This document shows, in pieces, positions 1-64,000 of a DNA stretch of 64,000 nt. How positions within the stretch are numbered: the stretch's first letter is position 1; every line of letters starts with the position of its first letter. The notes beneath the pieces are model-generated. The model did not search any database. It had not been told where the DNA came from and saw only the letters and a program-made list of their open reading frames with translations. Position numbers and translations under genes: made by a program. The stretch comes from an uncultured Gemmatimonadota bacterium (GTDB lineage: Bacteria > Gemmatimonadota > CAZMKB01): the NCBI GenBank assembly GCA_964654825.1, contig CAZZKG010000006.1, positions 3,478 through 67,477 of the forward strand, written 5' to 3'.

Positions 1-313
1 AGAAGATACTCACTCTCCGGGATATCCACTATCACGACGGAATCAGAAAAGTCCGGATTCTGTGCGATGTGAATAGAGTAGTAGGTCTCATGCCCGGGGT
101 TGGGATCGACCGCATCTTCCCAATCGAGGAGAAGCGGTAATGGCAGGGTGTCCTGGGTATCTGGTGAGATGAGGGAGAATGAATCCGGCGGGAGGTTCTC
201 GAAGGTTTCGAAGGTAAATGGGGTGAAGGGGATATCCTGCACTTGCATGTCCTCAGCGAGTACTATGGTACTGTCTGTGTAGGTGAAGTTAGCAGGGTCA
301 GTACATTGCGCCA
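1..313 (-). CDS. Hypothetical protein, partial (start codon ~311-313, continues beyond window start)
   Basis: Manual translation of the minus strand from ATG at ~313 gives >100 codons without stop (MAQCTDPANFTYTD...DWEDAVDPNPGHETYYSIHIAQNPDF...). It is absent from the ORF track, presumably because it is incomplete. No recognisable family. Confidence 0.3.
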
Positions 314-315
314 TG

Positions 316-520
316 GGATAAGGGTCCTGAAAGGTTGCAGCAGCGGAAAATCCGTGCCGGATCGGTACCGATGAGAGCGGTCTATTCACAACTGCCTGGG
401 AGAGAAAAAGCTTGGAGTTGACAAGCAAAATCCCGTTGACAAAATAGGCCGGGAACACCTCGCTCCATTCGTGAAAACCTGCGATGATTTCGAAAGGGAT
501 CCCGGTTAAGGAAGGTTTTC
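316..520. repeat. Dispersed ~100-200 bp repeat, copy 1 (paralogue at 63565-63760, ~75% identity in the 95-bp core)
   Basis: Core GGGTCCTG...CGTGCCGGATCGG...TTCACAACTGC(C/T)TGGGAGA aligns between 316-410 and 63569-63662. Weaker similarity continues to ~520 / ~63760. Confidence 0.6.
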
Positions 521-770
521 AATGAAGAAGGAGGCAGCTGTCCTCCCCAAAAATCAGTACTCAGCACCGAGGGAGAAGTAGCTCCTCCCTTTACAGGGTT
601 TTTGCTAACTCGTTGACCCCTAGGAAATTGTCAACCAGAACGAAATTTCTTAAAGCACAGCACTGCTCACGATTAGATCCAGTCCTCAGAACACCTCACT
701 CTCAGCACCCCCAACATTACCCTTGCAATTTTGCATTTGAAATGCAAATTTACATGAAAAGGAGATCCTT

Positions 771-1643
771 ATGCCAGGTAAATACTTCGAGCGAACACTA
801 GAACCGATCATAATACGCGCTGCAAAAGAGTTCCCCGCAGTCGTATTAACGGGTCCTCGTCAATCGGGGAAGACCACACTCTTGAAACATCTCTTCAGCA
901 AAGCATATCACTATATATCACTGGAACCACCTGATGTCAGCATAACTGCCACAGAGGACCCCCGTGGATTCATTGAATTGTATCCGCCACCGGTAATCTT
1001 CGATGAGATTCAATACGCACCCGATCTGCTCCCTTATATAAAGGAAAAAATTGATTCAGCACGAGATAAATCAGGGCAGTTCATTCTGACTGGGTCACAG
1101 AACCTGCTCCTAATGGAACGTGTAACCGAATCTATGGCCGGACGGACTGCTATGTTGCGTCTCATGCCGCTCTCCCGGCGAGAGGCGGAGGGCCAACCTC
1201 ATGCTCTATTGCCTTGGGGGTCGAAGAAACGAAGTGCTCCACGGAAAGCTCTTTCACACAAAAACCTCTAGAAGTCCTTCTTGCGTGGTAGCTATCCCGA
1301 GTTAACCACTCAAACTAAGCGTGACGTTACACTCTGGCATGCAAGCTACGTACAGACATATCTCGAACGTGACGCTAGGACACTTCGCCAGGTCGGAGAT
1401 TTAACTCAGTTTCAGAATTTTATTCGCGCACTGGCAGCACGAAACGCTCAGCTATTACACCTCACTGACCTGTCGCGCGATCTTGGAATCGCAGTCAATA
1501 CCGCAAAGGCCTGGATCTCCCTTCTGGAAGCCACGTACCAGATAATCATACTTCGTCCTTTCTTTGTGAACATCGGCAAGCTCAGACTTTTGCAACAAAC
1601 ATATCCGCCAAGAGCTCCTGGGCCATACGAAAAATCGGTCTGA
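771..1643 (+). pseudogene. AAA+ ATPase (AAA_14 + DUF4143 family), disrupted by in-frame TAG at 1269-1271 and C-terminally truncated
   Basis: Walker A LTGPRQSGKTTLLKHLF. ORFs 771-1271 and 1281-1643 are in the same frame, separated by one TAG. The second part carries DUF4143-like sequence (LRGSYPEL...LLHLTDLSRDLGIAVNTAKAWISLLEATY) and ends ~100 aa short of typical family length. Confidence 0.6.
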
Positions 1644-2031
1644 AATACGTCGCCAGAGTGCCCGCATATCTCGACTTCTTAAACGCCTCCATGTGCACGG
1701 ACTTATAAGAAAAATACCACATTCCTATCGTTGGCGTGTAACTGTCAGAGGAGGGATGATCATGTCAATGGTCTTGAAACTCCATCATGAAGGATATCCT
1801 GAAATCCTTATGAATCAAGCTGCTTGATAATGAAAAACTTCTGCGCATTTTGCGCATAACTTACGGAGTAAGACACTAAATAGAAAATGTTTTTCGTGAA
1901 GTGTACCACCGGGCCGGGCCGCAGTTTGAGACCTCCCCAAGGCTTCAGGGGTATGATGTGGAGCTTCCTGTTTGACTTCCCCCCTTTTTGAGATTATGTT
2001 TGATGTAACTTTTTACCATGAAGGAGTACTG

Positions 2032-2343
2032 ATGAAACAGGGACAGCCGCGAAAACTGAATATCGAGCTTGGAGAGAAGGAAGCCGAAGGGATCTATTCC
2101 AACTTCGTCCTCATCACCCACAACCCTTCCGAGTTCCTTCTGGATTTTGCCAGGGTGGTGCCCGGTGTGCAGAAGGCCAAAGTGTATGCCCGGATTCTCA
2201 TGAACCCCCAGCACGTGAAATCTCTCCATAAAGTATTAAGTGACAACATCGAGCGATTCGAAAGCAAGTTCGGGAAGATCACTCTGCATGGTCAGGAAGA
2301 CAAGAACATCGGTTTCCAGTCGGGACCGAAAACTGATGAATGA
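2032..2343 (+). CDS. DUF3467 family protein
   Basis: MKQGQPRKLNIELGEKEAEGIYSNFVLITHNPSEFLLDFARVVPGVQKAKVYARILMNPQHVKSL matches the DUF3467 pattern. AGGAG RBS lies 6 nt upstream of ATG 2032. Confidence 0.6.
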   Translation: MKQGQPRKLNIELGEKEAEGIYSNFVLITHNPSEFLLDFARVVPGVQKAKVYARILMNPQHVKSLHKVLSDNIERFESKFGKITLHGQEDKNIGFQSGPKTDE

Positions 2344-2457
2344 TCATCCGGAAATCAGACCGGGATCACGAGGACGCTCAACCGGCCTCGATGCGTCATT
2401 GTATTTATGAACAGGGCCACTAAGTGGTATTCCGGAAAATCGGGATGAGGTTACGGA

Positions 2458-4185
2458 TCAAAAACGCCTCTCGGCCTGAAACTCGAAGGCTTTTTCCGCC
2501 TGCCAGCTCTCGAAATCGAAACCGGAAACATAGGTACTCTGTCTCACATTGGTCCTCAGCATCTTGCACCGCAACGTGTAATTCTTTCCCAGAGTTTTTT
2601 TAAAAACGAGCTGACATCTCTCCCCCTCACCCGACAGCTTCAACACGTGTGACCTCCCGGGAAGACCGCTCTCCACGATGTACAGTGAACCACCCTCGCT
2701 TGACCGGTAAGACGTGAACCTGATCCTGATTTCGATCCCGGCCGGCAGGGGTGATTTTACCTCCACGTACAGAAGCGAAGAACGCCATTTTTTTTTCGTC
2801 TCATTTTCCGTTTCATCCCCGACCTGAATCTGCGCCCTGGTCTTCAGGATGACGTTCGATGCGGGTCTCAGGATCCAATCCCACCGAATTTTCCAGCGAC
2901 TCTCCCGGTCACCTTCTCCTCGACTTGAATCCAGTTCACGCCCAGCCACCGAACAGATCATCGTGATCTTCCTCGCTGGCCTTGTTTTAACACATGCCGC
3001 CACTTCATCGAACCTAGCGTGGTGCGAGCCGGCCTCCGGGAAGAGCTGTCTTCCAAAATCCCGGTAGATACTGAATTCGATTTTTCCGCCTTTCCCTGCT
3101 ACCAGACCGAAATAGGCCGCTTCAAGATTTCCGATACCCGATCCACCGAGTGACATGTCAAAACCGAACGGAGCGAAGTAGTCGTGTGACAGGCGCCGAT
3201 AGAGAAATACAAACGCGGTACTCCCGTGACTTTTCTCCAGACCGGTAAGAACACCGTTGCCGGTGCCGGATTTCTTTGCGATCTCGGTGAACCAGCGCAG
3301 CTGACGCAGCAATGTGACTTCACTCATTCCGGCGACATAGGAGCAGCCCTTTCCGGTTGTGAGAAACGAACCCCGGATCCGGATTTTCTCCCGGGGACGC
3401 AGACCGAAATCGAAAGAACTCACCCGCCCCGGGTCGGTCCCTGCATCGTTCGAACCGTGTGTGAAATTCACGTCGAAGGAATCTCTCGAAAGGCTTACCG
3501 CCCCTCCCCTCAGGATCCTGTTGTCACTTGTACCGGTAGTACCCCTAACACTTCTCCCGGAGAACGGATAGACCACGGGATTCTCAGGAGACCTCAGGCT
3601 GCCGAAAGCCGACCAGGCGAGGAGCCCCTGCCCGAGTGACAGGTAGAGATCACCCGCCGTCACCGAGAGATCGGCGGAGAACGGGGGAGTCATCCGGATG
3701 TACCCGGCGGTAATTTTCTTCTGCTGGTACTTCTTTGTTACCTTGAACGCAGTCCTGAACCGACTTCCCGATCCGCTCAATCTCATTCTGAGATCGCCTC
3801 TCCCGGCCACTCTCCTGGTGTCGATTCTCGCCAGGAATTTATTTTCGGGTTCAATCTTCACGCAGGGAACAATCTCCCGGTACAGGAACTCGTTCATCCC
3901 TTCCACCTTTTTGAGCTGAGAGAGTTTTGTGAATTTTCCCCTCGTTTCTCTGAACCTGATGATCCTCCCGGCAAGGATCGAATCGATCCAAGGGATCAGG
4001 AGAAGATCTCCGGCTGTCGCTCTGTTCAATGAGACGGGATCTGTTTTCAGGTCCTCGAGTCTCTCCCAGACATCCACTCCGTTCTCCTCCGTGAGATCCT
4101 CGAGGTATCCGGAGATATCCTCCTGGGCACAGAGACCTGATATGACAAAGACGAGTAGAAGGGCAAGTAGAGCCGGTGTGCGCAT
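2458..4185 (-). CDS. Secreted helix-hairpin-helix (ComEA-like) domain protein with large C-terminal domain ending in Phe (possible outer-membrane beta-barrel)
   Basis: Signal peptide MRTPALLALLLVFVISGLCAQ. HhH region NRATAGDLLLIPWIDSILAGRIIRFRETRGKFTKLSQLKKVEGM. 1-nt overlap with the upstream gene. C-terminal ...ERRF. Confidence 0.45.
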   Translation of the reverse strand: MRTPALLALLLVFVISGLCAQEDISGYLEDLTEENGVDVWERLEDLKTDPVSLNRATAGDLLLIPWIDSILAGRIIRFRETRGKFTKLSQLKKVEGMNEFLYREIVPCVKIEPENKFLARIDTRRVAGRGDLRMRLSGSGSRFRTAFKVTKKYQQKKITAGYIRMTPPFSADLSVTAGDLYLSLGQGLLAWSAFGSLRSPENPVVYPFSGRSVRGTTGTSDNRILRGGAVSLSRDSFDVNFTHGSNDAGTDPGRVSSFDFGLRPREKIRIRGSFLTTGKGCSYVAGMSEVTLLRQLRWFTEIAKKSGTGNGVLTGLEKSHGSTAFVFLYRRLSHDYFAPFGFDMSLGGSGIGNLEAAYFGLVAGKGGKIEFSIYRDFGRQLFPEAGSHHARFDEVAACVKTRPARKITMICSVAGRELDSSRGEGDRESRWKIRWDWILRPASNVILKTRAQIQVGDETENETKKKWRSSLLYVEVKSPLPAGIEIRIRFTSYRSSEGGSLYIVESGLPGRSHVLKLSGEGERCQLVFKKTLGKNYTLRCKMLRTNVRQSTYVSGFDFESWQAEKAFEFQAERRF

Positions 4186-5048
4186 CAGTTCAAAGAAGGT
4201 GTGAAGCTGATGGAGATCGACCTCGTCTGGCCCAGATCCGAATGTTCTTCGACACCGAGATCAATCTGGAAAAATGATATCCGGATCCCCAATCCGACTG
4301 AAAAGAGGGAAGGGTCCTTTCCCATACCCACGCGAACAGAGCCCCCCCGCCACAACTCTGTCTCAACCCCAAGACAGAACTCGGGAGGATACCTGCTGCT
4401 CTCCTTCATCTCGAACAGGATGATCGTCATGGTGCTCGGAATCCTGAGCGATGCAGACAATGCCGTCACCGGTCTCACCTCCTCTTTGATAGAATCACCG
4501 AACCTCACGATGTCTCTGAGAACAGCACCGAGAACGATCGGTCCCCGATCCCTCTCACCGTAACAGAATCCGAAGGACAGCGATCCAAAGGATTTCCTGC
4601 CGAGGTTTTCGATCGCCACGCTGTTCAGGGAGAGAGAGCCACCCAGCAGAAAAAACCCGGTTTTCCTTCCTATGCTGCATGAGACTTCTTCCTCCCGGTA
4701 AAGATCATTACCAAACCGTGAGAATCCGCCCCCGATCCCGACCGACTCCCATTCCAGGGATCCCCAAAAAACGATCGAGAGAAGACCGGGGACACTGTAA
4801 GGTTGCGTACTCGCTCCGGACAGGGTCAGTTTACCCGCACCCGCGGCCTGAGCCGGGTTGCTTCTCCCCAGAAACCCCGGTCCGGGGAGGAGGACGGAAC
4901 ACCGCCCGAGACCCGTTGAAGCGGCACCAGCATCTCTCACCTCGAAGAGGGGAAGCGGGTATGCGGGGAGGATCCGGGAATTGACCATGATGATGAGGAG
5001 CAGGAATGTCCTGGCTGCTATAGCACCGGTACGCATCGGGATACTCAA
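4185..5048 (-). CDS. Putative outer-membrane protein encoded immediately downstream of the T9SS-CTD cargo gene (candidate PorP/SprF-like partner)
   Basis: N-terminal signal-like hydrophobic segment. Gly/Ser-rich alternating pattern typical of beta-barrels. Operon position. No PorP signature motif was recognised, so family assignment is inference. Confidence 0.3.
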   Translation of the reverse strand: MSIPMRTGAIAARTFLLLIIMVNSRILPAYPLPLFEVRDAGAASTGLGRCSVLLPGPGFLGRSNPAQAAGAGKLTLSGASTQPYSVPGLLSIVFWGSLEWESVGIGGGFSRFGNDLYREEEVSCSIGRKTGFFLLGGSLSLNSVAIENLGRKSFGSLSFGFCYGERDRGPIVLGAVLRDIVRFGDSIKEEVRPVTALSASLRIPSTMTIILFEMKESSRYPPEFCLGVETELWRGGSVRVGMGKDPSLFSVGLGIRISFFQIDLGVEEHSDLGQTRSISISFTPSLN

Positions 5049-5051
5049 AAC

Positions 5052-6878
5052 TCAAAAACGGGGGGCAACGACGACTGTTTTTTTCAAAAGAATTCTCTCC
5101 CTGGACACTTCTTCCTGACAGTCGAGGAGGAGGATGTACAAACCCGCAGGGAGGACAATTCCGTCTTTGGATCTCCCGTCCCACAGAAATGAACCTTCCC
5201 CGGAAGCCCTGACCCCTTTTATCACCGTGGCCACTTCGACACCTGCCATATTGAATATCCTGAGGGAGAAAGACGCAGAGAGAAACGGCACCCGGTATGA
5301 TATATAGACCCGGTCACTCTTACCATCACCGTTGGGAGTGATAACAGAGGGGTACACCGTCAGGCCCCTTCCCTCCGGAATACTTTCCAGAGCGACGCTG
5401 TTTCCCCTCCCCGGCGTCTTCCCGCTTTCATCGAGTGAGAGTGCCCAGTTAGAGGGGATAAGAGAGTGGACACCGGCACTGACCCTCTCCCATGACACGC
5501 CAACACCATCGGCCGGCGCCACTCCATATCCCACTGAATCCACCATCGTACCCCACCGATCACGGAGTACGACCGAATCTCCACTACGGTTGAAGACCGG
5601 GAACGACACAACCTCCACGACCCTGAAGGGAGGGACCGTTCCGTTGTACTTGAGAAACTCATCCCGGTTGCCGGTCAGGACCAGGCACGCATACCCCGGG
5701 ATATAGATCTCCCCTTCCGGGAACTGTGCACTGTTTTCCCCCTCATCCGCCAGCTGCCACCCGCTTATCCTGACGAGATCCGGTCCACTGTTTATGATCT
5801 CGATCCACTGTGGTTCATCACCCGATCTCCAGGCATAGATCTCATTGATCACGACGGCGGTAAGTGAAATCCCAACTCTGATGCTCGTTTTCGCGGTATC
5901 GTTGTCCCCGTAAAAGTCTCCGGCAGCGTTGACATAGGCAACGAGAGAATACAACCCGGCTCTGTTACTCGACCACCCGGTCTTCACCAGGACACTCTCG
6001 CCGGAAGCGACCCCTCCCTGCACATCGACGACTCGAAACGGTGAGAGCCCGTCGAGGTCTGCTCGAAACCCCTCGGTGGCGTAATACTCCACTGAGAGGA
6101 CAGGCAGGTTTTCACGCCCGAACCCGGCTACTGTGCAGGAGAGCTCGACCTCCTCCCCCACGTCGATCGACTGTTTCGTCGGATAAAGCTTTTGATCGAT
6201 CAGCATCGCATCCACACTGCGGTTCTGACTGTTCGCCGCGCCGGGAGTAGCCCCGGCGGAAGAGATACAGCCACCCCAGTTGGAAGGTGAATCGGGGAGA
6301 CCGGGATCCAGACGCTCGAGAGATATGCCGTCGCCGGGATCACCGGGAAAACCGTCGTCTTCGTCAGGAGTGCCGAATGTATCGACCACCCTCTCGTCGG
6401 CATCCAGGAGAAGAAGCGGATCGGTGGTCGAAAGGCCGTCTCCGAGAGTTGTGTTTGCCACGGTGAGTACCAGCGTGGACTCAGGCACAGTGAAGGGAAA
6501 CGGGGGTCCGGAATCGGTCACCTCGGGATCGACGATCAGGGCAAAACAATCCGGGGGAAGAAGTGTCGTCCCGAAAAGCACCCCATCCCACGGAAGATCC
6601 GGATCTTCCCAAGCTCTTAGCTCATCTCTCGCATCCCCGTCATCGATGAACCAGCCCCAAAGATCCACGGCTTCTTCGGAATCATTGAGGATTTCGATGA
6701 ACTCGAACCGGTCGCCGCCCGAACCACTTCCTGAGTCCTGGCCGGGGGCGTTCGCGAGCACTTCGTTTATCACCACCGTACCGGCGATGCATTCCCCGGA
6801 TGCCAGGAGAGGGAGCATCGTCAGAATGAAACCTCTCAGCCATTTTTGTGATGTGGTCTTCGACAATCTCACAATCAA
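5052..6878 (-). CDS. Secreted protein with two lamin-tail domains (LTD) and a T9SS type-B / FlgD-Ig-like C-terminal sorting domain
   Basis: LTD motifs VVINEVLANAPG...RFEFIEILN and AVVINEIYAW...QWIEIINSG. C-terminus VYPSVITPNGDGKSDRVYISY...IFNMAGVEVATV...WDGRSKDGIVLPAGLYILLL has the TPNGDGxND...WDG...G.Y pattern of T9SS type-B CTDs. Confidence 0.6.
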   Translation of the reverse strand: MIVRLSKTTSQKWLRGFILTMLPLLASGECIAGTVVINEVLANAPGQDSGSGSGGDRFEFIEILNDSEEAVDLWGWFIDDGDARDELRAWEDPDLPWDGVLFGTTLLPPDCFALIVDPEVTDSGPPFPFTVPESTLVLTVANTTLGDGLSTTDPLLLLDADERVVDTFGTPDEDDGFPGDPGDGISLERLDPGLPDSPSNWGGCISSAGATPGAANSQNRSVDAMLIDQKLYPTKQSIDVGEEVELSCTVAGFGRENLPVLSVEYYATEGFRADLDGLSPFRVVDVQGGVASGESVLVKTGWSSNRAGLYSLVAYVNAAGDFYGDNDTAKTSIRVGISLTAVVINEIYAWRSGDEPQWIEIINSGPDLVRISGWQLADEGENSAQFPEGEIYIPGYACLVLTGNRDEFLKYNGTVPPFRVVEVVSFPVFNRSGDSVVLRDRWGTMVDSVGYGVAPADGVGVSWERVSAGVHSLIPSNWALSLDESGKTPGRGNSVALESIPEGRGLTVYPSVITPNGDGKSDRVYISYRVPFLSASFSLRIFNMAGVEVATVIKGVRASGEGSFLWDGRSKDGIVLPAGLYILLLDCQEEVSRERILLKKTVVVAPRF

Positions 6879-7153
6879 CCCCTGAGTGTGGGTGGCAATA
6901 CGGCTTCTTCAGGCAAGGGGCATGCCGGAGTAGAAGAAAATGTCCGGGGGCGTATGCTCTTACATGACAATCGTTTAAATAATTCGAAAACTTGAGCTTC
7001 TAAGGCGGTAGGTATCGAATTGTACGAGGGATGCCGGGACACAGGTGGAAGTCGTTGCCGTTCACCCGATCACCCATCGGAAAGAACCGACGACCTTTCG
7101 TCGGAAGCTCCGAATTCCTTTCGCCGGGGGATTCGCGACCTGATGCAGGGATG

Positions 7154-7182
7154 TTGACACGATCTCCCCTCACCCGTATAAT
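7154..7182 (+). promoter_or_regulatory. Consensus sigma70-type promoter TTGACA-N17-TATAAT
   Basis: TTGACA at 7154-7159, 17-nt spacer, TATAAT at 7177-7182, directly upstream of the 7247 CDS. Confidence 0.6.
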
Positions 7183-7246
7183 CTGAGTGAGAGAAGGGGA
7201 ATCCTATCACATAGTTTCACCTGGCGAAGTTTCGGATCATCTTCAC

Positions 7247-7777
7247 ATGGCTCTACCAGGAAAGAAGTTTTCGTATTACAGAAACCTCTCGAGGGCCCAG
7301 CAGCGGATCTACGACAGGAGCGATGCGATCGAGACTATATCTCTGTCGCATGCCGAACGCTACCCCCGTGTCATCAAAGACTTGAGGTCCTCGCTCGAGC
7401 GCGATAGCCTGTCAGAGACGAAACAGGCGGTCGAGCGGCTTGTCAGGGGTCTCTGCCAGGATTTCAGGGTGCCGCAGCTCGCTGTGAAGGTTCTCGCCCG
7501 CCGACCGTCGGGGAGCTGGGGTGAGATGCATGGCCTCTACGAACCGGAAGAACGAAGATCTGACGTTCTGACCGTCTGGATGCGCACCGCGAAGAGGAAA
7601 CAGCCTGTCGCCTTCCGGACTTTTCTGAGAACAGTCATCCACGAGTTCATTCACCACCTCGATTTCGCGCACTTCAAACTTCCGGATTCGTTCCACACCG
7701 AGGGCTTCTTCAAACGGGAATCCAGCCTGCTCAAGCAGCTGCTCGGGGAAGAGAAGCAATCAGCCGGGGGGAGTTGA
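7247..7777 (+). CDS. MtfA-like (peptidase M90-like) zinc-dependent protein with HEFxHxLD motif
   Basis: Motif VIHEFIHHLDF resembles MtfA HEFAHKLD. The track ORF starts at a GTG inside the promoter -10/TSS region, so the first ATG (MALPGKK) downstream of the TSS is preferred. Confidence 0.35.
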   Translation: MALPGKKFSYYRNLSRAQQRIYDRSDAIETISLSHAERYPRVIKDLRSSLERDSLSETKQAVERLVRGLCQDFRVPQLAVKVLARRPSGSWGEMHGLYEPEERRSDVLTVWMRTAKRKQPVAFRTFLRTVIHEFIHHLDFAHFKLPDSFHTEGFFKRESSLLKQLLGEEKQSAGGS

Positions 7778-7902
7778 TCGATTTTCAGTCATTGATGCTT
7801 CTTCATCTGTTGATCGCCCCCCCTGATCAGCTGCAATTGGACCGACCGTTCGATCACGTGCACTCACTTCGAGATGTGCCGCACTCAAAGAGCAGATTAT
7901 TC

Positions 7903-7931
7903 TTGACAAACACATAATATTGTGGTAGCAT
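7903..7931 (+). promoter_or_regulatory. Putative sigma70-type promoter TTGACA-N17-TAGCAT
   Basis: TTGACA 7903-7908, 17-nt spacer, TAGCAT 7926-7931, ~55 nt upstream of ATG 7988. Confidence 0.3.
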
Positions 7932-7987
7932 AAAACAAAGGGATCGACAACATACCATCCCGCCATCTCCTCCTCCGGAGGTCCTCG

Positions 7988-9730
7988 ATGGACAGAAAAA
8001 CAACCTCCCTGCTTCTCCTAATCACACTCGTCATCTTCTTCGCCATCTCCTCCACCGAGAGCCGGAAGATCATCGAAGATGAATCCGGAACGAGTGCCGA
8101 CGCGGCCCTCTACCTCGGGCCCGGGGAGGGCACACCGGTTCTCGAAGGTTCATCGTTCGGCTCCTGTGATATCGCCAGGGATGACTGCGGTTCAATTACT
8201 CCGCACCCTTCTTCAGGTTATATCGCTGATGGTGCATACAATGCCATAGATGAAACCATCTTCTTTGTAAGCGTTCCCGGGACAGCTGAGGGAGTGTTCC
8301 AGTTCGATCCCCTCACCTGTACGATCGTCTCCGGAACATTCTACAGCATCAACTCCGGATTGTCGCAGCGAGGAATCGCCTTCGATCCGTCCAGGTACCA
8401 GTTCTGGGCGGGCGGTTGGATAGACTACTACATGAATCAACACGACGCAGCACCTCCTTATCCCAACATCTCATACAACTATGTTGGAATCGCAATAGCT
8501 TCCGGAGCGATAGACCCGGCGAACGATTACCTCTTCATCGGAACGAACAGCTCGTATGACATGGTATACGCCTATGACATCTCCACCGGTTCTCTCGGTG
8601 AACTTCTCGGTTCCTGGATCGTCCCATGGCAGCAGGGATGGGATGGCTGGGACATGGCCGGCATGGCCTTCGACGATGACAGCGGCCAGCTCCTCATTGT
8701 CAACCAGTATCTCGGCGGACCCGGCGAGGCGATGGAGGAATTCGATTTCGACATCGAGACCGGACTCACTCCCGCCGGATTCTGCACGCTCGACAATACG
8801 ACGTATGCCTGGGGGATAGGACTCATAGAAGACGGGGATCCCGCTCCCGGCACCTTTTCGGCATTCGTCACCGACGTCTGGCCTCTCTATGATCCGCCGT
8901 TCGATATCGATGAGTACGGTGAGCCCGATGTCGATCCACCCTACGAACTCGTGTGCACAATCGCCGGATTCGGGGTCGAGCTCACCTGGATAAACGGGGA
9001 AGAATACGACGAAGTGAACATCTCGAGAGATGGAGATCTTGTCGCCATTCTCCCGGGCGATGCCGCCTATTATCTCGATGCCGGCCCCGGTGCCGGCTTT
9101 CACACATACAGCGTCGTGGGTGAAACCGTCCAGGGGGAGAGCCCTGAAACCACCTGCGATGTCCTCGTATACCCGGGTCCAAAACAGACCTGCTTCGATT
9201 TCGAGCTCCTCGACGGCGGCTGGGCGCCGGGAGGAGTCGCCGACTGGGAGTGGGGATGGCCGAGCTATCAACTGGACGGCAAGGCGTGGGAGACCAACAT
9301 CGGAGAAAGGTATTTCAACGACTCCTGCGGATGGCTTGATTCACCTCCCTTTCAGCTCGGGCCGTCGGGAGGATGGCTCGTGTTCGACGTGTACACCTAC
9401 GTGGAGTGCTACTGGGACGGCTGGAATGTCCAGATCTCAACGGACGGCGGCACACAGTGGTCTGTCATCGAACCGCTCCACGGGTACAACCAGGGAGTGC
9501 CGGAAGGAGCATGCAGGGAAGGTCTGGGCGGCGACACGTCCTGCGGTTACCGTGAAGTGGAAACGTGGGAGTTCGATCTGAGCGATTATCCCGACGAGAC
9601 GATCAGGATCAGATTCCTCATTGAATCCGATCAGAGCATCGCCTACACCGGGGTGATCATCGACAACCTCTGCGTCTATGGAATCGCCGGGCCCGAAAGG
9701 TATCATAAGGAAGCCGTGCCGGGACTTTAG
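7988..9730 (+). CDS. Secreted protein with Fn3-like and C-terminal MAM/'choice-of-anchor'-like beta-sandwich region
   Basis: Signal peptide MDRKTTSLLLLITLVIFFAISS. Fn3-like segment PYELVCTIAGFGVELTWINGEEYDEVNISRDG. Trp/Gly-rich C-terminal ~180 aa (WEWGWPSYQLDGKAWETN...GWNVQISTDGGTQWSV). Stop is TAG. Confidence 0.4.
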   Translation: MDRKTTSLLLLITLVIFFAISSTESRKIIEDESGTSADAALYLGPGEGTPVLEGSSFGSCDIARDDCGSITPHPSSGYIADGAYNAIDETIFFVSVPGTAEGVFQFDPLTCTIVSGTFYSINSGLSQRGIAFDPSRYQFWAGGWIDYYMNQHDAAPPYPNISYNYVGIAIASGAIDPANDYLFIGTNSSYDMVYAYDISTGSLGELLGSWIVPWQQGWDGWDMAGMAFDDDSGQLLIVNQYLGGPGEAMEEFDFDIETGLTPAGFCTLDNTTYAWGIGLIEDGDPAPGTFSAFVTDVWPLYDPPFDIDEYGEPDVDPPYELVCTIAGFGVELTWINGEEYDEVNISRDGDLVAILPGDAAYYLDAGPGAGFHTYSVVGETVQGESPETTCDVLVYPGPKQTCFDFELLDGGWAPGGVADWEWGWPSYQLDGKAWETNIGERYFNDSCGWLDSPPFQLGPSGGWLVFDVYTYVECYWDGWNVQISTDGGTQWSVIEPLHGYNQGVPEGACREGLGGDTSCGYREVETWEFDLSDYPDETIRIRFLIESDQSIAYTGVIIDNLCVYGIAGPERYHKEAVPGL

Positions 9731-9755
9731 GGGGGTGATCGCATTGACTCGAGGA

Positions 9756-11462
9756 ATGTTTGTCCATCTCACGAGAGCGTTTTGCGGAATACTCTGCGTC
9801 TCAACGTATCTTCATGCGCAAGGGGAGGCATCCAGGCTCACCCGTTTCCCCGAGCTGGACGGTTTTCCCGTCTCCTTCGAAGAAGACGTGTTTCCCTCCT
9901 CCGGTATGAACGTGGGGGATATCGACGGGGACGGCGACCTCGAGATATGCTTCGGTACACGGCGCGGTGCTCTCTTCGCTTACCACCACACCGGCGCCGT
10001 TGTCGAAGGATGGCCCGTCGGTATGGAAGGTGGATGGCTTGAAGCGACCCCTGCCCTGGTCGATATCGATAACGATGGCGATCTCGAAGTTTTCGTCACG
10101 AACGGTACTTATCTTCACGCCTTCCATCACGATGGAGAACCACTGGAGGGGTGGCCGGTCGCTCTCGATCATTCCGTTCACAGTGATGCCACACCTTCGA
10201 TCGGGGACCTGGACGGTGACGGAGATTACGAGATCGTTCACGGCGCCGCCGAATATCCCTGCCTCATCTTCGCCTGGCACCACGACGGCACGCCGGTCGA
10301 CGGCTGGCCGGTGTACATCCCGCCGGGATATCTTAACCACTGCGATTGTTTCGCAGCCCCCACTCTCGCCGATCTCGACGGAAACGGAAAACTCGAAGTT
10401 GTTGTCGTAACGAGAGGAGGCCAGGTGTATGTCATCAACAACGACGGGAGTGATTTCGAGGGCTGGCCGGTCGACGGTATCCAGGGCATGCACAATTACA
10501 ATTCCCCGGTGATCGGAGACATCGATAACGATGGAGAAGTCGACATTGTCGTGGTGGCAGATTACACGGTTTTCGCGTGGGACATAAACGGCAATGATAA
10601 GCCCGGCTGGCCATGGCAGGAGGGATTCTCCAGTGGTGTCATCCTGGCCGACCTCGTTTCCGATGAAGCCCTCGAGGTCATCGCGAACACATCTAACTCC
10701 ATCTATGTGCTCGACGGTCCGACCGGCGAAGTACTCCCCGGCTGGCCCCAGCCTGTGGGAATGTCAGTCAGTATCGCCGGGACGGTGATTACAAACGATA
10801 TCGACTCCGATGGTGAGAAGGAGATCCTCGTCGAATGCTGGGGACAGCATTCCGGCGTACGCTCAACCGGGTATGTGCTCGCTTATAATGCGGATGGGAG
10901 CACGGTCGAGGGATTCCCCATCGTCCTGGATTCTGAAACCGCCTCGCTGCCGCCGTTAATCGTCGATTTCGATCTCGACGGCGACCTCGACATCTGCGGC
11001 CTCACCGGTACGTATTTTCATGCCTGGGACCTTCCCTCCTATTTCGAGGCCGATCAGGGGGACTGGCGCATGCTGAACCACGATCCTTTTCACACCAACG
11101 ATTTCGGCCTGCTGCTCCCCACCGAGCATCCGATCGATGTCGGTCTCAAACCCGACACGGTGACCGTGCACCGGGGCGAATCGGTTGATCTGATAGCATC
11201 GTTCACCAATCGAAACGTCATCTACCAGCCGTTTACCACTGCGATATTTCTCAGGATGCCGAACGGTGAGCCTTTCCCGGCCAATCCACTGCTCGGTCCC
11301 CTGTCGCTGCGTCTCAAACTTCTCTCCGGGGTGATGACCGAGAAATCCCTTGATGTTCCGATCAATGCTCCACTCGGTGATTACCGGTTGCTACTCCCCG
11401 CCTGGACATCAGTGTACAACATCATGGACGTCGATTCCACGATAGTCCACGTCATCGATTGA
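9756..11462 (+). CDS. FG-GAP/VCBS repeat (integrin-alpha-like beta-propeller) secreted protein
   Basis: Repeated DxDGDGDLE(I/V) motifs (GDIDGDGDLEI, VDIDNDGDLEV, GDLDGDGDYEI, ADLDGNGKLEV, GDIDNDGEVDI, FDLDGDLDI) alternating with GWP motifs. Start is set at MFVHL..., a signal-like stretch after the upstream stop, rather than the overlapping track start 9678. Confidence 0.6.
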   Translation: MFVHLTRAFCGILCVSTYLHAQGEASRLTRFPELDGFPVSFEEDVFPSSGMNVGDIDGDGDLEICFGTRRGALFAYHHTGAVVEGWPVGMEGGWLEATPALVDIDNDGDLEVFVTNGTYLHAFHHDGEPLEGWPVALDHSVHSDATPSIGDLDGDGDYEIVHGAAEYPCLIFAWHHDGTPVDGWPVYIPPGYLNHCDCFAAPTLADLDGNGKLEVVVVTRGGQVYVINNDGSDFEGWPVDGIQGMHNYNSPVIGDIDNDGEVDIVVVADYTVFAWDINGNDKPGWPWQEGFSSGVILADLVSDEALEVIANTSNSIYVLDGPTGEVLPGWPQPVGMSVSIAGTVITNDIDSDGEKEILVECWGQHSGVRSTGYVLAYNADGSTVEGFPIVLDSETASLPPLIVDFDLDGDLDICGLTGTYFHAWDLPSYFEADQGDWRMLNHDPFHTNDFGLLLPTEHPIDVGLKPDTVTVHRGESVDLIASFTNRNVIYQPFTTAIFLRMPNGEPFPANPLLGPLSLRLKLLSGVMTEKSLDVPINAPLGDYRLLLPAWTSVYNIMDVDSTIVHVID

Positions 11463-11633
11463 ACCGTGGGAGGAGGATCAGAGGAGAGCGGCCGGCACCC
11501 TGGTACCGTAACGGACAGGCACTGTCAGCTCTCACATCGGAATGACGACAAAACGCGGCGTCTCTGCATATTATTGGATTGACAAACCCGCGGCCTCGTG
11601 ATATTCTCCCCTTGTGAGACGGGGGTTTACACC

Positions 11634-13235
11634 ATGCGCGATCGGGGCCTTTTCCTCATCGTTCTCTTCCTCGCCCTTCTGCGATTAGTCGATCTCGATT
11701 TCGCCGAAGTGCAGGGCTGGGATGAAGCGCTCTACGCCATCAGGGCCAGGAGTATCCTGCAGTTCGGCGACTGGCTCGACCAGTCGGCTCACAGCGTCGG
11801 TGGTCTCTACTCCGCGGCCCATCCACCGCTGTACGTGTGGCTAACCGCAATCCTCATGAAGATCTTCGGTGAAAGCCCGACAACGGTGCGCTTCTGGTCC
11901 GCCGTCGCAGGTGCCGTAACGGTTCTCGCCGTCTATTACCTCCCGAAGGACCGGCTGACCGGGTTCTTCTCGGCCGTAACTCTCGGCACCTGTTCATTCT
12001 TCACGTTCTACTCGCGCCAGGGTCAGCTGGATGTGATATACACCTGTTTCATCATGCTCGGGCTGTTTTTCTTCATGAAATACGAATCGACTGGTAAGAG
12101 AAGACTGCTCTGGTTTACCGGCATCAGTTGCGGTCTCGCCCTCATGAGTAAAATCATCGTCGGTCTCTTTCTGCCTATGATCCTCGGTGTGTACATGATC
12201 CTGAAGGTTTTAAAGGGAGAGGGGGACACGAAAAGCATACTCCGCGGGTGGCTGACTGTCTTCGGTGTGGGGCTTATTATCGCAGCCCCCTGGCACATCT
12301 TCATGATCTGGAAACACGGGAGCGCCTTCACAGACTCCTACGTGGTCTTTCACATCATCGCGCGGTCCCTCCACGGTGTGGAGCTCAACGTCCGCGCCCT
12401 GGGACCGCTGTTTTTTGCCAATCAGATAATCGTCATTCTCCCTGTGGGATCGGTTTTTCTTATCCGGCTGGCGGGCAGGATCCGATCACAGAAAGAGGAC
12501 CTCCTTCCCCTCTCCTTCGCTGCATTTCTCGTCCCCTTTCTGATCTTCACATTGTCCAGAACACAGCTCCGAACCTATGCGATACCCATGCTTCCGCCGC
12601 TGGCACTCGTGGCCGGCTGCGGTTTCAGGGACATCTGGCGCGAAAACCGCGTGAGTAAGGTCTTGATCATACTTTTCGTGGTATTCAGCATCTGGGCCTC
12701 ATCACAGACCCTCCGGGATCAGACGAAGGAATTCTTCAGGTCGGGCCATCCCTCCCCGGCACTCCTCCTCGCAGCCGGTGCGGCGGTGATCCTTATCCTT
12801 TCAGCTGGAAGAAGGGTGACAGGGAGGGTTTTCACAATCATCGTGTTGTGCACACTCTTCGTCTTTTCCTTCATTCCTCCCATCCGGTACTCGCAAAGTG
12901 GCATTGCAAGGGTCGGATCGCGGTTCGAAAAGGATACCTGCCGCACCCTCATTTACATGGATGAGGTCCGGACGGTACACAATCCGCAGATAAGCTACTA
13001 TTTTCACGGGGTGGATATCGGGTGGAGGGATGGTTACCGGTTCGAGCTCATCACACCCGAAGACGCGGGGGAGTTCTCTCTCCCGATGGATACCGGAGAC
13101 TGTGCCTACATCATCATCAGCCGGCAGTATCAGCATGAAGTGTTCGATGAGATCGAGAAAGAGCTGGAAAGCGATGAACGGTCGGAGGAGGTGCTTCTGA
13201 ATGATCGGTATCACGTATTCAGACTTGGGAAATGA
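11634..13235 (+). CDS. Glycosyltransferase family 39/83 (ArnT/PMT_2-like polyprenyl-phosphate-sugar-dependent membrane glycosyltransferase)
   Basis: Multi-TM N-terminal half with DEALYA...YSAAHPPLYVWL motif typical of ArnT/PMT_2. A putative promoter TTGACA-N17-TATTCT lies at ~11579-11607. Confidence 0.55.
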   Translation: MRDRGLFLIVLFLALLRLVDLDFAEVQGWDEALYAIRARSILQFGDWLDQSAHSVGGLYSAAHPPLYVWLTAILMKIFGESPTTVRFWSAVAGAVTVLAVYYLPKDRLTGFFSAVTLGTCSFFTFYSRQGQLDVIYTCFIMLGLFFFMKYESTGKRRLLWFTGISCGLALMSKIIVGLFLPMILGVYMILKVLKGEGDTKSILRGWLTVFGVGLIIAAPWHIFMIWKHGSAFTDSYVVFHIIARSLHGVELNVRALGPLFFANQIIVILPVGSVFLIRLAGRIRSQKEDLLPLSFAAFLVPFLIFTLSRTQLRTYAIPMLPPLALVAGCGFRDIWRENRVSKVLIILFVVFSIWASSQTLRDQTKEFFRSGHPSPALLLAAGAAVILILSAGRRVTGRVFTIIVLCTLFVFSFIPPIRYSQSGIARVGSRFEKDTCRTLIYMDEVRTVHNPQISYYFHGVDIGWRDGYRFELITPEDAGEFSLPMDTGDCAYIIISRQYQHEVFDEIEKELESDERSEEVLLNDRYHVFRLGK

Positions 13236-13301
13236 GGTGGACCGGTCCGGAGGATGAGCCTATCGAACCTTCAGGAGGGGAAACCGTGGAGAGCACCCGA
13301 G

Positions 13302-15473
13302 CTATGGCAGCCCTTTCCTCCTTCTCACGATGAGTTCGACGAAGAACAGAAGGAGGAGAACGAGATAGGTAACCGGCTCACTTTTCATCTCGAAACGCAG
13401 CGGCTTTACCCCCTTATTTCCGAAGGCGGTTACGGCAGAGGCGAGGGACTCGACCTGACCGGGGTCAAACACGCTCCCCCCGGTAGTTTTCGACAGTGAT
13501 CCCATGAAGGCCGGATCCGGTCTGGGATCGTCGAACTCACGCGAGGACGCATCAACCAGAATTGTTCCTTCGCTCGCGGTAGCATAGTCAGCCGTACCTT
13601 CTTCCCGCGCCCTGTACTGATATACACCGGGGGAGAGGAATATCTCGTCGCTGTACGATGACTTCTCAGTCTCGATTACAAAAGTGTATGAGCTGTCTCT
13701 CCCCCTTTCGGATAACTGCTCGAGCTCCAGAAGAATGTCTCCACCTTTCGCCGACGATCCGCGAAATGTGACTCCATCCCCCATTCTTACCGAGTTGGTG
13801 AGCGGTTCACAGAACGAGCTCCTTAGTAACGAAGGCTCGGCGAGCCATTCGAGCATACCCTGACAAAGCTTCCGGTAATAAGGGCCTCTGCCGAACTGGA
13901 GTGGAAACATGTCCCACTGCCAGAACCCTCCCCCGAGGAGGATGAGACCGCGTGCACCGCTGAACCCCTGTTCCGTCACGACCGCCACCGGGACCTCCAC
14001 ACTCCCTGCCGCTTCAGAACTCAAAATCGACATGAAACCCTTCTCCATACTCACTCCCGTGAGGACGTACCGAAGTGGAGAGAGTTCTTCCCACTCACCG
14101 AATTCCCGTCCGAACACGGTCGATATAACGGGATGAGAGGAAACCGAGCCGCTCGCTTTCACACCCCCGGCCTGAGAAATCTTCTGTACGCCATGGGGAA
14201 AGGGACAGAGTGCTTTGATCTCACCCCAGGAACTCGCGTCTTTCCACGGCACAGACGGCAGAAGCAGGACACCGACATCCCCGCTCCTCAATCGTCCCGA
14301 CACTGTCTCCAGAACAGATCGGGGGATACGCGCGAAGTCACCCTGCAGCACGACGACACTCGAGGTCTCAACCGAACGTCGTAGATTTTCTCCGGCTTCA
14401 CTCAGGGATACGAACCGGCTTGCCTCCTCGAGGCTCGTCAGCTTTCCATTCACGGGCTCGATCACAGTCGCTGCTTCGTATTCGGGAAACGACCCCACGT
14501 GCCGCTTGAGAAAGGTGAGGTCCCAGTCGGGCGAATTCGAATACAGGAAGACCTGCCGTTTCGATCTCCTCACTTTCAGGTAGAGAGATCGGGTGTTGTT
14601 CACCGTTGTAAACTCTTCACCACCGGTCTCGACGTGAACTTCGACTAGGTGCATCCCGGGCCTCATGGCAGGAAGAAGAGAACCAATCTCCATTCTCGTT
14701 CCATTCCCGTCCAGGGTGATCACACGATTCTCAGTAATTTTCTCATCGAGCTTCACCGTGACATCCACACGTGAGCTGTCCGGACCGAATCCCGACAGGA
14801 GTATCCGAAGAGGTACTTCCTCTCCCTGAAACAGCGGTTCAGAGACATTCAGTGAAAATATGGAGGCATCGAAGATCCCGGGATCACTACCCACGAGCAA
14901 TCCGAAGACCGGAGTTTCGGCGCCTTCCACGTCATGAACGTGAATGGGCCCTGTTGTCACTCTCCCATCTGAGACCACGACGATGGGATAGGACACTCCG
15001 TCTCCGGAAGTCAAGCCGGCATCGAGGACCGAGCTGATGATATCGGTACCACCCATCACGCTCTCTTCTCCACGCGAATCACCTTCTCTCTGTACCGTTT
15101 CCCCGAACGGCAGTTTTACGATTTCCCAATCGTTTCCGAGGAGGGATACCAACCGGGTTACGGCGCTGTCGGCACGTTGGGACCGGCTGGTGGCAGAGCC
15201 CGATGAGTCAGGGAGTCCCATGCTGAGAGAGTGATCTTCGAGTACGATCACCCGCTTCTGTCCGGTCCCGTGCGGAAGGATCAGTGTGAGCCCGATCAAA
15301 CTCGAGAGTACCACCAGGAAAACCAGTCCTCTGAGCACGCCGAGTATTACCAGGAGCGATCCACCGAAGAGCTTGCGGACAGCATCCTGGGTGGTGAACA
15401 CCCATGGGAGTGCCAGGACGAGGTACAACACCAGGAGGACCTTGAATGAGAGGATCTCGGTTACAAATTTCAC
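13302..15473 (-). CDS. Large membrane protein, BatA-like N-terminal double-TM plus vWA-like region, C-terminal TM anchor
   Basis: Two N-terminal TM helices, RVIVLEDHSLSM/IVVVSDG vWA-like strands, C-terminal PVTYLVLLLLFFVELIVRRRKG anchor. Family assignment is tentative. Confidence 0.3.
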   Translation of the reverse strand: MKFVTEILSFKVLLVLYLVLALPWVFTTQDAVRKLFGGSLLVILGVLRGLVFLVVLSSLIGLTLILPHGTGQKRVIVLEDHSLSMGLPDSSGSATSRSQRADSAVTRLVSLLGNDWEIVKLPFGETVQREGDSRGEESVMGGTDIISSVLDAGLTSGDGVSYPIVVVSDGRVTTGPIHVHDVEGAETPVFGLLVGSDPGIFDASIFSLNVSEPLFQGEEVPLRILLSGFGPDSSRVDVTVKLDEKITENRVITLDGNGTRMEIGSLLPAMRPGMHLVEVHVETGGEEFTTVNNTRSLYLKVRRSKRQVFLYSNSPDWDLTFLKRHVGSFPEYEAATVIEPVNGKLTSLEEASRFVSLSEAGENLRRSVETSSVVVLQGDFARIPRSVLETVSGRLRSGDVGVLLLPSVPWKDASSWGEIKALCPFPHGVQKISQAGGVKASGSVSSHPVISTVFGREFGEWEELSPLRYVLTGVSMEKGFMSILSSEAAGSVEVPVAVVTEQGFSGARGLILLGGGFWQWDMFPLQFGRGPYYRKLCQGMLEWLAEPSLLRSSFCEPLTNSVRMGDGVTFRGSSAKGGDILLELEQLSERGRDSSYTFVIETEKSSYSDEIFLSPGVYQYRAREEGTADYATASEGTILVDASSREFDDPRPDPAFMGSLSKTTGGSVFDPGQVESLASAVTAFGNKGVKPLRFEMKSEPVTYLVLLLLFFVELIVRRRKGLP

Positions 15474-16795
15474 GATGAGTTCCTCGGCTGCGTGCCGGTT
15501 TTTTGAGTGTTCATCAAAAAACTCAACGCCTCTGAAACAGTGTAGAAGGATCCGGTTACCAGAAGGTATGAATCCCCATCCAGGGCATCAAGCCCGCGGG
15601 AGACCGCGGAAGAGATATCGGGTTCTTCACGGGATCTGCGGTTCAACCGCCTGGCAGAGTCATAGAGTTCGGCCGGTTCGGCTCGTCTCTCGTGACGGGT
15701 GAAATCTGGTTTGCTCACGATGAACTCACGAGTGACGGGGGACAGGATTTCCAATATCCCGCGGCTGTCCTTATCCGAAGACATCCCCACCACAACAATC
15801 GCTTTTTTATCCTGCATTGTCTCTCGCAGAGCCCCCGTGAGCACCGACGAGGCGGCAATGTTGTGCGCGACATCCAGGATGACGATCCCCCGAGGCGTTT
15901 CGATCACCTGAAATCTGCCCGGTACGGTTGTCTCCTTCAGACCTCTCCTTATCTTTTCTTCTGTGCAACTAAGGCCTTTGAAACATTCCTCGAGAGTAAA
16001 GAGAGCGAGTGCCGCATTCCTCACCTGGTGTGCCCCGACCATGCTTATCCTGAGCTTCTCCAGGATATTCTTCGCGGAACCGTATGAGAAGATAGAACCG
16101 CCGATCGAACACCCGGTAATCGCGATGTCCACGTGCTCATCCAGCATCAGGGCTTCACAGCCACGCTCACCTGCGACCTGGTGGATGAGAGCGACGACAT
16201 CAGGATCCGTCTCACAGGTGACGACCGGGACACCACGCTTCAGGATCCCCAGTTTTTCCCGGGTTATGTCTTCTATCGTCGGTCCGAGCTGAGCCTGGTG
16301 ATCGACTGAAATAGTTGTGATTACGGATGCGACTGGATTCAGCACGTTTGTGGCATCGAGCCTTCCTCCGAGCCCGACCTCGCACACGGCTATGTCCACG
16401 CCTATTTCCGCGAAATACGAGAATGCAATGGCTGTCGTAGCCTCGAAAAAGGTCAGCGAACCGCCCCGGATCATCTTCTCGTGTTCCCTGACCCATCCTG
16501 CGACATAAGCTCTGTCGATGTATTCCCCGTTGACCGTCACGCGTTCACCGAAATCGAGTATGTGAGGCGATGTGTAGAGGCCGACTCTTAATCCACAAGC
16601 ACCGAGGATCGATCCCAGGAAAAAACAGGTGGATCCTTTCCCGTTGGTACCAGCGACGTGAATGCTCCGGAACCTGTTCTGGGGATTCCCGATTGCGTCG
16701 AGGAACGCCGTGACTCTGTCGAGGCCGAGCTTTACTCCGAATCTCTGGAGACCGAATAAAAACCGCACTGCTTTCGTGTAAGAGGCGTTGCTCAT
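15470..16795 (-). CDS. folC: Bifunctional folylpolyglutamate synthase / dihydrofolate synthase
   Basis: HVAGTNGKGST P-loop, LGLYTSPHILDFGERV, VCEVGLGGRLDATNV (Mur ligase family FolC signature regions). Confidence 0.85.
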   Translation of the reverse strand: MSNASYTKAVRFLFGLQRFGVKLGLDRVTAFLDAIGNPQNRFRSIHVAGTNGKGSTCFFLGSILGACGLRVGLYTSPHILDFGERVTVNGEYIDRAYVAGWVREHEKMIRGGSLTFFEATTAIAFSYFAEIGVDIAVCEVGLGGRLDATNVLNPVASVITTISVDHQAQLGPTIEDITREKLGILKRGVPVVTCETDPDVVALIHQVAGERGCEALMLDEHVDIAITGCSIGGSIFSYGSAKNILEKLRISMVGAHQVRNAALALFTLEECFKGLSCTEEKIRRGLKETTVPGRFQVIETPRGIVILDVAHNIAASSVLTGALRETMQDKKAIVVVGMSSDKDSRGILEILSPVTREFIVSKPDFTRHERRAEPAELYDSARRLNRRSREEPDISSAVSRGLDALDGDSYLLVTGSFYTVSEALSFLMNTQKTGTQPRNSS

Positions 16796-16850
16796 AACAT
16801 CGTGAGGTTGTGTCCTGAGGTCGGGTACGCCCGAGCGAACATCAACCGGA

Positions 16851-17705
16851 TCAGGTCGGGTTCTTGTTCGGGGACATGAAAACGAGGAGGCTCGATATGA
16901 CTTTTTTCAAGTCCTTCCTGTTTACGATAACATCGACAAAGCCGTGGTCCAGCATGAACTCGGACAGCTGGAACCCTTCGGGTAGCTCCTGTCCGATTGT
17001 CTGTCTGATAACTCTCGGCCCAGCGAATCCGACCAGAGCTTTGGGTTCTGCCAGGATCACGTCTCCGAGAAAGGCATAACTGGCGGACACCCCACCTGTC
17101 GTCGGGTGCGTGAGCACCGAGATGAACGGCACACCCGCTTCGGAAAGCCGGGCCAGCCAGGAACTCGTCTTCGCCATCTGCATCAGCGACAGGATGCCCT
17201 CCTGCATCCGCGCCCCACCTGATTTGGATATGATGATGATGGGTGTGCGGCTCTCGATGGCCCCCTTGATACATCTCGCCACTTTTTCACCCACCACCGA
17301 TCCCATGCTACCGCCCATGAAGCTGAAATCCATGACAGCGAGACTGACGGGCTGCTCATCCAGTCGACCAAGTCCGGTGATGATGGCTTCACGCAAACCC
17401 GTTTTCTCCATATTCTCCCTGATCCTGTCCTGGTACCTCTTCGAATCTTTGAAATCGAGAGGATCCGTTGCAGTCAGGTTGGCATCCTTCTCTTCGAACG
17501 TGTCCGCATCGATGAGCATCTCGATGTAGTCTTTCGCGGAGATGGGGAAGTGATAACCGCACTTCGAGCAGACCCAGAAACTTCTCGAAAGTTCCAACCG
17601 GTAGATTATCTCCCCGCACTCTTTGCACTTGAGCCACAACCCGTCTGGAACCGCCCGCCTGGGTTGTCCGGCACGTTTCTTCTTCTCTTTTCGAAACCAG
17701 GCCAT
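16851..17705 (-). CDS. accD: Acetyl-CoA carboxylase carboxyltransferase subunit beta
   Basis: N-terminal Zn-ribbon CKECGEIIY...CSKCGYHF followed by carboxyltransferase domain (MDFSFMGGSMGSVVGEK...). accD-folC adjacency matches the classical operon. Confidence 0.9.
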   Translation of the reverse strand: MAWFRKEKKKRAGQPRRAVPDGLWLKCKECGEIIYRLELSRSFWVCSKCGYHFPISAKDYIEMLIDADTFEEKDANLTATDPLDFKDSKRYQDRIRENMEKTGLREAIITGLGRLDEQPVSLAVMDFSFMGGSMGSVVGEKVARCIKGAIESRTPIIIISKSGGARMQEGILSLMQMAKTSSWLARLSEAGVPFISVLTHPTTGGVSASYAFLGDVILAEPKALVGFAGPRVIRQTIGQELPEGFQLSEFMLDHGFVDVIVNRKDLKKVISSLLVFMSPNKNPT

Positions 17706-17871
17706 GGTTTATCCCCAAGTCGGTCACCAGTGCGATCGTGTGAACCGGAACGCATTATTGCGATGATCCACCACCGGAGAGTGGCGAGTCTATCACTCTG
17801 ATTGATCATTTCGGTAAAAATATCAATACTATTGTATCTCACCACTTAGCCCGTGTCAATGCTAAATGTTG

Positions 17872-17935
17872 TAAATAGGGACAGTCACCGTTTAATTGTC
17901 ACAATTTTAAATAGGGACAGTCACCGTTTAATTAA
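17872..17935. repeat. Two direct REP copies (TAAATAGGGACAGTCACCGTTTAATT) at the 3' side of the RAYT gene
   Basis: Copies at ~17872-17897 and ~17907-17935. The same core recurs at 18773-18800 (inverted), 21870-21897, 50515-50591 (doublet) and 63818-63847. Confidence 0.8.
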
Positions 17936-17940
17936 ATAGA

Positions 17941-18612
17941 TTACTCTCGCTTCCAGGGACGCCCCTTGGGCATAGCCCGTAATCGCCGGTTTAAATTTCT
18001 CTCCAGCTCGGAGATAAACCCATCACTCCCCAACGGACGACCTGTCCGGTTGGAATTACGTATTTGAATCAATTCATCCACATCCTCTGTGGATTGTAAC
18101 GTTGTCTTCCAGTCTTTCCTGATATTTTCATCGCACCAAGTCGACATATCGAGTAATCCTGTTGAGTCATGACCCGTCACATGCGCCTTCGCACTCGACC
18201 ACGGATAACACCAGGCATCTCGTACGATACCGGCTCTTACTGGATTCCTTTCTACGTATCGGACCGTGGCCCAATAGTGCATTGCATCGAGAGGACAAGA
18301 GTAAAATCGGGCTTGCCAAAGATGGCCACTCCGATTATTAAGACGATTAAAGTATTGCGCATATGAAAAGTGCGTTCGGCCGAGGGTTTTCGACAGAGAG
18401 TCCTCGTTTGCCGGGACAACAACAAGGTGAACATGATTGGACATTAGACAGTACGAGTGAACAGTGAGATGATAACGTTTAGATTGTTCTTTCAAATACG
18501 ATATATATCGTTCCCTTTCACCATCGATAGCGAAAACGTCCTGGCGGTTATTCCCGCGTTGCGTGACGTGATGTGGTACACCAATAGCCACTGCTCTTGC
18601 TATTCTGACCAT
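17941..18612 (-). mobile_element. IS200/IS605-like Y1 transposase of the REP-associated tyrosine transposase (RAYT) type
   Basis: HxH motif CLMSNHVHLVV, catalytic Tyr region HYWATVRYVERNPVRAGIV, ~220 aa. Flanked by REPs in inverted orientation. Confidence 0.8.
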
Positions 18613-18772
18613 ATGGGAAACCTGTTCTTGAGAAACGAGTCGGAAAACAGGGAGGATGAAGGGAGCACGTTACAGATATCTAGTCACAGACTCAGATGAA
18701 TCTCGGAGGGGGCAAGGATAACTATCTCTAATATCTATAAAAAAAGGGTACTGTCAAGTAGTAAATCTAAAT

Positions 18773-18800
18773 AATAAACGGTGACTGTCCCTATTTAATT
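18773..18800. repeat. REP copy (inverted orientation) at the 5' side of the RAYT gene, overlapping the stop codon of the 18795-20078 gene
   Basis: AATAAACGGTGACTGTCCCTATTTAATT is the reverse complement of the 17872 repeat. Confidence 0.8.
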
Positions 18801-20078
18801 TGGGCGAGAAGCGACTGCGAGATAGGTGCGCCTCTTCCAGGGCTCGTTGACATCGTGTCCCGCGTTGTATGCTAGGATGTATCGGCCGTGTTCTTCATCG
18901 ATCATGAGGGTCGGCGTACGCTGGAAGCCTTCAGGCGGTACGCCGTCGGGAAACTGCCCCGGTGCGATGATCGGGTTATCCGGATGGCCGATCCAGGTGT
19001 CGCCCCAGTCGGGTGACCAGTAATAGGCGATGTGTCCGTAACCGGCGTAGTTCTGATTTGAAACCATTAAAACCATGTGGACGCCGTCAGCGATTGAATC
19101 ACCCGTACAGTGGGCCTGCCAGGCGCCGCGAAATGAAAACCCCTCCGGCCACGGCAGCGTCCACCGATAGGCGGGATTGTCCGGGTCGGAAGGATCGAAC
19201 GTCGGCTCCGGATTCTTCACCCAGCCGGTCTTGCCATCCTCGCTGTCCGCGTAGGAAATTCGCCAGTTCCAGTAGGAGCCGGGGGATCCGTGCAACCCCC
19301 GGTAGAAAAGCCTAACCTTTCCCTGTGTGCCCAGGCGAGGCACCCAGACCGGTGTCGGTTCACTCAGGCCACCCTTTATCACACCGTTCTGATCCCAGCC
19401 CTCCTCCCACCAGTATTCAGCAACTAGCATGTTCTCGTAAGTCTGATCGAATGGGACTCCGATCGCAGGCGGCGTCTCGCTCGTCGCCACCTGGATTGCA
19501 GTCTCCGATCCCGGTAGACCATCCCACTCCGGATGCAGATACTTCGTGCCGGGTCTCACGGTGTTGTAGAGCAGATGCTCACCGGTTACAGGATGTTGAA
19601 TGTAACCGGGCGTATCGGTGTGTTCCCACGCGGGACCCGGGTTTTGTCCTCCGGGACTGACGAGGGGCGTGTATTTGATTTTCGTAACCGGATCGTAGCC
19701 CAGGGCCCAGTCGTGAAGCACTTCTTCCTGGTAGGGGTGCTCGGTCATGTATGTCGCGTGATAGCTGTGATACAGCAGCTTTATCATGCCACCCTCGAGA
19801 AAAATGAACTCTTCACCGACGATACCTCCCCAGTCGCCGTACAGGTGTGTCTGAGAATCAGGATAATCAGGATGGGGGGCTGTTATGAAACCGATGGGCG
19901 TGAAATCCGGCCATTCCCCCAGCGGACCGTCTTCGCCGAAGTTATGCGGTATGGCCAACCTGGGGGTGAGGAACTCATTGGAATCATTTGAATCCGCACC
20001 GTTCTGGGGCCGTAACGGGGAGAACAGGAGAAGACAGATCGAGAAGAAAGCAGTGATGATTATCGTGATGCGGTACAT
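18795..20078 (-). CDS. Secreted Trp-rich hypothetical protein (possible glycoside-hydrolase-like beta-propeller)
   Basis: Signal peptide MYRITIIITAFFSICLLLFSPL. No confident family. Last codon and stop lie within the REP. Confidence 0.35.
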   Translation of the reverse strand: MYRITIIITAFFSICLLLFSPLRPQNGADSNDSNEFLTPRLAIPHNFGEDGPLGEWPDFTPIGFITAPHPDYPDSQTHLYGDWGGIVGEEFIFLEGGMIKLLYHSYHATYMTEHPYQEEVLHDWALGYDPVTKIKYTPLVSPGGQNPGPAWEHTDTPGYIQHPVTGEHLLYNTVRPGTKYLHPEWDGLPGSETAIQVATSETPPAIGVPFDQTYENMLVAEYWWEEGWDQNGVIKGGLSEPTPVWVPRLGTQGKVRLFYRGLHGSPGSYWNWRISYADSEDGKTGWVKNPEPTFDPSDPDNPAYRWTLPWPEGFSFRGAWQAHCTGDSIADGVHMVLMVSNQNYAGYGHIAYYWSPDWGDTWIGHPDNPIIAPGQFPDGVPPEGFQRTPTLMIDEEHGRYILAYNAGHDVNEPWKRRTYLAVASRPN

Positions 20079-20567
20079 TGAAAGCCGAACTCCGTGTGAA
20101 GTGTGTGGTAAACAACTTCCGGCATGACATATCCCGAATCGAGTTCATTATACCAGAGAAAATCTGTCGTGTCAAGCTCAGGCAGTTCTTTTCCCTGATC
20201 AGAACCCGAGGTCGACCGACACTTTCGAAAAAGGATATCAATTCTGCCATGAAGAACTACCTTCACCGGTTGTCTGGGGATTTCCTGGATGAGGACATGA
20301 CCAGCTCTGCGGCTTCATAAAGCGAGCCATAGATCAAACAGGTCCCGCCCCTTCTTTCGTTGATAGAGAGCACACAACTTGGTGCCGAGTAACTATTCCA
20401 GTTGGTAGCTGATGATATCGGTTTGACCCGTGAATCAGGAGAGAATGCTTTTTAAAGGATTTTCTTCAGCTCAATAACAGGATAAATTAGGAATGCGAAA
20501 TTCGAAGGCATGTGATTTGTTATTTAATGATTGTGAATTACATTTCTTTCAACAAGGAGACTTCATG

Positions 20568-21459
20568 TATGAAAGCACCTGAGGATTTCAGATCCATCGA
20601 TCTTCAAGAAATTGTAATGCTCGCACAGAAAGCACTTACAGTGAATGGCATCAGCGAAAAAAACGCGGCTGCTATTGTGCGAGCTTACCTGGAGGCTGAA
20701 AAATGCCAGAAACGATCTCACGGATTTAAGCTGATTCCCTGGATTTAGGAACAATTCAAGAATATTGAGCCAGGCATTCCCACTGTGTTATCGAAGACTT
20801 CCAGTTCAATACTTCTTGATGGTGCAGCAAACCCGGGCCCACCTGTTGCTGAATTACTGGTCGATGAATTGCTTGATCTTACCGAGAAGACAGCGGTTGC
20901 AATCGGGGGCATTTGTAATGCAGGGCACATCGGTGTGCTTGCCTATTATGCACAAATGTTTTCCCAAAAAAACCGAATTGCATTGATTTTTGCAACCACA
21001 CCTTCTGTTACCGTGCCAATGGATGGAAAACTACATGTCTTGGGAACTAACCCGCTGTGCATTGCTGTTCCAACCAAAAACGATCCAATCATATTGGATA
21101 TGGGAACCACAGCCATTACATACCATGCATTGCTGAATTCCAAAACGAATGGGCATGAGCTGCCGGACAATGTGGCGCTTGATAAAGAAGGAAATCCAAC
21201 GAAAAATCCTGAGATTGCCGATCCGACCCGGTTGTTGACCTTTGGAGGATATAAAGGGTTCGGCATTTCCTTGATGATCGAAATATTGACGGGAGCATTG
21301 ACTGGTTGGCGAATCGGCGCTCAGAAAGCGAGGGAAATCAAGAACGACAGATTCGCAACTACTATGATCGTGGTTCGAGCAGATGCGTTTGTCGATGAAA
21401 AATTGTTTATAGAACTAGTGCTCTGTCATGTAAGAAGTGGCGTAAAGATTACGAAGTAA
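20568..21459 (+). pseudogene. Ldh_2 family (malate/L-lactate/sulfolactate dehydrogenase-like) oxidoreductase interrupted by in-frame TAG (20749-20751), within a low-GC island
   Basis: SHGFKLIPWI-TAG-EQFKNIEPG...LLDGAANPGPP spans the conserved SHG...DG.NG.G Ldh_2 region. Both ORFs share a frame. AAGGAGA RBS before ATG 20568. Local GC is visibly lower (~42%) than the flanks. Confidence 0.55.
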
Positions 21460-21505
21460 TTTTGTCTGCCTGCAAGGCTCGACTGAAGGAGCATAGCAGG
21501 GCTAT

Positions 21506-21757
21506 GTGACTGATGGAGCAACGCTGCAGGCAGATAAAAGAACAAGTAAGATACGTCAGTTGTTACATGACAGGGCACTAGTTGAATTGCTCAAGAAGGA
21601 TATCGCAGAGTCTCAAGAGATTGCAATTCCACGGCTTCCACACAGTGAGTCGATCTCAGCAAAAAGAATGCATGAAAAATCTGACACTATTGATATTCCC
21701 GTTGAACTACTTGAAACTCTGAAGTCTTTAACGGGACAGCATTCAAGCGACAACTGA
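21506..21757 (+). CDS. Small hypothetical protein in low-GC island
   Basis: 83-aa ORF, no recognisable domain. Same low-GC segment as the Ldh_2 pseudogene. Confidence 0.2.
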   Translation: MTDGATLQADKRTSKIRQLLHDRALVELLKKDIAESQEIAIPRLPHSESISAKRMHEKSDTIDIPVELLETLKSLTGQHSSDN

Positions 21758-21869
21758 ATCCGGCATTATCTTTTATTGACTATCAATAAAAATCAGTCCG
21801 AACGAACTGCGCGCTCGAGGAGCCTTGTGAGCATGTCAGTACTCCTTTCAACCGCTTCCAGCACCTCGC

Positions 21870-21897
21870 AATAAATGGTGACTGTCCCTATTTAGAG
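21870..21897. repeat. REP copy inserted at the 3' end of the PNP gene, supplying its last two codons and the TAG stop
   Basis: AATAAATGGTGACTGTCCCTATTTAGAG. It is flanked by two diverged ~60-bp copies of the gene's 3' coding end (21813-21870 and 21903-21963). Confidence 0.75.
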
Positions 21898-22925
21898 TGA
21901 ACTGCACGCTTGAGGAGGCAGGTGAGCTTGCCGGCGCTTCTTTCAACCGCGTCGAGTACCTCGCGGTGGGTGGTCCGGTGCCCGGGCCCGGAAGTGGGAT
22001 TTTCCGAAGAAGCCGTACCGGTGGACTTCGATGAGCCTGTTTCCTCGACAGGGGAGATTGAGAGATCCCGGCTCTCATATCGGTAGACGTGTGAATAGGT
22101 GTTGGTGATGAGGGAGATACAGGCCGTCTTCAGTCCGATGTGATTCGCGATGATCGTTTCAGGGATACTCGACATGGTGACCGCGTCGATTCCCATATTC
22201 CTGAGAGCGGCGATCTCGGCGATGGTCTCATACCCCGGGCCCGGTAGCGCGGCCAGGACACCGCGGGAGAGGGGGACACCTTCGTCCACTGCGGCACGCT
22301 CGATCCTACGCATGAGCCCGGGATCGAACGGTTCGACCATATCTACGAACCTCCCTATCCCTCTCACCCACATTTCTCTGAGCGGGCTTCGCCAGGATAG
22401 GTTCACATGATCACGAACGAGGAGGATATCACCGGGATCTAGACGAGGAGAAACACCTCCGGAGGCGCAGGTCATAATGATCTCGTTCACTCCGAGAGAT
22501 CTAACGAGACACAATGGATAGGCAATGTCCTCCGCGGCGATCCCCTCGTAGTAGTGGACTCGGCCGTCCAAGACGAGCACACGCGTGTCCCCCAGGGTGC
22601 CCCAGTGGAGCAGGCCGGCGTGTCCTTCGACACCCGGGACTGACATCCCGGGGATGTCCCGGTAGGAAAAGGTGTGGGAATTTTTCATCTCTCGGGGGAT
22701 CGCACCGAATCCGGACCCGAGGACCAGGCAGACATCCGCCCCGCCCATCCCTCTCTGCTTCAGATCAGCCGCCGCGGCTCTGCTGATTTTCAGAAGATGC
22801 TCCAGGCCGTCCCCGACACTCCTGCCTTTAACGCCGAATGTCGAGCCGGTATACAAGAGCGCCTTCCCGAGGAGAGTGGTAATAGTCCTTCTGAACCATG
22901 ACAAATGTGAACCCATTTTTTTCAT
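21888..22925 (-). CDS. Purine nucleoside phosphorylase family protein (PNP/MTAP type)
   Basis: CLVLGSGFG, HAGLLHWG, MTCASGG, ETIAEIAALRNMGIDAVTMSSIPE motifs of PNP_UDP_1. The true start is probably internal, because the track start overlaps rimI by ~100 nt. Confidence 0.75.
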   Translation of the reverse strand: MKKMGSHLSWFRRTITTLLGKALLYTGSTFGVKGRSVGDGLEHLLKISRAAAADLKQRGMGGADVCLVLGSGFGAIPREMKNSHTFSYRDIPGMSVPGVEGHAGLLHWGTLGDTRVLVLDGRVHYYEGIAAEDIAYPLCLVRSLGVNEIIMTCASGGVSPRLDPGDILLVRDHVNLSWRSPLREMWVRGIGRFVDMVEPFDPGLMRRIERAAVDEGVPLSRGVLAALPGPGYETIAEIAALRNMGIDAVTMSSIPETIIANHIGLKTACISLITNTYSHVYRYESRDLSISPVEETGSSKSTGTASSENPTSGPGHRTTHREVLDAVERSAGKLTCLLKRAVHSK

Positions 22926-23301
22926 AGAGGTTTATCGCGGGATGGTTCGATTCACGCACCTGGAGAAAGAGTGACGCGACACCCATTTCACGGCACTGAT
23001 CGATCACGAAGTGCAGCATGCTCTCTCCGATACCCGTTCTCCTGGCCCGCTCATCGACGGCGATGTTCCACAACTCCGCGTAATCATCGATTGCACCGAA
23101 GATCGTGTAGGCGATGATCCGGCCCTCGAGTACACCAACGTAACTGAAGGAAAATTCGTCATCGAGCACATTGAGAAAACTCTGCTCCGACCAGGGTATT
23201 GAAAAATTCTTCCGCTCGAGTTCCGCGACGACCGGGATGTTCTCCCTCGTCATGGATGCGATTCTGAGTCGGTCGGGATTCTCTACACGCTTTTCTTCCA
23301 T
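22828..23301 (-). CDS. rimI: Ribosomal-protein-alanine N-acetyltransferase (GNAT)
   Basis: GNAT motifs LWNIAVDERARRTGIGESML...NHPAINLYEKNGF. Located next to tsaB/tsaE as in the canonical tsaB-rimI arrangement. Start chosen at MEEKR. Confidence 0.75.
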   Translation of the reverse strand: MEEKRVENPDRLRIASMTRENIPVVAELERKNFSIPWSEQSFLNVLDDEFSFSYVGVLEGRIIAYTIFGAIDDYAELWNIAVDERARRTGIGESMLHFVIDQCREMGVASLFLQVRESNHPAINLYEKNGFTFVMVQKDYYHSPREGALVYRLDIRR

Positions 23302-23990
23302 TTCACCACTGCCTCGGGCGATCTGATGTACGACGGTTCGAACGACGCCGGATCCTTGACGAGGTATGCATCTCCGGTGACACAAACGCGGTGTCCCAGA
23401 ACACTCGCCCGCGGGACCCCCGCCGCTCCGGGCGCGAAACGGGCTCTGTCTCCAAGCCTGTCCGCGATCAACTCCCGATATGTCACACTCCCCTCACCGG
23501 CGAACAGGCAGACCTTGTCCACGTCGATCGTGTCCAGAAACTCCTCCGGAGGAAGCGACACCGGGGCCAGGAGTGTATCGAGTTTTGAGTTGTCCCATCG
23601 ATATACGGCGGCATACACTTCACCCTTCCTGGCGTCTAGTAACGAGCAGACAGGAATATTACAGAACATGAAACCGGCGGCGATGGTCTCGAGCGTGCTC
23701 ACCGCGTAGAGTTTTCTGCCCGTGCTTTGAATGAAGCCTTTCGCGAATCCAACCCCAACCCGGAGGCCCGTGAAGGAACCGGGACCTCCCGATACAGCGA
23801 TCGCCCGGATATCCTCCATGTTGAGACCGGAATCCCTGATGAGGTATTCGATCCGGCTCACCAGGGGACCGGAGTGATCCCTCCTGATCAGCGTCCCGGT
23901 TTCAGCAATGAGTGAGGTGCCTCGAAGCAGACTCGCCGAGCTCCACATGGTCGCCGTCTCCAGGGCGAGTAGAACTGTCGATCCATTCAC
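23283..23990 (-). CDS. tsaB: tRNA threonylcarbamoyladenosine biosynthesis protein TsaB
   Basis: LALETATMWSSASL...AVSGGPGSFTGLRVGVGFAKG, the inactive Kae1/YeaZ paralogue signature. Confidence 0.85.
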   Translation of the reverse strand: MNGSTVLLALETATMWSSASLLRGTSLIAETGTLIRRDHSGPLVSRIEYLIRDSGLNMEDIRAIAVSGGPGSFTGLRVGVGFAKGFIQSTGRKLYAVSTLETIAAGFMFCNIPVCSLLDARKGEVYAAVYRWDNSKLDTLLAPVSLPPEEFLDTIDVDKVCLFAGEGSVTYRELIADRLGDRARFAPGAAGVPRASVLGHRVCVTGDAYLVKDPASFEPSYIRSPEAVVKWKKSV

Positions 23991-24472
23991 GCGACGACCT
24001 CCAGGTTCTCGAGAAGATCCCGGGCCTCATCACCACGGGCCACGAGAGTCAGTTTCCTCTCCAACTCATTTATATAGTTGAAAGATACATCGAGGCCGGG
24101 AGGTGGGATCCTGCCTTCTGCTTTTTCAGCCCACTCAAGGATGCTCACGGATTCTCTTCTGCCGAGGATATCATCGAAACCGATACTCTCGAGCTCTTCT
24201 TCGGTATCGACACGGTAGAGATCCAGGTGATAAACAGGCAATCTGCCCTGGTACTCGTTGACGATGATGAAACTCGGACTTGTCATGATATCAATAACCC
24301 CGAGCCCCCGACCGATACCGCCGGCGAGGACGGTTTTTCCACTTCCGAGCTCTCCCGTGAGGGCGATATTGAACCGGCCCTTGATCAGGCGGCCGATGGC
24401 ATCTCCGAAACGAGCCGTCTCATCAGATCCTCTGGTTACGATACTGAATTCCTTCAATTCTGACTTCCCCAT
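23987..24472 (-). CDS. tsaE: tRNA threonylcarbamoyladenosine biosynthesis ATPase TsaE
   Basis: [23 protein letters not shown]-loop, VYHLDLYR motif, ~160 aa. Confidence 0.85.
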
Positions 24473-26508
24473 CCACTCTTCCGGGAATGCCTCCCGTCGC
24501 CTGCACTTTTTCCACTCACCTTCCCCCTCCCGAGTTCTGCTTTTACCTCGAGATACTGGTCCCGGAGGATCGCCGCTCTCTCGAACTCGAGATTTTTCGC
24601 AGCTTCTTCCATCTCCGATTCGATAACTTTGAGAAATTCCCCGAGCTCCATTTCTCCCCTGAGATCGATCCGGGATCCTGAGGGTGCCTCGGGTGTCTTC
24701 GAATCAGCTACCGATGTAGTCAGAAGCACCTGCTCCTTCGATTTTCTTATTGTTCGAGGAGTGATTCCGTGCTTCCTGTTGTACTCGAACTGGATTTCCC
24801 TCCTCCTCACTGTTTCCTCTATTGCCCTCTTCATGGACCCTGTTTCGGAGTCTGCGTACATGATCACCTTACCGTTGACATTCCGGGCCGTCCTCCCCAT
24901 GGTCTGGATGAGTGCAGTCTCGGACCGGAGAAACCCTTCCTTATCGGCATCGAGTATAGCCACGAGGGAAACTTCCGGAAGATCGAGCCCTTCCCTGAGC
25001 AGGTTGATACCGATGAGACAGTCGAATACTCCGAGCCGGAGATCACGGATGATTTCCATTCTCTCGATGGCACCGACCTCGGCGTGCATGTATCTCACTC
25101 TCACACCAACATCCCCGAGGTACTCGGTGAGATCCTCGGCCATTCTCTTGGTAAGGGTGGTCACCAGTACCCTCTCACTTTTCGCAGCCCGTTTTCTTAT
25201 CTGACCGATGAGGTCATCGATCTGACCACGTACCGGTTTTATCTCGACCTCGGGATCGATGAGCCCGGTGGGTCGAATGATCTGTTCGACAACCATCTTG
25301 TAGGAATTTCTCAATTCGTACTCTCCCGGAGTTGCAGAGACGAAGATAACACTGTCGATGAGTGATTCGAACTCGTCGAAGACAAGTGGGCGGTTGTCGA
25401 GGGCGCTGGGTAGCCTGAAGCCATGCTCCACGAGCGTACTCTTTCGGGAACGATCCCCTCTATACATTCCACGGATCTGGGGAACTGTGACATGGGATTC
25501 ATCGATGACCATCAGGAAATCATCGGGAAAATAGTCAATTAGGCATGCCGGCCGTTCTCCCGGCTCCCTTCCCGAGAGGTACCGGGCATAGTTCTCTATA
25601 CCGGTACAGTAACCCATCTCGAGCATCATCTCGATATCGTATCTGGTCCGCATTTCGAGCCGCTGGGCCTCGAGCAGCTTCCCTAGGGACTTCAGCTCAC
25701 CGAGACGCTCCTTCAACTCGACTCGTATCTGTTCCACGGCCACCTTGAGTCGGGGATAGGTCGTGACGAAGTGTTTGGCGGGGTAAATACCACAGGATTC
25801 CATTTCCCTGATTGCCGTCCCGGTGAGAGGATCAAACCGGGAGATCCGTTCGACTTCGTCACCGAGGAACTCGATACGAATCGCGGTCTCGTCATAACTC
25901 GGAAAGATCTCCATAACATCACCGCGCACCCGGAACCTCCCCCGCTCGAAGGCCAGGTCATTCCTGTCATACTGCATATCGACGAGCCTTCTGATCACGT
26001 TGTCCCGGCCGATGGTTTCACCCCGCCGGCAGTAAAGCAGCATCTCCCTGTATTCTTTCGGCGATCCGAGCCCGTATATGGCCGACACGCTCGCCACGAC
26101 GATGACATCTTCTCTCTCAATGAGAGATGATGTAGCCTTGAGACGGAGTCTGTCAATGTCCTCGTTGATTGATGCGTCCTTCTCGATATAGGTGTCGGTG
26201 GAGGGGACGTAGGCTTCCGGCTGATAATAATCGTAGTAGGAGATAAAATATTCGACGGCGTTCTCGGGGAAGAACTGTTTGAGCTCACCATAGAGCTGAG
26301 CGGCGAGTGTCTTGTTGTGAGACATGACGAGGGCGGGCCTCCCGTATGCTGCGATCACATGAGCAATCGTGAACGTTTTTCCTGATCCCGTAACCCCGAG
26401 CAGAGTCTGATACCTGGCCCTGTTTTTCAGATTACGAGTGAGCTGCTCGATCGCGGCAGGCTGGTCACCCTTCGGTTCATGGATGGTTTCCAACTGGAAC
26501 AGGCTCAT
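24454..26508 (-). CDS. uvrB: Excinuclease ABC subunit B
   Basis: [19 protein letters not shown], helicase motifs, C-terminal UVR domain. 684 aa. Confidence 0.95.
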
Positions 26509-28655
26509 TTTTTCAATCTCACTGAATATCCGCTTCGGTGGACGCTGACAACACCTTTTATTTTATTTATCCGTTTTACGATATCCCGGAGTTTTTTGAT
26601 GTCTTCGACATCGACGAGAAAAGTCGCTACGAATTGAAAACCTTTTGTTTTCACGACGGCACTGCCGATGTTCGTCGATGTTTCGGCGATGACACCGGCA
26701 ATGTCCGCGACCAGCCCCTTCCTGTCATCCGCCGTTACGATAAGCTTCGCGAGGTAGAGCACCCCCTTCTCTCCATGCCAATCGACATCGACGACACGCT
26801 GAGAATCCATATCGCTCCGGTTGATATTGGGGCAGTCGGCCCTGTGGATGGATATACCCTGCCCCCGGGTGATATAACCTTTGACCTCATCACCGGGAAT
26901 GGGCTGACAACACTGGGAATAACGAACCAGGATATCATCGATACCACCCACTCTGATCGGAGCTCTCGGTGGTTTTGTGCCCGTAAGTATCTTATGTACA
27001 GATGGGATCTTTGCCCGGGGAGTTTGAAAGCAGTCCTTGAAGGCTAGCTTCAAAACAGACAGTGTGGACACATCACCTCTCCCGACCGCAGCGATCAGGT
27101 TTCTGGCGGACTTGTACCGCATTGCTCTGGCCGCTGCTTCGAGAGTACGATCGTTCGGCTTTGGAGTACCCAGCCTGCGCCCCTCCCGTTCGAGCATATT
27201 CCTCCCGAGACTCATGGCCTTTCGAGACTCATCTTTCTTGAGGACCTGGCGGATCTTACTTCTCGCGCTGGATGTTTTGACTAGCAGCAGCCAGTCCCGC
27301 TTCGGTTTCGCTCTCGGGCTGGTCAGGATCTCGACTGTGTCACCGCTTTTGAGCTTCCGGGAAAGAGGAGCGATTACTCCGTTCACTTTCGCACCTGAGC
27401 ACCGCAGACCGACCTCCGTGTGCACGGTGAAAGCGAAATCTATCGGGGTCGATCCGGCTGGAAGTTCTTTGAGTTCCCCTTTCGGTGTGAAAACGAAGAT
27501 CTCTCTCTGGAACACATCGATCTTGAGGAAATCCATGAAATCCTTCGGGTCGGTCATCTCGTGGAGCAGCTGAATAACCTGCCTGAACCACGACAGTTTT
27601 TCATCCAGTGGATCGGAGCCTTCTCTCCCTTCCTTGTACTTCCAGTGGGCGGCGATTCCGTACTCCGCCGTTCTGTGCATCTCGTGAGTCCGGATCTGGA
27701 ACTCGAAGAGGTTGCCTTCGGTACCGAATATGGTCGTGTGAAGCGACTGGTACATATTGGGTTTCGGGGTTGCTATGAAGTCCTTGAACCTCTCCCCGAG
27801 TGGTGTCCACAGTGAATGAATGATACCGAGAACGTGGTAACACTCTTTGATGGTGTTGACGAGAATACGGATAGCCATGAGATCGTAGATCTCATCGAAC
27901 GCCAGGTTGTCCTTCTTCATTTTCCTGTAGATGCTGTAGAGGTGCTTCATGCGGCTCTTGATGTCGGCGTTTATGCCTGCTCCCCTCAACTCTTTTACGA
28001 GGGATTGTGTGACCAACCGGATGAGCCTGTCTTTCTCCAGGGTCTTGATGCCGACGAGTTCTTCGAGCTTCTGGTACTCCTGTGGCTCGAGGTGCTTGAA
28101 CGACAGGTCCTCCAGCTCGGCTTTCATCGTAGCGATACCGAAGCGGTGAGCCAGCGGCGCGTATATTTCTCTCGTCTCCATCGCGATGCGCTCTCTCCTT
28201 GTCGACGGCAGCGAATCGAGCGTCCGCATGTTGTGAAGCCGATCAGCCAGCTTGATGAGCATAATTCTGATATCCTTGGAAATGGAGAGGAGCATTTTCC
28301 GGTAGTTTTCGACCTGGCGCCGCTCGAGGGAGGAAATCTGAAATTTGGATATATTGGTGAGCCCGTCGACGATCCTGGCTATCTCATCACCGAAGGCGGC
28401 CTGCACATCAGTGAGTGTCCTTGCGGTATCCTCGACAACATCATGGATGAGAGCGCTGGCGATCGTGACGCTGTCGAGATTGAGTCCGAGGAGAATCTCC
28501 ACAACACCGGCAGGATGCGAGATATATTTATCCCCGGACTCCCGCCGCTGTCCCTGGTGGGCCTCCTCGCTGAAAAGGTAGGCCTTCTCGATCAGATCCA
28601 TATCGAGATGGTCCCCCCCCGCCCTGATTTTCGTCATCAATGAATCCACGGACAC
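26505..28655 (-). CDS. relA: Bifunctional (p)ppGpp synthetase / hydrolase (RelA/SpoT family)
   Basis: HD domain [15 protein letters not shown]...HDVVEDT, synthetase domain, TGS and ACT regions. 716 aa. Confidence 0.9.
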
Positions 28656-28679
28656 CGCACTCCTCGATATGACAGCGAA

Positions 28680-29369
28680 TCAGATACTGCCCATCTCTTT
28701 GAAGCTGATAAAACTGTCCTCACCGATAATGACGTGATCGAACACCTCGATACCAAGAACCTCACCGGCCTGTTTGAGCTGGCTGGTGACCCGGTGATCC
28801 TCACTGCTCGGGAACGGATTACCGCTCGGGTGATTGTGAACGAGCACGAGCGCTGCCGACGATTCGACGATCGCCTCTCTGAACACCTCTCTCGGATGAA
28901 TGACGCTGCTCGTCAAACCACCCTTCGATACTACTAACTCCTTAACGAGTTCGTTCTGTCCGTTGAGGAGAAGGACAACGAACATCTCCTGTTTCATGCC
29001 TGTCAGGAGGGGCGAAAGAAGGTCAAACACATCCTCAGGGGAGCTGATCCTGCGTCTCTTCTTGCCCTTCTCACGCACCAGCCGCTTACCGATTTCCAGC
29101 GCCGCCTTGATCCTCACGGCTCTCACCCGGCCCATCCCGGTCAACCCGGTGAGTTCGGTCAAACTTCTGCTGTCTAATTCCCTGAGGGAACCGAATGTAT
29201 TCAGAAGTTCTCTTGCAACATCGACAGCGCTTCCGGGAGAACTGCCGGTATCCAGGAGCAGGGCCAGGAGTTCAGATAATGACAAGGCCCCTGGTCCCAG
29301 ACCCTCGAACCTCTCCCTCGGGCCATCCTCCAGGGGCAGGAATTGATTTTTCCCTCTCTCCTTCTTCAT
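28680..29369 (-). CDS. radC: DNA repair protein RadC (JAB/MPN domain, UPF0758)
   Basis: PRERFEGLGPGALSLSELLALLLDTGS N-terminal HhH, HNHPSG JAMM motif. Confidence 0.85.
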   Translation of the reverse strand: MKKERGKNQFLPLEDGPRERFEGLGPGALSLSELLALLLDTGSSPGSAVDVARELLNTFGSLRELDSRSLTELTGLTGMGRVRAVRIKAALEIGKRLVREKGKKRRRISSPEDVFDLLSPLLTGMKQEMFVVLLLNGQNELVKELVVSKGGLTSSVIHPREVFREAIVESSAALVLVHNHPSGNPFPSSEDHRVTSQLKQAGEVLGIEVFDHVIIGEDSFISFKEMGSI

Positions 29370-29551
29370 CTCACCACCTCCACCCACAAAATCACCACCT
29401 ACAGATGGCTATCAGGGTCCTCAACTGTCCTAGCGTGCCATCGGACTTCCACCTCATCGGAGAGAGAACTCACTTGCAAATTTATCAGATCCGTGCAAAA
29501 AAATCAAGCTGTGGCTACCGATATATGGTGATCGGTACCACGTTGAAATGA

Positions 29552-31504
29552 TCAGTCGAGATACCCGAGAGCTTTGAGCCGCTCCTTGATCTCATCATCC
29601 ACACGTGATGAAACGGCAACAGGGACCCTCCTCTCACCGGATTCATAGGTGTTGACGTAACGTACCGGGTGAGCCTGCATGAAACCGTCCTCGATCGCCT
29701 CGGTCAATGGCCTCCCGTCCATGTCCAGGGCGACAGGCATGCCGAACAGAGTTAGCACAGTCGGAGTAATATCGAAAAGCTCGGGATTGTCAAGTTGTAT
29801 ACCTCTTTTTATATTCTTCCCCGCCATGATGATGATACCTTCCTTCCGGTGTTTACCGGAGTATGTCGGATGGTACATATCACGGATGACACCGGGTTCA
29901 TCCTCATGCCAGACTCCGAAACCATGATCCGACAGAATAATGTAGGTGGCATCGAGGCCGTACACCTCGACATGTTTACCGACGACCTCGTCGAGGAAAG
30001 AATAGTATTTAAAGATAATATCACCGAACAGTTTCGCGTCTTCCTCTCTCACGCCCTCGAAAAGGGTCGGTTCCATATGCTTCCAGAAGAGGTGGCAGAC
30101 GAAATCCGGCCCGCTGAAGTATGTGGCGAACAACGGGGTGGGATGATCTTTCATCAGGTAGAGCCCGAGGGCGGCAATGAAATTGTCTCTCTTGAAGTGC
30201 CGTCTGAACTCATCGAAATTCTGGTTTATGTCGCTTGTATGTAAAATAGTCCTCAGACTGTCGATAGTGAGACCTTCCCACCTGTTCAGAAAAAGTTTCA
30301 CCGGCTTTTCATCCGTGAAATACTCATCTTTCGGATACTCCTCGAGCAGGTCCTCCGGGTAGAGCGCCTTTTCCATGTCAGCCCACCTGATCCTGCTCGA
30401 TACTACGTACCCGTTATCGACAGGCCGTACCGGCCACAGATTCCACCAGCCAAGAATCCCCACATCCACCCCGGCCCGACTCAGTATGTCCCAGTACCTC
30501 AGCGACTTTCCTACTGTACTCGTGGTGGGGATCGTCTCGAGTAAACCATCGAAAAAAGGTATTCGAAAAGGAAAATCCGATTTCATGAACGGTACCCGCA
30601 TGACGGAAAAGTCGAGTATCCCATGTTTTTTTTCTACCTTCCCGGTAGCAACGGATTCCCACAGCGCAGGGCTCCTCATTCCCATGCTTGCGCTGCTGGC
30701 GAAAGCCTGAGTCATGGAGACGTTGGACGCGAGGGGGCCATACGTACCATTATCCATCAGATACTTGATGTTCGGCAGTTCACCATCGGCAATCATCGAT
30801 TCCATGATGTCCAGTGTTGCACCATCCAGTCCTATAATCACCAGCCTGGTAGCTGTTTCCTCACGTGATGCCGTCGGGGCAATTGCCGCTCGTGAGCCAC
30901 GGTTTCTGAGACCGGACCCAACGTGTATGAGCACGGCAACAATAATCGACAGGAGTATAAAGAGGAAAAAGTTGCCTGTCGAACGCGCGAGACCTGCCCC
31001 CCGGAACAGCCGTTTTATACCGAGTGCAGTGTCCTTTAACATGAAACCCACTCCGACACCCACAACACAGAATGCGATGCAAACGGGGATGAACCATGGG
31101 CTGCTGAAGTCGAAGGGCCTGTCGATGAGCACCCACCCGGAGAGGAGGATGAGGAAAACTACCGGTACCGACAGGATGACGGTGAAAAGCGGTACCAGGC
31201 CGAACACCCTGCCTGCTTTCGAAATGAGTCTGTCGATACCCACGCCGGGCAGCCACAGGATAGTTGCCGCAAAAAGAAACATGATCACGGAAATGATCAG
31301 AAAATAGATCTGCAGGATCACAGTATCGTAAAGCAGGACAGGAATCCCGATGACGTACACCGTGAACAGGTACATGATGAGGGAGAACGGAATGCTGAAT
31401 CCCAGCCCGCAGTGAAGCGAACTCCGGAGGTACTTAAACAGCGATACCTTCTCTTCGTTCCGCGTCCTACCGGTCTTCCTGGATGAGCTTCCTGTAGACA
31501 TCAA
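29552..31504 (-). CDS. Polytopic membrane domain fused to alkaline-phosphatase-superfamily (PF01663-like phosphodiesterase/phosphotransferase) domain; C-terminal ...RLKALGYLD tail
   Basis: ~6 N-terminal TM helices, then LVIIGLDGATLDIMESMIADGELPN... (AP-superfamily core), DHGFG metal site. Last gene of the polysaccharide block. Confidence 0.55.
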   Translation of the reverse strand: MMSTGSSSRKTGRTRNEEKVSLFKYLRSSLHCGLGFSIPFSLIMYLFTVYVIGIPVLLYDTVILQIYFLIISVIMFLFAATILWLPGVGIDRLISKAGRVFGLVPLFTVILSVPVVFLILLSGWVLIDRPFDFSSPWFIPVCIAFCVVGVGVGFMLKDTALGIKRLFRGAGLARSTGNFFLFILLSIIVAVLIHVGSGLRNRGSRAAIAPTASREETATRLVIIGLDGATLDIMESMIADGELPNIKYLMDNGTYGPLASNVSMTQAFASSASMGMRSPALWESVATGKVEKKHGILDFSVMRVPFMKSDFPFRIPFFDGLLETIPTTSTVGKSLRYWDILSRAGVDVGILGWWNLWPVRPVDNGYVVSSRIRWADMEKALYPEDLLEEYPKDEYFTDEKPVKLFLNRWEGLTIDSLRTILHTSDINQNFDEFRRHFKRDNFIAALGLYLMKDHPTPLFATYFSGPDFVCHLFWKHMEPTLFEGVREEDAKLFGDIIFKYYSFLDEVVGKHVEVYGLDATYIILSDHGFGVWHEDEPGVIRDMYHPTYSGKHRKEGIIIMAGKNIKRGIQLDNPELFDITPTVLTLFGMPVALDMDGRPLTEAIEDGFMQAHPVRYVNTYESGERRVPVAVSSRVDDEIKERLKALGYLD

Positions 31505-32642
31505 TCACCTCCATCGCACTATTTCGCCAGGTGAATTTTTTCGCTCTTTCGAGTCCTCTCGCCGTCAAGTTACTTTTGAGATCTTCACTCGTCAGAAGCG
31601 TCTCCATCGAATGTTTCATCCCCTCTACATCCGACGGATCAAAATAGAGTGCGGCATCACCCAGCACCTCGGGGAGACTCCCGCCGGTCGAGCTTGCAAC
31701 CACCGTCCCGCAGGCCATGGCTTCCATGGGAGGGAGACCGAACCCCTCGTACCAGGATGGAAAGACGAAAAGCTCCGCACCACTGTAAAGAGCGGGCATA
31801 TCCTCTTCCTTCGTATACCCAGTAAACCTCACCCGGTTGCGAAGGTCGAGTTCGTCGATGGTTCTGGTGACTTCCTCAGAACCCCAACCCAGGTGACCCG
31901 AGATGACGAGACAGACCTCCTCCCTGAGGCCTGCGAAAGCTCTGAGAAGAGTGACCAGATTCTTCCGGGGTTCAACCGTGCCGACAAAGAGGATGTAAGG
32001 TTTCCCGTCACTCACCGTCTGCCGGATCGCAGCGGCACCCACCGGCCGGTAGTGAGATGAAATACCATTATAGACAACACTGATATCATCTTCCCGCACT
32101 CCGAGATATTCGATCATGTCTTCCTTCGTCTTCAGGGAAACAGATATGAAATGATCCACTCTGTGAATTTTTTTGAGTAATTCCTGCATTTCCCACCTGA
32201 TCCTCTTCGTGCTCATCTTTTCAAAGATAAGCGGGACCAGGTCGTGAAAGGTCATTACGGATACGATTCCGCGCAATCGGTACGGCCTTTCGAGGTGTGT
32301 GGGATAATGCAGTATGTCGATGTCACTCCGCCTGATCGTTCTTCCTTTGAGATAATCTTTCAGCATGAGTCTCATGGCGGAAGGGGGATAAAACCTTCCA
32401 TCCCCACCGCCGCGGGTTCCTTCATGTGTTTTCCCTCTGACGAGCGGAAGATCACGGGGTGAAGGAAACCGCACCAGATGGAATCTCCCGAACTCTCCGG
32501 TCTCTTTGTACTTGTCCTGGAAGAGAAGGACTTCGATTCCTTCCAGGTCGGCAAGTTCCCGGATGGTGTGGTAACACACCTTGTCGATACCGGGGAGACC
32601 CGGTCCGATGATGAATTTATCCAGGGTGAATCCTATCTTCAT
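31467..32642 (-). CDS. Glycosyltransferase family 4
   Basis: C-terminal GT4 signature FVFPSWYEGFGLPPMEAMACGTVV. Confidence 0.8.
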   Translation of the reverse strand: MKIGFTLDKFIIGPGLPGIDKVCYHTIRELADLEGIEVLLFQDKYKETGEFGRFHLVRFPSPRDLPLVRGKTHEGTRGGGDGRFYPPSAMRLMLKDYLKGRTIRRSDIDILHYPTHLERPYRLRGIVSVMTFHDLVPLIFEKMSTKRIRWEMQELLKKIHRVDHFISVSLKTKEDMIEYLGVREDDISVVYNGISSHYRPVGAAAIRQTVSDGKPYILFVGTVEPRKNLVTLLRAFAGLREEVCLVISGHLGWGSEEVTRTIDELDLRNRVRFTGYTKEEDMPALYSGAELFVFPSWYEGFGLPPMEAMACGTVVASSTGGSLPEVLGDAALYFDPSDVEGMKHSMETLLTSEDLKSNLTARGLERAKKFTWRNSAMEVIDVYRKLIQEDR

Positions 32643-32648
32643 GATATC

Positions 32649-33851
32649 TCAGTATTCCCCGGACCCTCTTATGTGGATACCTTTTCCCCGAGCGTAGTCT
32701 TCGATGACCTTAACGGTTTTCTCTACACGGGCATCCCAGGTGTTCTGTCGGGCGACATCCACCCGTGCCTTGACCCTCTCAACTCCTTCACCGAGAGCTT
32801 GTTCCAGCGCTTCGATAAAATTCTCTTTTCCATTGACCATGTAGATTACATCCTCGAGATCTTCGAGAGCCGGGATATGAACGGTTACAACGGTCTTTCC
32901 GCCCGCGAGATATTCGAATGTCTTGGTGGGGAAGGCATGTTTACTCCACTCCCCCTGCAGATACGGCATGTAACAGACATCCAATCCCTTGATGTATGAC
33001 GGGAGTGCATCGAGCGGTTTCTTGCCGAGAAAATGGATATTGTCCATTTCTTTCATGACTGTGGGGATCGGATCGTAGTTGGGTCCGATCAATACCTGTT
33101 GCCAATCGGGATGTCTCCTCGAAATCTCAGTGAGCAGATCCCAGTCCATCCTGAGATTGTCGATATTCCCGGTGAATCCGATGCGGGGTCGCCGGATTGC
33201 TTCGAGCTCGGCAGGAACCGGGAGCTCCGGGCTGAGGGCCTGCTCGAAGAGTTCGGTATCGACACCTGGTGCAAAACGATAGGTACGGGGATGCAGTTTG
33301 CTCCGTACGTCGTACAACGATCTCGTTGTTGTAAATACGAGGTCCGCATTCTCGATGAATTCCCTCTCGAGACGCATGAGACCCTTTTTCCGCCGTTCGG
33401 GATTGACAAATGCCGCCACTTCGTCGTGGCAGCCGTAGATGACAAGCTTGCTCCCCAGGTCGGGAGAGGGACACACCAGAAATGGCGCATAGACCCAGAG
33501 AATCGGATCTTCGAAACCGATTTCCCTGAATACTTTCTTCAATGCCACCTCGACGCGGTGTCTGTTCAGCCTGTCGTTCGATTCGAGGATTCCGTACTGG
33601 AGGAGTAACGGCGGCGGGGTGTAGAGATACATTCCCGTGTCCATTTTCTGTACACCCGATCTCCAGTTCTTCCACTGTTTCTTGAGGTTGGGATGTAATG
33701 ACGGATGGATCAGGAACGTCGCAAGGGCGATGGGTGGGTCCACGAAAAGGACCCTGTTGTCCCGGCTCAATTTGTTCATCATGTGATGCATGAGGAGAGG
33801 GACAAAATCATACGTCACCCAGGAAAGACAGACGATGTTCTCGCCTTTCAT
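32649..33851 (-). CDS. Glycosyltransferase family 4-like
   Basis: GT-B C-terminal half PTKTFEYLAGGKTVV and HFLGKKPLDALPSYIKGLDVCYMPY. Confidence 0.65.
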   Translation of the reverse strand: MKGENIVCLSWVTYDFVPLLMHHMMNKLSRDNRVLFVDPPIALATFLIHPSLHPNLKKQWKNWRSGVQKMDTGMYLYTPPPLLLQYGILESNDRLNRHRVEVALKKVFREIGFEDPILWVYAPFLVCPSPDLGSKLVIYGCHDEVAAFVNPERRKKGLMRLEREFIENADLVFTTTRSLYDVRSKLHPRTYRFAPGVDTELFEQALSPELPVPAELEAIRRPRIGFTGNIDNLRMDWDLLTEISRRHPDWQQVLIGPNYDPIPTVMKEMDNIHFLGKKPLDALPSYIKGLDVCYMPYLQGEWSKHAFPTKTFEYLAGGKTVVTVHIPALEDLEDVIYMVNGKENFIEALEQALGEGVERVKARVDVARQNTWDARVEKTVKVIEDYARGKGIHIRGSGEY

Positions 33852-35062
33852 CTCCGGCTCCTTTCGTACAGCGAATCGACGTTCCGGATCAGGTCGTCCA
33901 TAAGTAAACCCCAGTCGAATTTTGAAGCTCCCCTGATCCCGTTCCCGGCCATTTTCTCGACTTCATCACGGTGGGAGAAGAGATCCACTACAGTATCTAC
34001 GTAGGTTTCCGTTTCAAAGGGTATGGCAACGCCACTGTCGAACTTTTTCAGGACGATCTCGGTCTCGGTCCCCCTGGTGCCGATGACAGCCAGTCCCCCG
34101 GCCATGTATTCGATCACCTTGAGCGGAAAGGCATAGATTCTCAATTGATTGGGAGGAAACAGAGCATAGCCGATATCCGCCCTCCTGATGTAATACGGCA
34201 GCTCGATGTAAGGAACGGCCTCCATCTTCGTGACCCACTCATCGATGCCGAGCGATTTGATCTGTCCGCTCAGGCTTCCGTCCGGATCGGGGCCGATCAG
34301 GATCATGTGCGCGTCCGGAATCTTCTCCCTGATCCTTCTGAATCCTTCGAGAGCAATCGAGATCCCGGAGTACCTCTCATCGAAGTTTCCGAAATAGATA
34401 ATCGTGGGAGGGTGCACTTCCTTCACCCCCCCGGCGCTGAACGCGTGATAATTGACTCCGTTGTGAATCACCACAGGTCGTATCCCGAGGTCCCTCTCCC
34501 GTTTCGCCGCGAGCAGATTCCCCGTACAGATGACGAGGTCAGCCTGCTGAATGAAGAAGTTCTCTACGGCCATGGTCACGGAAACTCTCAGGGGTCTCAC
34601 CTGAAATGCGGGAACGTAATCGATATCTCCGTAAACGATGCCGCCCACCCGCCCGAAGGCTTTGAGCACGACCGCGACGAGCATCTCCCAGGGCCCTTCC
34701 GCATAACAGAGAGAAAATGGCCTGCGGATGTTCGTGAGAAAGAGGAGGAGCATGGAGATCGCAACAAGTATTTCCGAAACGGGTCCCAGAAGACGAAACG
34801 GCCTCGCGAAGGACTGGTTGAGAATAGGATTCAGGTCATACACCTTCACAGCACCGTGACGATAGACATTGACACCAGGTATAAGTTTCCTCAGTCTTTC
34901 GGACGATCTCACCGAGACATTTCTGTGTTTGGAGATTACCACCACGCCGCCGTACCTTTCAGCAAGTGCCCTCGCGATGTGCTGACACCGCTGGTTCTTC
35001 TCGACGGTGTAATCGAGAGTGGTGATGACCAGGACATCCTCGCATCTGTTCGAACCTTTCAT
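33848..35062 (-). CDS. Glycosyltransferase family 4-like
   Basis: FPLKVIEYMAGGLAVIGT EX7E-type region. 4-nt overlaps with both neighbours. Confidence 0.65.
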   Translation of the reverse strand: MKGSNRCEDVLVITTLDYTVEKNQRCQHIARALAERYGGVVVISKHRNVSVRSSERLRKLIPGVNVYRHGAVKVYDLNPILNQSFARPFRLLGPVSEILVAISMLLLFLTNIRRPFSLCYAEGPWEMLVAVVLKAFGRVGGIVYGDIDYVPAFQVRPLRVSVTMAVENFFIQQADLVICTGNLLAAKRERDLGIRPVVIHNGVNYHAFSAGGVKEVHPPTIIYFGNFDERYSGISIALEGFRRIREKIPDAHMILIGPDPDGSLSGQIKSLGIDEWVTKMEAVPYIELPYYIRRADIGYALFPPNQLRIYAFPLKVIEYMAGGLAVIGTRGTETEIVLKKFDSGVAIPFETETYVDTVVDLFSHRDEVEKMAGNGIRGASKFDWGLLMDDLIRNVDSLYERSRR

Positions 35063-36324
35063 CTGGAAAATGTCCTTTCGATGTGCACGAGCATCTTCTC
35101 GACCATACCTTCCCAGGAATTATCTTCGGCCTCTCTGATCCTTTTCTCGACTTTCTCCTCGGTGTCTTCCGAGAGAGCGCGCTCAGCGGCTTCTATGAAC
35201 TCATCCGGAGTACCCGCTATCTCTACTATCCCTGAAAAGAGATCGATCACATCTGGGATCGGGGCCGAAATGACGGGTTTGCCGGAAGCGAAATATTCTA
35301 GAAGCTTCGTCGGGTTGATGTTGCGCGTGTTGTCATTCAATACAAAAGGGATCAGACAAATGTCGAACGCTTTCAGGTACCCGGGTAGTTCATGGTACTC
35401 TCTTCTCCCGATCATGTGGATGTTCGGTGCTTTCTTCTCGATGTGCGATGGCCCGATCAGGAGTATGTTCCAATCGGGTTTTCTCGCCGCGACGGTTTCG
35501 AGCATGTCGATGTCCGTCCTGGTGTCGACGAGACCAAAATAGCCGAGGACCGGTTTCCCGAGCCCGGCAGCGTCGGACGGTATGACGGTGGTTTCTTCCC
35601 TGGATCTCCCGAAGTGACTGCTCTCGACACCACACTGGATGAAGTGCATGTTTGGATTGTGCCTTTTTTTCCTCTTCCAGAGCTGGAGTGTGCCGGTGAA
35701 CACGAGGTCGCATTTTCGGATGAGGTTGATTTCCCTCTCCTCGGTGTCGGCCGGGAACCAGGAGAACGAGCTGTACTCATCCTGAATATCGTAGAGGACA
35801 AGATCTTCATCCAGATGCCCCACAAGCGATTCATAGGTTGGATAGTAAAACCAGAGAACCCGTCTGTTCCCCACCATCCCGTTCAGGGAAGTAAACCACT
35901 TCAGGTAATTTCTCAAAATCAGTCTGTTGAGAATCCTCACCAGAGACAATTTACTATCCCCCCATAGCATGAGGGGTCTGAAGGTGAGCAGATTGTCGTT
36001 GTGTTTATGAGCAGTGAGTGAGCCGGTTGTAGTACCTTCTTTCGCAGCACTGAGAGTCGGAATGGGACAGCAGTAGAGGACTTTGCTCTTCTCCGAAATG
36101 CGGGACTGGGTGTGGTGGTTTCTCTGCCAGAGATAATCCCAGGGTACCTGGGAGATGACGACAAACTCGAGGTCCGTGCTGCGCCTGGAAGTCACAGCCT
36201 TATGTCCCGAGGCACAAACAATCCTTCGAAACAGGGTGATCACAGAATCGATCAGCACCCACGCCGACAGGGACAGGGTTCTCAGCATGACTTCGGTTGA
36301 CGATAATTCTTTCTGCATCACCAA
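35059..36324 (-). CDS. Glycosyltransferase family 4-like
   Basis: NPTKLLEYFASGKPVIS, LGYFGLVDTRTDIDML GT-B features. Confidence 0.65.
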   Translation of the reverse strand: MVMQKELSSTEVMLRTLSLSAWVLIDSVITLFRRIVCASGHKAVTSRRSTDLEFVVISQVPWDYLWQRNHHTQSRISEKSKVLYCCPIPTLSAAKEGTTTGSLTAHKHNDNLLTFRPLMLWGDSKLSLVRILNRLILRNYLKWFTSLNGMVGNRRVLWFYYPTYESLVGHLDEDLVLYDIQDEYSSFSWFPADTEEREINLIRKCDLVFTGTLQLWKRKKRHNPNMHFIQCGVESSHFGRSREETTVIPSDAAGLGKPVLGYFGLVDTRTDIDMLETVAARKPDWNILLIGPSHIEKKAPNIHMIGRREYHELPGYLKAFDICLIPFVLNDNTRNINPTKLLEYFASGKPVISAPIPDVIDLFSGIVEIAGTPDEFIEAAERALSEDTEEKVEKRIREAEDNSWEGMVEKMLVHIERTFSR

Positions 36325-36346
36325 TTCTACTCAGGGGTGGATTATA

Positions 36347-37693
36347 TCAGATTCCGGTAACATATGTGCTTTCCTCCCCACCATCGGTGAGCCTGTTCAC
36401 CAGCTCCACTCCCTGCATCAAGGAGTGATCCATATTCCCCACCTCGTATTTCCAGCCACCGAATCTTCCCCTGGAGAAAATACTCTTTCCTTCGAAGAAA
36501 GAATGAATCGTACGCATCGCATCATCGCGTCCGAGTGAAGGAACCGGCAGGAGGGAGGGAACATCGATAAGATATGTGGAAACGATGTCTTTTCTGTCTC
36601 CATCCCGGATAATGCCGGAGTTGACAAGACCGGTCACGGTCTCTTCGGTGATTGTGTCACGATTCACCTGCTTAAACGGTGAGTGGGAAATTTCACAGAG
36701 AAGCGAATAATAATCCCCTTTCGGTGTCATGTTCGGGGAGTAATTCGAGAGGTAGGTAACCCGGTAGAATGGAGAGTTGCCTTCGGGGAAATACATCCAG
36801 TTCTTGTCGCTCGGACATGGCTGAGCCAACCCCAGACCGATGATGAAGCCGCCCGCCTTCCTGAGATTGTTTGCCGCTTCTTTTACTTCATCAGGAACAT
36901 CATCCGTGATGCCGACGAGCTCATCAGCGGGAATCGTTGTAATCAACGAACCGAACTCCGTCTCGCTCCCATTCTCGAAAGTGACCTTCCTGTCACGGAG
37001 AGAAATCTTCACGGCTCTGTGTGACAGTTTGATGCGCTCCCCGAGAACAGGTGCAAAAGCACCGAACAGGCCCCCTGTCCCGCCGTGGAGCGGAAACAGA
37101 AACAGATTGTTTGGACCCCATGAGCTGTCATCCTGACCGTAGACGATGTTTTTCATCACATGTTTGATGTCGACGACGCTCACTCTTTCCCCTATCCAGT
37201 TATAATCCATCATGGTTAAAGGATGCGACCACACTTTCTGGTTATACGGTATGAGGAAATACTTTGCGATCCCGTCGCCGAAGACCATCCTGATCCAATC
37301 TTCGAAGTTGTTGGGTTTCCCGCCTTTCTCTCTCGCCTCGATCAGGCCAAGGATGCAATCGAGGACTACCTCTCTCGGCAGGAAGTGAAAATTGTTCTGA
37401 AAAGGATATCTCACGAACTTCCCCATCAGGCGTACCCAGCTTTCCCGCTCGTGGGAAACGACATCTTCAGCCAGGAGTTTCTTGATGATTTCATCGTAGT
37501 ATGGATAGTGAGAAAACATGATGTGGCCGCCGATATCCCAGGTGAAACCCTTGTCGTCCACGAAACTCGCCGACAGACCACCCACATAGGAGTTCATCTC
37601 GTACATATCCCAGTCTTCGTGGCCGATTTCGTTAAGCCGATAACCGGCACCCAGCCCTGTCGGTCCGGCTCCAAGAACAACAATTCTCTTCAT
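36347..37693 (-). CDS. FAD-dependent oxidoreductase of the amine-oxidase superfamily, UDP-galactopyranose-mutase-like
   Basis: Rossmann motif MKRIVVLGAGPTGLGAGYRL, C-terminal GRFGGWKYEVGNMDHSLMQG. Position within the glycan locus suggests a sugar-nucleotide mutase role (inference). Confidence 0.5.
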   Translation of the reverse strand: MKRIVVLGAGPTGLGAGYRLNEIGHEDWDMYEMNSYVGGLSASFVDDKGFTWDIGGHIMFSHYPYYDEIIKKLLAEDVVSHERESWVRLMGKFVRYPFQNNFHFLPREVVLDCILGLIEAREKGGKPNNFEDWIRMVFGDGIAKYFLIPYNQKVWSHPLTMMDYNWIGERVSVVDIKHVMKNIVYGQDDSSWGPNNLFLFPLHGGTGGLFGAFAPVLGERIKLSHRAVKISLRDRKVTFENGSETEFGSLITTIPADELVGITDDVPDEVKEAANNLRKAGGFIIGLGLAQPCPSDKNWMYFPEGNSPFYRVTYLSNYSPNMTPKGDYYSLLCEISHSPFKQVNRDTITEETVTGLVNSGIIRDGDRKDIVSTYLIDVPSLLPVPSLGRDDAMRTIHSFFEGKSIFSRGRFGGWKYEVGNMDHSLMQGVELVNRLTDGGEESTYVTGI

Positions 37694-37791
37694 CTGATTT
37701 CCTTCCACCTGCCTTTTTGTGTATGTTCGACTGATCTCACACTGGTATCGGTATGTCTATCATCCATTCCCATCCTGCAGCAGATCCGGGA

Positions 37792-39975
37792 TCAGTCGAC
37801 ATAACCAAGTGCCTTCAGGAGTTCTCTCGTTTCTTTGTCCATCTCCGGAATTTCTTCGGTTTCCCGGAGCAGTGCCGGGAGGGAGCCTTTCCACTGCAGA
37901 AGACTGTCCCTCATCCCGGTGATCTGCAAATCTCCCGATTCCTTCAGGTCGACTTCTTCCCCCGGATCGGTGGAGATCCGGTACAGCTCATCCCGGCCAT
38001 CGGATGACCAGATGTATTTCAACGTGTCATTTCGAACCGACTTTAGTCTCCGGTCGAAAAAACTCAAGAATTCCGAATCGACGCCTTTCGCTTCAGCCCA
38101 GCTCTGGACTCTCTTGAATTGATCCCTGGGACTCATGTATTCTGAGTATGCGGTCACCCGCGTATCCTCTCCCCTGATGCTGGACAGCAGGTTCTTGCCG
38201 GCAACGGTGTAACCTACATTGTCATTCGACAGACTTGCGACATCGAGAATCGTGGTGAATACATCGACGGACTGTGCGATTGCTTTTATCCTCACACCGC
38301 TCGGGACGAGGGAAGGATACCGTATGATGAGCGGGATCCTGAGAGTCGTATCGTACAAGCTCAACTGGTGATCCAGAAGATTGTGTTCTCCGATGTTTTC
38401 CCCGTGATCCGCGGTCAGTATCAGGAAAGTGTTTTCCAGGTATCCCTGATCGCCCAGGTATTTCACCAACTCCCCGATCCTCATGTCGAGATACGCGATT
38501 TCCGCCTCATAGAGCCCCCGGAGAGCACTGATTTCTTCGGCCGAGAGAGCCAGACCCTCTTTCGATTCATCCGCAAGCATCCGGTAGAGGGTACGAACAT
38601 TCATCTTCCGCATTTTCATTACGGTTTCACTGTCCTCGATGAATTTTCTTCTCCAATCTTCGGGTGGATTATACAAGAGATGCGGTTCGAAGTAGTTTAC
38701 GAACATGAAAAACGGTTTCGAGCTATCATGTCTGCGTTCCAGCCAGCCCTGAATAACTTCGTTTGTGGATCTTGCCCCGGCATCCGCTCTGTCACAGAGG
38801 GAAAGGAGGTGGCCCTTGATCTGACTGCAGGTGGTCGGGAACCTGGACGACCCCTTCCACATGCCGTAGAAATCATTGAATCCCTGGACGAGGTTTGTTG
38901 CCGGACCAACCAGTGCGTTATTCGAGATCGCCACCGTCTGATATCCGTCATCACGGAGAAGTTCTGCAACCGTAGTGATGGGATCATCCAGGTACAGATG
39001 CTCCCAGCTGGCACCGTGGCTGCTCGTATAAAGCCCAGTGAACATCGAGCAGTGAGTGGGAACGGTCCATGGCGCGGTAGCAACCATATTCTGGAAGAGT
39101 GCACCCTCCTCCGCGAGACCATCGATGTTCGGTGAAGTCTCTATCGTGTGCCCATAACAGGAGAGAAAGTCACTCCTGCAGGTATCCATCACGATGAGGA
39201 GGATATTGGGCTTCCCGTTCGAGACAGCCGAAGAAGGGTGGACATCGCCCCCCATATACACAAGCGCCGTTACTACGAGGAGCAGGACAATCCCGCCGAC
39301 CCCCTCGATCTTCCCGACGGCCGCCTGGAATGGACGTGAACTGAAGATCTTGAAACACAGATAGTAGGCCGGGAAGAACAGGATCACAAGTCCTGCATTA
39401 TAGATACCTGCAGGCGGCTCGAAGAAAATCGTAGTGTCGTAAAGGTAATGGTTGATGAGTCTTAAAAAAAGAAAGCCCAGTTGGATCACTACGATCGATG
39501 AGAGGAAAAAAGGGAACGGTTTACCGATCTTCCGACTGAGACACTGTAACATAAGAAAAACGAGGAGTGCGGCGACGATGGACAATACGAACAGAAGCGC
39601 TCCGCCCCCGATCCGCCCCATCAGATAAGGAGTCCTCCGGATCAGGACGGCCGTGTCGAAGAAGACGAGAAGAGAAGTGAAGAGCGTAAGAGCCGTATGA
39701 ATTCTGCTGTCCCGGCGAGCAAGGCCGCCGGTAACAACAGGGTAGAGAAGCGTACCTGCTAAGAGAGCGAAGAGCACATAGGCAACGAAAGCCCGTGACA
39801 CGCCTGAGACAGGAATTACGTCAAATGTGAGGAGACTGAAGAGCCCTTCGATGATGGCGAGGACAACAGCACCGATCAGCCAGTAAAAAATGTGGCATCG
39901 CAGGTCATAGTGCTTGTTGATCTTCAATTCCTCAGTCATAGAGCGTATCCTCCCTGGTATGACTCGTTTCTGCAC
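37792..39975 (-). CDS. LtaS/EptA/OpgB-like membrane phosphotransferase (polytopic N-domain + sulfatase-fold domain, Thr nucleophile); C-terminal ...LLKALGYVD tail
   Basis: ILLIVMDTCRSDF metal site. APWTVPTHCSMFTGLY occupies the position of the sulfatase C-x-P-x-R motif with Thr/His instead of Cys/Arg. ~9 TM helices at the N-terminus. Confidence 0.6.
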   Translation of the reverse strand: MQKRVIPGRIRSMTEELKINKHYDLRCHIFYWLIGAVVLAIIEGLFSLLTFDVIPVSGVSRAFVAYVLFALLAGTLLYPVVTGGLARRDSRIHTALTLFTSLLVFFDTAVLIRRTPYLMGRIGGGALLFVLSIVAALLVFLMLQCLSRKIGKPFPFFLSSIVVIQLGFLFLRLINHYLYDTTIFFEPPAGIYNAGLVILFFPAYYLCFKIFSSRPFQAAVGKIEGVGGIVLLLVVTALVYMGGDVHPSSAVSNGKPNILLIVMDTCRSDFLSCYGHTIETSPNIDGLAEEGALFQNMVATAPWTVPTHCSMFTGLYTSSHGASWEHLYLDDPITTVAELLRDDGYQTVAISNNALVGPATNLVQGFNDFYGMWKGSSRFPTTCSQIKGHLLSLCDRADAGARSTNEVIQGWLERRHDSSKPFFMFVNYFEPHLLYNPPEDWRRKFIEDSETVMKMRKMNVRTLYRMLADESKEGLALSAEEISALRGLYEAEIAYLDMRIGELVKYLGDQGYLENTFLILTADHGENIGEHNLLDHQLSLYDTTLRIPLIIRYPSLVPSGVRIKAIAQSVDVFTTILDVASLSNDNVGYTVAGKNLLSSIRGEDTRVTAYSEYMSPRDQFKRVQSWAEAKGVDSEFLSFFDRRLKSVRNDTLKYIWSSDGRDELYRISTDPGEEVDLKESGDLQITGMRDSLLQWKGSLPALLRETEEIPEMDKETRELLKALGYVD

Positions 39976-40023
39976 CCGTGAGCACAGGAGAGACTAGAGG
40001 GCACCATTGCCCCGATTACCCCA

Positions 40024-41868
40024 TCAGTGAATGTATCCGAGGCTTCTGAGCCTTTCGCTCTCTTCAGGATCCAGGGGAACCACATCCCGAAGTCCCACGC
40101 GTTCCGTCCAGGTCAGGAGAGCATCCTCGAGTGAATCCGTGACGACCGTGTCACCCTGGGTAGCCGCGGGCAGGCACTCGATAGTCCTCTCCCCACTCTC
40201 CAGATCCATTCGGAGTATCGAGCTTTTGCTCCTCACCGAAACGAGGCCACACGGACCACAGTCGGAAAAGGCGAATCGATTTTCTTCCGGCGTCGACAGC
40301 AGAGAGGTCCCCTCGAGACCCTGTGGAACGGGCAACATAACAATTTGAAGAATGGTCGGCATGATGTCAACAATCTCCGCAAGAGGGCCGTCTCCGGTGC
40401 CGCCCAGCCATCCGTTCGGATCGACCATGATGAGCGGCACATTCAGTACCTCTCTGCGTAAACCCCCGTGCATGAAATAGGATCCGTTCTCTCCGAAGTA
40501 CTCTCCGTGGTCGGCTACGACGACGACGAGCATGTTTTTGAGCCTCCCCATCGCAGATAGTTCAGCAAGAAGTCTGCCTAACTCCCTGTCAGCATAAGAG
40601 ATTTCCCCACCATACAGAGCCCAGGCGTGCTGCTTCTCCCGCTCGGTAATCCCTATCGTGTTGTCGAAGATCTTCTGGGGTGTAGCCAGGTAATCGTAAG
40701 GTCTGAAAATTCCTTCGAAGCCGGGGTCATACAGGTCCGTGAATGGAGGAGGCGGGAGATAGGTGAAATGCGGATCGAAATAATGGACCCAGAGGAATAC
40801 ATTTCCATCCATTTTCCTCAACCAGCGGAGAGCACAATCCGTGGTTTCGGATGCCTTTCTCTCCTGCAGGCTCCGGAAGAAGACAGCGAAGGAACCGGGA
40901 GCGAGTTTCTTTAAAAACCGCCACGTGAACTCACCCAGGGATGTTCTCATAAATCCTTCCATGGAAGTGAACACATCATCGTAGGCCATAAACCCGGCGT
41001 TGAGTCCGCACACATCATGAGACAGGGAAGATCCGCTCAACACTGCAGCCGACCCGTACCCGTATCGCGCGAGCAGTGCCGGAAGGGTCAGCGTACCTTC
41101 TTTGAGCTGTATCCCGTTTGTTCTTATCCGGTGAGACGACGGGTACAGTGAAGTCAGCAGCGAGGCGTGAGACGGAGCCGTAAATGGACTCTGGCTGACG
41201 GCTTCGGTGAACAGGACTCCGGTTCGGGCGAGGCTGTCGAGCGTTGGTGTTTTGAAGATCGGATTGCCGTAGCATCCGAGTGCGTCCTTTCGAACCGTAT
41301 CGAGGCTTATGATCAGGATATCCTTCCGGTCCCCATTTTCCGCCGCCGGAAAGTCCTTAGCGTTTCGGGAAGGAAGAATAGAACACAGGATGGTCATTAG
41401 AACGAGGAGGACGAGGCAGACGGGTACAAACGATCGGGGAGTAACTCTTTGAAGCGGGCTCTTTTGCAGTATGAGAAAGAGGAAAAGTGCGGAAACCATC
41501 AGAAGAGCAGTGGCGAAGACACTTTTCCAGTCCAGCAGACCGATACCCTTCAGAATATCCAGATGAACCCAGAGACCTGTGTAGAAAAGGAAAACAAGCA
41601 CCAGATTGAAACTGATGAAAAACACAAACCTGCCCTCGGAACCGGCTTTTTCTCCTACGGGCAAGAGGAGAAACAACACACCGATCACAGCCCCCGGTAT
41701 CATTGAGAGAAGAGCCGGAACAAGGATCAACCCGGTGAAAGGGTAACAACGTAGTACTTCGGGCGGCCCGAAGGAGTGGAAGACAGTGATCCTCGTGATG
41801 AGTTCTCCTAAAAAAGCAAGTACCCAGATAAGTACTCCGGCAATCAGAAAGTAGAAGCTTCTCCTCAC
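40024..41868 (-). CDS. LtaS/EptA/OpgB-like membrane phosphotransferase (sulfatase-fold, Thr nucleophile); C-terminal ...RLRSLGYIH tail
   Basis: ILIISLDTVRKDALGCYG, SPFTAPSHASLLTSLYPSSH (Thr/His at the sulfatase Cys/Arg positions), multi-TM N-domain. Confidence 0.6.
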   Translation of the reverse strand: MRRSFYFLIAGVLIWVLAFLGELITRITVFHSFGPPEVLRCYPFTGLILVPALLSMIPGAVIGVLFLLLPVGEKAGSEGRFVFFISFNLVLVFLFYTGLWVHLDILKGIGLLDWKSVFATALLMVSALFLFLILQKSPLQRVTPRSFVPVCLVLLVLMTILCSILPSRNAKDFPAAENGDRKDILIISLDTVRKDALGCYGNPIFKTPTLDSLARTGVLFTEAVSQSPFTAPSHASLLTSLYPSSHRIRTNGIQLKEGTLTLPALLARYGYGSAAVLSGSSLSHDVCGLNAGFMAYDDVFTSMEGFMRTSLGEFTWRFLKKLAPGSFAVFFRSLQERKASETTDCALRWLRKMDGNVFLWVHYFDPHFTYLPPPPFTDLYDPGFEGIFRPYDYLATPQKIFDNTIGITEREKQHAWALYGGEISYADRELGRLLAELSAMGRLKNMLVVVVADHGEYFGENGSYFMHGGLRREVLNVPLIMVDPNGWLGGTGDGPLAEIVDIMPTILQIVMLPVPQGLEGTSLLSTPEENRFAFSDCGPCGLVSVRSKSSILRMDLESGERTIECLPAATQGDTVVTDSLEDALLTWTERVGLRDVVPLDPEESERLRSLGYIH

Positions 41869-43556
41869 CGGTTTCCCTCCTTTACAAATATTTCGACGCC
41901 AGGCATGAATGTGTCTCTGTATGTCGGATCGAGTCTCCCGTACAATCCACTGTGCATGAAATCCCTCCGATAGTCAGCCACCCGCCTGTACCCGTAGATC
42001 CCCGACCGCAGCCCGTCGATGAATTCCCTCCCCTCTTCGGTCCCTTCGCTGCCCCGTTCGAACCCGACGGTGATGAGCCTCGAAGTGATAATGACATCCG
42101 GTTGCTGCTCTTTGAGCCACGTACGTGTAAATTGATCGGGTCTCATGAGGGACAGGTCGTAGGTTTCACCCGAGAGAGGAGGTGTGAAGTGAGTGGCGGC
42201 GATCGTGCTGCCCACCGCGACATTTTCACTGACCCATCTCAGACCCTCATCGAGTGTCGAACGACCCCGGGGCATATACCGTTCGATCGACCAGGTAAAC
42301 ACACCGGTATACACGATGACAGCTGCCGCGACGAGGCAGGCCAGTTTTCCTGCTACTCCCCGTCGTCTGGTGAGGAGAGAAAATGCATATCCTGCTGTTA
42401 TGCAGAATCCGATCACAAGCGGTATGTAGTATCTGAGAAAAACCACTTTCATCACCGACGTGAGCAGAAAATAGGGAATTGCATAGAACAGGATCCAGAC
42501 AAAGCCCTCTTCTTTCTTCCAGATGCCTGCGACAATCCCCACGAGGGAAACGAGGTACAACGGCAGCCCGAGGGAGAAGGGAAATGCAGCGAGAATCTGA
42601 TAGAGAATACGATGGTAGACGATACCATCCCCGGCCAGGTCGAAACCAGGGTGCCCCTTTTCTGATACATGGAACATCTCATACGCGAAATCGGTACTGA
42701 ACCGCTCGTAATCGAGGGCTATGAACGGTGAGCAGGCCAGAAAAATGAGAATCGCCAGCAACACGGTCCTGATCGGACCCTTTCCGAGAAAGCTGGCGAG
42801 GATGAACCGCCTACCCTTCCTGAACAACATCGGCAGAATCGACAGGACGAGCGCTCCGTTGTACTTGACCGAGGCCGCGATTCCGGCGGCCACCCCCACC
42901 AGTACCGAGGAACCGCGTTTTTGTCCGGCCTCTCCCCTGACACCCGCGTAAAGCGCGAGCGTCATGAAAAAGGTCATGAGGACCTCCTGTTTGATATAAT
43001 GCGACTCGAGGACGTGCAGGGGTGTGACCGCAAGTGCAAGTGAAGCGAACGCGGCTGCCCGCCGGGAAAAGAGTCTTTTCACGAGGAAGTACAGAAGGAT
43101 CACCGTGAGCACTCCGATCAGGGCAATGGAACACCTGCCGAGCAGGTACAGATCGGCCTGGGCGGCATCGAACGAGAGCTTGAATGCAGTGAGTGTCGGT
43201 ACCTTTCCCGAGACGATCGAACCCAAGGCGAAGGGCACGAAGTGGACTGAATAGTAAATCACCACGAGCCCGCAGAGATAATAGAAGATGAAAGAAGGGT
43301 AGTGAAAAAAATGCGGATTCAGGTCACCGGTAGACACCATCTTCACCACCCTGCTCATCACCCTTGTCTCATCGATGTGGTAATGGAGCGGGAGACCGAA
43401 ATCAATCCCGTATATCCTCAACAGGAGAGCCACGAGAGCGATCAGAGACAGAACAATATAATCCCCTCGACCTGTCCTTCCTTCTTCTGCTCTGTATCGT
43501 TCGGAGTTCAACACGTGATAAACCTCAATCTGTCGATTCCCGTTCTGTCTATCCAT
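41865..43556 (-). CDS. Glycosyltransferase family 39 (ArnT/PMT_2-like)
   Basis: Multi-TM protein with YHIDETRVMS...FFHYPSFIFY ArnT-like N-terminus and a periplasmic C-terminal domain. Start chosen at MDRQNG, since the track start overlaps the upstream LmbE gene by ~250 nt. Confidence 0.5.
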   Translation of the reverse strand: MDRQNGNRQIEVYHVLNSERYRAEEGRTGRGDYIVLSLIALVALLLRIYGIDFGLPLHYHIDETRVMSRVVKMVSTGDLNPHFFHYPSFIFYYLCGLVVIYYSVHFVPFALGSIVSGKVPTLTAFKLSFDAAQADLYLLGRCSIALIGVLTVILLYFLVKRLFSRRAAAFASLALAVTPLHVLESHYIKQEVLMTFFMTLALYAGVRGEAGQKRGSSVLVGVAAGIAASVKYNGALVLSILPMLFRKGRRFILASFLGKGPIRTVLLAILIFLACSPFIALDYERFSTDFAYEMFHVSEKGHPGFDLAGDGIVYHRILYQILAAFPFSLGLPLYLVSLVGIVAGIWKKEEGFVWILFYAIPYFLLTSVMKVVFLRYYIPLVIGFCITAGYAFSLLTRRRGVAGKLACLVAAAVIVYTGVFTWSIERYMPRGRSTLDEGLRWVSENVAVGSTIAATHFTPPLSGETYDLSLMRPDQFTRTWLKEQQPDVIITSRLITVGFERGSEGTEEGREFIDGLRSGIYGYRRVADYRRDFMHSGLYGRLDPTYRDTFMPGVEIFVKEGNR

Positions 43557-44290
43557 TCGAGGTACCGAGAGACAGAAAAACAGAGAAATGCTTCGGCATA
43601 CCCGGATGATCCCATCTCGAGCGCTCTCCTCTTCGAGAGTGCCAGGGAAGTCCGCATGTAGTCGACCTGTTCGAGCTGAGATGCAAAACAGAGGAGCGCC
43701 TCCCGTTTTGCCCGCGCGTAAGGTGAAATGTCCAGATACAGATTGGGTGGTAGAGGCGTCCACACTTCATATCCGAGAATGAGGGTCTCCGGGGCCGATG
43801 ACTGAATGATCCTCTTCAGTAACCGGTTGGTCTCTATGTGATCAACGTGGTTGTCGAAGAACCAGGGGAGGAAGATGAGTTCGGGTGCAAAATCTCTCAG
43901 GAGCTGTTTCAATCGATTCAGTATCCGGGGCTCAGGTCTGAGGAGCGTTTCCGGAGCTGACAAGTGTTCCGTCTCTGTCACTCCCAGTATCTCGAGCGCA
44001 CGAGCCGATTCCGCCTTCCTGATCCGTTCCACCTCCGACCTGTCATCCATCCGGGGGATACCCTCCCTACCGTCGGTGAGATAGATAACCTTGACTCTGT
44101 GTCCCCGTTCGAGCTGCATCAGAATGGTCCCACCCATACCGATCACATCGTCATCGTAGTGCGGAGACAGAACCAGAGTCCTGCCTCCCGGAAGTTCATT
44201 GATGACCACCCGTCCACGGCGATTGCACAGCTGCAGAATGGATCTCTTGTACCGGTTAAAAATTATATTACCGGGCATTCCCCTCTCCAC
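43508..44290 (-). CDS. PIG-L/LmbE family N-acetylglucosaminyl deacetylase
   Basis: LVLSPHYDDDVIGMGGT and HVDH motifs of the LmbE-like zinc deacetylases. Confidence 0.8.
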   Translation of the reverse strand: MERGMPGNIIFNRYKRSILQLCNRRGRVVINELPGGRTLVLSPHYDDDVIGMGGTILMQLERGHRVKVIYLTDGREGIPRMDDRSEVERIRKAESARALEILGVTETEHLSAPETLLRPEPRILNRLKQLLRDFAPELIFLPWFFDNHVDHIETNRLLKRIIQSSAPETLILGYEVWTPLPPNLYLDISPYARAKREALLCFASQLEQVDYMRTSLALSKRRALEMGSSGYAEAFLCFSVSRYLEWIDRTGIDRLRFITC

Positions 44291-44969
44291 GTAAAACGAA
44301 ATCGGAGGGTGTCATGATCCCCTCATCACAGGAGATGAATGACTCATACCAGCCGCGCCCACCCCCCGCCATTGCGCTCCCGTAAGCCATAGCCGATTGC
44401 GAAAGCTGAAGTTCTCCCCCGCAGCCGAGTGCATGGAGCGCCAGGAATTTTGATCGGACGGCCTGATCGACACAAAGCTGATATTCGGGGAGCACAAGCA
44501 TTCTTGACTGGTAATAAAAACTCCCGAGGTGAAGCTTCTTTTCCAATTCATCGATCTTCGGCTTCTCATCCGCGGTGAGCGGAAACGGATAGAACAGGAT
44601 CGCTTCGTGGGGGACTGCCGGGCTTCCATCCTGTTCCCAGCAGCTCAACCGGGGAGTAACAATTACGGTGCCCAGCTTACGGATCGCCGTCTTTTCGCGA
44701 TCAGTGTAAGGTTTCTCTACCACCGCGAGACACTCCCCATCCACCGCTGCGTGCCCCGCCAGAAGTCCCCCACAGCCTGATATTACCTCCCGCACGTCCC
44801 TTCCGTATACTATCAGGATGGTCCCGTGACCTGGCTTGAGAGGAGTGGGGATCACCACGAGGTTCAGGGGTCGGGGTAAGATGTTTCCGGTGATCCTGCC
44901 AATACCGGCAATCGCCCTTTTGATAAATGCTTTTGCCATGAATCTACACCAATCTCGAGATAGATTCAT
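44268..44969 (-). CDS. Hypothetical soluble protein in polysaccharide locus
   Basis: 233-aa ORF, no recognised domain. Overlaps neighbours by ~25 nt on each side. Confidence 0.3.
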   Translation of the reverse strand: MNLSRDWCRFMAKAFIKRAIAGIGRITGNILPRPLNLVVIPTPLKPGHGTILIVYGRDVREVISGCGGLLAGHAAVDGECLAVVEKPYTDREKTAIRKLGTVIVTPRLSCWEQDGSPAVPHEAILFYPFPLTADEKPKIDELEKKLHLGSFYYQSRMLVLPEYQLCVDQAVRSKFLALHALGCGGELQLSQSAMAYGSAMAGGGRGWYESFISCDEGIMTPSDFVLRGEGNAR

Positions 44970-46164
44970 CGATTCGTAAGCCGGCAGTCTTCGTGTAGAC
45001 TTCGCCGAGCTGCTGCATGTGAATCTCCGATGTAAATGTACGCCGCACTACTTCTCTGCCGTTTTTTCCCATCCGGTCTGCTCCCGCTCCGTCCTCGAGG
45101 ATCCGGACAAGTGCCCGGGCGAGTGCGGGTGAATCACCGTAAGGTACGAGTAAACCGGTGGTCTCTTCCTGCACCAGCTCGGGTATCCCGCCGAGCCTGG
45201 ATGCGACGACAGGTCTCCCGGCCGCCATCGCCTCGAGGATTACGAGAGGGCAATTTTCCTTGACGACTGATGGCAGAACCACGACCCTCGAGGCCCCGAA
45301 AAGAGGACGGAGTCTCTCCTCGTCGAGCTGACCGTGAAACTTCACTGCTCCGCCCACGCCAAGCTCACTGGCGGATCGTTGAAGATCGTTCATCTCAGGA
45401 CCGACGCCTACGATGTCGAGAATCGCGCTGGGCACTCCATCGAGGACTTCACGAAAAGAACGGAGGAGGTGATCAACCCCCTTACTCGGATACAGGGAAC
45501 CTACGAAAAGGATACTCCGTGAGGCACCGGGAAGTATACCTCCTTCGAAATAATGAGTATGTACAAAGTTGGGGACAAGTACCGGTTCGATCCCGAAGTG
45601 AGTGACGTTCTCGGCGAGTGCCCTGCTCGGCGTAATGAGAGTCCAGTCCTCCCGTGAGAAGAGCCTCCTGACGAGCTTGCGGGACGGGACCTGGGCGATG
45701 TACTTACTGATCGGGATACATCCTTCACTGACGCAGACGGTCCCGAAGGACCAGGGGCAGACGAGCCCGTTCTTTCTCACACCTCTCTCATTCGGGCACA
45801 CGATCCGTATGTCGTGTGCGGTCTGAACCAGAGGAGGACCTTTGGAACAGGCCAGATATACTGTGTGCGAGTAGAGACAGTTCCCCTGAACATGAATGAG
45901 ATCGGGTCTCTCTTTGTCTATCACCTTCCGCAGCATCCGAAAGAGCTTCGGATTGAACAGATGCTGTTTCATCCTCCCGGTGAGAGCTCCATTACCGTGG
46001 AAGGGGAAGATTGTGACTTTGCCCTCTTCAGACGAGTCTCCCTGATTGAACGTGAAAAGAGAGACCTCAACTCCCCTTTCCCTGAGCATCCTCGTGAGCT
46101 CCATCCTGTATCGGTTCGCTCCACCGCGGACGTCCGCGAAATCGTGGAACATCAGCACTTTCAT
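44944..46164 (-). CDS. Glycosyltransferase family 4
   Basis: GGANRY N-terminal motif, VVLPSVVKENCPLVILEAMAAGRPVVASRLGGIPE C-terminal GT4 signature. Confidence 0.8.
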   Translation of the reverse strand: MKVLMFHDFADVRGGANRYRMELTRMLRERGVEVSLFTFNQGDSSEEGKVTIFPFHGNGALTGRMKQHLFNPKLFRMLRKVIDKERPDLIHVQGNCLYSHTVYLACSKGPPLVQTAHDIRIVCPNERGVRKNGLVCPWSFGTVCVSEGCIPISKYIAQVPSRKLVRRLFSREDWTLITPSRALAENVTHFGIEPVLVPNFVHTHYFEGGILPGASRSILFVGSLYPSKGVDHLLRSFREVLDGVPSAILDIVGVGPEMNDLQRSASELGVGGAVKFHGQLDEERLRPLFGASRVVVLPSVVKENCPLVILEAMAAGRPVVASRLGGIPELVQEETTGLLVPYGDSPALARALVRILEDGAGADRMGKNGREVVRRTFTSEIHMQQLGEVYTKTAGLRIDESISRLV

Positions 46165-47624
46165 ACCGACCTCCGTCCAAAAACGTAGGAGGTGATCTTT
46201 AACAACGGCTCCTTGATGAACCGGTTTATCTCATCCCGGTCGTAAACCCCGAGCACCTTCAACATGTAACAGTAGGGTACGAGGGCAAGGAGTATTCTGA
46301 GGGGCAGAAACAAGCCGTCGAGGAGGATGAGCACAACCAGCATAGTGGAAAGTGCCAGGAGCGGCCGGGGTAACATACCGAGGTAATCGATTTTGTGGCC
46401 GAGAACTTTCCTCACGAAGTAAATCCGTATAAAAAGATCGATAACGGTCGAGTTGAGCGAAACCCATGCGGCACCGATATGCTGATACTTTGGAATGAAA
46501 ATGAAGTTGAGGACAATGTTGATGCACATGTTTACGGCGACGATGGGGGCAAAACTCGACAGGAGATTCGACTGGAGGATGATAACTCTCATCGGTGTGG
46601 TGAAGAAGAGCAGCGCGCACGCCCAGCTGAGTATGAACAGTACCCGGGCGGATTCCTCGTACTGTTGTCCGAAGATGAACAGCGTGATCTCGCGGTGATA
46701 GAGGATGAGGACGCTGAAAACCGGCAGCGCCATGGTCAGGAAGAACTTCTGCAGTTTCTGATAAATGAGGACCAGTCTTTCCTTCGCGTGTACATAGAGA
46801 GCGGAAATAGTCGGCTGCATCGCGACGTTTATCAGAACACCGGCCATGGCGATGTGTTCGAGAATCTTGTACGGAGCGGCATAAATGCCCACTGACTCTT
46901 CACCGACCATCTTCGAAAGCATGAAGAAATCAACGCGGATATGGATCATCATGATGAGACCGAGTACCGCGAAAAACATGGCATCCTTGAATATTTTCCT
47001 GCAGAAGACAGTGTCGATCTCGGGTTTGAAAGAGGGAACCACCCGTTTAACGAACCACATGAGGATGATCAGTTTCACCCCACTCCAGAAGCCGAAGGCG
47101 AGCAGGATGGTTTTAATACCGAATCCGAGCCAGATCAGAACGATGCCCGAGGCTGCTGGGAGAAAGCCGACGGCCACCTCGATTGCGGAGGTTATGTCCA
47201 TGCGCTCGTGGGCCTTCAGCATCGAGATGAAGGGACCGGACAGTGTAGAGAAAATCAGGAAGGGTATTCCGGCATAGAAGAGCCCTACGATCTCACCCCG
47301 GTAGCCGACTGCATGGATGAGAAGAATCATGAGGACGGAAACGATTATTGATGTGATTATCTTGATACCGAGGATGTTCCTGATGTACTTGCTGGAACGA
47401 GAGTAATCCCTCGCCACGTCCCTCACCGTGAGCGTGTCGAGCCCGCAGTCACTGAAGATGCCGAAGAAAGCGAGAAACAGAAAGACGAGGGACCATTGAC
47501 CGAACCCTTTCGTCCCGAAGTAACGAGCTGCAATAGCAACGAAGGTGATGCTGATGACCTTTGTGAGGATCTGGGCGATTTGGAGGGAGACGACATTTCT
47601 CAGTATGGTAAATCTTTTGTCCAT
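46161..47624 (-). CDS. wzx: Polysaccharide flippase (Wzx, MOP superfamily)
   Basis: 12-14 TM helices. N-terminus KVISITFVAIAARYFGTKGFGQWSL... typical of PF01943/PF13440 flippases. Confidence 0.7.
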   Translation of the reverse strand: MDKRFTILRNVVSLQIAQILTKVISITFVAIAARYFGTKGFGQWSLVFLFLAFFGIFSDCGLDTLTVRDVARDYSRSSKYIRNILGIKIITSIIVSVLMILLIHAVGYRGEIVGLFYAGIPFLIFSTLSGPFISMLKAHERMDITSAIEVAVGFLPAASGIVLIWLGFGIKTILLAFGFWSGVKLIILMWFVKRVVPSFKPEIDTVFCRKIFKDAMFFAVLGLIMMIHIRVDFFMLSKMVGEESVGIYAAPYKILEHIAMAGVLINVAMQPTISALYVHAKERLVLIYQKLQKFFLTMALPVFSVLILYHREITLFIFGQQYEESARVLFILSWACALLFFTTPMRVIILQSNLLSSFAPIVAVNMCINIVLNFIFIPKYQHIGAAWVSLNSTVIDLFIRIYFVRKVLGHKIDYLGMLPRPLLALSTMLVVLILLDGLFLPLRILLALVPYCYMLKVLGVYDRDEINRFIKEPLLKITSYVFGRRSV

Positions 47625-47643
47625 TCCACTCTGGGGGGAAGAT

Positions 47644-49320
47644 TCAGCTCAGATAACCGAGACCCTGGAGGGTTTTCCGAATTTCTTCCTCCTCGTCGGT
47701 GGTATAGCCATCAACAGTTTTCTCGGGTACGGAGCCTGGTTCCAGTTTCACGAACCTGAGTTCATTCGACTTCTTGTAATCTTCGGTAAAACACTCGAGC
47801 AAGACCTTTCCATCCATCTCCTCGGGGACGGGCATACCGAACATGTGAATGATCGTCGGGGCCAGGTCTTCGATGCGGGCATCCTGCACAACATGAGCTT
47901 GTCTGACCCCCTCCCCCCGCATGAAAAGTATTCCATTCTCACGATGCAACGCAGGTGTAAACTCGAACGGGTCTCTATAGATCTGATCGACGAAGAAATC
48001 GGCTCTCGGAAGGATGCTCAGGTCCCTGGTGAGGAACTGGATATCGGGAGCGAGCTCCATGTAAGGTCCCCTGTAGAGTTCTTCCCTCCGGTAGGCTTTC
48101 TCTACAACCCGTTCCCCGTCTGGATCAAGAATCTCTTCGAGGCCGCTGATGATTTCGTCTCTCAGTTGCTCGTACTCGGCCCCGGGTCGGATGATGCCTT
48201 CCGGTTCCCTCCCCTGCAGATTGATGATGATGATTTCTTCTCCCCCGCTGAAGCTCGAGAAAGCCTTCGTACGTGACCAGTCGATCATCGACATATACAG
48301 TCTGTCCAGAGTGACACCGAGAAGCCGGGGTTTCAGCAATCTCGCAGCCCTCCTGCCGAAGGCCCTGAGAAGTCTATCGAGACTCTGGTAGCTGCTGTCA
48401 CCATCGAGCTGATCTCTGCCGACTCCCAGCAGTTTCGCCAGGAGTTTCGAACCGGATTTCAATTTCAGGTAACCGCGTTCCAGCAGCCATTTGTTGATGT
48501 AGAACCTGCCCTCGATCGGACCGCACCCGTGATCAGACATGACGATGACGGACACATCTTCCCCGGCGGCAGAGATGAGTTTCCCGAGGTAATCATCGAG
48601 GACCGCGTAGCACATTTCGATGATGCCGCCGTACTTTTTATTCTCCACCGGATGCTTGTCTCTGTACTCAGGTACCTTTATCCGCCAGGCCCTGTGCTGT
48701 ACGAGGTCGACGGTCCTGAAGACAGTCATGAAGAAATCCCAGTCGAATTTCCTCATGAGGTACAGATTTGCATCCAGTATCTTCCTGGTAGTGTAGAGCA
48801 TGTGCATGAAAGCTTTTTTCTCATCACCACCCCAGAATATTTTTTCTGAATCACTGTCGAGCGGGTAGTCTCCGAGAGCACAGAGGAGATCGAGATGCAG
48901 ATCGGCCGGGTGGGTGAAGATATGGTCGGTACTCGGAGTGAGCAATCCACTTACCAGATAACCATTGACCTCTTCCGGAGGGTAGGTCAGGGGAACGTTT
49001 ACCACCCCCACTTTTTTCCCTCTGTCACTCAGTATCTTCCAGACACTCCTCGCTTTTATCGAATTATAGGTGATAAAAGGACGGTAGTACGTACCATCTT
49101 TTCTCTCACGAAAGTAGAACACGCCGTGTCCACCGGGATTCATACCGGTGATGAAAGATGACCACGCGACGGAACTGTTGGGAGGTATCGTGGAGAGTAG
49201 CGTGCCGGAGGCGCCTTCCTGACAAATTTTCGAGAGGTTCGGGAGTTTTCCTGCTTCCATCATGGGAGATGCGATGTCGAGTGTTGCTCCATCGAATCCG
49301 ACGACCAGCACCTTTTTCAT
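47644..49320 (-). CDS. Alkaline phosphatase family protein (PF01663-type), soluble; C-terminal ...LQGLGYLS tail
   Basis: MKKVLVVGFDGATLDIASPMMEAGKLPNL...TIPPNSSVAWSSFITGMNPGGHGV, DHGCGP metal site. Start set at MKKVL (GGGGAG ~11 nt upstream) rather than the track start. Confidence 0.65.
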   Translation of the reverse strand: MKKVLVVGFDGATLDIASPMMEAGKLPNLSKICQEGASGTLLSTIPPNSSVAWSSFITGMNPGGHGVFYFRERKDGTYYRPFITYNSIKARSVWKILSDRGKKVGVVNVPLTYPPEEVNGYLVSGLLTPSTDHIFTHPADLHLDLLCALGDYPLDSDSEKIFWGGDEKKAFMHMLYTTRKILDANLYLMRKFDWDFFMTVFRTVDLVQHRAWRIKVPEYRDKHPVENKKYGGIIEMCYAVLDDYLGKLISAAGEDVSVIVMSDHGCGPIEGRFYINKWLLERGYLKLKSGSKLLAKLLGVGRDQLDGDSSYQSLDRLLRAFGRRAARLLKPRLLGVTLDRLYMSMIDWSRTKAFSSFSGGEEIIIINLQGREPEGIIRPGAEYEQLRDEIISGLEEILDPDGERVVEKAYRREELYRGPYMELAPDIQFLTRDLSILPRADFFVDQIYRDPFEFTPALHRENGILFMRGEGVRQAHVVQDARIEDLAPTIIHMFGMPVPEEMDGKVLLECFTEDYKKSNELRFVKLEPGSVPEKTVDGYTTDEEEEIRKTLQGLGYLS

Positions 49321-49404
49321 TCTCAACTGCTCCCCTGATAAAAATTTTCCCCCTCCCTCCGATGAAGGCAGAGGGGGAAGTGATACGAGAACTCTTTCCC
49401 GCAC

Positions 49405-50205
49405 TTACTCGAGGAACACATCCTCAACTCTCGGCTCGATGGCTATCCCGCGCTCTAGCTGAAGAACGGGTCGGACGACTATCTGCAAGGTCTTGAAGAA
49501 ATCCCGTATATCACCCACGAAGCTCCTTGGAACGTACAGGACATCCCCCGCCTCCAGATTGATGTTCTCTCCACCGGAACCCTTCACGAGAAAGTCCTGG
49601 AGATCGAGCCTCTCGAGATAGGGATCATCAATATCTCCCCGTATAAGAATAACGGAAGACTTGTTGCCGTCATTTGTAAAACCGCCGGCTTTCGCGATCG
49701 CTTCGACCGCCGATGTCGCGCTGTTCAGCACAAAGACACCGGGCTTCTCGACCTCCCCGAGGACGAAAATCTTCTGGCTCCTGAGTGAAATAACCTCAAC
49801 TCCGACCTGAGGATTGACGTAGTACCGAGCAAGACCATCCTGAACTGTCCGTCTCAATTCTTTGATGTCTACCCCTCCTGCTCTGATATATCCGAGGAAG
49901 GGGTAATAGAACTCACCCGAGACATCGAGCTTCACCTTCTTGTTGAGGTCTTCATGACCCCATACTCGGATCGCAAGCTCATCGCCGGTTCCGAGGATGA
50001 ACTCGGTAATGTGTGGGGGTGCCTCATCCAGTATCCGACCTTCCGGTTGATCACTGCCCGGGAGAGAACCGGCACTATTTGTTCCACCACTGCATGAAAC
50101 AGACATCAGACCTACACAGAAAAGGAGCAAAAGTTCTCTGAATATTGAATTGAAGGTGTTGAATAGAGGCGGAATCGAAACGTTAAAATTCCTGAAAATT
50201 TTCAT
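49405..50205 (-). CDS. wza: Polysaccharide export outer-membrane protein Wza (Poly_export + SLBB)
   Basis: Lipoprotein-like signal LLLLFCVGLMSVSCSG, GDELAIRVWGHEDL...YYPFLGYIRAGG (Poly_export), GDVLYVP SLBB. Confidence 0.8.
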   Translation of the reverse strand: MKIFRNFNVSIPPLFNTFNSIFRELLLLFCVGLMSVSCSGGTNSAGSLPGSDQPEGRILDEAPPHITEFILGTGDELAIRVWGHEDLNKKVKLDVSGEFYYPFLGYIRAGGVDIKELRRTVQDGLARYYVNPQVGVEVISLRSQKIFVLGEVEKPGVFVLNSATSAVEAIAKAGGFTNDGNKSSVILIRGDIDDPYLERLDLQDFLVKGSGGENINLEAGDVLYVPRSFVGDIRDFFKTLQIVVRPVLQLERGIAIEPRVEDVFLE

Positions 50206-50514
50206 AAATACACCCCCAGAGGCCAAGAAAACAGTTACAATATTACCCACAATCTGAATGTGTTTAGTCGAAGATACGGTTCACTATTTACTTGTGCATA
50301 ACCCGTACCACATTAAAGAAAATTTACTCTTTATTTAGACCCTGTCAAGTCTCATACCATCTAGGGGTTCCCTTGAATTCACCAATCGATTGGATAGTTA
50401 AAAGACGAAAATTTGATTCACCGTTCGCAGTGGTAATAAGAAAGACTATTCCCGTCACGATGGATCAGTCAAAGCGTACATTCCTTCACAATTTTTCCGG
50501 CGGGATCGACATTT

Positions 50515-50591
50515 ATAAATAGGGACAGTCACCATTTATTTAAAAATAACATAACGGTGACAAAAAAATAAATGGTGACTGTCCCTATTTA
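50515..50591. repeat. REP doublet: perfect 25-bp inverted repeat (ATAAATAGGGACAGTCACCATTTAT / ATAAATGGTGACTGTCCCTATTTAT) with 27-bp spacer, between the priming transferase and wza
   Basis: Arms at 50515-50539 and 50567-50591 are exact reverse complements, with the same core as the RAYT-flanking REPs. Confidence 0.85.
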
Positions 50592-50734
50592 TCGTAGACA
50601 ATGACAGCGGGTAGTCGAGGTTCCTGGCCAGGCGAGACGACGCAAGGAGTATCTTTAGTTACTCCGAGGAGTAGCAACGCAGCCAGGGGACTTGAGAGTC
50701 GCCTGAATTGGTGATGAATTTCTGGGACGGGACA

Positions 50735-51610
50735 CTAGATATTGATACAGTGGAGCATCCACCTCACGGTGGACAGGAGGAGTTTGACATCCAGCCAGAG
50801 AGACCAGTTTCTGATATACTCCAGGTCGAAATTCAGATTCTCGTGAATCAGTTTTTCTCTCGAAGCCTGGAGCTGCCAGATACCGGTGACACCGGGTTTC
50901 ATCTGCAGGCGGATTTCGTGAAGCTTGTTGTAGCCGATAACGATATACGGCATTTCCGGGCGAGGTCCTACGAGACTCATGTCACCTCTGAGCACGTTGA
51001 TGAGCTGGGGGAGTTCATCGAGTGATACCTTCCGGAGAAATCTGCCAAATCCGGTGAGTCGATCATCATCATGTGTCTTCGGGGAGAAATCATATTTGGG
51101 ACTGTCGATCTTCATCGTCCTGAATTTGAAAATTTTGAACGGCTTCCCTTTCAGATCATGAACGCGTCTGTCACCGGTCCTTCTGTTGAAAATGAAGGTT
51201 GTCTTGTTGCCGATACTTTCGATCTCTCTCCGGTCAAGCCTTCTCCTGTTCTGACCGATACGCTGCTGGGTAAAAAAGATCGGTCCCCTCGAATCGAGCT
51301 TGATCAGGAGTGCAACGAGGATAAAGAGTGGTGAGGTGATTATGACGAGACCTGTCGCGAAGGTGATGTCCATAGCACGCTTGATGAACCTCCGCCATGT
51401 CAGTGTAAGCGCCTGGATATAGGAACCGAATACAGCATACTTGCCTGATGATTCGATCGGTTTGTCGTATCCCCTCTCGACGAGACTCCGCTGATAGAGC
51501 TGGAGTATATCCCTGAAGCCTTCACCGGGACCAATCCACTTGAAGCGTTCTTTCGTCTCTATTGCCTGCATGTAATATTCACTGTCTTTTGTCTGCAGTC
51601 TTTTCTTCAT
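50735..51610 (-). CDS. Polyprenyl-phosphate sugar phosphotransferase (bacterial sugar transferase, WbaP/PglC-like initiating enzyme)
   Basis: RGPIFFTQQRIG...GKPFKIFKFRTM...LDELPQLINVLRGDMSLVGPRPE (PF02397), with an unusual ~40-aa insertion before the KFRTM motif. Confidence 0.8.
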   Translation of the reverse strand: MKKRLQTKDSEYYMQAIETKERFKWIGPGEGFRDILQLYQRSLVERGYDKPIESSGKYAVFGSYIQALTLTWRRFIKRAMDITFATGLVIITSPLFILVALLIKLDSRGPIFFTQQRIGQNRRRLDRREIESIGNKTTFIFNRRTGDRRVHDLKGKPFKIFKFRTMKIDSPKYDFSPKTHDDDRLTGFGRFLRKVSLDELPQLINVLRGDMSLVGPRPEMPYIVIGYNKLHEIRLQMKPGVTGIWQLQASREKLIHENLNFDLEYIRNWSLWLDVKLLLSTVRWMLHCINI

Positions 51611-52393
51611 ACACCTAATACACCTATCCGTTGGAGAGACTCAAGAAGTATGGGAGCTACTATCATAAGAGAGGAAAGACCTGGTTTATGGTTGATAGTA
51701 TGTTAAAAAAAATCATCTTCTGAACCCTGGTGAAACTTATTGTATCAGATTTTGAAGGTTTTGTCAAGTTAAAAAATTCCGGCATGGGAAAATTTATTCG
51801 GTCCAATTCCTACCCATTGAAAACCGGGGGGAAATGGTGCCCTGAACAGTGCATTTATCTCCTGAATTGTTATAGAAATATCCGGATGAAAAAACAAGAC
51901 CTGCCGGCTAACTCTCTTTAAAAAAAGGGGGGTTGGATCGGACACCTGATACCTCCCCCGGCACAGTCGAGCGTATCTTCCCCACTTCCTGGAAATTGCA
52001 ATTCTCATGCCAGCGACAACCATATTCCGGATTTGAGTTTTTCCTGATTTCTGATCAGACAGAGAAACAGGGGGTCACGGGGAGCGATTCCGCATATCAC
52101 GGTAAAGACAACCCCTGCCACCATCGCAGAACTGGTTGAAAGAAGGGCGCCAATCAGGCAGACATTTAGCGTGCGGCATGCCGTCCTGACATACAATGCG
52201 AAGGGTGCCCCGGGGCAGGTCGTTCGAACGAAGTCTCCATATTTGCCTTATCTGATTGGAATACAATGAGATAGAAACATCGCCCCGGGACAGAAGAACC
52301 ATGGCATAATCCTTGCCCTTCTGCACGGTATTATTGTGATCGCCGGCTTTCGGCGGGAGTATCTGATCCACGAGGCAAAAAGGAGTGATTTTT

Positions 52394-54298
52394 ATGAGTA
52401 AAGTCATCGGTATTGATCTCGGCACAACGAACTCATGCGTCGCAGTCATGGAAGGTGGAGATCCTGTGGTCATTGCCAACGCGGAAGGAGGCCGGACGAC
52501 ACCATCCGTCGTTGCTTTTACCAAGGATGGAGAACGGCTGACAGGGCAGGTTGCGAAGAGGCAGGCGATCACGAATCCTGAGAACACCGTGTTTTCCATC
52601 AAGCGGTTCATGGGCAGGAAGTTCAGTGAAGTCAGTGATGAAATCACGAAGGTGCCGTACGAGGTGGTTTCCGGGCCGAACGGTGATGCCCGGGTGAAGG
52701 CCGGCGGGCAGGAATACTCACCTCCTGAGATTTCCGCTATGGTCCTGCAGAAGATGAAACAGACTGCAGAGGACTACCTCGGTACGAAGATAACGAAAGC
52801 CGTCATTACGGTGCCTGCTTATTTCAACGACAGTCAGCGTCAGGCGACGAAGGACGCGGGCAGGATCGCGGGCCTGGAGGTACTGAGGATCATCAACGAA
52901 CCGACAGCTGCTTCCCTCGCGTATGGACTCGAGAAAAAGTCCGACGAGAAGATCGCGGTATTCGATCTGGGCGGTGGGACATTCGATATATCGATACTCG
53001 AGCTGGGAGACGGAGTTTTTGAGGTAAAGGCGACCAACGGTGATACCCATCTGGGTGGGGACGACCTCGACCAGAGAGTCATCGACTGGCTGGTGGGAGA
53101 GTTTAAAAAACAGGAAGGTATCGATCTCAAAAAGGATCCGATGGCACTCCAGCGACTCAAGGAGGCGGCCGAGAAAGCAAAATGCGAACTCTCGACGGTA
53201 CTCAAGACTGACATTAATCTTCCGTTCGTCACGGCTGACGCGAGCGGGCCAAAGCACCTCAATCTCACACTCACCCGGGCGAAGCTTGAGGAACTCATCG
53301 ATGACCTCATCGAACGCACCGTCAATCCCTGTAAACAGGCCATGGCGGATGCAGGGTTGAAACCGGGTGACATGGACGAAGTCATCCTGGTGGGTGGTGC
53401 AACGAGGATGCCCAAGGTTCAGGAACTCGTGAAGGAAATCTTCGGGAAGGAACCCCACAAAGGTGTCAATCCCGACGAGGTCGTTGCCGTGGGCGCCGCT
53501 ATCCAGGGTGGAGTACTCGCCGGTGAGGTTAAGGATGTCCTGCTGCTGGACGTGACACCGCTCTCCCTGGGGATCGAAACTCTCGGAGGAGTTTTTACCA
53601 GGCTCATCGAGCGCAACACCACAATCCCCACAAAGAAGAGTGAGATCTTCAGTACAGCGGAAGACAATCAAACAACCGTGGAGATACACGTGCTCCAGGG
53701 GGAGCGTGAGATGGCAATCTACAACAAGACGATAGGCAGATTCCAGCTCACAGGTATCCCCCCGGCACCCCGCGGGATTCCTCAGGTCGAGGTGGCCTTC
53801 GACATCGACGCGAACGGCATCATGAATGTATCCGCGAAAGACAAAGCTACCGGGAAAGAGCAGTCGATTAAGATCGAGGCTTCCAGCGGCCTGACCGAAG
53901 AAGAGATCCAACGGATGGTGAGAGATTCGGAGACCCACTCTGCCGAGGACGGTCTGAAGAGGGAAGAAGTCGAAACAAGGAACAGGGCTGACTCGCTCAT
54001 TTACGAAACGGAAAAGAACATCCGGGAAATGGGCGACAAGATCGGCGCGGATGAAAAAGCGAAAATGGAGACAGCGATGGAACGGGTGAAATCCGCCCTG
54101 AAGGGGACCGACATGAGTGAGATAAAGAAAGCTACGGAAGACCTGACGCAGACCTGGCATCAGGTGGCCAGCACACTCTATCAGCAGTCTCAAGCCTCTG
54201 ATACAGCACAGTCGACTGAATCTCAATCACCCGAACCTCCCAAGGAAGAGGTTGTGGACGCGGAATACGAAGTGGTGGATGAAGAAAAGAAAGATTGA
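52394..54298 (+). CDS. dnaK: Molecular chaperone DnaK (Hsp70)
   Basis: [29 protein letters not shown] Hsp70 signatures. AGGAG RBS 8 nt upstream of ATG 52394. Confidence 0.97.
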
Positions 54299-54318
54299 TT
54301 CCCCGACTGAGAAGTAAT

Positions 54319-55827
54319 ATGAAAAAAAACAAAAATATGAGAAGGATGGGCTCCGTGACAGGGTTCATCCTTCTCATCCTGATCTGGCTCCATACTGGCA
54401 CGGGTTCGTATTGCCATGCAGATCAGCAGACACCGGACGAATACCCGGTATTCGGTACCGGGGAGACTGTGGCCGGTGTGTCCGATCACTCCAGCTTCGC
54501 CGAGATCGCCAGGAAGGTGAAACCCTACGTGGTGAACATCAGTGCAAAACGCACGATCGAGCATCCGGTTATCGATGATGCACCGTTTTTCAAGGGACCC
54601 TTCGAAAAATATTTCAGGAATCCACATGAAGAGAAGTTCGAGATGGAGGGGCTTGGAAGCGGAGTGATCGTTCGCGAAGACGGCTACATCCTCACGAACA
54701 ATCACGTCATCGAGAATGCCGAAGAGATCCAGGTGTCCATGTTCGACAACCAGGTTTTCACTGCGGAGATCGTCGGGCGGGATCCAACGACCGATATCGC
54801 CGTGATAAAAATCGACGCCGAGAGACTGCCAGAGGCCCGTCTCGGGAACTCCGACGAAGTCGAGGTGGGAGAATGGGTTCTGGCGGTGGGAAACCCCATG
54901 CGACTCCCGTACACCGTGACAGCGGGGATCATCAGCGCAAAAGGAAGGAACATCGACATTATACCGGGGAGCTACAGTATCGAAAGTTTTATCCAGACGG
55001 ATGCGGCGATCAACCCCGGGAATTCGGGTGGCCCACTCATCGATCTGAAGGGCGAAGTCGTAGGGATCAACACAGCAATATCGACGAATACCGGCTACTA
55101 TCAGGGATATGGATTTGCAATCCCCGTAAACCTTGCGAAAAGAGTCCTGGGGGACCTGATCGAAAGAGGAAGAGTTGTTCGAGCCATCCTGGGCGTGTCG
55201 ATCCAGAATGTGAATCCTGAAATTGCCGAGGAAATGGGACTGGAGGAAACGAAAGGTGTCCGTGTAGAAGGTTTCATACCGGAAGACAGCCCGGCACTTC
55301 TGGCCGGAGTACGTGAGGGAGATGTTATCATCGCTATCGACGGTGTCAGGGTAGCGAGAGTGAATGAGCTGCAGACACTGGTCGCCCAGCAGAATCCGGG
55401 TGACGAGATCACCCTGACTGTCATCAGGGAGGGGAAGACACGGACCTTCGATGTGACTCTCACGGAACGACCCGAAGAAACACCTCAGCTGGCAAGCCGT
55501 GATGCCGTACTCGAGGCCCATCCATTCGGCGTTCTCCTCATCGACATCGACGAGCAGGTGAGAGCTGCCCACCATCTCAGTGAGGCTATAGGTGTTCTGG
55601 TTCAGGCAGTCGATCCTGATGGCCCAGGGGCCGCAGCGAAACCTCACCCCCTAATGGAGGGCGATATCATACTGGAAGTCGATAACGGCATGGAAGTTGC
55701 TTCTGTCGAAGATATGGAGGACGGGTTGATCGCTATCGAGCACAAGGATGAATTGCTTCTCTTCGTATCCAGATACCAGGACGGGGGGGCCTCTACGTTT
55801 TACACGGTCATCAATCCCCAGTGGTGA
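54319..55827 (+). CDS. htrA: Do/DegP/HtrA family periplasmic serine endoprotease with two PDZ domains
   Basis: Catalytic triad context TNNHVI...DIAV...GNSGGPL, two PDZ-like segments, signal peptide. Confidence 0.9.
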   Translation: MKKNKNMRRMGSVTGFILLILIWLHTGTGSYCHADQQTPDEYPVFGTGETVAGVSDHSSFAEIARKVKPYVVNISAKRTIEHPVIDDAPFFKGPFEKYFRNPHEEKFEMEGLGSGVIVREDGYILTNNHVIENAEEIQVSMFDNQVFTAEIVGRDPTTDIAVIKIDAERLPEARLGNSDEVEVGEWVLAVGNPMRLPYTVTAGIISAKGRNIDIIPGSYSIESFIQTDAAINPGNSGGPLIDLKGEVVGINTAISTNTGYYQGYGFAIPVNLAKRVLGDLIERGRVVRAILGVSIQNVNPEIAEEMGLEETKGVRVEGFIPEDSPALLAGVREGDVIIAIDGVRVARVNELQTLVAQQNPGDEITLTVIREGKTRTFDVTLTERPEETPQLASRDAVLEAHPFGVLLIDIDEQVRAAHHLSEAIGVLVQAVDPDGPGAAAKPHPLMEGDIILEVDNGMEVASVEDMEDGLIAIEHKDELLLFVSRYQDGGASTFYTVINPQW

Positions 55828-55943
55828 TCACCACGGTTATCCCTAAGAGAATGTGCTTGACGACCTTTTCCAGTGACGGTATATTCTCAACATGATCAGG
55901 ATACCGGAGTCTTGCAAGGCAGAGGGACGAGCAGGTTGAATAT

Positions 55944-56029
55944 GCGAGAGTGGCGGAACTGGTAGACGCGCTGGACTTAGGATCCTGTGGGCATGACCCG
56001 TGGGGGTTCAAGTCCCCCCTCTCGCACCA
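55944..56029 (+). tRNA. tRNA-Leu (anticodon TAG), type II with long variable arm, CCA encoded
   Basis: Acceptor GCGAGAG/CTCTCGC, D-arm GCGG-AACTGGTAGA-CGCG, anticodon loop CTTAGGA, T-arm GGGGG-TTCAAGT-CCCCC, 3' ACCA. Confidence 0.85.
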
Positions 56030-56048
56030 TCTGGAAACAAAGAGATCG

Positions 56049-57338
56049 ATGAGCATGAATGAAATCAATGTAACAGTCAGAGAAGAGGGTGATTCCCACC
56101 GCATTCTGTCGATCCGGGTTGCCGGTTCGAAGATGCAGAGGGAGAGAGAGAAGATCATAAAACGGTTCCAGAAAAAGGCCAAGATTCCCGGCTTTCGTCC
56201 CGGCAGGATCCCAAAACAGATCATCGAAAAAAATTTCCAGGACGACATCAAACTCGAATTGATGGAAACGGTTATTAAGGATGCGTACCGGGAAGCACTC
56301 AAAGAACAGGATCTCAATCCCATATCACAGCCACGATTTTCCAATGTCGAAACTTCACCCGATTCAACCATGTCATTCGATGCCACGTTCGATGTCAAAC
56401 CGAACGTGGAGGTGAGGCGATACACCGGTTTCAAGATCGAGAAGAAAGTGAGCACGGTATCCGATTCGGAGACAGAGAGGGTACTGGAGAGGTTGAGGAG
56501 AGAGCGGGCCGTCTCGAGTCCGGTCGATCGGCCGGCCCAGACAGGAGACCTCGTCAGCATGTCGTATATTTCGCTGAATGAGGATGGTACACCGATCAAG
56601 GACGAACCCACGAAGAGTATCGATGTTAACCTGGGCGATGGTGGAGTACTCAATGAGATAGAGAATGGAATTATCGGAATGAGCCCAACAGAAGAGAAGG
56701 AAATCACAGTTACTTATCCTGGAGATTACTTCGTCGAGAGTCTCCGGCGGGCCACCCGAAAACTCATCATCACGGTGTCGGAAGTTAAGGAGGTTGTTCT
56801 GCCGCCTCTCGATGATGAGTTCGCAAAGAGTATCGATCCCGGCAAGGACCTGGAATCCCTCAGGGAGGAGATCAAAACACGACTCACGGAGGAAAAAGTA
56901 CGGAAGGCAGAGAGAGATGTGACCGAGAAGCTGATCGACCTCGTGATCGAGGCGAATCCCTTCGAATCACCGAAGATTATTGTCGAAGGCTACCTCGATG
57001 AGTTTCTCCACAGACTTGCCGAAGAGCGGAAAGCAGCCGGGCAGGATTTCGATCCTGAAAAAGTGAGAGACGCCTATCGACCGGCAGCCGAGAGGGTTTT
57101 CAAGAAGAACTTCTTACTCGAGTCGATTGCCAGAGCCGAGAGCATAGATGTGACCGAAGACGACATGGAGAAAGAGCTTTTGAGTATTTCCCAGGGGTCA
57201 GAACCATACCTCGAATCGCTGAGAAGAGGATTGGAAAAGGACTCCGGTGCGATGGAGAATTTTAAGTCTGATATCAAACACAAAAAAGTGACTGAATTCC
57301 TGAAAAACAATTCGGAAGTGAGAGAACAATATGAGTGA
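56049..57338 (+). CDS. tig: Trigger factor
   Basis: [18 protein letters not shown] ribosome-binding signature, PPIase and C-terminal domains. The track ORF start lies inside the tRNA, so the start is set at MSMNEINV. Confidence 0.9.
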
Positions 57339-57963
57339 ATCCAGGTTCGATCATCGTAATGAGAACCAGGCACCCCGAGTGCAGCACCTCGTTCCTATCG
57401 TCGTCGAAAAAACGGGTATGGGGGAGAGGGCGTATGACATCTTCTCGAGGCTCTTGAAGGATAGAATCATTTTCCTGGGGAGTCCTATCGACGATACCGT
57501 TGCCAATCTTGTTATCGCCCAGATGCTCTTTCTGGAAGCTGAAGATTCGACGAAAGACATCTACCTGTATATCAACAGTCCCGGTGGAGTAGCTTCCGCC
57601 GGTCTTGCGATATATGACACTGTTCAGTTCCTCAAGTGTGATGTGGCGACCATATGCATGGGGCTTGCTGCAAGCGCTGCGGCTATATTACTCGCCGCCG
57701 GGGCAAAGGGAAAGAGATCGGCTCTCCCACATTCCCGCATCATGATCCATCAGCCGCATGGAGGTATCCAGGGACAGGCGGCCGACATCGAGATACACGC
57801 AAAAGAAATCCTTGGACTTCGGGAACAGCTCAACCATATCCTGGCAAAGCACACCGGTCAGAAGATCGACCGCATTGCCAAGGATACCGACCGCAACTAT
57901 TTTATGTCGGCCGCTGAAGCTAAGAAGTACGGGATTCTCGATGAAGTGATCGAGAAACATTGA
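57331..57963 (+). CDS. clpP: ATP-dependent Clp protease proteolytic subunit
   Basis: [43 protein letters not shown]. Confidence 0.95.
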
Positions 57964-58035
57964 TGTATTTATCAGGGGAACAATATCGCTCCCTAATAAT
58001 ATATACTAGAGGAGACATAAACAGAGGGTATCAGG

Positions 58036-59295
58036 ATGAAAGATAAATCCGGAAAAGAATCGTACCGAGATTTTCGATGTTCATTCTGCGGGAAACCGCA
58101 GAACAAGGTTGAGAAACTCATATCCGGGCCGTCGGTATTCATCTGCTCGGACTGCATACACCTGTGCAATGAGATCCTGAAAGAGGAAGAACTTCAGGAA
58201 TCGAAACTGGGTACCAAGTCCGTACCTTCGCCTCAGGAAATTCACACGGTTCTGGACGATTATGTTATCGGACAGGAAAAAGCGAAGAGGGTCCTGTCCG
58301 TCGCCGTTTACAATCATTACAAACGTATCCTTTCTCCAAAATTCACTGATGATGTGGAGATCGACAAATCCAACATCCTCCTGGTCGGCCCTACCGGCGT
58401 CGGTAAAACCCTCCTTGCACAGACACTCGCAAAATTTCTCAGGGTTCCCTTTGCAATCGCTGATGCGACGACGCTCACCGAAGCGGGATACGTCGGTGAA
58501 GACGTCGAGAACATCCTCGTGAGACTTCTCCAGGCGGCCGATTACAACATTCATGAGGCCGAACGCGGAATCGTCTACATCGACGAGATCGACAAGATAT
58601 CGAGGAAATCCGAGAATCCATCAATCACTCGTGATGTTTCCGGTGAAGGTGTCCAGCAGGCACTCCTGAAGATCCTGGAAGGGACCGTTGCCTCGGTCCC
58701 ACCACAGGGGGGGAGAAAACATCCCCAGCAGGAGTACATCAGCATCAACACGCGGGACATCCTCTTTATCTGCGGCGGTGCATTCAACGGGCTCGACAGG
58801 TTGATCGAACGCCGTGTGGGGATGCAGGGGATCGGCTTCGGCGTGGAGATGAAGAGGAGGGAACAGGAGAGCCAGGTTCAGGTAATAGCGATGGCGGAGC
58901 CGGATGATTTCATCAAATACGGTCTCATACCCGAGCTCATCGGCAGGTTGCCTGTCTACTCTCACCTCAGTGAGCTCGACAGGAGTGCTCTCATCAGTAT
59001 ACTCACTTATCCCAAGAACGCAATCATCAAGCAGTACGTCAAGATCTTCAAGATGGAAAATGTCAAACTCACGTTCAAAGACGATGCCATCGAAGAGATC
59101 GCAATTCTGGCTATTAAACGAGGGACCGGCGCTCGAGGACTCAGGTCGGTTGTCGAGGATATCATGCTGGACCTCATGTATGATATTCCCTCGCGGAAGG
59201 ACATCAAAGAGATCATCATGACTCCTGAAGCCGTCCGCAAGGAAAAACCTCCTGTCGTGATCCTGGAGGAGAAGAGGAAGAAGAAAGAGGCCTGA
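58036..59295 (+). CDS. clpX: ATP-dependent Clp protease ATP-binding subunit ClpX
   Basis: Zn-finger CSFCGK...CSDC, Walker [20 protein letters not shown]. Confidence 0.95.
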
Positions 59296-61704
59296 ATGAA
59301 GCTCAGTATAAACAAAGAGGGCGAGATCATCGAACTCGAAGACATGTTACCGGTCATCCCGTTGCGGGATGTGGTCATCTATCCCAACATGGTCGTACCA
59401 CTTCTGGTCGGACGGGAGGCTTCGGTCGCCGCCCTCGAATTATCCATGCTGGGTGACAAACTACTGTTCCTGGCTCCCCAGCTCGAGAGTGACATAAGCG
59501 AACCCGAACCGGCGGACCTGTATGACATCGGGACCATATCCAGGATTCTCCAGATGGTAAAACTCCCGAATGGGACAGTGAAAGTTCTTGTCGAGGGGAT
59601 CGAACGGGCAATCCCGGTTGCCTACACGCAGGAGAAGGAGTATCTGAATGTTCAGATAGAGTTATTCTCGATGGGAGAGAAAAAGGGGAAGAAGATCGAA
59701 GCCATAGCCAGAAGATCCATGGCGCTGTTCGAAGATTATGTGAAATTCAACAATCGTCTTCCCGAAGAGCTCCTCGCAACTCTCCAAAACGTCTCGGGCA
59801 ACGTCCGGCTTCTCTATCTCATTGCGAGTCACCTGCTGCTCAAGCTTTCCGACAAGGTGGCACTCCTCGAGATTCCTACACTCTATGAAGCGTTCGAAGA
59901 GACGAACCGCATCATGGTTTCAGAGATCGAGATCCTCAAGCTCGAGAAGAAGATCGAGGGCGAAGTCAAGAGCCAGGTTCTCAAGAACCAGAAGGAATTC
60001 TACCTCCAGGAACAGCTGAAAGCCATCTACAAAGAACTGGGGGACGCGGAGGATCAAGGGGATGAGATACTCGAGCTTCAGGAAAAAGCCGAGAAGGTAG
60101 GCCTACCCAAGGATGTAATGGAAAAAGCTGAAAAAGAGATAAGAAAGCTTTCGAAAATGGCTCCCCTCTCACCCGAAGCCACTGTCATCAGGAATTATCT
60201 CGACTGGATCCTGGGTATACCCTGGAAGAAGAGGACACGAGACAATCTCTCGATCGAAGAGGCCGAGCGGATCCTCGACGAAGACCACTACGGCCTGGAA
60301 AAAGCGAAGGAAAGGATACTCGAATACATCGCGGTTCTCAAGCTTGTAGGGAAGATGAAGGGCCCGATCCTCTGTCTGGTCGGTCCCCCCGGTGTCGGCA
60401 AGACATCCCTGGCCCGATCGATCGGGAGGGCGCTCGGACGGAAAATCGTCAGGATCTCACTGGGGGGTATACGGGACGAGGCTGAGATCAGGGGACACAG
60501 GAAGACATACATCGGAGCCCTCCCGGGCAGGATCATCCAGGCGATGAAGAAAGCCGGTACGGTCAATCCGGTGATGCTGCTCGATGAGGTTGACAAGATG
60601 AGCGTCGACTTCCGGGGCGATCCATCGGCAGCCCTCCTCGAAGCCCTCGACCCCGAACAGAACCACGCATTCAGCGATCACTACCTCGAGGTCGACTACG
60701 ATCTCTCGAAAGTCATGTTTATAACTACGGCGAATGTCCTCTATTCCATCCATCCCGCTCTGAAGGACAGGATGGAGATCATCCGCCTCCCGGGCTACCT
60801 GGAAAACGAAAAGATCGAGATTGCCCGGCAGTTTCTGATTCCGAAGCAGTTGAAATCCCACGGGCTGAGTGCCGATCACGTGCAGTTCAGTAAAAAGGCA
60901 ATCAGTACTATAGTCACCAAATATACACGAGAGGCCGGTGTCCGAAATCTCGAGAGGGAGATCAGCAGGATATGCAGGAAAATAGCCCGGAGGGTGGCGG
61001 CGAAAGGACAACCCAGAAAGATGAAGATCGGCGAGAAAGAGATCTACCGGTACCTCGGTACGATCAAATTCTTCGAAGCGGAACTCGAAAAAACCGATGA
61101 AGTGGGAGTGGCGACGGGACTCGCCTGGACAGAAGCCGGTGGAGAAATCCTCTCGATCGAAGTGTCCGTCGTGCCCGGCAAAGGCGTCCTCACCCTCACC
61201 GGGAAACTCGGTGATGTGATGAAGGAGTCGGCCGAGGCCGCACTGTCATACATCAGGTCACGGGCCAAGCTGCTGAGTCTCGAAGACAACTTCCACAAAA
61301 AATACGACGTCCACGTTCACATCCCCGAGGGAGCAATACCGAAAGACGGCCCTTCCGCCGGGATAACAATAGCCACAGCCCTTATCTCAGCACTCGTCAA
61401 GCTGCCGGTGAAAAGAGACATCGCTCTCACCGGCGAGATCACCTTGCGGGGGAGGGTGCTTCCCATCGGCGGTCTCAAAGAAAAATCCGTTGCTGCCCTT
61501 CGAGCCGGTGCCAGGGTACTCGTTGCACCGGCAAAAAACGGAAAAGACCTCGAAGACCTGCCGGGCGAGGTGCGGAAGAACATGAAGATCACCCTCGTCG
61601 ACACTATGGATGACGTTCTCTCGATAGCGATTCCGGGTCTGGCCGCTCGGGGCGGCAAGAAAAAGAAAGTGCCCTCCGAGAGAGGACACGCGTACCCCCA
61701 CTAA
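59296..61704 (+). CDS. lon: Lon protease
   Basis: LON N-domain, Walker [12 protein letters not shown], catalytic [10 protein letters not shown]. Confidence 0.95.
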
Positions 61705-61744
61705 TCCATAAGATTTCGATAAACACCTGGGCTGAACGACGCCA

Positions 61745-62332
61745 TTGAAAATCAGCACCGTCAAGCTCGTCAAGAAGATCCGTATCCAGGCGGACATCCC
61801 TGCGCGGGGCCCGGCCGAGGTCTGTTTCGTCGGCAGGTCGAACGTTGGAAAATCCTCAGCGATGAACACGCTCGTCGGCAGACATGTTCTCTCACCGGTG
61901 AGCAAGAATCCCGGGCGAACCAGACAACTCCTCTACTACCTGATCAATGAGAAATTCTATTTCGTCGATCTGCCCGGTTACGGGTTCGCCAGGCGGAACC
62001 AGGCCGATAGGGACAGGTGGCATGCGTTGCTGGATGCATATCTCGCTCGAGATACCAACCCGAAAGGGATTATCCACATCCTGGACATCAGGCACGATCC
62101 GAGTGAGCTCGACATGGAGATGATCTCCTGGCTTGCAGAGAGCGGCAAGCCGACTTTGATCCTCTTGACGAAAGCCGACAAGCTCTCGAAGGGAAAAATA
62201 AAAACGAGAGTCCTTCAGATCGCCCATGACATTCCGGGCATCGACCCTGGAAGTCTCATCTCCTTCTCGGCCAAGACAGGGGATGGGAAGAAAGACGTGT
62301 GGGGGGCAATCTCGTCGCTCCTTCGGATATAA
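61745..62332 (+). CDS. engB: Ribosome biogenesis GTP-binding protein YsxC/EngB
   Basis: GRSNVGKSSAMNTL G1, DLPGYGF G3, TKADK G4. Confidence 0.85.
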   Translation: MKISTVKLVKKIRIQADIPARGPAEVCFVGRSNVGKSSAMNTLVGRHVLSPVSKNPGRTRQLLYYLINEKFYFVDLPGYGFARRNQADRDRWHALLDAYLARDTNPKGIIHILDIRHDPSELDMEMISWLAESGKPTLILLTKADKLSKGKIKTRVLQIAHDIPGIDPGSLISFSAKTGDGKKDVWGAISSLLRI

Positions 62333-62585
62333 ATCAGAGCTCTCTTCCCTCAGATCGAATGTGCATCAGTGCCCTTCAAAACTCGATGGTTTGCTCGTGT
62401 GGTGCAAATATTCTAACGAACGTAAAGCGGCCGTATTGTTTCAGATAATAACGTATACCTGGATGAAATTCGGCTGAAAGTGTAGACATGTAATCATCAA
62501 AGTGATGAAATGACTGACGTGGATGGACCGCTCTTGATTGATCTTTATCAAATGAACACGTTAGTAATATATTCAAAGACCAGGA

Positions 62586-63502
62586 TCAGGCAGCCTGGCG
62601 ATAGTAAAACCGAAGCAGACCACCCAGGCGTTCCCGACATCGGATATCCTCATCAGTATCAACAGGTGTTGGTTCAGGATCAATGATCTGATTCGCAAGT
62701 CCTTGGTGATTCCGTTCCCGGTGGTAATGATCCAGGTAATTTCGAATAGTTCGCTGCAGTGATCCAACGCCGAAGAAGATCATCTTGTTCAGGCATTCAT
62801 GTTTTATGGATTTCACAAAGCGTTCAGCAAAAGCATTGCAATTCGGGGCTCTTACGGGGAGTGCGTGATTCCTGCAAGATAGACTTTTCGGGTCGAAAGC
62901 TCCATGAAGAATAGGATATAGAACGTTACAAGGCTACTGAGTGTCCACACCTCGACGGTGAAGAAATCGGCTGCAGTAAAGGTCTCCCAATGGACCTTCA
63001 AGAATGTGTTCCAGGTTGTTCGTTTCATACGCTCAGGTGCTGGCTCGATGCCATGACGCTTCAAGATATTTGCAATGGAGGTGGGAGCGACCTTGTGGCC
63101 GAGATTCTTCAGGGTACCTTGGATTCTATCATATCCCCAGCTCGAATTTTCGGTAGCCATGCGAACTACCAACTCGGTAATCTTCTTCATGACCGGTGGC
63201 CGTCCAGGACCCTTTCTCGGACAGGTCCATTTCAAGGCTGTGAGCTTTCGATGCCAGGCGATCAGGGTATCGGGAGTCACGATGGTGGCAAACCTGAATA
63301 GGAGCTTATGACCCAGTATCTTACTCTTCCTTGCAAGCCTGCGGCGCTGGTCATCGTTCAGCCTGAGACGTCTTCCTTTGTGGAGTTCCTTTAAAACTCG
63401 GTTTTCCTCGATAAGGTAATCAATGATATTCTGCTGATGCCTGTTGACCCAGCCAGAGAAGACCATCAGGAGCAGTTGTAGGGGTTGAAGTGTCGTTTTC
63501 AT
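62586..63502 (-). pseudogene. Degraded DDE (rve/integrase-core) transposase: N-terminal HTH + start of catalytic domain (62852-63502) and C-terminal fragment (62586-62816) in different frames, with the middle of the catalytic core missing
   Basis: N-part has the HTH and early rve region (TAADFFTVEVW...MELSTRKVYLAGITH). C-part has the rve C-terminal signature ...HYHRERNHQGL. The two parts are in different frames, and the combined length is ~100 aa short. Confidence 0.6.
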
Positions 63503-63564
63503 AGTCCGGAGATATTATACTCAACCGTCTGCAAAGCAAGCTTTATGTTTCGGTCCAATAAATG

Positions 63565-63760
63565 GACCCTTCGGGGTCCTGTTGAGAAACAGCAGTGAAA
63601 TGTTCGTGCCGGATCGGCACTGATGGGAGCACACGATTCACAACTGCTTGGGAGATAAAGGATCGGGAGATTATCCAGGAAATATCTGGTGGTGGGATGG
63701 ACACGGAACACTGTACTTCGATCGTGGAAAACCACGAACGGGAACGGTGACAATAATACC
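63565..63760. repeat. Dispersed repeat copy 2 (paralogue of 316-520), in the leader region of the degraded transposase
   Basis: See copy 1. Confidence 0.6.
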
Positions 63761-63817
63761 CGACCTTCCCGGGCATCAGCCGGCTACAGCACCCCTACTC
63801 ATGCCGGATCGCGTCCA

Positions 63818-63847
63818 CCGTAAATGGTGACTATCCCTGTTTATACT
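63818..63847. repeat. Degenerate REP copy (CCGTAAATGGTGACTATCCCTGTTTATAC)
   Basis: Two mismatches to the REP core GGTGACTGTCCC. Confidence 0.5.
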
Positions 63848-64000
63848 TCGCTGCTCGTGGTGCAGGCGGTTAAAACCGGATCCGGGCCGCGCAGGTGAAG
63901 CTTGTGAAGTACTTCGTCCACATGGTGTCTGTGGATCGATATTCATTATCGTATAAAAGATAATCCACCAGTGATTCCCTGACCCGCATCAGTTCCCGAA

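Follow-up and report, generated by a model that had tools for sequence, protein, structure and literature searches.

A conserved gene trio of a Glassbacteria-like bacterium as a candidate T9SS-family surface-display module built on two outer-membrane barrels

The window analyzed here, a stretch of 64 kb, contains three consecutive minus-strand ORFs of 608, 287 and 575 aa, hereafter genes 1, 2 and 3, which lie at the coordinates given in the preliminary description of this DNA. Direct reading of the junctions revealed that the TGA stop codon of gene 1 is separated from the TTG start codon of gene 2 by 3 nt, and not by 4 nt as initially proposed, while the TGA of gene 2 and the ATG of gene 3 overlap by 1 nt as proposed. 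Upstream of the trio, no sigma-70-like site was found on the minus strand using a consensus that may not suit this lineage. The features of the locus are listed below.

1972..2343, plus strand: convergent DUF3467 gene, context only (Pfam DUF3467, 90 bits; same position in contigs L001 to L004)
2458..4185, minus strand: gene 3, 575 aa, signal peptide, HhH domain and large β-barrel-like region (ORF with ATG start, ends ERRF)
2461..3855, minus strand: C-terminal region of gene 3, residues 111-575, of an undescribed family (predicted β-meander or large barrel)
3871..4041, minus strand: ComEA-type (HhH)2 domain of gene 3, residues 49-105 (Pfam HHH_3, 43.5 bits vs 27)
4185..5048, minus strand: gene 2, 287 aa, divergent PorV/PorQ-family 14-strand outer-membrane barrel (ORF; predicted fold; transitive homology)
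4839..4952, minus strand: conserved segment near the N-terminus of gene 2, PLFE..GA.STGLGRCS...NPA (invariant residues in 6 sequences)
5052..6878, minus strand: gene 1, 608-aa secreted cargo (ORF with TTG start; Pfam domains; orthologs)
5055..5387, minus strand: C-terminal FlgD-Ig/CHU_C-like β-sandwich of gene 1, approximately residues 498-608 (CHU_C at 509-590, FlgD_ig at 526-581)
5397..5858, minus strand: LTD 2 of gene 1, approximately residues 341-494 (internal repeat; best Pfam LTD stretch at residues 341-452)
6228..6779, minus strand: LTD 1 of gene 1, approximately residues 34-217 (Pfam LTD; boundaries inferred from the alignment of LTD 1 with LTD 2)

The host of the trio is an uncultured Glassbacteria-like bacterium. 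The trio followed by the convergent DUF3467 gene is conserved in order in four further Glassbacteria-type contigs (L001 to L004), which amount to three distinct sequences, L001 and L002 having identical genes. Among the four is a MAG from NCBI that carries the name Candidatus Glassbacteria, a group that GTDB places in Gemmatimonadota (PMC11316326). The proteins of the trio share 36-61% identity with their counterparts in these contigs. Since the same gene order and the same convergent neighbor recur in four other contigs, the arrangement is not due to chance, in agreement with the secreted or outer-membrane operon that had been proposed.

Gene 1 codes for a signal peptide, an LTD, a β-rich middle region, a second LTD and a C-terminal β-sandwich, as anticipated for an LTD cargo. 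Its product belongs to the Pfam LTD family, with 93.4 bits over two stretches against a gathering score of 34.3, and alignment of LTD 1 with LTD 2 revealed 27% identity (E 5e-9). The orthologs found in L001, L003 and L004 are 56-61% identical to gene 1 and all end with VAPRF. The C-terminal β-sandwich, a putative sorting or anchoring domain, exceeds the Pfam gathering score of 27 for both CHU_C (36.6 bits) and FlgD_ig (32.5 bits); in the three orthologs, CHU_C is weak, faint or absent and FlgD_ig is the consistent match. When PDB sequences were searched with a profile of this C-terminal domain (CTD), the best solved relative was FlgD (3osv, E 1.7e-8), and no solved T9SS CTD was recovered. The preliminary description had assigned gene 1 a type-B CTD, an assignment not supported by TIGR04131, which this domain fails (14.7 bits vs a cutoff of 35), or by the closest solved structure, the FlgD Ig domain. 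Gene 1 did not match the type-A CTD model TIGR04183/Por_Secre_tail of NCBIfam and Pfam either, at E up to 1. Furthermore, no second protein carries this CTD in the window, in the first eight loci or in the Glassbacteria loci, suggesting that it is perhaps not a general sorting signal. A metagenome scan using the CTD profile revealed no additional trio, and its matches were all distant FlgD-like CTDs (28-42% identity).

Gene 2 starts with TTG, and an in-frame ATG located 12 nt inward is used by the ENA protein P0001 (283 aa). Its product is predicted to fold as a 14-strand FadL-type barrel, the fold of the PorV/PorQ family, with a model that is weak at the N-terminus (pLDDT <50 for residues 20-55). 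Invariant positions among 6 sequences are P33-E36, G41-A42, T45-S51 and N64-A66, and the wider small-barrel family has the N-terminal consensus GARxxGMGxAxVA...NPAGL. We take this N-terminal segment to resemble the N-terminal hatch motif of FadL and PorV. Gene 2 itself matched no Pfam or NCBIfam model, including the PorV/PorQ models, at E up to 1, and a PDB sequence search with the gene 2 family profile produced chance matches only. A full HMMER search with the gene 2 profile retrieved 2,569 relatives. Out of 50 sampled relatives, 46 matched PorV/PorQ (NF033709, best E 7.9e-25), 37 matched PorQ and 27 matched PorV2, and the relatives that were checked individually all scored below the curated PorV/PorQ-family cutoffs. 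Transitive homology, together with a model based on just 5 sequences, would place gene 2 in the T9SS-related PorV/PorQ family, its own sequence matching none of the models. Gene 2 is a predicted outer-membrane β-barrel in the position of a cognate carrier, as the small outer-membrane protein of the preliminary description, and is not the PorP/SprF partner envisioned there: neither TIGR03519 nor PF11751 matched gene 2 (E up to 1), and TIGR03519 matched 2 of the 50 relatives vs 46 for PorV/PorQ. We also looked for the SprF-type C-terminal Cys-x-Cys as a possible link to the gliding track (PMC12635249). It is absent from gene 2, whose only invariant Cys is the N-terminal C50.

In the third product, a ComEA-type HhH domain precedes a region that resembles a β-barrel and has Phe as the last residue (ERRF), as previously noticed. 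The HhH domain matched the ComEA structures 8dss (E 1.1e-9) and 2duy (E 4.9e-8) of the PDB when the Glassbacteria profile was used, and 8dss at E 1.2e-15 with a broad profile of the gene 3 family. Identity to full-length ComEA was not supported by TIGR01259 (29.8 bits vs a cutoff of 152) or TIGR00426 (23.6 vs 53.1). Both hairpins are degenerate, as IPWID and VEGMN replace the canonical G-I-G. Across the large-barrel family, Glassbacteria have IPWID and VEGMN/S, and the other members have IPGLS and VPGMD. Where the canonical G-I-G has its second glycine, the hairpin has Asp, which would be expected to weaken backbone-phosphate binding. Barrel topology would place the HhH domain in the periplasm. 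The C-terminal ~460 aa of gene 3 match no Pfam, NCBIfam or PDB family, and are predicted to form a β-meander with an aromatic last residue. The alignments used for prediction were shallow (4-5 homologs per word-indexed search) and the model of the 575-aa protein is poor, and no POTRA, usher or plug domain was seen in the large barrel of this poor model. Distant full-length homologs of 655-707 aa are encoded in more than 20 loci. Gene 3 was also considered as a lipoprotein, which was rejected as the Cys of LCAQE varies among orthologs.

Outside Glassbacteria, a gene 3 homolog is located directly downstream of the small-barrel gene in 20 of 23 loci (C-terminal-only profile, E 1e-41 to 1e-143). 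The 20 loci in which both barrels are adjacent belong to KSB1, Calditrichota, Ignavibacteria and Bacteroidota-like genomes, and all but one of them also contain porD (19/20). The porD product belongs to the extended translocon of the T9SS. Among the 21 loci with upstream context, 20 encode a PorD homolog divergently upstream of the pair, either adjacent or one gene off. Two checked loci pass the NCBIfam equivalog cutoff of 170 for PorD, with 266.8 bits (L005) and 243.7 bits (L026), and a PorU-like sortase is also encoded near the barrel pair in L012. The barrel pair is genomically linked to a recognized T9SS gene in these relatives and not in Glassbacteria, as no PorD homolog was found in the window or in L001 to L004. 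In the other phyla, no dedicated cargo gene accompanies the pair. Furthermore, a ComEA-type HhH is fused to the C-terminus of the small barrel in 12 of the best 150 relatives, tying the small barrel to the domain carried by gene 3. Pfam and NCBIfam contain no model for the barrel pair, and no published description of it was found in the literature on PorV2, HhH outer-membrane barrels and Glassbacteria secretion. Conserved across FCB phyla, the two barrels form an ancient unit, and we regard the pair as an uncharacterized sub-complex of the outer membrane that acts together with the T9SS or is derived from it.

We searched the window (ORFs of at least 200 aa) and the Glassbacteria loci for the T9SS core genes coding for SprA, PorK/L/M/N, PorU, PorV and PorD, and found none. 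Gemmatimonadetes are reported to have possibly a T9SS (PMC11285876). Our preferred, still tentative, reading is that the trio is a T9SS-family surface-display module, in which a cargo is combined with its own carrier of PorV/PorQ type and with a partner barrel. The two-LTD protein would cross the inner membrane by Sec, and its FlgD-Ig/CHU_C-like β-sandwich would serve for sorting and anchoring. The gene 2 barrel, produced from the same transcript, would act as the dedicated carrier or anchor of this protein, its extracellular loops binding the C-terminal sandwich so that the LTDs are shown on the cell surface, where the barrel probably holds the protein. In the T9SS, PorV binds cargo CTDs and PorQ holds PorZ. 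As the obligate companion of the small barrel, gene 3 would provide a second and larger barrel in the outer membrane, with an N-terminal periplasmic HhH, and in Glassbacteria the pair would be preceded by a dedicated cargo gene. The analysis shows the ORFs and their domains, the predicted fold of gene 2 and its family by transitive homology, the conserved trio and pair, the HhH fusions and the linkage to porD; we infer that the CTD binds the barrel, that the cargo is exposed at the surface, that a T9SS translocon is needed, that the HhH domain is periplasmic and that the large barrel takes part, with gene adjacency as the observation behind CTD binding to gene 2.

Among known systems, the T9SS barrels PorV and PorQ, which serve as carriers and anchors, resemble gene 2 by the 14-strand FadL fold predicted for it, by the matches of gene 2 relatives to their HMMs, by an N-terminal G-x-G...NPA segment, and by a gene that adjoins one for a protein with a C-terminal β-sandwich. 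PorV partners with cargo CTDs or PorU, and PorQ with PorZ. In contrast, gene 2 is much smaller (287 aa vs ~345-390), falls itself below every PorV/PorQ model, is found in Glassbacteria rather than Bacteroidota, and has as its partner a large barrel with an HhH domain, for which the described T9SS offers no counterpart. Hydrophobic-substrate channels of the FadL/TodX type are more distant: gene 2 is ~140 residues shorter and has no Toluene_X match (4 of 50 relatives do), and its gene neighborhood suggests protein display rather than the uptake of lipids.

Three-gene operons of F. johnsoniae code for a type-B cargo, an SprF-like carrier and a PorE-like protein (Fjoh_3952-3951-3950; PMC12618676), and a PG1035-PorP-PorE complex has been reported in P. 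gingivalis (PMC9143113). Like the trio, these type-B operons encode, in this order, a cargo whose terminal β-sandwich carries a TPNGDG motif, an outer-membrane barrel dedicated to that one cargo, and a third protein of the envelope that faces the periplasm. Unlike them, the trio has a carrier of the PorV/PorQ family and not of PorP/SprF, lacking the Cys-x-Cys tail, a CTD that fails TIGR04131, and a third protein made of an HhH domain and a barrel rather than an OmpA-like peptidoglycan binder. ComEA, the DNA receptor that competence systems have in the periplasm or anchored to the membrane, shares with gene 3 an HHH_3-type (HhH)2 domain, with significant matches to its solved structures. However, this likeness is limited to a 57-residue domain with replaced hairpin glycines, which in gene 3 is fused to an outer-membrane-barrel-like region of ~460 aa with no competence genes nearby. 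Finally, natural transformation of Riemerella anatipestifer requires a surface protein (RA0C_RS04920), an outer-membrane β-barrel (RA0C_RS04915) and an HhH protein (RA0C_RS02645) (PMC8459023). Compared by description only, this set from an FCB bacterium has the same kinds of parts as the trio; in contrast, its genes do not all share an operon and its function was shown genetically, whereas the trio is known from genes alone.

A role in DNA uptake is possible for the trio but weaker than surface display, and we regard it as unlikely that the trio is an outer-membrane device for DNA capture or uptake in competence or DNA scavenging. The division of labor that this would entail, equally unlikely, has the LTD protein binding extracellular DNA, the HhH domain pulling it in through the large barrel as a conduit, and the small barrel anchoring the receptor. 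The occurrence of LTDs in secreted bacterial nucleases is consistent with such a device, as are the ComEA-type matches of the gene 3 HhH domain and the fully canonical ComEA HhH modules (LPGIG...GIGxK), one or two per protein, of small-barrel relatives. Bacteroidota also have no defined outer-membrane DNA route, and Riemerella anatipestifer depends on the three kinds of protein named above for natural transformation (PMC8459023). However, both HhH hairpins lack G-I-G in the large-barrel family, above all in Glassbacteria, the conserved neighbor is porD, a secretion gene, and comEC, comF, dprA and pilus genes are absent beside the pair in ~25 loci with called flanks, of which representative neighbors only were scanned against family models. 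Furthermore, we know of no demonstration of DNA binding by bacterial LTDs. The extracellular-DNA module of the preliminary description is weakened by the same hairpins and by the periplasmic location predicted for the HhH domain.

It is quite unlikely that the trio forms a self-contained, T9SS-independent secretion or insertion system, with the large barrel as translocon or Omp85-/usher-like helper and the small barrel as carrier. The trio is always complete, its CTD is unique to gene 1, the invariant terminal VAPRF of the cargo orthologs resembles an OMP β-signal, and ~140 kb of Glassbacteria sequence (window and L001 to L004) contain no T9SS gene. Yet ~140 kb is a small genome sample, the pair occurs elsewhere beside porD without its own cargo gene, and the large barrel, poorly modeled, shows none of the domains expected of such a helper. 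The combination originally proposed, a type-B CTD cargo with its cognate PorP/SprF carrier and an accessory protein, is very improbable. The two HMM tests refute it at the family level, CHU_C fades in the orthologs, and gene 2 lacks the SprF-like tail (PMC12635249). Gene 3 is not PorE-like, even if the gene order is that of the F. johnsoniae operons (PMC12618676) and CHU_C exceeds its gathering score in gene 1. Finally, it is hardly credible that the barrels are BAM accessory subunits comparable to the FadL-like BamG of Bacteroidota, with the LTD gene as a mere neighbor: BamG matches are marginal (best E 3.9e-4 vs 7.9e-25 for PorV/PorQ), no bam genes are nearby, and the 3-nt spacing and conserved order bind the cargo gene to the barrels.

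The T9SS carriers described so far are PorV, which is general, or PorP/SprF, which are dedicated. Under surface display, the trio suggests a third carrier arrangement, in which a miniature PorV/PorQ-type barrel serves one cargo and invariably has a large barrel, whose family is unnamed, as its companion. As at least four other lineages have it beside porD, with no Pfam or NCBIfam model and no paper that we could find, the pair is a candidate overlooked T9SS-associated component outside Bacteroidota, and cultured Ignavibacteria or Calditrichota, if carriers, could make it testable. A bolder and doubtful proposal is that the two barrels are a new two-barrel outer-membrane machine located by porD across the FCB group, either a missing T9SS sub-complex or a pilus-independent DNA route, for which the Glassbacteria trio alone would name the surface ligand-binding subunit. 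The recurrent fusion of canonical ComEA modules to the small barrel raises the question of why a barrel related to secretion would have a DNA-binding fold on its periplasmic side. In line with surface display, we also observed other FlgD-like-CTD proteins adjoining PorV-like barrels in two loci (L041 and L098), one of these barrels having a periplasmic LysM domain.

The trio consists of three consecutive ORFs, all real and with the sizes and positions first described for them:

5052-6878, minus strand: gene 1, LTD protein (cargo), 608 aa
4185-5048, minus strand: gene 2, small barrel, 287 aa, TTG start
2458-4185, minus strand: gene 3, HhH protein (large barrel), 575 aa, ATG start

Direct reading of the junctions revealed that the TGA stop of gene 1 is separated from the TTG start of gene 2 by 3 nt, not by the 4 nt of the preliminary description. 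The 1-nt overlap between genes 2 and 3 was correct, as the TGA of gene 2 and the ATG of gene 3 have one base in common. An alternative start for gene 2 is an in-frame ATG 12 nt inside the ORF, where the ENA entry of the identical protein (283 aa) begins.

In Pfam, the gene 1 product matched LTD over two stretches (93.4 bits), and its two LTD copies (residues ~34-217 and ~341-494) share 27% identity (E 5e-9). The C-terminal domain exceeded the gathering score of 27 for both CHU_C (36.6 bits) and FlgD_ig (32.5 bits), and both TPNGDG and the FlgD-type pattern WDG...G..LP.GLY occur in this sandwich (residues ~498-608). It had been taken for a type-B CTD, yet it reached 14.7 bits with TIGR04131 against a cutoff of 35, and the NCBIfam scan yielded no type-A CTD match in gene 1 either. 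Using a profile made from four orthologs, we found its closest solved relative in the PDB to be the FlgD Ig domain (3osv, E 1.7e-8), not a T9SS CTD. A second copy of the domain was absent from the other ORFs of the window and of the Glassbacteria-type loci.

Direct family scans returned no match for gene 2. When its family profile was run with full HMMER against 1.84 billion representatives, it recovered 2,569 relatives at E <=1e-3 (677 at E <=1e-10), mostly of 265-290 aa and aligned along their full length. Among 50 relatives sampled from the 2,569, 46 matched the PorV/PorQ model NF033709 (best E 7.9e-25), 37 the PorQ model, 27 the 'putative PorV2' model and 14 the PorV model. Only 2 of the 50 matched PorP/SprF, the family first proposed for this partner. 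From these relatives we place gene 2 in the PorV/PorQ branch instead; its product is probably a divergent, miniature member of this branch of FadL-fold barrels. Furthermore, its invariant N-terminal GLGRCS...NPA segment is the counterpart of the family-wide GARxxGMGGA...NPAGL motif. The structure model of the small barrel was built from 5 sequences. We also observed that C50, within the conserved GLGRCS motif, is the single invariant cysteine of the Glassbacteria small barrels and is not part of the wider family consensus (GMGGA). Disulfide bonds joining T9SS outer-membrane proteins to the PorK/GldK track have recently been reported, at a position other than that of C50 (PMC12635249).

In gene 3, only residues 49-105 resemble known families (HHH_3, 43.5 bits in Pfam). 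This HhH region gave significant matches to solved ComEA structures, and gene 3 fell far under the cutoff of full-length ComEA models. Its hairpins are degenerate (IPWID and VEGMN; IPGLS and VPGMD in distant homologs). The structure model of the large barrel is of low confidence; at least 27 homologs of this barrel were found in all. Since even-stranded barrels usually have both termini at the periplasm, the HhH domain probably sits in this compartment.

Close homologs of the trio are very rare, as a search of 5.8 billion clusters returned five for each protein, one of them annotated as Candidatus Glassbacteria, a class of Gemmatimonadota in GTDB (PMC11316326). The LTD, small-barrel and HhH-barrel genes, followed by a convergent DUF3467 gene, were found on four contigs in a syntenic accD-folC neighbourhood; these represent three distinct sequences, the genes of L001 and L002 being identical in content. 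The cargo orthologs are 56-61% identical to the window protein; for the small and large barrels the values are 42-51% and 36-47%, respectively. Among Glassbacteria MAGs, GCA_046760905.1 has the trio.

Outside Glassbacteria, a distant gene 3 homolog of 689 aa (P0010, locus L005), with 22% identity across the whole C-terminal region, follows a 280-aa gene after a gap of 2 nt, and hhalign shows that gene to be a homolog of gene 2 (probability 96%, E 2.6e-9). A divergent PorD gene lies upstream of this pair (266.8 bits against an NCBIfam equivalog cutoff of 170). Furthermore, 12 of the best 150 small-barrel relatives have their C-terminus fused to one or two ComEA HhH modules, which are canonical (LPGIG...GIGxK). 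Four such fusions were used to query one genome per GTDB species and returned 22 loci from KSB1, Calditrichota, Ignavibacteria and 'Cytophagia' MAGs. In the fetched loci, ORFs were called by a simple longest-ORF rule and families assigned with local HMMs. A gene 3 homolog of 655-707 aa lies immediately downstream in 20 of the 23 non-Glassbacteria loci that hold the small barrel (E 1e-41 to 1e-143 by a profile without the HhH domain). A divergent PorD homolog, adjacent or one gene off, occurs upstream in 20 of the 21 loci having upstream context; PorD was compared with the curated model in four loci, of which L005 and L026 (243.7 bits, cutoff 170) pass and L012 is below the cutoff, and was identified by local jackhmmer in the others. 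The large barrel is often followed by a conserved ~194-aa gene that matches DUF6913 weakly. Two examples of this arrangement, comprising porD (divergent), the small barrel, the 655-707-aa HhH-barrel and the ~194-aa gene, are:

L012, 5009-9808
L026, 4982-8793

The small barrel of this cluster (L009-L028) often bears a C-terminal ComEA HhH domain, and L012 also encodes a PorU-like sortase with a type-A CTD nearby. A GGDEF protein is often encoded next after the ~194-aa gene. No PorD homolog was found in the window or the Glassbacteria loci. The literature and libraries searched yielded no description of the porD-linked cluster and, as far as they show, the two-barrel pair with its unnamed large-barrel family appears to be undescribed.

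CTD-type sandwiches are bound by the barrels PorV and PorQ, an example being the RemA CTD on PorV in structure 8gl6. The extended translocon of the T9SS includes PorD, which is distributed across phylogeny in step with the T9SS (PMC10994853, PMC8754138); dedicated operons encoding a cargo, a carrier and a third protein are known for type-B substrates (PMC12618676, PMC9143113). Most simply, gene 2 would encode a putative dedicated carrier or anchor for the gene 1 product, and the products of genes 2 and 3 would pair in the outer membrane as a conserved unit with a functional link to the T9SS. This cargo-carrier logic agrees with two metagenomic loci where the gene for a protein with a FlgD-like CTD abuts that of a PorV-like barrel. 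In the first (L041, 1221-6820), a FlgD/CHU_C-type CTD protein is translationally coupled to a ~517-aa PorV-like barrel, in tandem pairs, and the barrel carries a C-terminal LysM domain where other relatives have HhH. The second (L098, 3352-5273) holds one pair in reversed order, a 508-aa barrel and then the CTD protein. From the initial interpretation, a cargo with a cognate outer-membrane barrel and a T9SS-related logic are retained, the proposed families are not, and the DNA-binding story is weak.

The ComEA-type domains and the LTD, a domain that occurs in secreted nucleases, could also point to a DNA-uptake device. The unusual transformation genes of Riemerella (PMC8459023) lend this some support, but we consider it unlikely: it is the Glassbacteria proteins themselves whose HhH hairpins are degenerate, the pair is linked to porD, and no competence genes were found near any of ~25 loci with called flanking genes, where representative neighbours only were scanned against family models. 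Somewhat less probable again is a T9SS-independent mini-system, with which the unique CTD of the cargo and the lack of any visible T9SS gene in ~140 kb of Glassbacteria sequence would be consistent. A literal type-B CTD and PorP cargo-carrier system is very improbable, as both HMM tests failed, and a BAM-accessory role of the barrels, for which support was marginal, is slightly less probable still.

Other features of the window were recorded as follows:

771-1643, plus strand: adjacent ORFs of 166 and 120 aa
7187-11462, plus strand: three genes between the trio and a PMT-family gene
13302-15473, minus strand: 723-aa ORF without Pfam match
17941-20078, minus strand: IS200/Y1-type transposase (223 aa) and adjoining 427-aa ORF without family
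29552-51610, minus strand: long same-strand surface-polysaccharide cluster
55944-56029, plus strand: tRNA-Leu

The first two ORFs resemble a single P-loop ATPase (GPRQSGKTT motif) split into its N- and C-terminal parts, possibly a frameshifted pseudogene. The three genes next to the trio are missing in the syntenic L003, and no CTD is recognisable in their products. These are a 196-aa protein that lacks a Pfam match but has an HEFIHH motif and may be a zinc metalloprotease, a secreted protein of 580 aa whose InhA-like MAM domain is weak, and an FG-GAP repeat protein of 594 aa. The 723-aa ORF overlaps the stop of a folC-like gene (15470-16795) by 4 nt; homologs of 710 aa (L001) and 717 aa (L003) occupy the equivalent position. 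The transposase and its 427-aa neighbour, located between accD and a PNP_UDP_1 gene, are probably an insertion, because accD and PNP_UDP_1 lie side by side in L001 and L003. Besides several GT4 glycosyltransferases and a sugar transferase, the polysaccharide cluster encodes a flippase, a PMT_2 protein, a Wza-like Poly_export/SLBB protein, a PIG-L deacetylase and four sulfatase/phosphodiesterase-family proteins (586-727 aa). The tRNA-Leu gene lies just upstream of a tig-clpP-clpX-lon cluster; ORF 55950-57338 overlaps it and matches Trigger_N from residue 40 onwards, so tig itself would start downstream of the listed ORF start.

Follow-up and report, generated by a model that had tools for sequence, protein, structure and literature searches.

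The window analysed here, a stretch of 64 kb, carries a single-copy TIRYT-type gene for a Y1/HUH enzyme that is bracketed by its cognate repeat, and copies of this repeat have also reached intergenic sites elsewhere; this is the explanation that we hold to be probable. Judged from its sequence, the element is a TIRtron of known type, whose TIRYT belongs to subclass 2.1 of Quentin et al. (2018), equivalent to the Group 1 RAYTs of Bertels et al. (2017), and whose repeat does not form a new class. A sequence-only reading of the window had placed the unit in an FCB-like high-GC lineage. The lineage was roughly right, since the nearest named relatives of AccD are found in Candidatus Glassbacteria (78%) and Zixibacteria (64%); the high GC was overstated (GC 53%). 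The bacterium itself is probably a Glassbacteria-like member of a candidate phylum.

The gene (17941..18612, minus strand) encodes a 223-aa Y1 HUH tyrosine transposase-like protein, identified as a TIRYT or Group 1 RAYT by Pfam, fold and sequence identity. The protein scored 50.8 bits against Pfam Y1_Tnp (cutoff 23), and H60-V-H62 and Y119 were invariant in an alignment of 25 family sequences; the HUH motif and the tyrosine of Escherichia coli TnpA_REP (PDB 4ER8) align with H60/H62 and Y119, and the HxH motif and catalytic tyrosine noticed in the sequence-only reading are thus confirmed. The AF2 model (pLDDT 89.4) had 4ER8 as its top PDB fold match in Foldseek (E 7e-9, TM 0.73), followed by the TnpA proteins of IS608 and ISDra2. 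When compared by BLASTP with published TIRYTs, whose sequences were taken from Additional file 5 (PMC3733652), the protein was 46% identical to Koribacter aba2776 over 222 aa (E 2e-70), 47% identical to Pelobacter pca3049 over its full length and 43% identical to gsu2396. The NCBIfam model REP_Tyr_transpos (NF047646) was matched by 25/25 relatives (best E 1e-21), and the 223-aa protein itself scored 66 bits, under the cutoff of 80. The organisation is therefore not the classic RAYT/REP one that had been proposed, and the gene falls in the TIRYT, subclass 2.1, Group 1 branch.

Residues ~1-140 form the catalytic core and residues 141-223 a conserved helical C-terminal extension. Bac_DnaA_C, HTH_23 and HTH_28 were matched in the C-terminal part of 0/25 family members (Pfam, E <= 1). 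This domain matched no Pfam family and gave no significant hit in a PDB sequence search; profile matches to EDF1/MBF1 were weak (E about 0.1). As it has no HTH match, the extension may be that of subgroup 2.1.1, which the authors of the classification call conserved. The TIRYT gene is present once in the 64-kb window, with no fragments, and no tnpB adjoins it, the neighbours being accD and an unannotated ORF. Its GC content is low relative to these neighbours and its GC3 is 46%, compared with 67-70%, which suggests acquired DNA. A homologue with 62% identity (locus L113) is accompanied by the same repeat and has other genes on its sides.

The 12-mer GGGACAGTCACC occurs six times exactly in the window, at 17878(+), 17914(+), 18780(-), 21877(-), 50522(+) and 50574(-), and once with one mismatch, at 63826(-). 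These seven matches compare with 0.35 expected, and seven were reached in 0/100 shuffles. An nhmmer profile of the 28-nt units found the same seven only (E 6e-9 to 2.5e-7; next match E 1.6), and all of the dispersed copies reported earlier, near 21870, at 50515-50591 and, degenerate, at 63818, were recovered. There are thus seven copies per 64 kb, four of them away from the TIRYT gene; ENA contigs consulted for further copies outside the window yielded nothing new. The full repeat, of 23-26 nt, is (T)AAATA-GGGACAGTCACC-RTTTA, with GGGAC-A-GTC(A)CC, a palindrome that is not perfect, at its core. At gathering thresholds Rfam detected one tRNA in the whole window and no RNA family at the repeats, and a literature search with the 12-mer and its reverse complement returned unrelated eukaryotic primer sequences only.

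Two direct copies, 36 nt apart, lie past the stop codon of the TIRYT gene and one inverted copy lies before its start, as the sequence-only reading had it; the gene-flanking arms, of 23-24 nt, are 100% complementary (17872-17894 or 17907-17930 with 18775-18798). The upstream repeat TTAAATAGGGACAGTCACCGTTTATT (18773..18798, minus strand) has the orientation of the gene and starts at the TAA stop codon of the ORF 18795..20078(-). The inner downstream copy (17907..17932, plus strand) is inverted with respect to the gene and ends 8 nt past its stop codon; the outer one (17871..17896, plus strand) is a direct tandem duplicate of it, with a 36-nt period and 97% identity. The extra intergenic copies, singlets and one inverted doublet, are mostly found at gene 3' ends. 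The singlet at 21870..21895 (minus strand), detected by GGGACAGTCACC and by nhmmer, provides with its 5' arm, AAATAG, the TAG stop codon of a PNP_UDP_1-family ORF (21888..22925, minus strand). A degenerate singlet, TATAAACAGGGATAGTCACCATTTAC, is located at 63820..63845 (minus strand; nhmmer E 2.5e-7, one mismatch in the 12-mer core). The REPIN/MITE-like inverted doublet at 50515..50592, between a Bac_transf and a Poly_export gene, has 27-nt arms that are perfect complements and a 24-nt spacer, in agreement with the perfect, REPIN-like inverted doublet claimed earlier. Its polarity (+ then -) is that of the repeats around the TIRYT gene, and the doublet therefore resembles a TIRtron minus the gene.

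Population variants were compared at these sites. The gene-flanking repeats showed no or almost no difference in any of the variants, and the doublet was fixed in the 4/4 population contigs that span its site. No empty site for the doublet was found among the variants: L197-L199 were unchanged, and L196 and L200 end before the doublet.

Folded as single-stranded DNA, the 50515-50592 doublet reached -25.9 kcal/mol (z -10.9), whereas the singlets of the window gave 0 to -1 kcal/mol (z -0.5 to +1.4), no better than shuffles; a stable fold was thus obtained for the doublet only. Family-wide, single units had a median of -2.7 kcal/mol, with z <= -2 in 17%. Beyond the consensus, the arms did not covary in the plain register and covaried modestly in one with a bulged A (2.97 versus 2.63 +/- 0.10 pairs). 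Because folding across the family and covariation are both weak, we do not claim a hairpin for singlets. The 6-bp ATAAAT/ATTTAT stem that had been described is perfect in the 50522 and 50574 copies only, the gene-flanking copies reading TAAAT...GTTTA. Read from the sequence, neither strand of the repeat unit carries a GTAG or CGTC tag. With neither a tag nor a stable palindrome, the units are not classical REPs but terminal inverted repeats as Di Nocera et al. (2013; PMC3733652) use the term.

The association between the protein and the repeat was found again in other lineages. A protein-first sample of 80 metagenome loci was obtained with protein patterns, and repeats were counted over 63 homologous loci. 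GGGAC[AG]N was present upstream, in the orientation of the gene, in 57/63 loci (opposite-orientation control, 3) and inverted downstream in 51/63 (control, 7). The upstream repeat contained GGGACAG in 48/63 loci, and many read GGGGACAG exactly. A de novo inverted-repeat search returned the same core in most protein-first loci, and the GGGAC(A/G) core was kept across proteins that are 45-57% identical. Conversely, 13/111 loci of 8 kb found by the repeat 16-mer alone hold a homologous gene beside the motif. The exact 16-mer was present in >100 loci from many phyla, and its occurrences in a repeat context come from MAGs that bear the labels of eight phyla or more. The core, AGGGACAG, agrees with the TIR motif in the literature, GGGGWSAS, at 7/8 positions, one base short of exact, and this fit, together with the spread of the 16-mer over many phyla, speaks against the suggestion that the repeat may be a new REP class.

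Repeat number and arrangement differ between lineages, with singlets, doublets and tandem arm duplications. Among pairs of neighbouring sites <=200 nt apart in the related loci, 51 of 78 were +-, compared with 14 ++, 9 -+ and 4 --; doublet spacings were regular (about 30-34, 40-43, 60-65 and 99-102 nt), and short doublets were far commoner than gene-containing units. Tandem duplication was also far more frequent for the outer arm of the repeat than for the inner one. No phage association was detected: a scan of viral contigs gave five matches, with a real repeat context in L204 only.

A promoter-like site, TTGACA-16-GATATT (18730..18757, minus strand; 10/12 in a consensus scan, a consensus match only), lies 17 nt beyond the 3' arm of the upstream TIR, and the leader predicted from it is about 115-120 nt long, to the ATG at 18612. 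TTGAC follows the TIR in 32/63 homologous loci, 34-40 nt before the ATG, compared with 3/63 in the control; the repeat and promoter are about 145 nt from the ATG in the window and about 35 nt in most relatives. The spacing from TTGAC to ATG in the relatives would correspond to a leaderless-promoter architecture. As the upstream repeat lies beside the gene's own -35 box, binding there would probably also regulate the gene. A second, strong promoter-like site, at 17859..17831, just outside the downstream repeats and before accD, is also present in L113; it was rejected as a part of the element, as it was found in only 2/57 relatives.

The most likely mechanism is modelled on IS608 TnpA and E. 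coli TnpA_REP. The enzyme would bind single-stranded DNA at a site centred on GGGAC(A/G), for instance at a replication fork, where a doublet could form a 27-bp hairpin. Y119 would then cut the DNA with an HUH-bound metal, and the enzyme would rejoin it, moving or copying repeat units in trans. The data establish the family of the protein, its intact catalytic motifs, the architecture and dispersal of the repeats and the link between protein and repeat across lineages; from these we infer that the TIRYT enzyme binds, cleaves and mobilises DNA and regulates its own gene. Owing to the weak covariation and the instability of singlets, hairpin recognition of the IS608 and TnpA_REP kind may not hold here, and the enzyme could recognise double-stranded DNA.

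The same architecture, a single-copy Y1 gene with inverted flanks, an inverted doublet and further copies dispersed at the ends of genes, would be produced by a classical REP-RAYT or REPIN system, in which a vertically inherited RAYT of Group 2/3 type mobilises species-specific hairpin REPs, and E. coli TnpA_REP is indeed the best PDB fold match. We consider this account quite unlikely, as the protein stays under the NCBIfam RAYT cutoff (66 versus 80 bits) and shows only partial-length identity to classical RAYTs (21% for E. coli, 21-24% for E. coli and P. putida), compared with 46-47% over the full length to TIRYTs. The units have no GTAG/CGTC tag and the singlets are not stable palindromes, the repeat is common to MAGs labelled as many phyla and so is not species-specific, and the gene has a foreign-looking composition. 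This composition, with GC and GC3 below those of the neighbours, speaks for an autonomous insertion sequence of the IS200/IS605 type, in which the transposon would be the entire unit of ~930 bp, with the short copies as its remnants or solo ends. So do the L113 homologue, found with the same repeat between different genes, and the standing of Group 1 as the most IS-like RAYT group bar Group 6 (within IS200), with 6.3% duplicates and some plasmid copies (Bertels et al., 2017; PMC5581495). The probability that we assign to an insertion sequence is nevertheless very low: the NCBIfam IS200 model gave 19.4 bits on the 223-aa protein against a cutoff of 55, one gene copy with no fragments and no adjoining tnpB was found in 64 kb, IS200/IS605 elements end in subterminal hairpins and not in inverted repeats (PMC6006769), and in related loci regularly spaced short doublets far outnumber gene-containing units.

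It is also unlikely, in our estimation, that the enzyme is a domesticated DNA-binding or DNA-processing protein and that the repeats serve the host as binding sites and are not mobile DNA, the possible roles being transcription termination, mRNA 3'-end protection, nucleoid organisation and autoregulation. Several observations point in this direction: in half of the relatives the repeat abuts the gene's own -35 with constant spacing, window copies lie exactly at gene 3' ends, where they give two stop codons, the core is kept across deep protein divergence (45-57% identity), and insertion polymorphism was not seen among the population variants; moreover, co-option has been argued for RAYTs in general (Bertels et al., 2017; PMC5581495). 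However, the strict conservation of the HUH motif and tyrosine implies that DNA cleavage matters, the variation in repeat number and arrangement between lineages has the look of a proliferating sequence, and the composition of the gene speaks against long residence in the genome. Domestication is compatible with the TIRtron explanation, and the two are not mutually exclusive.

Taken alone, the TIRtron of the window adds one more ordinary case to a known type, from a candidate phylum that has received little study, and its value lies in the comparison with its relatives. The DNA partner of subclass 2.1, or Group 1, has been uncertain. We tentatively propose, as a possibility that we would not yet favour, that the Group 1 RAYT/TIRYT enzymes share, with their repeats, a single recognition system of ancient origin instead of having many species-specific ones. 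The proposal is drawn from the GGGAC(A/G) core, kept at 45-57% protein identity and under at least eight phylum labels, from its position abutting the -35 box of a promoter placed for a leaderless mRNA, and from the excess of outer-arm over inner-arm tandem duplications. The position of the core beside the -35 box is suggestive of a coupling between the expression of the enzyme and its binding to its own repeat. If the proposal is true, outer-arm duplications would be footprints of a cut-and-join site at the arm/core junction or, alternatively, iteron-like binding sites for the C-terminal domain, and the 'REP: no' gap of the second-largest TnpA_Y1 subclass would be filled. About 90% of the 63 independently sampled homologues have the repeat, in a fixed position and orientation, and doublets of the identical 16-mer have multiplied in several phyla; the conserved repeat and the 16-mer doublets thus offer a defined substrate for biochemistry on this subclass, for which no biochemically characterised enzyme was found in the cited literature.

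Compared with known systems, the element shares its catalytic fold with the E. coli TnpA_REP/REPtron (PDB 4ER8; Ton-Hoang et al., 2012; Messing et al., 2012; PMC3479197) and the Pseudomonas REPIN-RAYT (PMC3116915), as well as a single-copy gene with inverted flanking repeats and dispersed singlets and long-hairpin doublets. Inverted units, a short spacer and a long hairpin, which define a REPIN (Bertels and Rainey, 2011; PMC3116915), are all present at 50515-50592. It differs from these systems by the 21% identity, the missing GTAG tag, single units that are not stable hairpins and a repeat core common to many phyla and not species-specific; in addition, it has an extra C-terminal domain of about 80 aa. 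With the IS200/IS605 TnpA proteins of IS608 and ISDra2 it shares the HUH/Y1 catalytic core and, presumably, single-strand cut-and-join chemistry, and it is set apart from them by its low score with the IS200 model, the lack of tnpB, its single copy and its inverted repeats in place of asymmetric subterminal hairpins.

The resemblance to TIRtrons is closer. GGGGWSAS repeats were proposed for TIRYTs from 26 cases (Di Nocera, De Gregorio and Rocco, 2013, BMC Genomics 14:522; PMC3733652), and both here and there inverted repeats flank the gene of a RAYT-like Y1 protein whose C-terminal extension is long; ours shares 46-47% identity with aba2776 and pca3049. In both cases the repeats are unrelated to GTAG REPs, are moderately abundant and occur as dimers. 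The differences are a Glassbacteria-like host phylum outside the coverage of that study and a distance from the core of the upstream repeat to the ATG of about 180 nt instead of the usual 52-60 nt. In K. versatilis, a repeated family is formed by the ORF1552 repeats only, and so not by those of aba2776 (PMC3733652), whereas the repeats of the window are dispersed to four extra sites in 64 kb.

Subclass 2.1 is the second-largest TnpA_Y1-like branch, present in about 15% of strains, and is defined by NHVH or NH[YF]H, W[EQ], YIELNP or Y[IV]HLNP, an 'SS' tail and a C-terminal domain (PMC6006769). The protein of the window has NHVH, WQ, YVERNP (Y-x-E-x-NP), WSS (in YPWSS) and a C-terminal domain, and its 223 aa compare with a median of 238; it is thus placed in the subclass by motifs and length. 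YVERNP differs at two positions from the published forms, and, unlike members with an HTH-like domain, its C-terminal part has no Bac_DnaA_C, HTH_23 or HTH_28 match. For Group 1, only modestly abundant flanking 16-mers were reported (Bertels, Gallie and Rainey, 2017; PMC5581495), and subclass 2.1, whose genes were found to have no REP-like sequence nearby, was entered as 'REP: no' (Quentin et al., 2018; PMC6006769); in contrast, a conserved repeat flanks the gene in the window and in about 90% of its relatives.

In the 64-kb window, the 12-mer GGGACAGTCACC was found in six exact copies and one copy with a single mismatch, where 0.35 would be expected by chance; seven copies were reached in 0 of 100 shuffles of the window. 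A profile built from the 28-nt repeat units returned the same seven sites, with E-values between 6e-9 and 2.5e-7, and, beyond these, no match above noise in the 64 kb. Two copies on the + strand lie between the stop codon of the RAYT-like gene and accD, an outer one (17871-17896) and, 36 nt from it, an inner one (17907-17932), while the copy 5' of the gene (18773-18798, -) is inverted relative to both. The arms flanking the gene show perfect complementarity over 23-24 nt. The remaining copies are a singlet at the end of a PNP_UDP_1-family ORF (21870-21895, -), an inverted doublet between the Bac_transf and Poly_export genes (50515-50540, +, and 50567-50592, -) and a degenerate singlet (63820-63845, -). 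Every window copy is intergenic or touches a stop codon: the TAG of AAATAG, in the A-rich 5' arm at 21886-21895, ends the PNP_UDP_1-family ORF 21888..22925(-), and the TAA in AAATTAAATAG, directly before the repeat arm (18795-18800), ends ORF 18795..20078(-). The bracketed gene, ORF 17941..18612(-), is present once in the window and encodes 223 aa with a Pfam Y1_Tnp match of 50.8 bits (cutoff 23). Since the repeat copies, the arm complementarity and the Y1_Tnp match were all confirmed, the coordinates and description in the sequence-only reading were correct.

That reading had also called the unit a classic RAYT/REP organisation. The Y1_Tnp part of this assignment held, whereas the NCBIfam REP-associated tyrosine transposase model gave 66 bits, below its cutoff of 80, and neither a GTAG nor a CGTC tag was present in the window repeat unit. 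In its motif set, its length and its 'SS' tail motif, the protein conforms to subclass 2.1 (Quentin et al., 2018; PMC6006769), which these authors equate with Bertels Group 1 and suggest to be the 'TIRYT' proteins described by Di Nocera et al. (2013; PMC3733652). The TIRYT link was tested by BLASTP against sequences from Additional file 5 of the latter study. The window protein was 43-47% identical over its full length to TIRYTs (pca3049 of Pelobacter carbinolicus, 47%; aba2776 of Koribacter versatilis, 46%; gsu2396 of Geobacter, 43%), compared with 21-24% over about 90 residues for classical RAYTs (E. coli b0228, 21%; P. putida ppf5083, 24%).

Homologues of the protein fall in more than 7,900 database clusters; the nearest non-identical cluster is 67% identical, and named clusters are mostly from Planctomycetota MAGs. 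H60 and H62 (NHVH), W99-Q100, Y119 (YVERNP) and W138-S139-S140 were invariant in a 25-sequence alignment, in which a C-terminal block, TGRPLGSDxFISKLE...GRRLRxxPxGRP, was conserved too. An AlphaFold2 model was confident (pLDDT 89.4, pTM 0.87); its best solved-structure match was E. coli TnpA_REP with a REP hairpin (4ER8, E 7e-9, TM 0.73 on the target), followed by the IS608, ISDra2 and IS200 TnpA proteins. The C-terminal 80 residues are predicted to be helical; no Pfam family matched them in any of the 25 family members, and a PDB profile search with them gave no significant match.

The repeat unit reads (T)AAATA-GGGACAGTCACC-RTTTA, with an A-rich 5' arm, a T-rich 3' arm and a core that is an imperfect palindrome, GGGAC-A-GTC(A)CC. 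The 'stem' proposed earlier is not a stable hairpin, because window singlets folded as single-stranded DNA at 0 to -1 kcal/mol, no better than shuffles; only the doublet folded well (27 bp, -25.9 kcal/mol, z -10.9). For 117 distinct gene-flanking repeats, folding energies had a median of -2.7 kcal/mol, and only 17% of the repeats were at least 2 sd better than shuffles. Some lineages carry a perfectly palindromic repeat, such as AAATAGGGAC-A-GTCCCTATTT (-6.6 kcal/mol), and others have none. Arm covariation beyond the A-rich/T-rich consensus gave no signal in the plain register and a modest one with one bulged A (2.97 versus 2.63 +/- 0.10 Watson-Crick pairs of 5). Given these family-wide results, we regard hairpin formation by single units as unproven; the conserved features of the repeat are its core sequence and its inverted arrangement. 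The TIRs of many TIRtrons have the motif GGGGWSAS in common (Di Nocera et al., 2013; PMC3733652), with which the window core AGGGACAG agrees at seven of eight positions. In the published terminology, the window repeats are terminal inverted repeats (TIRs), not REPs.

The association between protein and repeat was tested in two independent ways. In the motif-first approach, one genome per species was scanned for AATAGGGACAGTCACC, which gave at least 111 loci. The T-rich 3' arm was present in 114 of the 145 usable matches listed, compared with roughly 7% estimated by chance. By MAG labels, a list that binning errors could lengthen, the real matches listed came from Planctomycetota (several orders), Hydrogenedentota, Verrucomicrobiota, Acidobacteriota/Holophagales, Nitrospiraceae, Gemmatimonadota, Bdellovibrionales, Deltaproteobacteria and Alphaproteobacteria. 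In 13 of the 111 loci listed, the motif directly adjoined a homologue of the window protein.

In the protein-first approach, metagenomes were searched with peptide patterns derived from the family alignment, which yielded 80 loci encoding proteins 45-56% identical to the query. When inverted repeats were sought de novo between the gene flanks, one containing GGGAC(A/G) emerged in most of the 69 loci whose flanks were long enough. Among the 63 loci flanked by enough sequence on either side, GGGAC[AG]N was present upstream in the gene's orientation in 57 (opposite-orientation control, 3) and downstream, inverted, in 51 (control, 7); the distance from core to ATG clustered at 52-60 nt. The core varies by lineage (GGGACAGTCACC, GGGACAGCGACC, GGGGACAGACGGGACG, GGGGACAGGCTACG). 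A complete Phycisphaerales genome (CP070691, 9950-10760) has a 60%-identical homologue whose inverted flanking repeat, ATGACAGTTACT / AATTCATGACAGTTACTARTTTC, has diverged and keeps only GACAGT of the core, whereas the full 16-mer is kept at other loci whose proteins are 50-57% identical, which indicates that divergence of the repeat does not track divergence of the protein. Because the core varies in this way among homologous loci, the window repeat is one variant of a widespread, previously noted family. The idea of a new REP class was thus not upheld, given the GGGGWSAS agreement and the presence of GGGAC(A/G) repeats beside most sampled homologues. Subclass 2.1 was recorded as 'REP: no', with a call for further analysis (Quentin et al., 2018; PMC6006769); our comparison adds that about 90% of the homologues sampled have the repeat beside them.

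In the motif-first loci listed, neighbouring sites within 200 nt of each other were mostly '+ then -' (51, versus 14 ++, 9 -+ and 4 --), with spacings clustered at about 30-34, 40-43, 60-65 and 99-102 nt. This is the polarity of the repeats around the gene, and for that reason the doublets, including that of the window, look like miniature gene-less versions of the TIRtron unit. Near-identical populations were found in ENA and JGI samples; the doublet was unchanged in each contig spanning it, and these contigs gave no evidence of recent movement. Two short population contigs, L196 and L200, stop some 25-65 nt short of the doublet on comparison with window 50592-50660. Assemblies usually break at repeated sequences, and these ends are a weak, indirect hint of more copies in the genome. 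Among viral contigs, one match (IMG/VR UViG_3300050015_000944, 60-130) lay in genuine repeat context, a doublet of back-to-back (-+) copies close to the end of the contig that may be host flank; the other four look like chance matches.

The outer (5') arm was found tandemly duplicated, two to four times with a period of mostly 8-16 nt. Duplication affected 20 outer versus 3 inner arms of 80 gene-flanking repeats, and 17 versus 4 of 114 motif-first sites listed. Loci with such duplications include L003, L006, L013, L045, L047, L070, L093, L094, L178, L186, L187 and L193. Duplicated units start with GG(G), as the core does, for example GGGATAAATA-GGGATAAATA-GGGACAG. They could be cut-and-join footprints at the arm/core junction, products of replication slippage or iteron-like binding sites. 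In the window, the entire downstream unit is duplicated in tandem with a 36-nt period (17871-17932), which may be the same process at a larger scale.

Immediately inside the upstream repeat there is a promoter-like TTGACA-16-GATATT (18757..18730, -). TTGAC followed the upstream repeat in 32 of 63 homologous loci (among L115-L194, for example L141, L142 and L157; control, 3 of 63), its T lying 34-40 nt before the ATG (mode 35, 17 loci); L141 reads TTGACA-17-TATAAT-6-ATG. With this spacing, the gene in TTGAC-bearing relatives would be expressed from a leaderless mRNA, the promoter -35 box abutting the repeat. This spacing is not seen in the window (at 18612-18798) or in L113, its closest relative, which have an insert of about 110-145 nt and about 145 nt from TTGACA to ATG. 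Another promoter-like sequence, the near-consensus TTGACA-17-TACAAT (17831-17859, -; 11/12), is located 12 nt beyond the outer downstream repeat, in front of accD (start 17705), and L113 has TTGACA-17-TATAAT at the equivalent place before a different gene. It was rejected as a general part of the element, being found in 2 of 57 other relatives.

The transposase-like gene (17941-18612) has a GC content of 47.8% and a GC3 of 46%, compared with a GC3 of 67-70% for its neighbours accD, ORF 18795..20078 and lon, a difference that suggests foreign or recently acquired DNA. L113, from another MAG, carries a homologue that is 62% identical and has the same type of repeat, with unrelated genes on either side. 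The window is a section of a 97,381-nt NCBI contig. Its AccD shares 78% identity with a Candidatus Glassbacteria protein and 64% with proteins from Zixibacteria, which makes a Glassbacteria-like bacterium of a candidate phylum the probable host; NCBI places Glassiibacteriota under 'Bacteria candidate phyla'. An apparent broken integrase-type transposase (62586-63502, -), a 216-aa ORF with N-terminal HTH_32 and HTH_21 followed in another frame by a 76-aa fragment (...YLDHYHRERNHQGL...), is situated some 320 nt away from the degenerate repeat. A tRNA gene (55944-56026, +) was the sole Rfam match in the window at the gathering threshold.

IS608 TnpA and E. coli TnpA_REP are known to cut and rejoin single strands through their HUH and Tyr residues. 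By its fold and catalytic residues, the window protein would likewise make HUH/Tyr-mediated single-strand cuts and rejoin the ends; no enzymatic test of any subclass 2.1 member was found in the literature compared here. Read most economically, the protein would have the GGGAC(A/G)-centred site as its recognition target and would work on the pair of repeats around the gene and, in trans, on the dispersed copies. Its preferred substrate would be doublets, the only form that folds into a strong hairpin in single-stranded DNA.

In conclusion, the sequence-only reading rightly spotted a real feature and misassigned in detail its family and the nature of its repeats. The unit lacks the defining features tested for a classical GTAG-REP/RAYT system and for an IS200/IS605 element (NCBIfam IS200 model, 19.4 bits, far under the cutoff of 55). 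It shows the defining features tested for a TIRtron with its TIRYT (PMC3733652) and for subclass 2.1 / Group 1, and is classified as such; the doublets, resembling gene-less miniatures of the TIRtron unit, are comparable to REPINs and MITEs.

Follow-up and report, generated by a model that had tools for sequence, protein, structure and literature searches.

A conserved Glassbacteria glycan operon with four apparently intact alkaline-phosphatase-superfamily enzymes of uncharacterised families

A polysaccharide locus of an uncultured Gemmatimonadota bacterium carries four genes for alkaline phosphatase (AP)-superfamily enzymes. We wondered what these enzymes do to the glycan made there. We analyzed the locus within a 64-kb stretch of DNA (the window), calling domains with Pfam and NCBIfam and adding PDB sequence searches and Foldseek for selected proteins. 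In the ORF list of the window, positions 29552-51610 (~22 kb) are filled by 16 co-directional genes on the minus strand, the strand of every locus feature given below. Intergenic gaps run from −4 to ~100 nt, only genes 1 and 2 being farther apart (484 nt), and the 4-nt overlaps and tight packing of the ORFs argue for an operon. This confirms the co-directional locus of a preliminary description, whose coordinates match the ORF boundaries exactly and whose named domains (PGT, Wza, Wzx, GTs, UGM-like, LmbE and four AP) were all found by Pfam and NCBIfam. A promoter-like site (TTGACA-17-TACAAT with TG, 51739..51767, 11/12 matches) precedes the PGT start by ~130 nt; it is a suggestive candidate for the promoter of the PGT-headed operon, promoter-like sites being no more numerous in the region than in shuffles.

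Housekeeping genes flank the locus, with dnaK, htrA, tig, clpPX and lon on one side and radC, spoT and uvrB on the other. The whole locus and its flanks are syntenic in Glassbacteria relatives (53–74% identity), showing that it is a core envelope-glycan operon. A reading as a variable O-antigen island was thus rejected. The locus shares a PGT, Wzx, GT-B enzymes and a Poly_export+SLBB OPX with the Wzx/Wzy capsule, EPS and O-antigen loci that have a class-3 (short) OPX. Unlike them, it is conserved between housekeeping genes rather than hypervariable, has four AP-superfamily genes and lacks Wzy and PCP/Wzc in 64 kb.

The first gene (50735..51610) encodes the priming PGT, a small monotopic polyprenyl-phosphate glycosyl-1-phosphate transferase of 291 aa (Pfam Bac_transf, E 2e-63; NCBIfam EPS_sugtrans, E 7.5e-78, under the curated cutoff) with one hydrophobic segment at residues 85–113. 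The second (49405..50250), which keeps this place in the relatives, encodes a short OPX/Wza-like outer-membrane polysaccharide export lipoprotein with one SLBB domain (Pfam Poly_export and SLBB_2; EpsE and pepcterm_export-like NCBIfam matches under cutoffs) and a lipobox-like GLMSVSC in its translation. A Wzx/MOP-family flippase of 487 aa with multiple TM segments is encoded at 46161..47624 (Pfam Polysacc_synt, E 5.7e-22, and Polysacc_synt_3).

Five GT-B glycosyltransferases could build the chain. Three are TuaH-like, at 32649..33851 (NCBIfam TuaH, 2.1e-28), 33848..35062 (1.3e-14) and 35059..36324 (2.6e-29, under the cutoff; Pfam Glyco_trans_1_4 and Glyco_trans_1_2). The others are a GT4 enzyme at 31467..32642 (Pfam Glycos_transf_1, 4.7e-34, and Glyco_transf_4) and a retaining GT4 enzyme at 44944..46164 (Pfam Glyco_transf_4 and Glycos_transf_1), whose best named relatives are BshA/MshA-type GlcNAc transferases (NCBIfam BshA 1.4e-30, MshA 1.2e-26, under cutoffs). 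The UGM-like FAD enzyme described earlier (36347..37708; Pfam Amino_oxidase/NAD_binding_8) can be refined to a eukaryote-type UDP-galactopyranose mutase (PDB matches: the T. cruzi enzyme 4dsg, E 1.4e-109; 3uka, E 1.5e-105), predicted to supply UDP-Galf. Orthologs with 51–55% identity are encoded by L014 and L015, both multi-AP loci, and in L014 a 41%-identical homolog of the 32649..33851 enzyme comes after the mutase gene. The protein previously labeled GT39 (41865..43763) is indeed a glycosyltransferase, but of the GT-C fold and PMT_2/ArnT/PMT type (Pfam PMT_2 3.1e-15, PMT 3.6e-13), with ~10 TM segments, an HIDE (Asp-Glu) motif in the first loop and a likely start at M69 (43559). A paralog with 25% identity lies at 11598-13235.

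Two further genes accompany the 44944..46164 GT4. One (43508..44290) encodes a PIG-L/LmbE-family de-N-acetylase (Pfam PIG-L, E 1.5e-27; best NCBIfam match BshB1, 9.5e-25) with PHYDDD and HVDH motifs in its translation. The other (44268..44969) encodes a lineage-restricted 223–233-aa protein of unknown fold (233 aa as called here) that has no match in Pfam or NCBIfam and only 8 representatives among 1.8 billion proteins. In one of these representatives (P0302), and likewise in relative L090, it is fused N-terminally to a PIG-L domain, and the protein appears to be functionally tied to the deacetylase.

Are the four AP-superfamily proteins likely to be enzymes at all? Nucleophile and metal ligands are kept in 4/4, and the catalytic columns are invariant or nearly so across 39–43 homologs, the nucleophile column aligning to T90 of Xac NPP. 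To judge from sequence, all four are apparently catalytically competent, and the earlier concern that these ORFs could be dead does not hold. All share a C-terminal LGY motif. Two match Pfam Sulfatase and carry a periplasm-facing domain with a Thr nucleophile: 40024..41868 (2.1e-38; 5-TM anchor; TAPSH; D190, T230, H234, H367 and D453-H454 conserved; C-terminus LRSLGYIH) and 37792..39975 (1.6e-47; ~7-TM anchor; TVPTH; D264, T304, H308, H432 and D523-H524 conserved; C-terminus LKALGYVD). The AF2 model of the latter has a pLDDT of 83.5, and its top Foldseek matches are PMH, arylsulfatase and choline sulfatase (E ~1e-22). The third protein (29552..31504; C-terminus LKALGYLD) joins a 5-TM anchor to a periplasm-facing NPP-type (PF01663) domain with a Ser nucleophile; full-length orthologs of this TM-NPP were found only in the Glassbacteria lineage. 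The models are confident, with an N-terminal helical bundle followed by the AP fold. From the K/R-rich N-termini and the 5, 5 and 7 TM helices, the positive-inside rule predicts that the catalytic domains lie outside. The fourth protein (47644..49404; PF01663, E 1.8e-31) has no signal peptide and no TM segment. Its likely true start is M29 (49320), giving 558 aa; it keeps catalytic D38, S77, D233, H237, D291, H292 and H487 and ends in LQGLGYLS. Thus, both PF01663 enzymes noted before are present, one membrane-fused, while the other is a soluble member of a very large unnamed family (>4040 homologs at E≤1e-10) whose closest solved relative is PhnA (2e-8 even with a profile).

We then asked which known enzymes these proteins resemble. 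The Sulfatase-Pfam pair had been called LtaS/EptA-like. In architecture this stands: EptA/EptC/MCR, LtaS/LtaP, OpgB, GacH and PbgA likewise have an N-terminal polytopic anchor followed by an extracytoplasmic AP-fold domain, and the EptA/LtaS group shares the Thr or Ser nucleophile, the D/E-T-D-H metal ligands and an envelope-glycan gene context. In clade it does not: by NCBIfam, PDB sequence search and Foldseek, both domains are nearest arylsulfatase, choline sulfatase and phosphonate monoester hydrolase (PMH), and in Pfam and NCBIfam neither protein matches EptA_B_N or an EptA/LtaS model above noise (EptA, LtaS and CptA appear only at noise level). The catalytic domains of the locus belong to other clades, arylsulfatase/PMH-like (T-x-P-x-H) and NPP-like, and differ from the EptA/LtaS group also in their LGY motif. 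The best sequence and fold matches of the Sulfatase-Pfam pair are formylglycine (S1) sulfatases and PMHs (4uph, 4upl, 2vqr, choline sulfatase 6fny; sequence E 1e-31, Foldseek E ~1e-22, TM-score to target 0.6–0.7). However, the Cys/Ser-x-Pro-x-Arg formylglycine motif of those enzymes reads Thr-x-Pro-x-His in both locus proteins, which are fused to 5–7 TM helices, and the operon has no formylglycine-generating enzyme. Among homologs, the T/S-x-P-x-H form is found in 113/120 and C-x-P-x-R in 0/120. The PF01663 proteins keep all seven bimetallo-site catalytic positions of NPPs (Xac NPP, ENPP1-7) and PhnA. They differ in being only 12–18% identical to these and encoded within a glycan operon, one with its 5-TM anchor, the other soluble, without signal peptide and with a ~190-residue insert separating the DH pair from the final His.

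Taken together, gene content, intact catalytic residues, folds, predicted topology, synteny and the recurrence of AP families in glycan loci lead us to propose, at about an even chance, a vertically inherited core Glassbacteria operon for a Wzx-type envelope glycan that AP enzymes tailor with anionic esters. The small PGT would prime polyprenyl phosphate, and the five cytoplasmic GT-B enzymes would extend the chain, with UDP-Galf from the operon's own mutase and one GlcNAc probably converted to GlcN by the trio of GT4, 233-aa protein and PIG-L. The soluble, apparently cytoplasmic PF01663 enzyme may act on a lipid-linked or nucleotide-activated intermediate before Wzx flips the unit. In the periplasm, the PMT_2 GT-C enzyme would add a sugar from a polyprenyl-phosphate donor; the three inner-membrane-anchored AP enzymes, two of arylsulfatase fold with a Thr nucleophile and one of NPP fold with a Ser nucleophile, would next attach anionic ester groups, or modify them, by way of a covalent Ser/Thr intermediate, and the short OPX protein would pass the product to the outer membrane. 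The AP enzymes probably add charged phosphate or sulfate groups. Here we infer every substrate and donor, and the choice between transfer and hydrolysis and between phosphate and sulfate. The substituents would most likely be phosphodiester-linked head groups from membrane lipids, in parallel with how EptA, OpgB, GacH and the ethanolamine-phosphate transferases of the GPI pathway work. Several observations count against this proposal. The operon has no CDP-alcohol donor gene and no GT2 polyprenyl-phosphate sugar synthase; the soluble enzyme, being of cytoplasmic type, cannot use outer-leaflet phospholipid donors; the Sulfatase-Pfam domains have closer relatives among hydrolases (arylsulfatase, PMH) than among known transferases; and we found no member of either AP clade with demonstrated activity in the literature searched.

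Might the ester be sulfate? The soluble PF01663 enzyme, and perhaps the T-x-P-x-H enzymes too, could be non-canonical sulfotransferases or sulfate-ester editors, with a Ser/Thr-sulfo intermediate and a cytoplasmic PAPS donor. APS_kinase occurs in 4/121 and ATP-sulfurylase in 2/121 immediate neighbors of the soluble family, versus ~0.04 expected among 121 neighbors for a one-per-genome gene by our estimate. These PAPS-synthesis genes stand beside the family in three unrelated lineages (Blastocatellia L025/L035, Ardenticatenaceae L037, Udaeobacter L041). In L025, the order is APS kinase-AP-AP-AP-YfhO-AP-GT2-LPG_synthase_TM-PMT_2-AP-GT4-Wzx, and 21 kb of this locus hold no canonical sulfotransferase domain. 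An arylsulfotransferase-like gene adjoins the TM-NPP ortholog in Glassbacteria relative L001, and a haloarchaeal soluble T/S-x-P-x-H member lies within an agl-type glycosylation cluster. Agl7 is presumably a sulfatase-family protein. In Hfx. volcanii, Agl7 is needed for sulfation of DolP-linked hexose (PMC3892788), which also speaks for sulfate. However, PAPS-synthesis genes are absent from the window and stand beside 0/42 metagenome loci of the T-x-P-x-H family; PAPS is unavailable in the periplasm, the predicted site of 3/4 AP domains; and the seven-ligand bimetallo NPP-type site of the PF01663 proteins is a signature of phosphodiester chemistry. Nor do we know of any AP-superfamily sulfotransferase. 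We consider sulfation unlikely overall, but the repeated proximity of APS kinase and ATP sulfurylase genes keeps sulfate a live alternative and, for at least the soluble family, points to sulfate over phosphate. Thus, of the phospho-modified glycan envisaged earlier, decoration fits the anchored architecture with its predicted periplasmic domains, while phosphate is an inference.

A second reading, which we judge rather improbable, takes the AP enzymes for processing hydrolases that trim phosphodiester or pyrophosphate links instead of decorating the glycan as transferases. Such trimming could, for instance, release the glycan from its carrier, recycle the carrier or take off a phospho- or sulfo-group that flipping requires only transiently. 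All nearest solved relatives (NPPs, PhnA, PMH, aryl and choline sulfatases) are hydrolytic, and nothing in the sequence tells whether water or a sugar hydroxyl is the acceptor. Yet the number of paralogs (four in this operon, as many as five in related loci) fits position-specific tailoring enzymes better, and the known proteins that join a multi-TM anchor to an AP domain (EptA, LtaS, OpgB, PbgA) are transferases or lipid-handling proteins, an architectural comparison accompanied by structural superposition.

Is the tailored product a polymer? As reported before, profile searches recognized no Wzy or Wzc: no ORF of the window matches Wzy_C or Wzz/GNVR (Pfam/NCBIfam), the Wzz-like protein of a relative finds no homolog there, and Wzy and Wzc/PCP are also absent from syntenic relatives L089 and L090. 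The product could therefore be a single oligosaccharide, flipped and transferred en bloc to protein or lipid, with the AP enzymes decorating a glycoconjugate as in GPI-anchor or protein O-glycan assembly. PGT, Wzx, GTs and GT-C are the set of en bloc glycosylation systems, and the GPI steps of PIG-A/L/M/N have their counterparts in the PIG-L, GT4, GT-C and membrane PF01663 enzymes. The eukaryotic GPI pathway (PIG-A GT4, PIG-L, GT-C mannosyltransferases, PIG-N/O/G ethanolamine-phosphate transferases) matches even in its order of chemistry: GT4 GlcNAc transfer, PIG-L de-N-acetylation, flipping, far-side GT-C glycosylation, then head groups from membrane PF01663-type enzymes. However, the locus primes by a polyprenyl-phosphate PGT and not on phosphatidylinositol, places the anchor N-terminal to the AP domain (C-terminal in the GPI enzymes), has an OPX exporter, and shows no PigN domain or transamidase among its ORFs in Pfam; the resemblance appears to be one of logic, not membership. 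The conserved OPX, a Wzz-like gene beside the TM-NPP ortholog in L001, and Wzc and Wzy_C in multi-AP locus L019 all argue against the oligosaccharide, and PMT_2 enzymes transfer single sugars, not oligosaccharides. We hold it to be more doubtful than hydrolysis.

The LTA-like polymer also suggested earlier, a polyglycerolphosphate made by LtaS-type synthases in a diderm, draws on architecture alone (multi-TM anchor, extracytoplasmic Sulfatase-Pfam domain, Thr nucleophile) and is unsupported and highly improbable because the domains' sequence neighbors are aryl and choline sulfatases and PMH, with no EptA/LtaS match above noise (NCBIfam LtaS 22.7 bits against a cutoff of 970; LtaS and EptA absent from the best 50 Foldseek matches), and the rest of the operon is a sugar-polymer locus. 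The preliminary interpretation is thus partly supported.

How unusual is the four-AP glycan operon, which is real and uncharacterised? We counted AP genes within 10 kb either side of soluble-enzyme homologs in 46 GTDB loci of at least 15 kb, each centered on the homolog. At least two were found in 24/46, at least three in 11/46 and at least four in 4/46. Four copies, held to be unusual before, are thus in the upper tail but not unique. Arrays of 2–5 AP genes occur in Wzx-type loci of Planctomycetota, Acidobacteriota, Desulfobacterota and others, at least one of these loci being complete with Wzx, Wzy and Wzc. Genes for the soluble AP, PIG-L, Wzx, GT4, UGM and TM-sulfatase-like proteins are found together in loci of Abyssobacteria, Planctomycetota, Brocadia, BMS3Abin06, Acidobacteriota and Desulfobacterota. 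The four enzymes belong to uncharacterised families that adjoin sugar-chain genes in many uncultured phyla: in a Pfam census of the 121 immediate neighbors of the soluble family, GT4 (13), LPG_synthase_TM (12), GT2 (11), Wzx (6) and Wzy_C (4) were the most frequent.

The polysaccharide locus is an unbroken series of minus-strand ORFs that runs from 51610 to 29552, limits that the preliminary description had already placed exactly on ORF boundaries. Most junctions in the operon are 4-nt overlaps or gaps of less than 100 nt; the first two genes (50735-51610 and 49405-50250) are the exception and lie 484 nt apart. Pfam and NCBIfam scans confirmed each component that had been named from the sequence. 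The first gene encodes a Bac_transf priming glycosyl-1-phosphate transferase (PGT) and the second a Wza-like exporter with Poly_export and SLBB domains (OPX). They are followed by a PF01663 protein without transmembrane (TM) segments (586 aa, 47644-49404), a Wzx flippase, a GT4 glycosyltransferase, a 233-aa protein without a family (44268-44969), a PIG-L deacetylase and a PMT_2/PMT-type GT-C enzyme. Then come two proteins in which an N-terminal TM bundle precedes a Sulfatase domain (614 aa, 40024-41868; 727 aa, 37792-39975), a flavoenzyme with Amino_oxidase/NAD_binding_8 matches (36347-37708), three TuaH-like GT-B enzymes, a second canonical GT4 and a 650-aa protein with five TM segments and a PF01663 domain (29552-31504). 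Two labels had to be refined: the count of five GT4s holds for two canonical enzymes, the other three being the TuaH-like GT-B enzymes, and the GT39 is better named a PMT_2-type GT-C, with a HIDE motif in its first loop. Housekeeping genes flank the operon on both sides, with the divergently transcribed dnaK, htrA, tRNA-Leu, tig, clpP, clpX and lon on one and radC, spoT and uvrB downstream.

The priming PGT, the Wzx flippase and the OPX exporter, all features of the Wzx/Wzy pathway, are present by Pfam and NCBIfam. A polymerase and a co-polymerase had been reported missing from the window, and this was borne out: Wzy_C, Wzz and GNVR matched no sizeable ORF of the 64 kb, and the Wzz-like protein of a related locus (L001) found no homolog there. 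The sole other polytopic protein in the window is a second PMT_2/ArnT-like GT-C (11598-13235, plus strand). This enzyme shares 25% identity with the operon's GT-C, is encoded 16 kb beyond the downstream end of the locus and neighbors FG-GAP and MAM-domain secreted proteins. Consensus scans for promoters and terminators gave counts that were not above those of shuffled sequence.

Are the four alkaline-phosphatase-superfamily (AP) proteins intact? We aligned 43 homologs of the PF01663 pair and 39 homologs of the pair with Sulfatase domains. The bimetallo site of nucleotide pyrophosphatases/phosphodiesterases (NPP; Asp, Thr/Ser nucleophile, Asp, His, Asp, His, His) is invariant or nearly so in all seven columns, which are D227, S278, D467, H471, D526, H527 and H552 in the 650-aa protein and D38, S77, D233, H237, D291, H292 and H487 in the 586-aa ORF. 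In the PF01663 profile, the first Asp and the Ser/Thr column align with D54 and T90 of the Xac NPP (2gsn). The columns of the Thr nucleophile and the Asp/His metal ligands are likewise invariant or nearly so in the Sulfatase pair (D264, T304, H308, H432 and D523-H524 in the 727-aa protein; D190, T230, H234, H367 and D453-H454 in the 614-aa protein). Catalytic residues are thus kept in all four proteins, and the concern that these ORFs might be catalytically dead does not apply. Hydropathy placed 5, about 7 and 5 TM segments ahead of the AP domain of the 614-, 727- and 650-aa proteins, respectively, and in AlphaFold2 models of the 650- and 727-aa proteins the AP fold is preceded by a helical bundle (residues 22-202 and 25-242). 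All three anchored proteins have many Lys and Arg residues at their N-termini, so by the positive-inside rule their catalytic domains would face the periplasm, while the product of the 586-aa ORF is presumably cytoplasmic. The proposal of a modified glycan is thereby partly supported: the enzymes are intact and their architecture is plausible for decoration.

The two Sulfatase-domain proteins had been called LtaS/EptA-like. The likeness stands for their general plan, a polytopic anchor with an AP fold that is predicted to be extracytoplasmic and a Thr nucleophile, and fails for clade membership according to NCBIfam, PDB and Foldseek searches. The EptA, LtaS and CptA models of NCBIfam scored 17-27 bits against cutoffs of 404-1200, which is noise level, and the Pfam domain EptA_B_N (PF08019) had no match in either protein. 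The best matches were arylsulfatases, choline sulfatase and phosphonate monoester hydrolases (PMH); indeed, the best 60 PDB sequence matches and the best 50 Foldseek matches were all sulfatases or PMH. The predicted structure of the 727-aa protein adopts the sulfatase alpha/beta fold (Foldseek 4uph, E 9e-23, TM-score to target 0.69). Neither protein can be a formylglycine (S1) sulfatase, and we rejected true sulfatase activity because the Cys/Ser-x-Pro/Ala-x-Arg motif is missing: C-x-P-x-R is replaced by TAPSH in the 614-aa and TVPTH in the 727-aa protein, with the Thr at the aligned position of the 4upl Cys. Among 120 homologs, 81 carry TxPxH, 32 SxPxH and none CxPxR; half are soluble proteins of about 465 aa and half are TM-fused. 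By its sequence, the pair is a distinct clade with a predicted Thr nucleophile.

The PF01663 proteins differ in their distribution. A confident model of the 650-aa protein (pLDDT 89.7, pTM 0.90) places an NPP core after five long helices, and full-length orthologs occurred in the Glassbacteria lineage only (10 among the homologs found). The most likely start of the 586-aa ORF is M29, where its orthologs begin too, and the product would then have 558 aa; it has neither a signal peptide nor a TM segment, and an insert of about 190 residues separates its DH pair from the last His. Its family comprises more than 4040 proteins at E<=1e-10 (8000 candidates scored) and at least 557 loci in GTDB species representatives, in phyla that include Planctomycetota, Chloroflexota, Desulfobacterota, Acidobacteriota, Verrucomicrobiota and Asgard archaea. 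Its sole name is "predicted AlkP superfamily phosphohydrolase/phosphomutase", and the closest solved relative of the 586-aa ORF, PhnA, is reached at E 2e-8 even by profile. Our literature search found nothing on either AP family. The operon resembles the GPI-anchor pathway in the co-occurrence of a PIG-L deacetylase, a GT4, a GT-C and a membrane PF01663 enzyme, a likeness of co-occurrence only. However, it has no Pfam match to PigN (PF04987) or the transamidase, its PF01663 enzyme carries the anchor at the N-terminus, and the glycan would be primed by a Bac_transf PGT and not on phosphatidylinositol.

All four AP proteins end in the same motif, L(K/R/Q)xLGY(L/I/V)x (29552-29572, 37792-37812, 40024-40044 and 47644-47664, minus strand), and no other six-frame ORF of 100 aa or longer in the window carries it. 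Across the comparison loci L010-L088, the motif was found on 102 of 136 AP-family ORFs, on 0 of 69 ORFs of other families of the window and on 4 of 1446 unassigned ORFs. It is common to the PF01663 and T/S-x-P-x-H clades, to soluble, lipoprotein and TM-fused forms, and to bacteria and archaea. Solved sulfatases in the PDB-search alignments are without the motif-bearing C-terminal region. In predicted structures the motif follows the last helix, at moderate confidence. Speculatively, it might be a docking signal to a shared partner.

The composition of the glycan can be approached through two further parts of the operon. The flavoenzyme, correctly labeled as similar to UDP-galactopyranose mutase (UGM), is a full-length homolog of the eukaryotic type: it matches T. 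cruzi 4dsg at E 1.4e-109 over residues 8-449, and trypanosomatid and fungal UGMs at E 1e-109, and the similarity to solved UGMs takes in the FAD-binding N-terminus. Galactofuranose is therefore expected in the product. Orthologs of this UGM with 51-55% identity occur in two other loci with several AP genes, from BMS3Abin06 (L014, 18130-19479) and Brocadia (L015, 21273-21650). The 233-aa protein is real yet rare: a set of 1.8 billion proteins contained 8 representatives of it. BLASTP gave no support for a degenerate PIG-L paralog (E 0.85); instead, the protein is fused N-terminally to a PIG-L domain in a homologous protein (P0302) and in a related locus (L090, 14376-15818). It probably serves the deacetylase as a partner subunit specific to this lineage. 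These fusions and the BshA/MshA-like GT4 upstream point to a module for GlcNAc transfer and de-N-acetylation, from which we infer free glucosamine in the glycan.

We asked whether relatives share the locus. The nearest homologs (53-74% identity) bear the name Candidatus Glassbacteria, a lineage that published papers place as a class within Gemmatimonadota. Four of their loci (L004, L005, L006 and L007) have the gene order PMT_2-Sulf-Sulf-UGM-GT-GT-GT-GT4-TM-NPP; next come radC-spoT-uvrB in L005 and radC in L004. At the other end, L089 and L090 show lon-clpX-clpP-tig-htrA-dnaK and then PGT-OPX-AP-Wzx-GT4-(233 aa)-PIG-L-PMT_2-Sulf. The shared order indicates a core operon that is inherited vertically and keeps its place in the chromosome, and this synteny contradicts a hypervariable O-antigen or capsule island. 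AP copy number varies, since L090 has one Sulfatase-type gene only and hence three AP genes. The module is rearranged in L001, with genes for Wzz-like, arylsulfotransferase-like and lipoprotein-type sulfatase-like proteins nearby.

The soluble family also has the same partner genes in distant phyla. An Abyssobacteria locus (L008) reads OPX ... Wzx-PIG-L-WecG-rSAM-AP-6 GT4-Sulf-Sulf, and one from Planctomycetota (L009) reads Wzx-AP-PIG-L-TM-Sulf, in which the motif is TLPGH and the tail contains LGY. BMS3Abin06 (L014) has PGT-OPX ... Wzx-AP-propeller-AP-GT9-AP-GNAT-GT4-GT4-UGM-TuaH-like GT (UGM 51% and TuaH-like GT 41% identical), Brocadia (L015) the same pattern with PIG-L, and a deltaproteobacterial locus (L074) a Wzx surrounded by five AP paralogs. 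In Thermodesulfobacteriota (L019) we found PGT-OPX-Wzc-rSAM-MurJ-WecG-AP-GNAT-Wzy_C-AP-AP-AP-GT2-GT4. Lacking Wzy and Wzc is a trait of the present lineage's locus and not of the class. Two or more AP genes lie within 10 kb on either side in 24 of 46 GTDB loci (each 15 kb or longer and centered on a homolog of the soluble enzyme), three or more in 11 and four or more in 4. Four AP enzymes in one locus, described earlier as unusual, thus lie at the upper end of the range but are not unique; the multi-AP architecture is recurrent and appears unstudied. The 121 immediate same-strand neighbors of the soluble family included GT4 (13), LPG_synthase_TM (12), GT2 (11), Wzx (6), GHMP kinases (5), APS kinase (4) and Wzy_C (4) by Pfam. 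Neighbors of the T-x-P-x-H family in metagenome contigs were heterogeneous (GT4 4/69, TPR 4/69, Wzx 2/69).

Taken together, these results support a Wzx-type pathway best. A polyprenyl-linked oligosaccharide with galactofuranose and glucosamine would be built in the cytoplasm, where the soluble AP enzyme would act, and would then be flipped. The GT-C enzyme would glycosylate it on the far side, the three anchored AP enzymes would modify it via covalent Ser/Thr intermediates, and the short OPX protein would export the product. For the steps in the periplasm, the most parsimonious guess is the addition of phosphodiester-linked head groups from membrane lipids, because lipids are the sole activated donors in the periplasm, because the NPP site implies phosphodiester chemistry and because known anchored AP enzymes act in this way, by analogy.

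The main rival explanation is sulfation in place of phospho-decoration. Tandem arrays of the soluble family adjoin APS kinase and/or ATP sulfurylase in Blastocatellia, Ardenticatenaceae and Udaeobacter, which belong to three unrelated phyla (L025, 211-20327; L035; L037, 6026-10604; L041, 4767-12896), and in L025 the PAPS genes stand beside the AP array and 21 kb of sequence contain no canonical sulfotransferase domain. This adjacency hints at a role in glycan sulfation. In Halorubrum sp. Ea1 (GCA_002252965.1; L091, 6407-13326), a soluble T/S-x-P-x-H "sulfatase" with an LGY C-terminus lies in an agl-type N-glycosylation cluster among GT2, GT4, GT2 and GT8 genes, with a Wzx-type flippase nearby. 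Agl7 of Hfx. volcanii, a putative sulfatase-family protein, has no model in NCBIfam. It is needed for sulfation of DolP-hexose (PMC3892788). However, PAPS is absent from the periplasm, and no PAPS genes occur in the window or beside 42 metagenome loci of the T-x-P-x-H family, so a sulfate link is not general for that clade.

Both families are marked by LGY, recur in glycan-assembly loci of many bacterial and archaeal phyla and often form tandem paralog arrays. That the two make up an unrecognized class of glycan-tailoring group transferases, of which at least the cytoplasmic members would be PAPS-fed sulfotransferases of the AP fold and whose LGY tail would dock to a common membrane assembly machine, is conceivable but seems doubtful to us. 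That the AP enzymes are hydrolytic editors of the glycan is unlikely, and we hold it quite unlikely that the product is an oligosaccharide and not a polymer. The LTA-like polymer of the preliminary description is disfavored, as neither Sulfatase domain belongs to the LtaS/EptA clade. Nutrient-scavenging phosphatases unrelated to the glycan are rejected by the 4-nt overlaps with neighboring genes and the conserved synteny.

Resistance to phages and antimicrobials, metal binding and biofilm properties are all governed by charged substituents of surface glycans, and the enzymes that add these substituents are known for a few model bacteria only. The analysis links two very large AP clades, with thousands of members in bacteria and archaea, to glycan assembly across phyla. 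Assigning their substrates would annotate very many genes now called "alkaline phosphatase family protein" or "sulfatase", and a new route to phosphorylated or sulfated polysaccharides could emerge. For the uncultured Glassbacteria, the operon predicts a conserved envelope polymer with galactofuranose and glucosamine.

The remainder of the window yielded several minor observations. A 502-aa ORF (52718-54226, minus strand) that matches the Pfam family NAD-GH (PF10712) at E 3.5e-131 is most likely no real gene, because it lies antisense to dnaK (52385-54298, plus strand), a strongly supported HSP70 gene (E 9e-274). The tRNA-Leu gene (55944-56029, plus strand) overlaps the mechanical start of the trigger-factor ORF (55950-57338, plus strand); the true tig start must be further downstream, since the Trigger_N match begins at residue 40. 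A secreted lamin-tail-domain protein (5052-6878, minus strand) carries a CHU_C type IX secretion signal, which is consistent with a diderm of the FCB group. Near the window end lies a transposase-like fragment with HTH_32/HTH_21 matches (62852-63502, minus strand). Finally, G+C dips to 0.45-0.46 in the 2-kb bins 20001-22000 and 50001-52000, the latter of which takes in the PGT gene, the gap between PGT and OPX and some of the intergenic sequence that precedes PGT.

Follow-up and report, generated by a model that had tools for sequence, protein, structure and literature searches.

Four AP-superfamily enzymes of one polysaccharide locus end in the same tail

What does it mean when enzymes of different branches of a superfamily, encoded in one locus, end in nearly the same residues? 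The question is raised by a polysaccharide locus (29552..51610, minus strand, from Pfam scans) in a stretch of 64,000 nt from an uncultured Gemmatimonadota bacterium, the whole of which we call the window. A preliminary description of this DNA had reported a shared C-terminal tail on four AP-superfamily enzymes that come from two distinct branches and differ in membrane architecture. Our analysis bears out each of these observations and places the tail outside the named domains. All four genes lie on the minus strand. P1 (29552..31504) is a polytopic membrane protein of 650 aa with a C-terminal PF01663 (NPP-type) domain (Pfam E = 3.7e-17; 63.4 bits against a cut-off of 23). The same family is matched by P4 (47644..49404; E = 1.8e-31, 110.4 bits), a soluble enzyme with no signal peptide. 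P2 (37792..39975, 727 aa) and P3 (40024..41868, 614 aa) are polytopic membrane proteins with a PF00884 'sulfatase-like' domain (E = 1.6e-47 and 2.1e-38; 162.7 and 132.8 bits against a cut-off of 25). Crude hydropathy predicts roughly 5, 7 and 5 TM segments for the three polytopic enzymes (about 5 for P1) and none for P4. The true start of P4 is probably the ATG at 49320 (MKKVLVVGFDG...), which would give a protein of 558 aa; its homologues are 555–561 aa long. Among named relatives, Candidatus Glassbacteria MAGs come nearest, with 52–57% identity.

The four proteins have the common ending [acidic]-x-x-Φ-+-E-R-L-[KR]-x-L-G-Y-[LIV]-x-stop. At the ORF ends, each followed by TGA, we find DDEIKERLKALGYLD in P1 (29555..29599), DKETRELLKALGYVD in P2 (37795..37839), DPEESERLRSLGYIH in P3 (40027..40071) and EEEIRKTLQGLGYLS in P4 (47647..47691), all on the minus strand. 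Among the 494 stop-to-stop segments of at least 60 aa in the six frames of the window, only P1–P4 carry LGY[LIVM] within their last 12 residues; the string LGY occurs 10 times across all segments. HMMs of both branches detected exactly four AP-superfamily ORFs in the window, again P1–P4, and four marked segments drawn from 494 would coincide with exactly these four with a chance of 1/C(494,4), or ~4e-10. The DNA encoding the four tails varies at synonymous sites (Gly GGG/GGT/GGA/GGT, Leu CTC/CTT, Tyr TAT/TAC), and the DNA downstream of the four stretches is unrelated. The similarity of the tails has therefore been selected at the protein level, and a DNA repeat or gene conversion as their origin is ruled out.

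The genes of the locus encode, in order, Bac_transf, Poly_export/SLBB, P4, a Wzx-type flippase, a GT4, an unknown ORF of 233 aa, a PIG-L deacetylase, PMT_2 (GT-C), P3, P2, a flavoprotein (amine-oxidase/UGM-like), four GT4-like proteins and P1.

The tail is a capped helix conserved as strongly as the catalytic residues

The tail module begins, after the canonical end of the catalytic fold, with a variable, often acidic linker of ~15–25 residues, which leads to an N-cap box (S/T/D-x-x-E) and a three-turn amphipathic helix. The helix has an acidic N-terminal half with only ~3 hydrophobic positions and ends in a Schellman-type C-cap, L-x-x-L-G-Y-Φ, usually followed by 0–1 residue and in some carriers by 5–25. 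Schellman, or alpha-L, helix C-capping follows the pattern hydrophobic(C3)-x-x-hydrophobic(Ccap)-Gly(C')-hydrophobic(C''), to which L-x-x-L-G-Y corresponds. Such a cap accounts for the invariant Gly of the tail, but not for the invariant Tyr, the conserved charges or the restriction of the tail to AP enzymes.

In A1 (78 sequences, PF01663 branch) 24 columns are invariant and in A2 (67 sequences) 11, in both cases including the Gly and Tyr of the tail (G555 and Y556 of P4 in A1; G479 and Y480 of P2, in model numbering, in A2), which are conserved alongside catalytic Asp and His residues. D10, D242, D263, H264 and H459 are likewise invariant in A1, and we infer their assignment to specific metal sites from the NPP/PhnA literature. 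T44, adjoined by the nearly invariant S43, is taken as the nucleophile of the PF01663 branch, after the T-F-P-N motif of NPP. Position by position from −9 to +1, the tail logos of the two branches are near-identical, and profile–profile alignment matched the tails with a probability of 97.6% (P = 2.9e-12), in branches whose cores share only ~12–15% identity.

A conserved terminal helix had been put forward for checking in structure predictions, and AF2 monomer models of both P2 and P4 do contain a helix at the C-terminus. It spans residues 541–553 in the P4 model (pLDDT 93, pTM 0.93) and residues 469–477 in the model of the P2 catalytic domain (pLDDT 88, pTM 0.91), there separated by a 15-residue linker from the last core helix (437–453); in both it stops just ahead of L-G-Y. 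The tail is placed less firmly than the core, with pLDDT values of 78–88 (78–89 with the linker) versus 97–99 in P4 and of 62–71 versus 95–98 in P2. Strong conservation combined with this weaker placement in the monomer would be consistent with docking in trans. Foldseek matched the P4 model to NPP and PhnA folds (E ~1e-13); among solved folds, P2 is closest to PMH (4uph, 2vqr), the dimeric SpAS1/2 (4upi, 4upl) and choline sulfatase (6g5z).

The helix is not, however, a general end of PF01663 and PF00884 proteins. No Pfam or NCBIfam match extends to the tail (in P2, the PF00884 and SGSH_C matches stop at residues 580–614 of 727), it lay outside the alignments to solved structures, and there are tail-less subclades among the homologues as well as tail-less paralogues, which in 85 loci stop exactly at the canonical core end. 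These findings rule out a universal last helix of the two families and, as far as sequence comparison goes, mark the tail as an add-on to the AP fold.

The tail is family-wide and specific for AP domains in glycan loci

How widespread is the tail? In four sets of homologues it was carried by 116 of 120, 89 of 120, 106 of 150 (P3) and 46 of 57 (P1) proteins, the 150 relatives of P3 being the nearest 50%-identity cluster representatives; relatives at E < 1e-3 number about 100,000. It ends about 75–97% of homologues in both branches, down to ~30% identity, and at least 587 species bear it, from taxa that include Chloroflexota, Planctomycetota, Acidobacteriota, Verrucomicrobiota, CPR, haloarchaea and Thermoproteota. 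The tail is thus a family-wide ending of many phyla and not, as had been assumed, particular to this locus. Its carriers are two large, uncharacterised enzyme groups of bacteria and archaea, most members of which have the tail; the PF01663 group is described as 'predicted AlkP superfamily phosphohydrolase/phosphomutase'. Full-text searches of the literature returned no description of the tail.

Specificity for AP domains was assessed on 85 fetched loci, where the tail was present in 124 of 157 AP ORFs versus at most one of ~2,700 other ORF segments. Two or more AP ORFs occurred in 47 of these loci, and two or more tail-bearing ones in 31. All four remote homologue loci that we inspected are glycan-biosynthesis clusters; a Halorubrum carrier locus holds glycosyltransferase and sugar-nucleotide genes, with no Wza- or Wzx-type Pfam family listed. 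The preliminary description had named, as what would speak against its proposal, a universal last helix found in unrelated genomic contexts and hence not specific to the locus. Only half of this applies: the tail is not locus-specific, but neither is it universal, nor are its contexts unrelated.

Some carriers are free of TM segments, others have a single N-terminal hydrophobic segment or several TM segments, and 216 carriers lack an N-terminal hydrophobic segment. The tail is also found inside fusion proteins. Nine tandem AP–AP fusions have it at the end of both domains, and six AP-tail-TPR proteins, from both branches, have it at the junction before the TPR array. The tail belongs to the AP domain unit, and a free C-terminus is not required. 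EEVD-type carboxylate-clamp TPR ligands need a free C-terminal carboxylate to function; the internal copies in both kinds of fusion and the trailing residues of some carriers rule out a ligand of this type. Three other tandem AP–AP fusions (P0301, P0309 and P0383) are tail-less, so pairing of AP domains is possible without the tail.

Class I sulfatases have a C/S-x-P-x-R signature that is converted to formylglycine. The nucleophile motif is T-V-P-T-H in P2 and T-A-P-S-H in P3, and T/S-x-P-x-H stood at the nucleophile position in most of 270 scanned relatives, as found by a loose regex rather than an aligned-column count. Because this motif is NPP-like, the 'sulfatases' here are not formylglycine sulfatases; for P2 and P3, a class I enzyme is also ruled out by their NCBIfam sulfatase equivalog scores, all far under the cut-offs. 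LtaS, EptA/MCR and OpgB/MdoB resemble P2 and P3 in combining an N-terminal polytopic domain, a sulfatase-fold domain and a Thr nucleophile with a role in cell-envelope glycan modification. Weak NCBIfam matches of P2 and P3 to EptA, LtaS and YejM all fell far under the family cut-offs, however, and the best sequence matches of both proteins are instead arylsulfatase- and PMH-type enzymes. In archaea, a possible counterpart is Agl7 (HVO_2046) of Haloferax volcanii, probably annotated as sulfatase-like. Sulfation of a DolP-hexose depends on this protein (PMC3892788).

A docking or oligomerisation element is the favoured reading

We propose that the tail is a conserved end-piece of Thr/Ser-nucleophile AP enzymes in glycan loci that works as a tethered docking or oligomerisation element, and put the probability of this reading at about 50%. 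It draws on the family-wide carriage of the tail, the occurrence of the same motif in both branches, its AP specificity, its retention in fusions and the recurrence of tail-bearing paralogues in 31 of the 85 loci. With its Leu/Leu/Tyr/Φ face buried, the capped helix would sit on the catalytic body of an AP enzyme, most probably the partner protomer in a homo- or hetero-oligomer, and once docked could help to close or shape the active-site entrance. Two points count against this reading: tandem AP–AP fusions without the tail exist, and, with tails near-identical in branches of such divergent cores, docking on the catalytic body would require a similarly conserved receptor surface.

There is precedent for such an arrangement. 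PMH, SpAS and choline sulfatase oligomerise by means of C-terminal extensions that stretch as far as the neighbouring active site (PMC5870055). Like the LGY tail, the extensions of RlPMH (2VQR), SpAS1/2 (4UPI/4UPL) and SmCS (6FNY) are subgroup-specific add-ons after the canonical end of the sulfatase fold, helical in SpAS and SmCS, with residues conserved as strongly as the active site (PMC5870055). The LGY tail differs in being much shorter, a single three-turn helix on a linker, and in occurring also on the PF01663 branch; its carriers have T/S-x-P-x-H rather than the formylglycine motif, and docking in trans is in its case a proposal. With phmmer, no sequence similarity was detected between the LGY tail and the tails of these enzymes; a weak alignment to 4upl_A ran up to the residue before the motif, with no LGY visible in the aligned part.

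Could the helix instead pack in cis against the catalytic domain that bears it, as a last element that serves only to stabilise the structure and takes part neither in oligomerisation nor in the binding of a partner? The P4 monomer gives linker and helix a pLDDT well above the <50 of an unplaced tail, and the fairly high tail value (88), which counts against docking in trans, is equally compatible with packing in cis. The internal copies in fusions and the presence of the tail whatever the membrane architecture would fit as well. We nevertheless regard this as unlikely: the tail of P2 is placed much less firmly than its core, tail-less paralogues and subclades fold without it, and an intramolecular contact would be expected to drift with divergent cores, yet the motif is near-identical in both branches. 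A comparably doubtful alternative, which widens the idea of a common partner in the preliminary description, is a portable ligand for a shared non-AP partner that would recruit several AP enzymes into one complex; the partner might be a scaffold of the TPR type or some other part of the glycan machinery. The presence of one motif on two branches and on several paralogues per locus points in this direction, as do the recurrence of PMT_2/GT-C genes nearby, the low to moderate monomer pLDDT despite extreme conservation, and the AP-tail-TPR fusions, which offer a Rosetta-stone hint. Pfam scans of the locus ORFs found no gene for a TPR protein, however, which rules out a locus-encoded TPR partner, and the internal copies make a free carboxylate unnecessary. 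Moreover, carriers with no, one N-terminal or several hydrophobic segments would probably need their partner in different compartments, so that, judged by the hydrophobic segments, a single compartment-specific one is unlikely. The preliminary description had suggested a tether to a common partner such as the flippase or export complex, with Wzx, Wza and GT39 named for checking; no result here connects the tail with any of them, and this part of the proposal is not upheld. In a bolder version, which we offer as speculative, the LGY helix would be a portable interaction tag that became common to the two AP branches by transfer or by convergence on the same receptor, and that assembles several glycan-decorating phosphoryl-/sulfuryl-transfer enzymes into one complex, with TPR scaffolds in some lineages and conservation from CPR bacteria to haloarchaea.

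Two further roles appear much less probable still. The tail might bind the membrane or a lipid carrier as an amphipathic helix, or act as a stability or degradation signal. Its amphipathic character, its K/R residues and its place on enzymes that, from the content of the locus, may be expected to act on lipid-linked glycans would fit; but it is short, with its acidic half and few hydrophobic positions, and is kept by polytopic proteins that need no extra anchor. We reject a C-terminal degron on the composition of the tail, on carriers without a signal peptide and on its internal retention. Sorting, which had been suggested along with docking and oligomerisation, is unlikely for a hydrophilic, amphipathic tail that also occurs in internal copies and whose carriers mostly lack a signal peptide. 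In LPXTG, PEP-CTERM, GlyGly-CTERM and PGF-CTERM signals, which are borne by secreted proteins, the signature leads into a hydrophobic TM helix and then a basic tail. They are ruled out here by a hydrophilic helix that ends 1–2 residues after the Tyr and by the 216 carriers without an N-terminal hydrophobic segment.

Because two AP branches carry an identical motif, the idea of a shared docking module can be tested cleanly on this tail. In practical terms, ...L-[KR]-x-L-G-Y-Φ-(x)-end is a simple, highly specific marker for Thr-nucleophile AP enzymes, a very large, uncharacterised set tied to polysaccharide and N-glycan loci of many bacterial and archaeal phyla, and many 'sulfatase' annotations in such loci do not denote formylglycine sulfatases. 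The tail is conserved like catalytic residues, yet absent from all domain models (Pfam, NCBIfam). Should it control oligomerisation or the closing of the active site, then expression constructs, structural studies and functional predictions for these glycan-modifying enzymes would have to include it to be correct.

A helix-G-Y-Φ end is also seen in CysD, the sulfate adenylyltransferase subunit 2, as in 1zun_A (...EEKKRQGY(F)) and in the CysD of L056 (...MQKLRALGYM); we looked for a structural explanation of the C-terminal GYF of CysD and found none. CysD differs in having an unrelated fold (PP-loop ATPase), and the L-x-x-L part is absent from canonical CysD. Its resemblance to the tail is probably convergent or due to chance.

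A shared C-terminal tail on four AP-superfamily enzymes

We listed the ORFs across 27–51 kb and scanned all 494 stop-to-stop segments of ≥60 aa in the window. The shared C-terminal tail noted on four phosphatase-superfamily enzymes in the preliminary description was confirmed. All four are encoded on the minus strand: the PF01663 (Pfam) enzymes P1 (29552-31504, ending DDEIKERLKALGYLD) and P4 (47644-49404, ending EEEIRKTLQGLGYLS), and the PF00884 (Pfam) enzymes P2 (37792-39975, ending DKETRELLKALGYVD) and P3 (40024-41868, ending DPEESERLRSLGYIH). LGY[LIVM] near the end was absent from every other of the 494 segments, in which 'LGY' occurs ten times in all. HMMs of both branches detected exactly P1–P4 as AP-superfamily ORFs, and the probability that the tail-bearing and AP sets coincide by chance is ~4e-10. 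Pfam and NCBIfam scans of P1–P4 left the tail outside every match. The four tail-coding DNAs differ at synonymous positions and the DNA downstream is unrelated, so it is the tail peptide that is under selection. All four genes (29552, 37792, 40024, 47644) end in TGA. The longest P4 ORF starts with GTG at 49404; its homologues (555–561 aa) and the alignment begin at the ATG at 49320 (MKKVLVVGFDG...), which makes translation of the 28 N-terminal residues improbable.

A family-wide tail, nearly confined to AP enzymes in 85 loci

Among the best 120 P4 homologues, 116 end in L-x-x-L-G-Y-Φ(-x), at identities down to 36%, and the remaining four look truncated. The same ending was found on 89 of 120 P2 homologues, including soluble ~460-aa proteins of Chloroflexi and a Halorubrum archaeon, on 46 of 57 P1 homologues and on 106 of the 150 nearest P3 relatives (50%-identity cluster representatives), ∼15 more of which carry the tail plus a few additional residues. 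The tail Gly and Tyr belong to 24 invariant columns in a 78-sequence alignment of the P4 family and, together with metal-ligand Asp/His, to only 11 in a 67-sequence sulfatase-like alignment. Scanning one genome per species revealed at least 587 tail loci, in phyla including Planctomycetota, Chloroflexota, Acidobacteriota, Verrucomicrobiota, Desulfobacterota and Omnitrophota, as well as in Elusimicrobia, a CPR lineage and archaea. The tail is a family-wide feature spread across phyla, and the locus specificity proposed earlier was not borne out.

In 85 loci (∼1.3 Mb in total), the tail was present on 124 of 157 AP ORFs, with an L-R-G-W-G-Y variant on about six further ones, and on at most one of ∼2,700 non-AP ORF segments. 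This sole carrier (L056:14584-15420, minus strand; ending ...MQKLRALGYM) is CysD, sulfate adenylyltransferase subunit 2 (1zun_A, E=2e-67), and its gene lies immediately downstream of a PF01663 gene that lacks the tail (L056:15407-16717). Canonical CysD also ends ...G-Y-F; since both this protein and P. syringae CysD (...EEKKRQGY(F)) end in this way, the CysD family has an analogous helix-GY-Φ C-terminus.

In nine natural tandem fusions, both sulfatase-like domains end in the motif, as exemplified by P0244 (at 457 and 899), P0248 (543 and 1016) and P0324 (456 and 925). Entire paralogue classes lack it, among them ∼490–530-aa PF01663 proteins ending just past the '...DMEGK.L' core, 690–800-aa sulfatase-like proteins and some tandem fusions; alignments to solved structures also stop short of it. 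The tail belongs with the AP domain as a unit, but the fold can do without it.

A capped helix on a tether

Logos of 274 PF01663-type and 216 PF00884-type non-redundant tails, anchored on the Tyr (position 0), were nearly alike. An acidic or S/T N-cap at −12/−13 (e.g. D-x-x-E, S-x-E-E) is followed by I/V/T at −9, E at −7, R at −6, L at −5 (97–98%), R/K at −4, G/A/S at −3, L at −2 (95–97%), G at −1 and Y at 0 (both 100% by construction, as tails were picked by the LGY pattern), and L/I/V at +1, after which ∼90–95% of tails have 0–1 more residue. Profile–profile comparison of the two sets gave 97.6% probability (P=2.9e-12, 25 columns), a match that is partly circular at the three selection columns. 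L(C3)-x-x-L(Ccap)-G(C′)-Y(C″) fits the textbook pattern of a Schellman helix cap and, in AlphaFold models, the helix stops immediately before L-G-Y (P4, 541–553; P2, 469–477). A 15–22-residue linker without secondary structure tethers it to the end of the canonical fold, in P2 the '...LLQW' helix, the point at which sulfatase-like relatives without a tail terminate.

The AP superfamily is known for C-terminal tails that serve oligomerisation, and a full-text literature search aimed at this tail found no description of it. Three things are new here: the tail consists of just one short capped helix, it is identical on two AP branches, and it marks out a very large group of enzymes in glycan loci. 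Not very surprising in itself, it helps annotation and structural work and is cleanly testable.

Possible functions of the tail

The AF2 monomers were of high quality (P4, pLDDT 93 and pTM 0.93; P2 domain, 88 and 0.91), with lower confidence in the tail than in the core (78–88 versus 97–99 in P4; 62–71 versus 95–98 in P2). Extreme conservation, a tether and weaker placement in monomer models would be expected of a docking element lacking its full context. The solved folds closest to P2 are phosphonate monoester hydrolases (PMH; 4uph, 2vqr), the dimeric sulfatases SpAS1/2 (4upi, 4upl) and choline sulfatase. These enzymes oligomerise through C-terminal extensions that are specific to each subgroup and that reach a neighbouring active site, and truncating the choline sulfatase tail lowers activity by orders of magnitude (PMC5870055). 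Based on this precedent and the model features, we favour, with a probability of roughly 0.5, a capped, tethered helix docking onto an AP catalytic body, most likely that of a partner protomer. The earlier suggestion of a docking or oligomerisation motif was reasonable as a general idea, though not as a feature of this locus. A purely intramolecular latch, for which the same tethered helix would fold back on its own body, is unlikely.

Similarly doubtful is that the tail serves as the ligand of some common partner outside the AP superfamily, for instance a TPR scaffold. Here, the fusions offer a hint: wherever non-AP sequence follows an internal motif, in both branches, it is a TPR array (PF00884, P0238, P0318, P0242, P0243 and P0252; PF01663, P0414), and a free carboxylate is therefore not required. 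P0242, P0243 and P0252 (1317–1549 aa) are arranged AP-tail-TPR-AP(-tail)-TPR, with an array after each sulfatase-like domain. Pfam scans found no TPR protein in the window locus (29.5–51.6 kb). The present data likewise revealed no link to Wzx, Wza or GT39, the partners suggested before, and a sorting signal is unlikely. By crude hydropathy, 216 tail-bearing proteins have no TM segment, 27 have one N-terminal hydrophobic segment and 114 have ≥2 TM, suggesting that the tail probably functions on both sides of the membrane. A role in membrane binding or as a stability signal is very improbable.

Thr-nucleophile enzymes in glycan loci

At the nucleophile position, P2 (37792-39975, minus strand) has T-V-P-T-H and P3 (40024-41868, minus strand) T-A-P-S-H, in both cases within the longer T/S-x-P-x-H-x-S-x-x-T-G motif that they share with most of their 270 relatives. 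NPP sequences carry a T/S-x-P-x-H motif too. Formylglycine sulfatases, with C/S-x-P-x-R, were thereby ruled out, and the NCBIfam sulfatase and EptA/LtaS scores were all far under cut-off. Given the NPP-like motif and these scores, P2, P3 and their relatives are uncharacterised Thr-nucleophile AP-superfamily enzymes, for which a 'sulfatase' annotation would mislead. Fold, motif and context suggest phosphoryl-/sulfuryl-transfer or diesterase activity, decorating or trimming glycans. Hfx. volcanii Agl7 may belong with them. Agl7 is needed for sulfation of a DolP-hexose (PMC3892788).

Each of four distant homologue contexts (Halorubrum, one further genome, a metagenome and an Anaerolineae MAG) was a glycan-biosynthesis cluster that included GT2, GT4, PMT_2, Wzy, Bac_transf or DUF2304 genes. 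A second AP paralogue, always tail-bearing, was present in three of them. The alternative that the tail is universal and occurs in unrelated contexts held for its family-wide, cross-phylum spread, but the tail is not universal to PF01663/PF00884 and the other inspected contexts were again glycan loci. At least two AP ORFs lie within 10 kb in 47 of the 85 loci, and at least two tail-bearing ones in 31. DUF2304 (PF10066) is also fused N-terminally to some tail-bearing PF01663 enzymes (P0090, P0104, P0113), and in two other loci lies beside, or is fused to, a GT2 (L002:2083-3129, L003:7613-8014), which makes it a recurring, uncharacterised small membrane partner of these enzymes.

The window locus (29.5–51.6 kb) comprises Bac_transf, Wza-like Poly_export, P4, Wzx, GT4, an ORF of unassigned family, PIG-L, PMT_2, P3, P2, a flavoprotein, four GT4-like genes and P1. 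Between GT4 and the PIG-L deacetylase, the 233-aa ORF (44268-44969, minus strand) has no Pfam match. Housekeeping genes lie on both flanks (21888-29387 and 52385-61704), and the locus is therefore chromosomal rather than an obvious island. One flank encodes a PNP_UDP_1-family phosphorylase, UvrB and, by eye, ORFs resembling RelA/SpoT and RadC; the other encodes DnaK, an HtrA-type PDZ protease, trigger factor, ClpP, ClpX and Lon. GC content is even over the locus (∼0.51–0.56).
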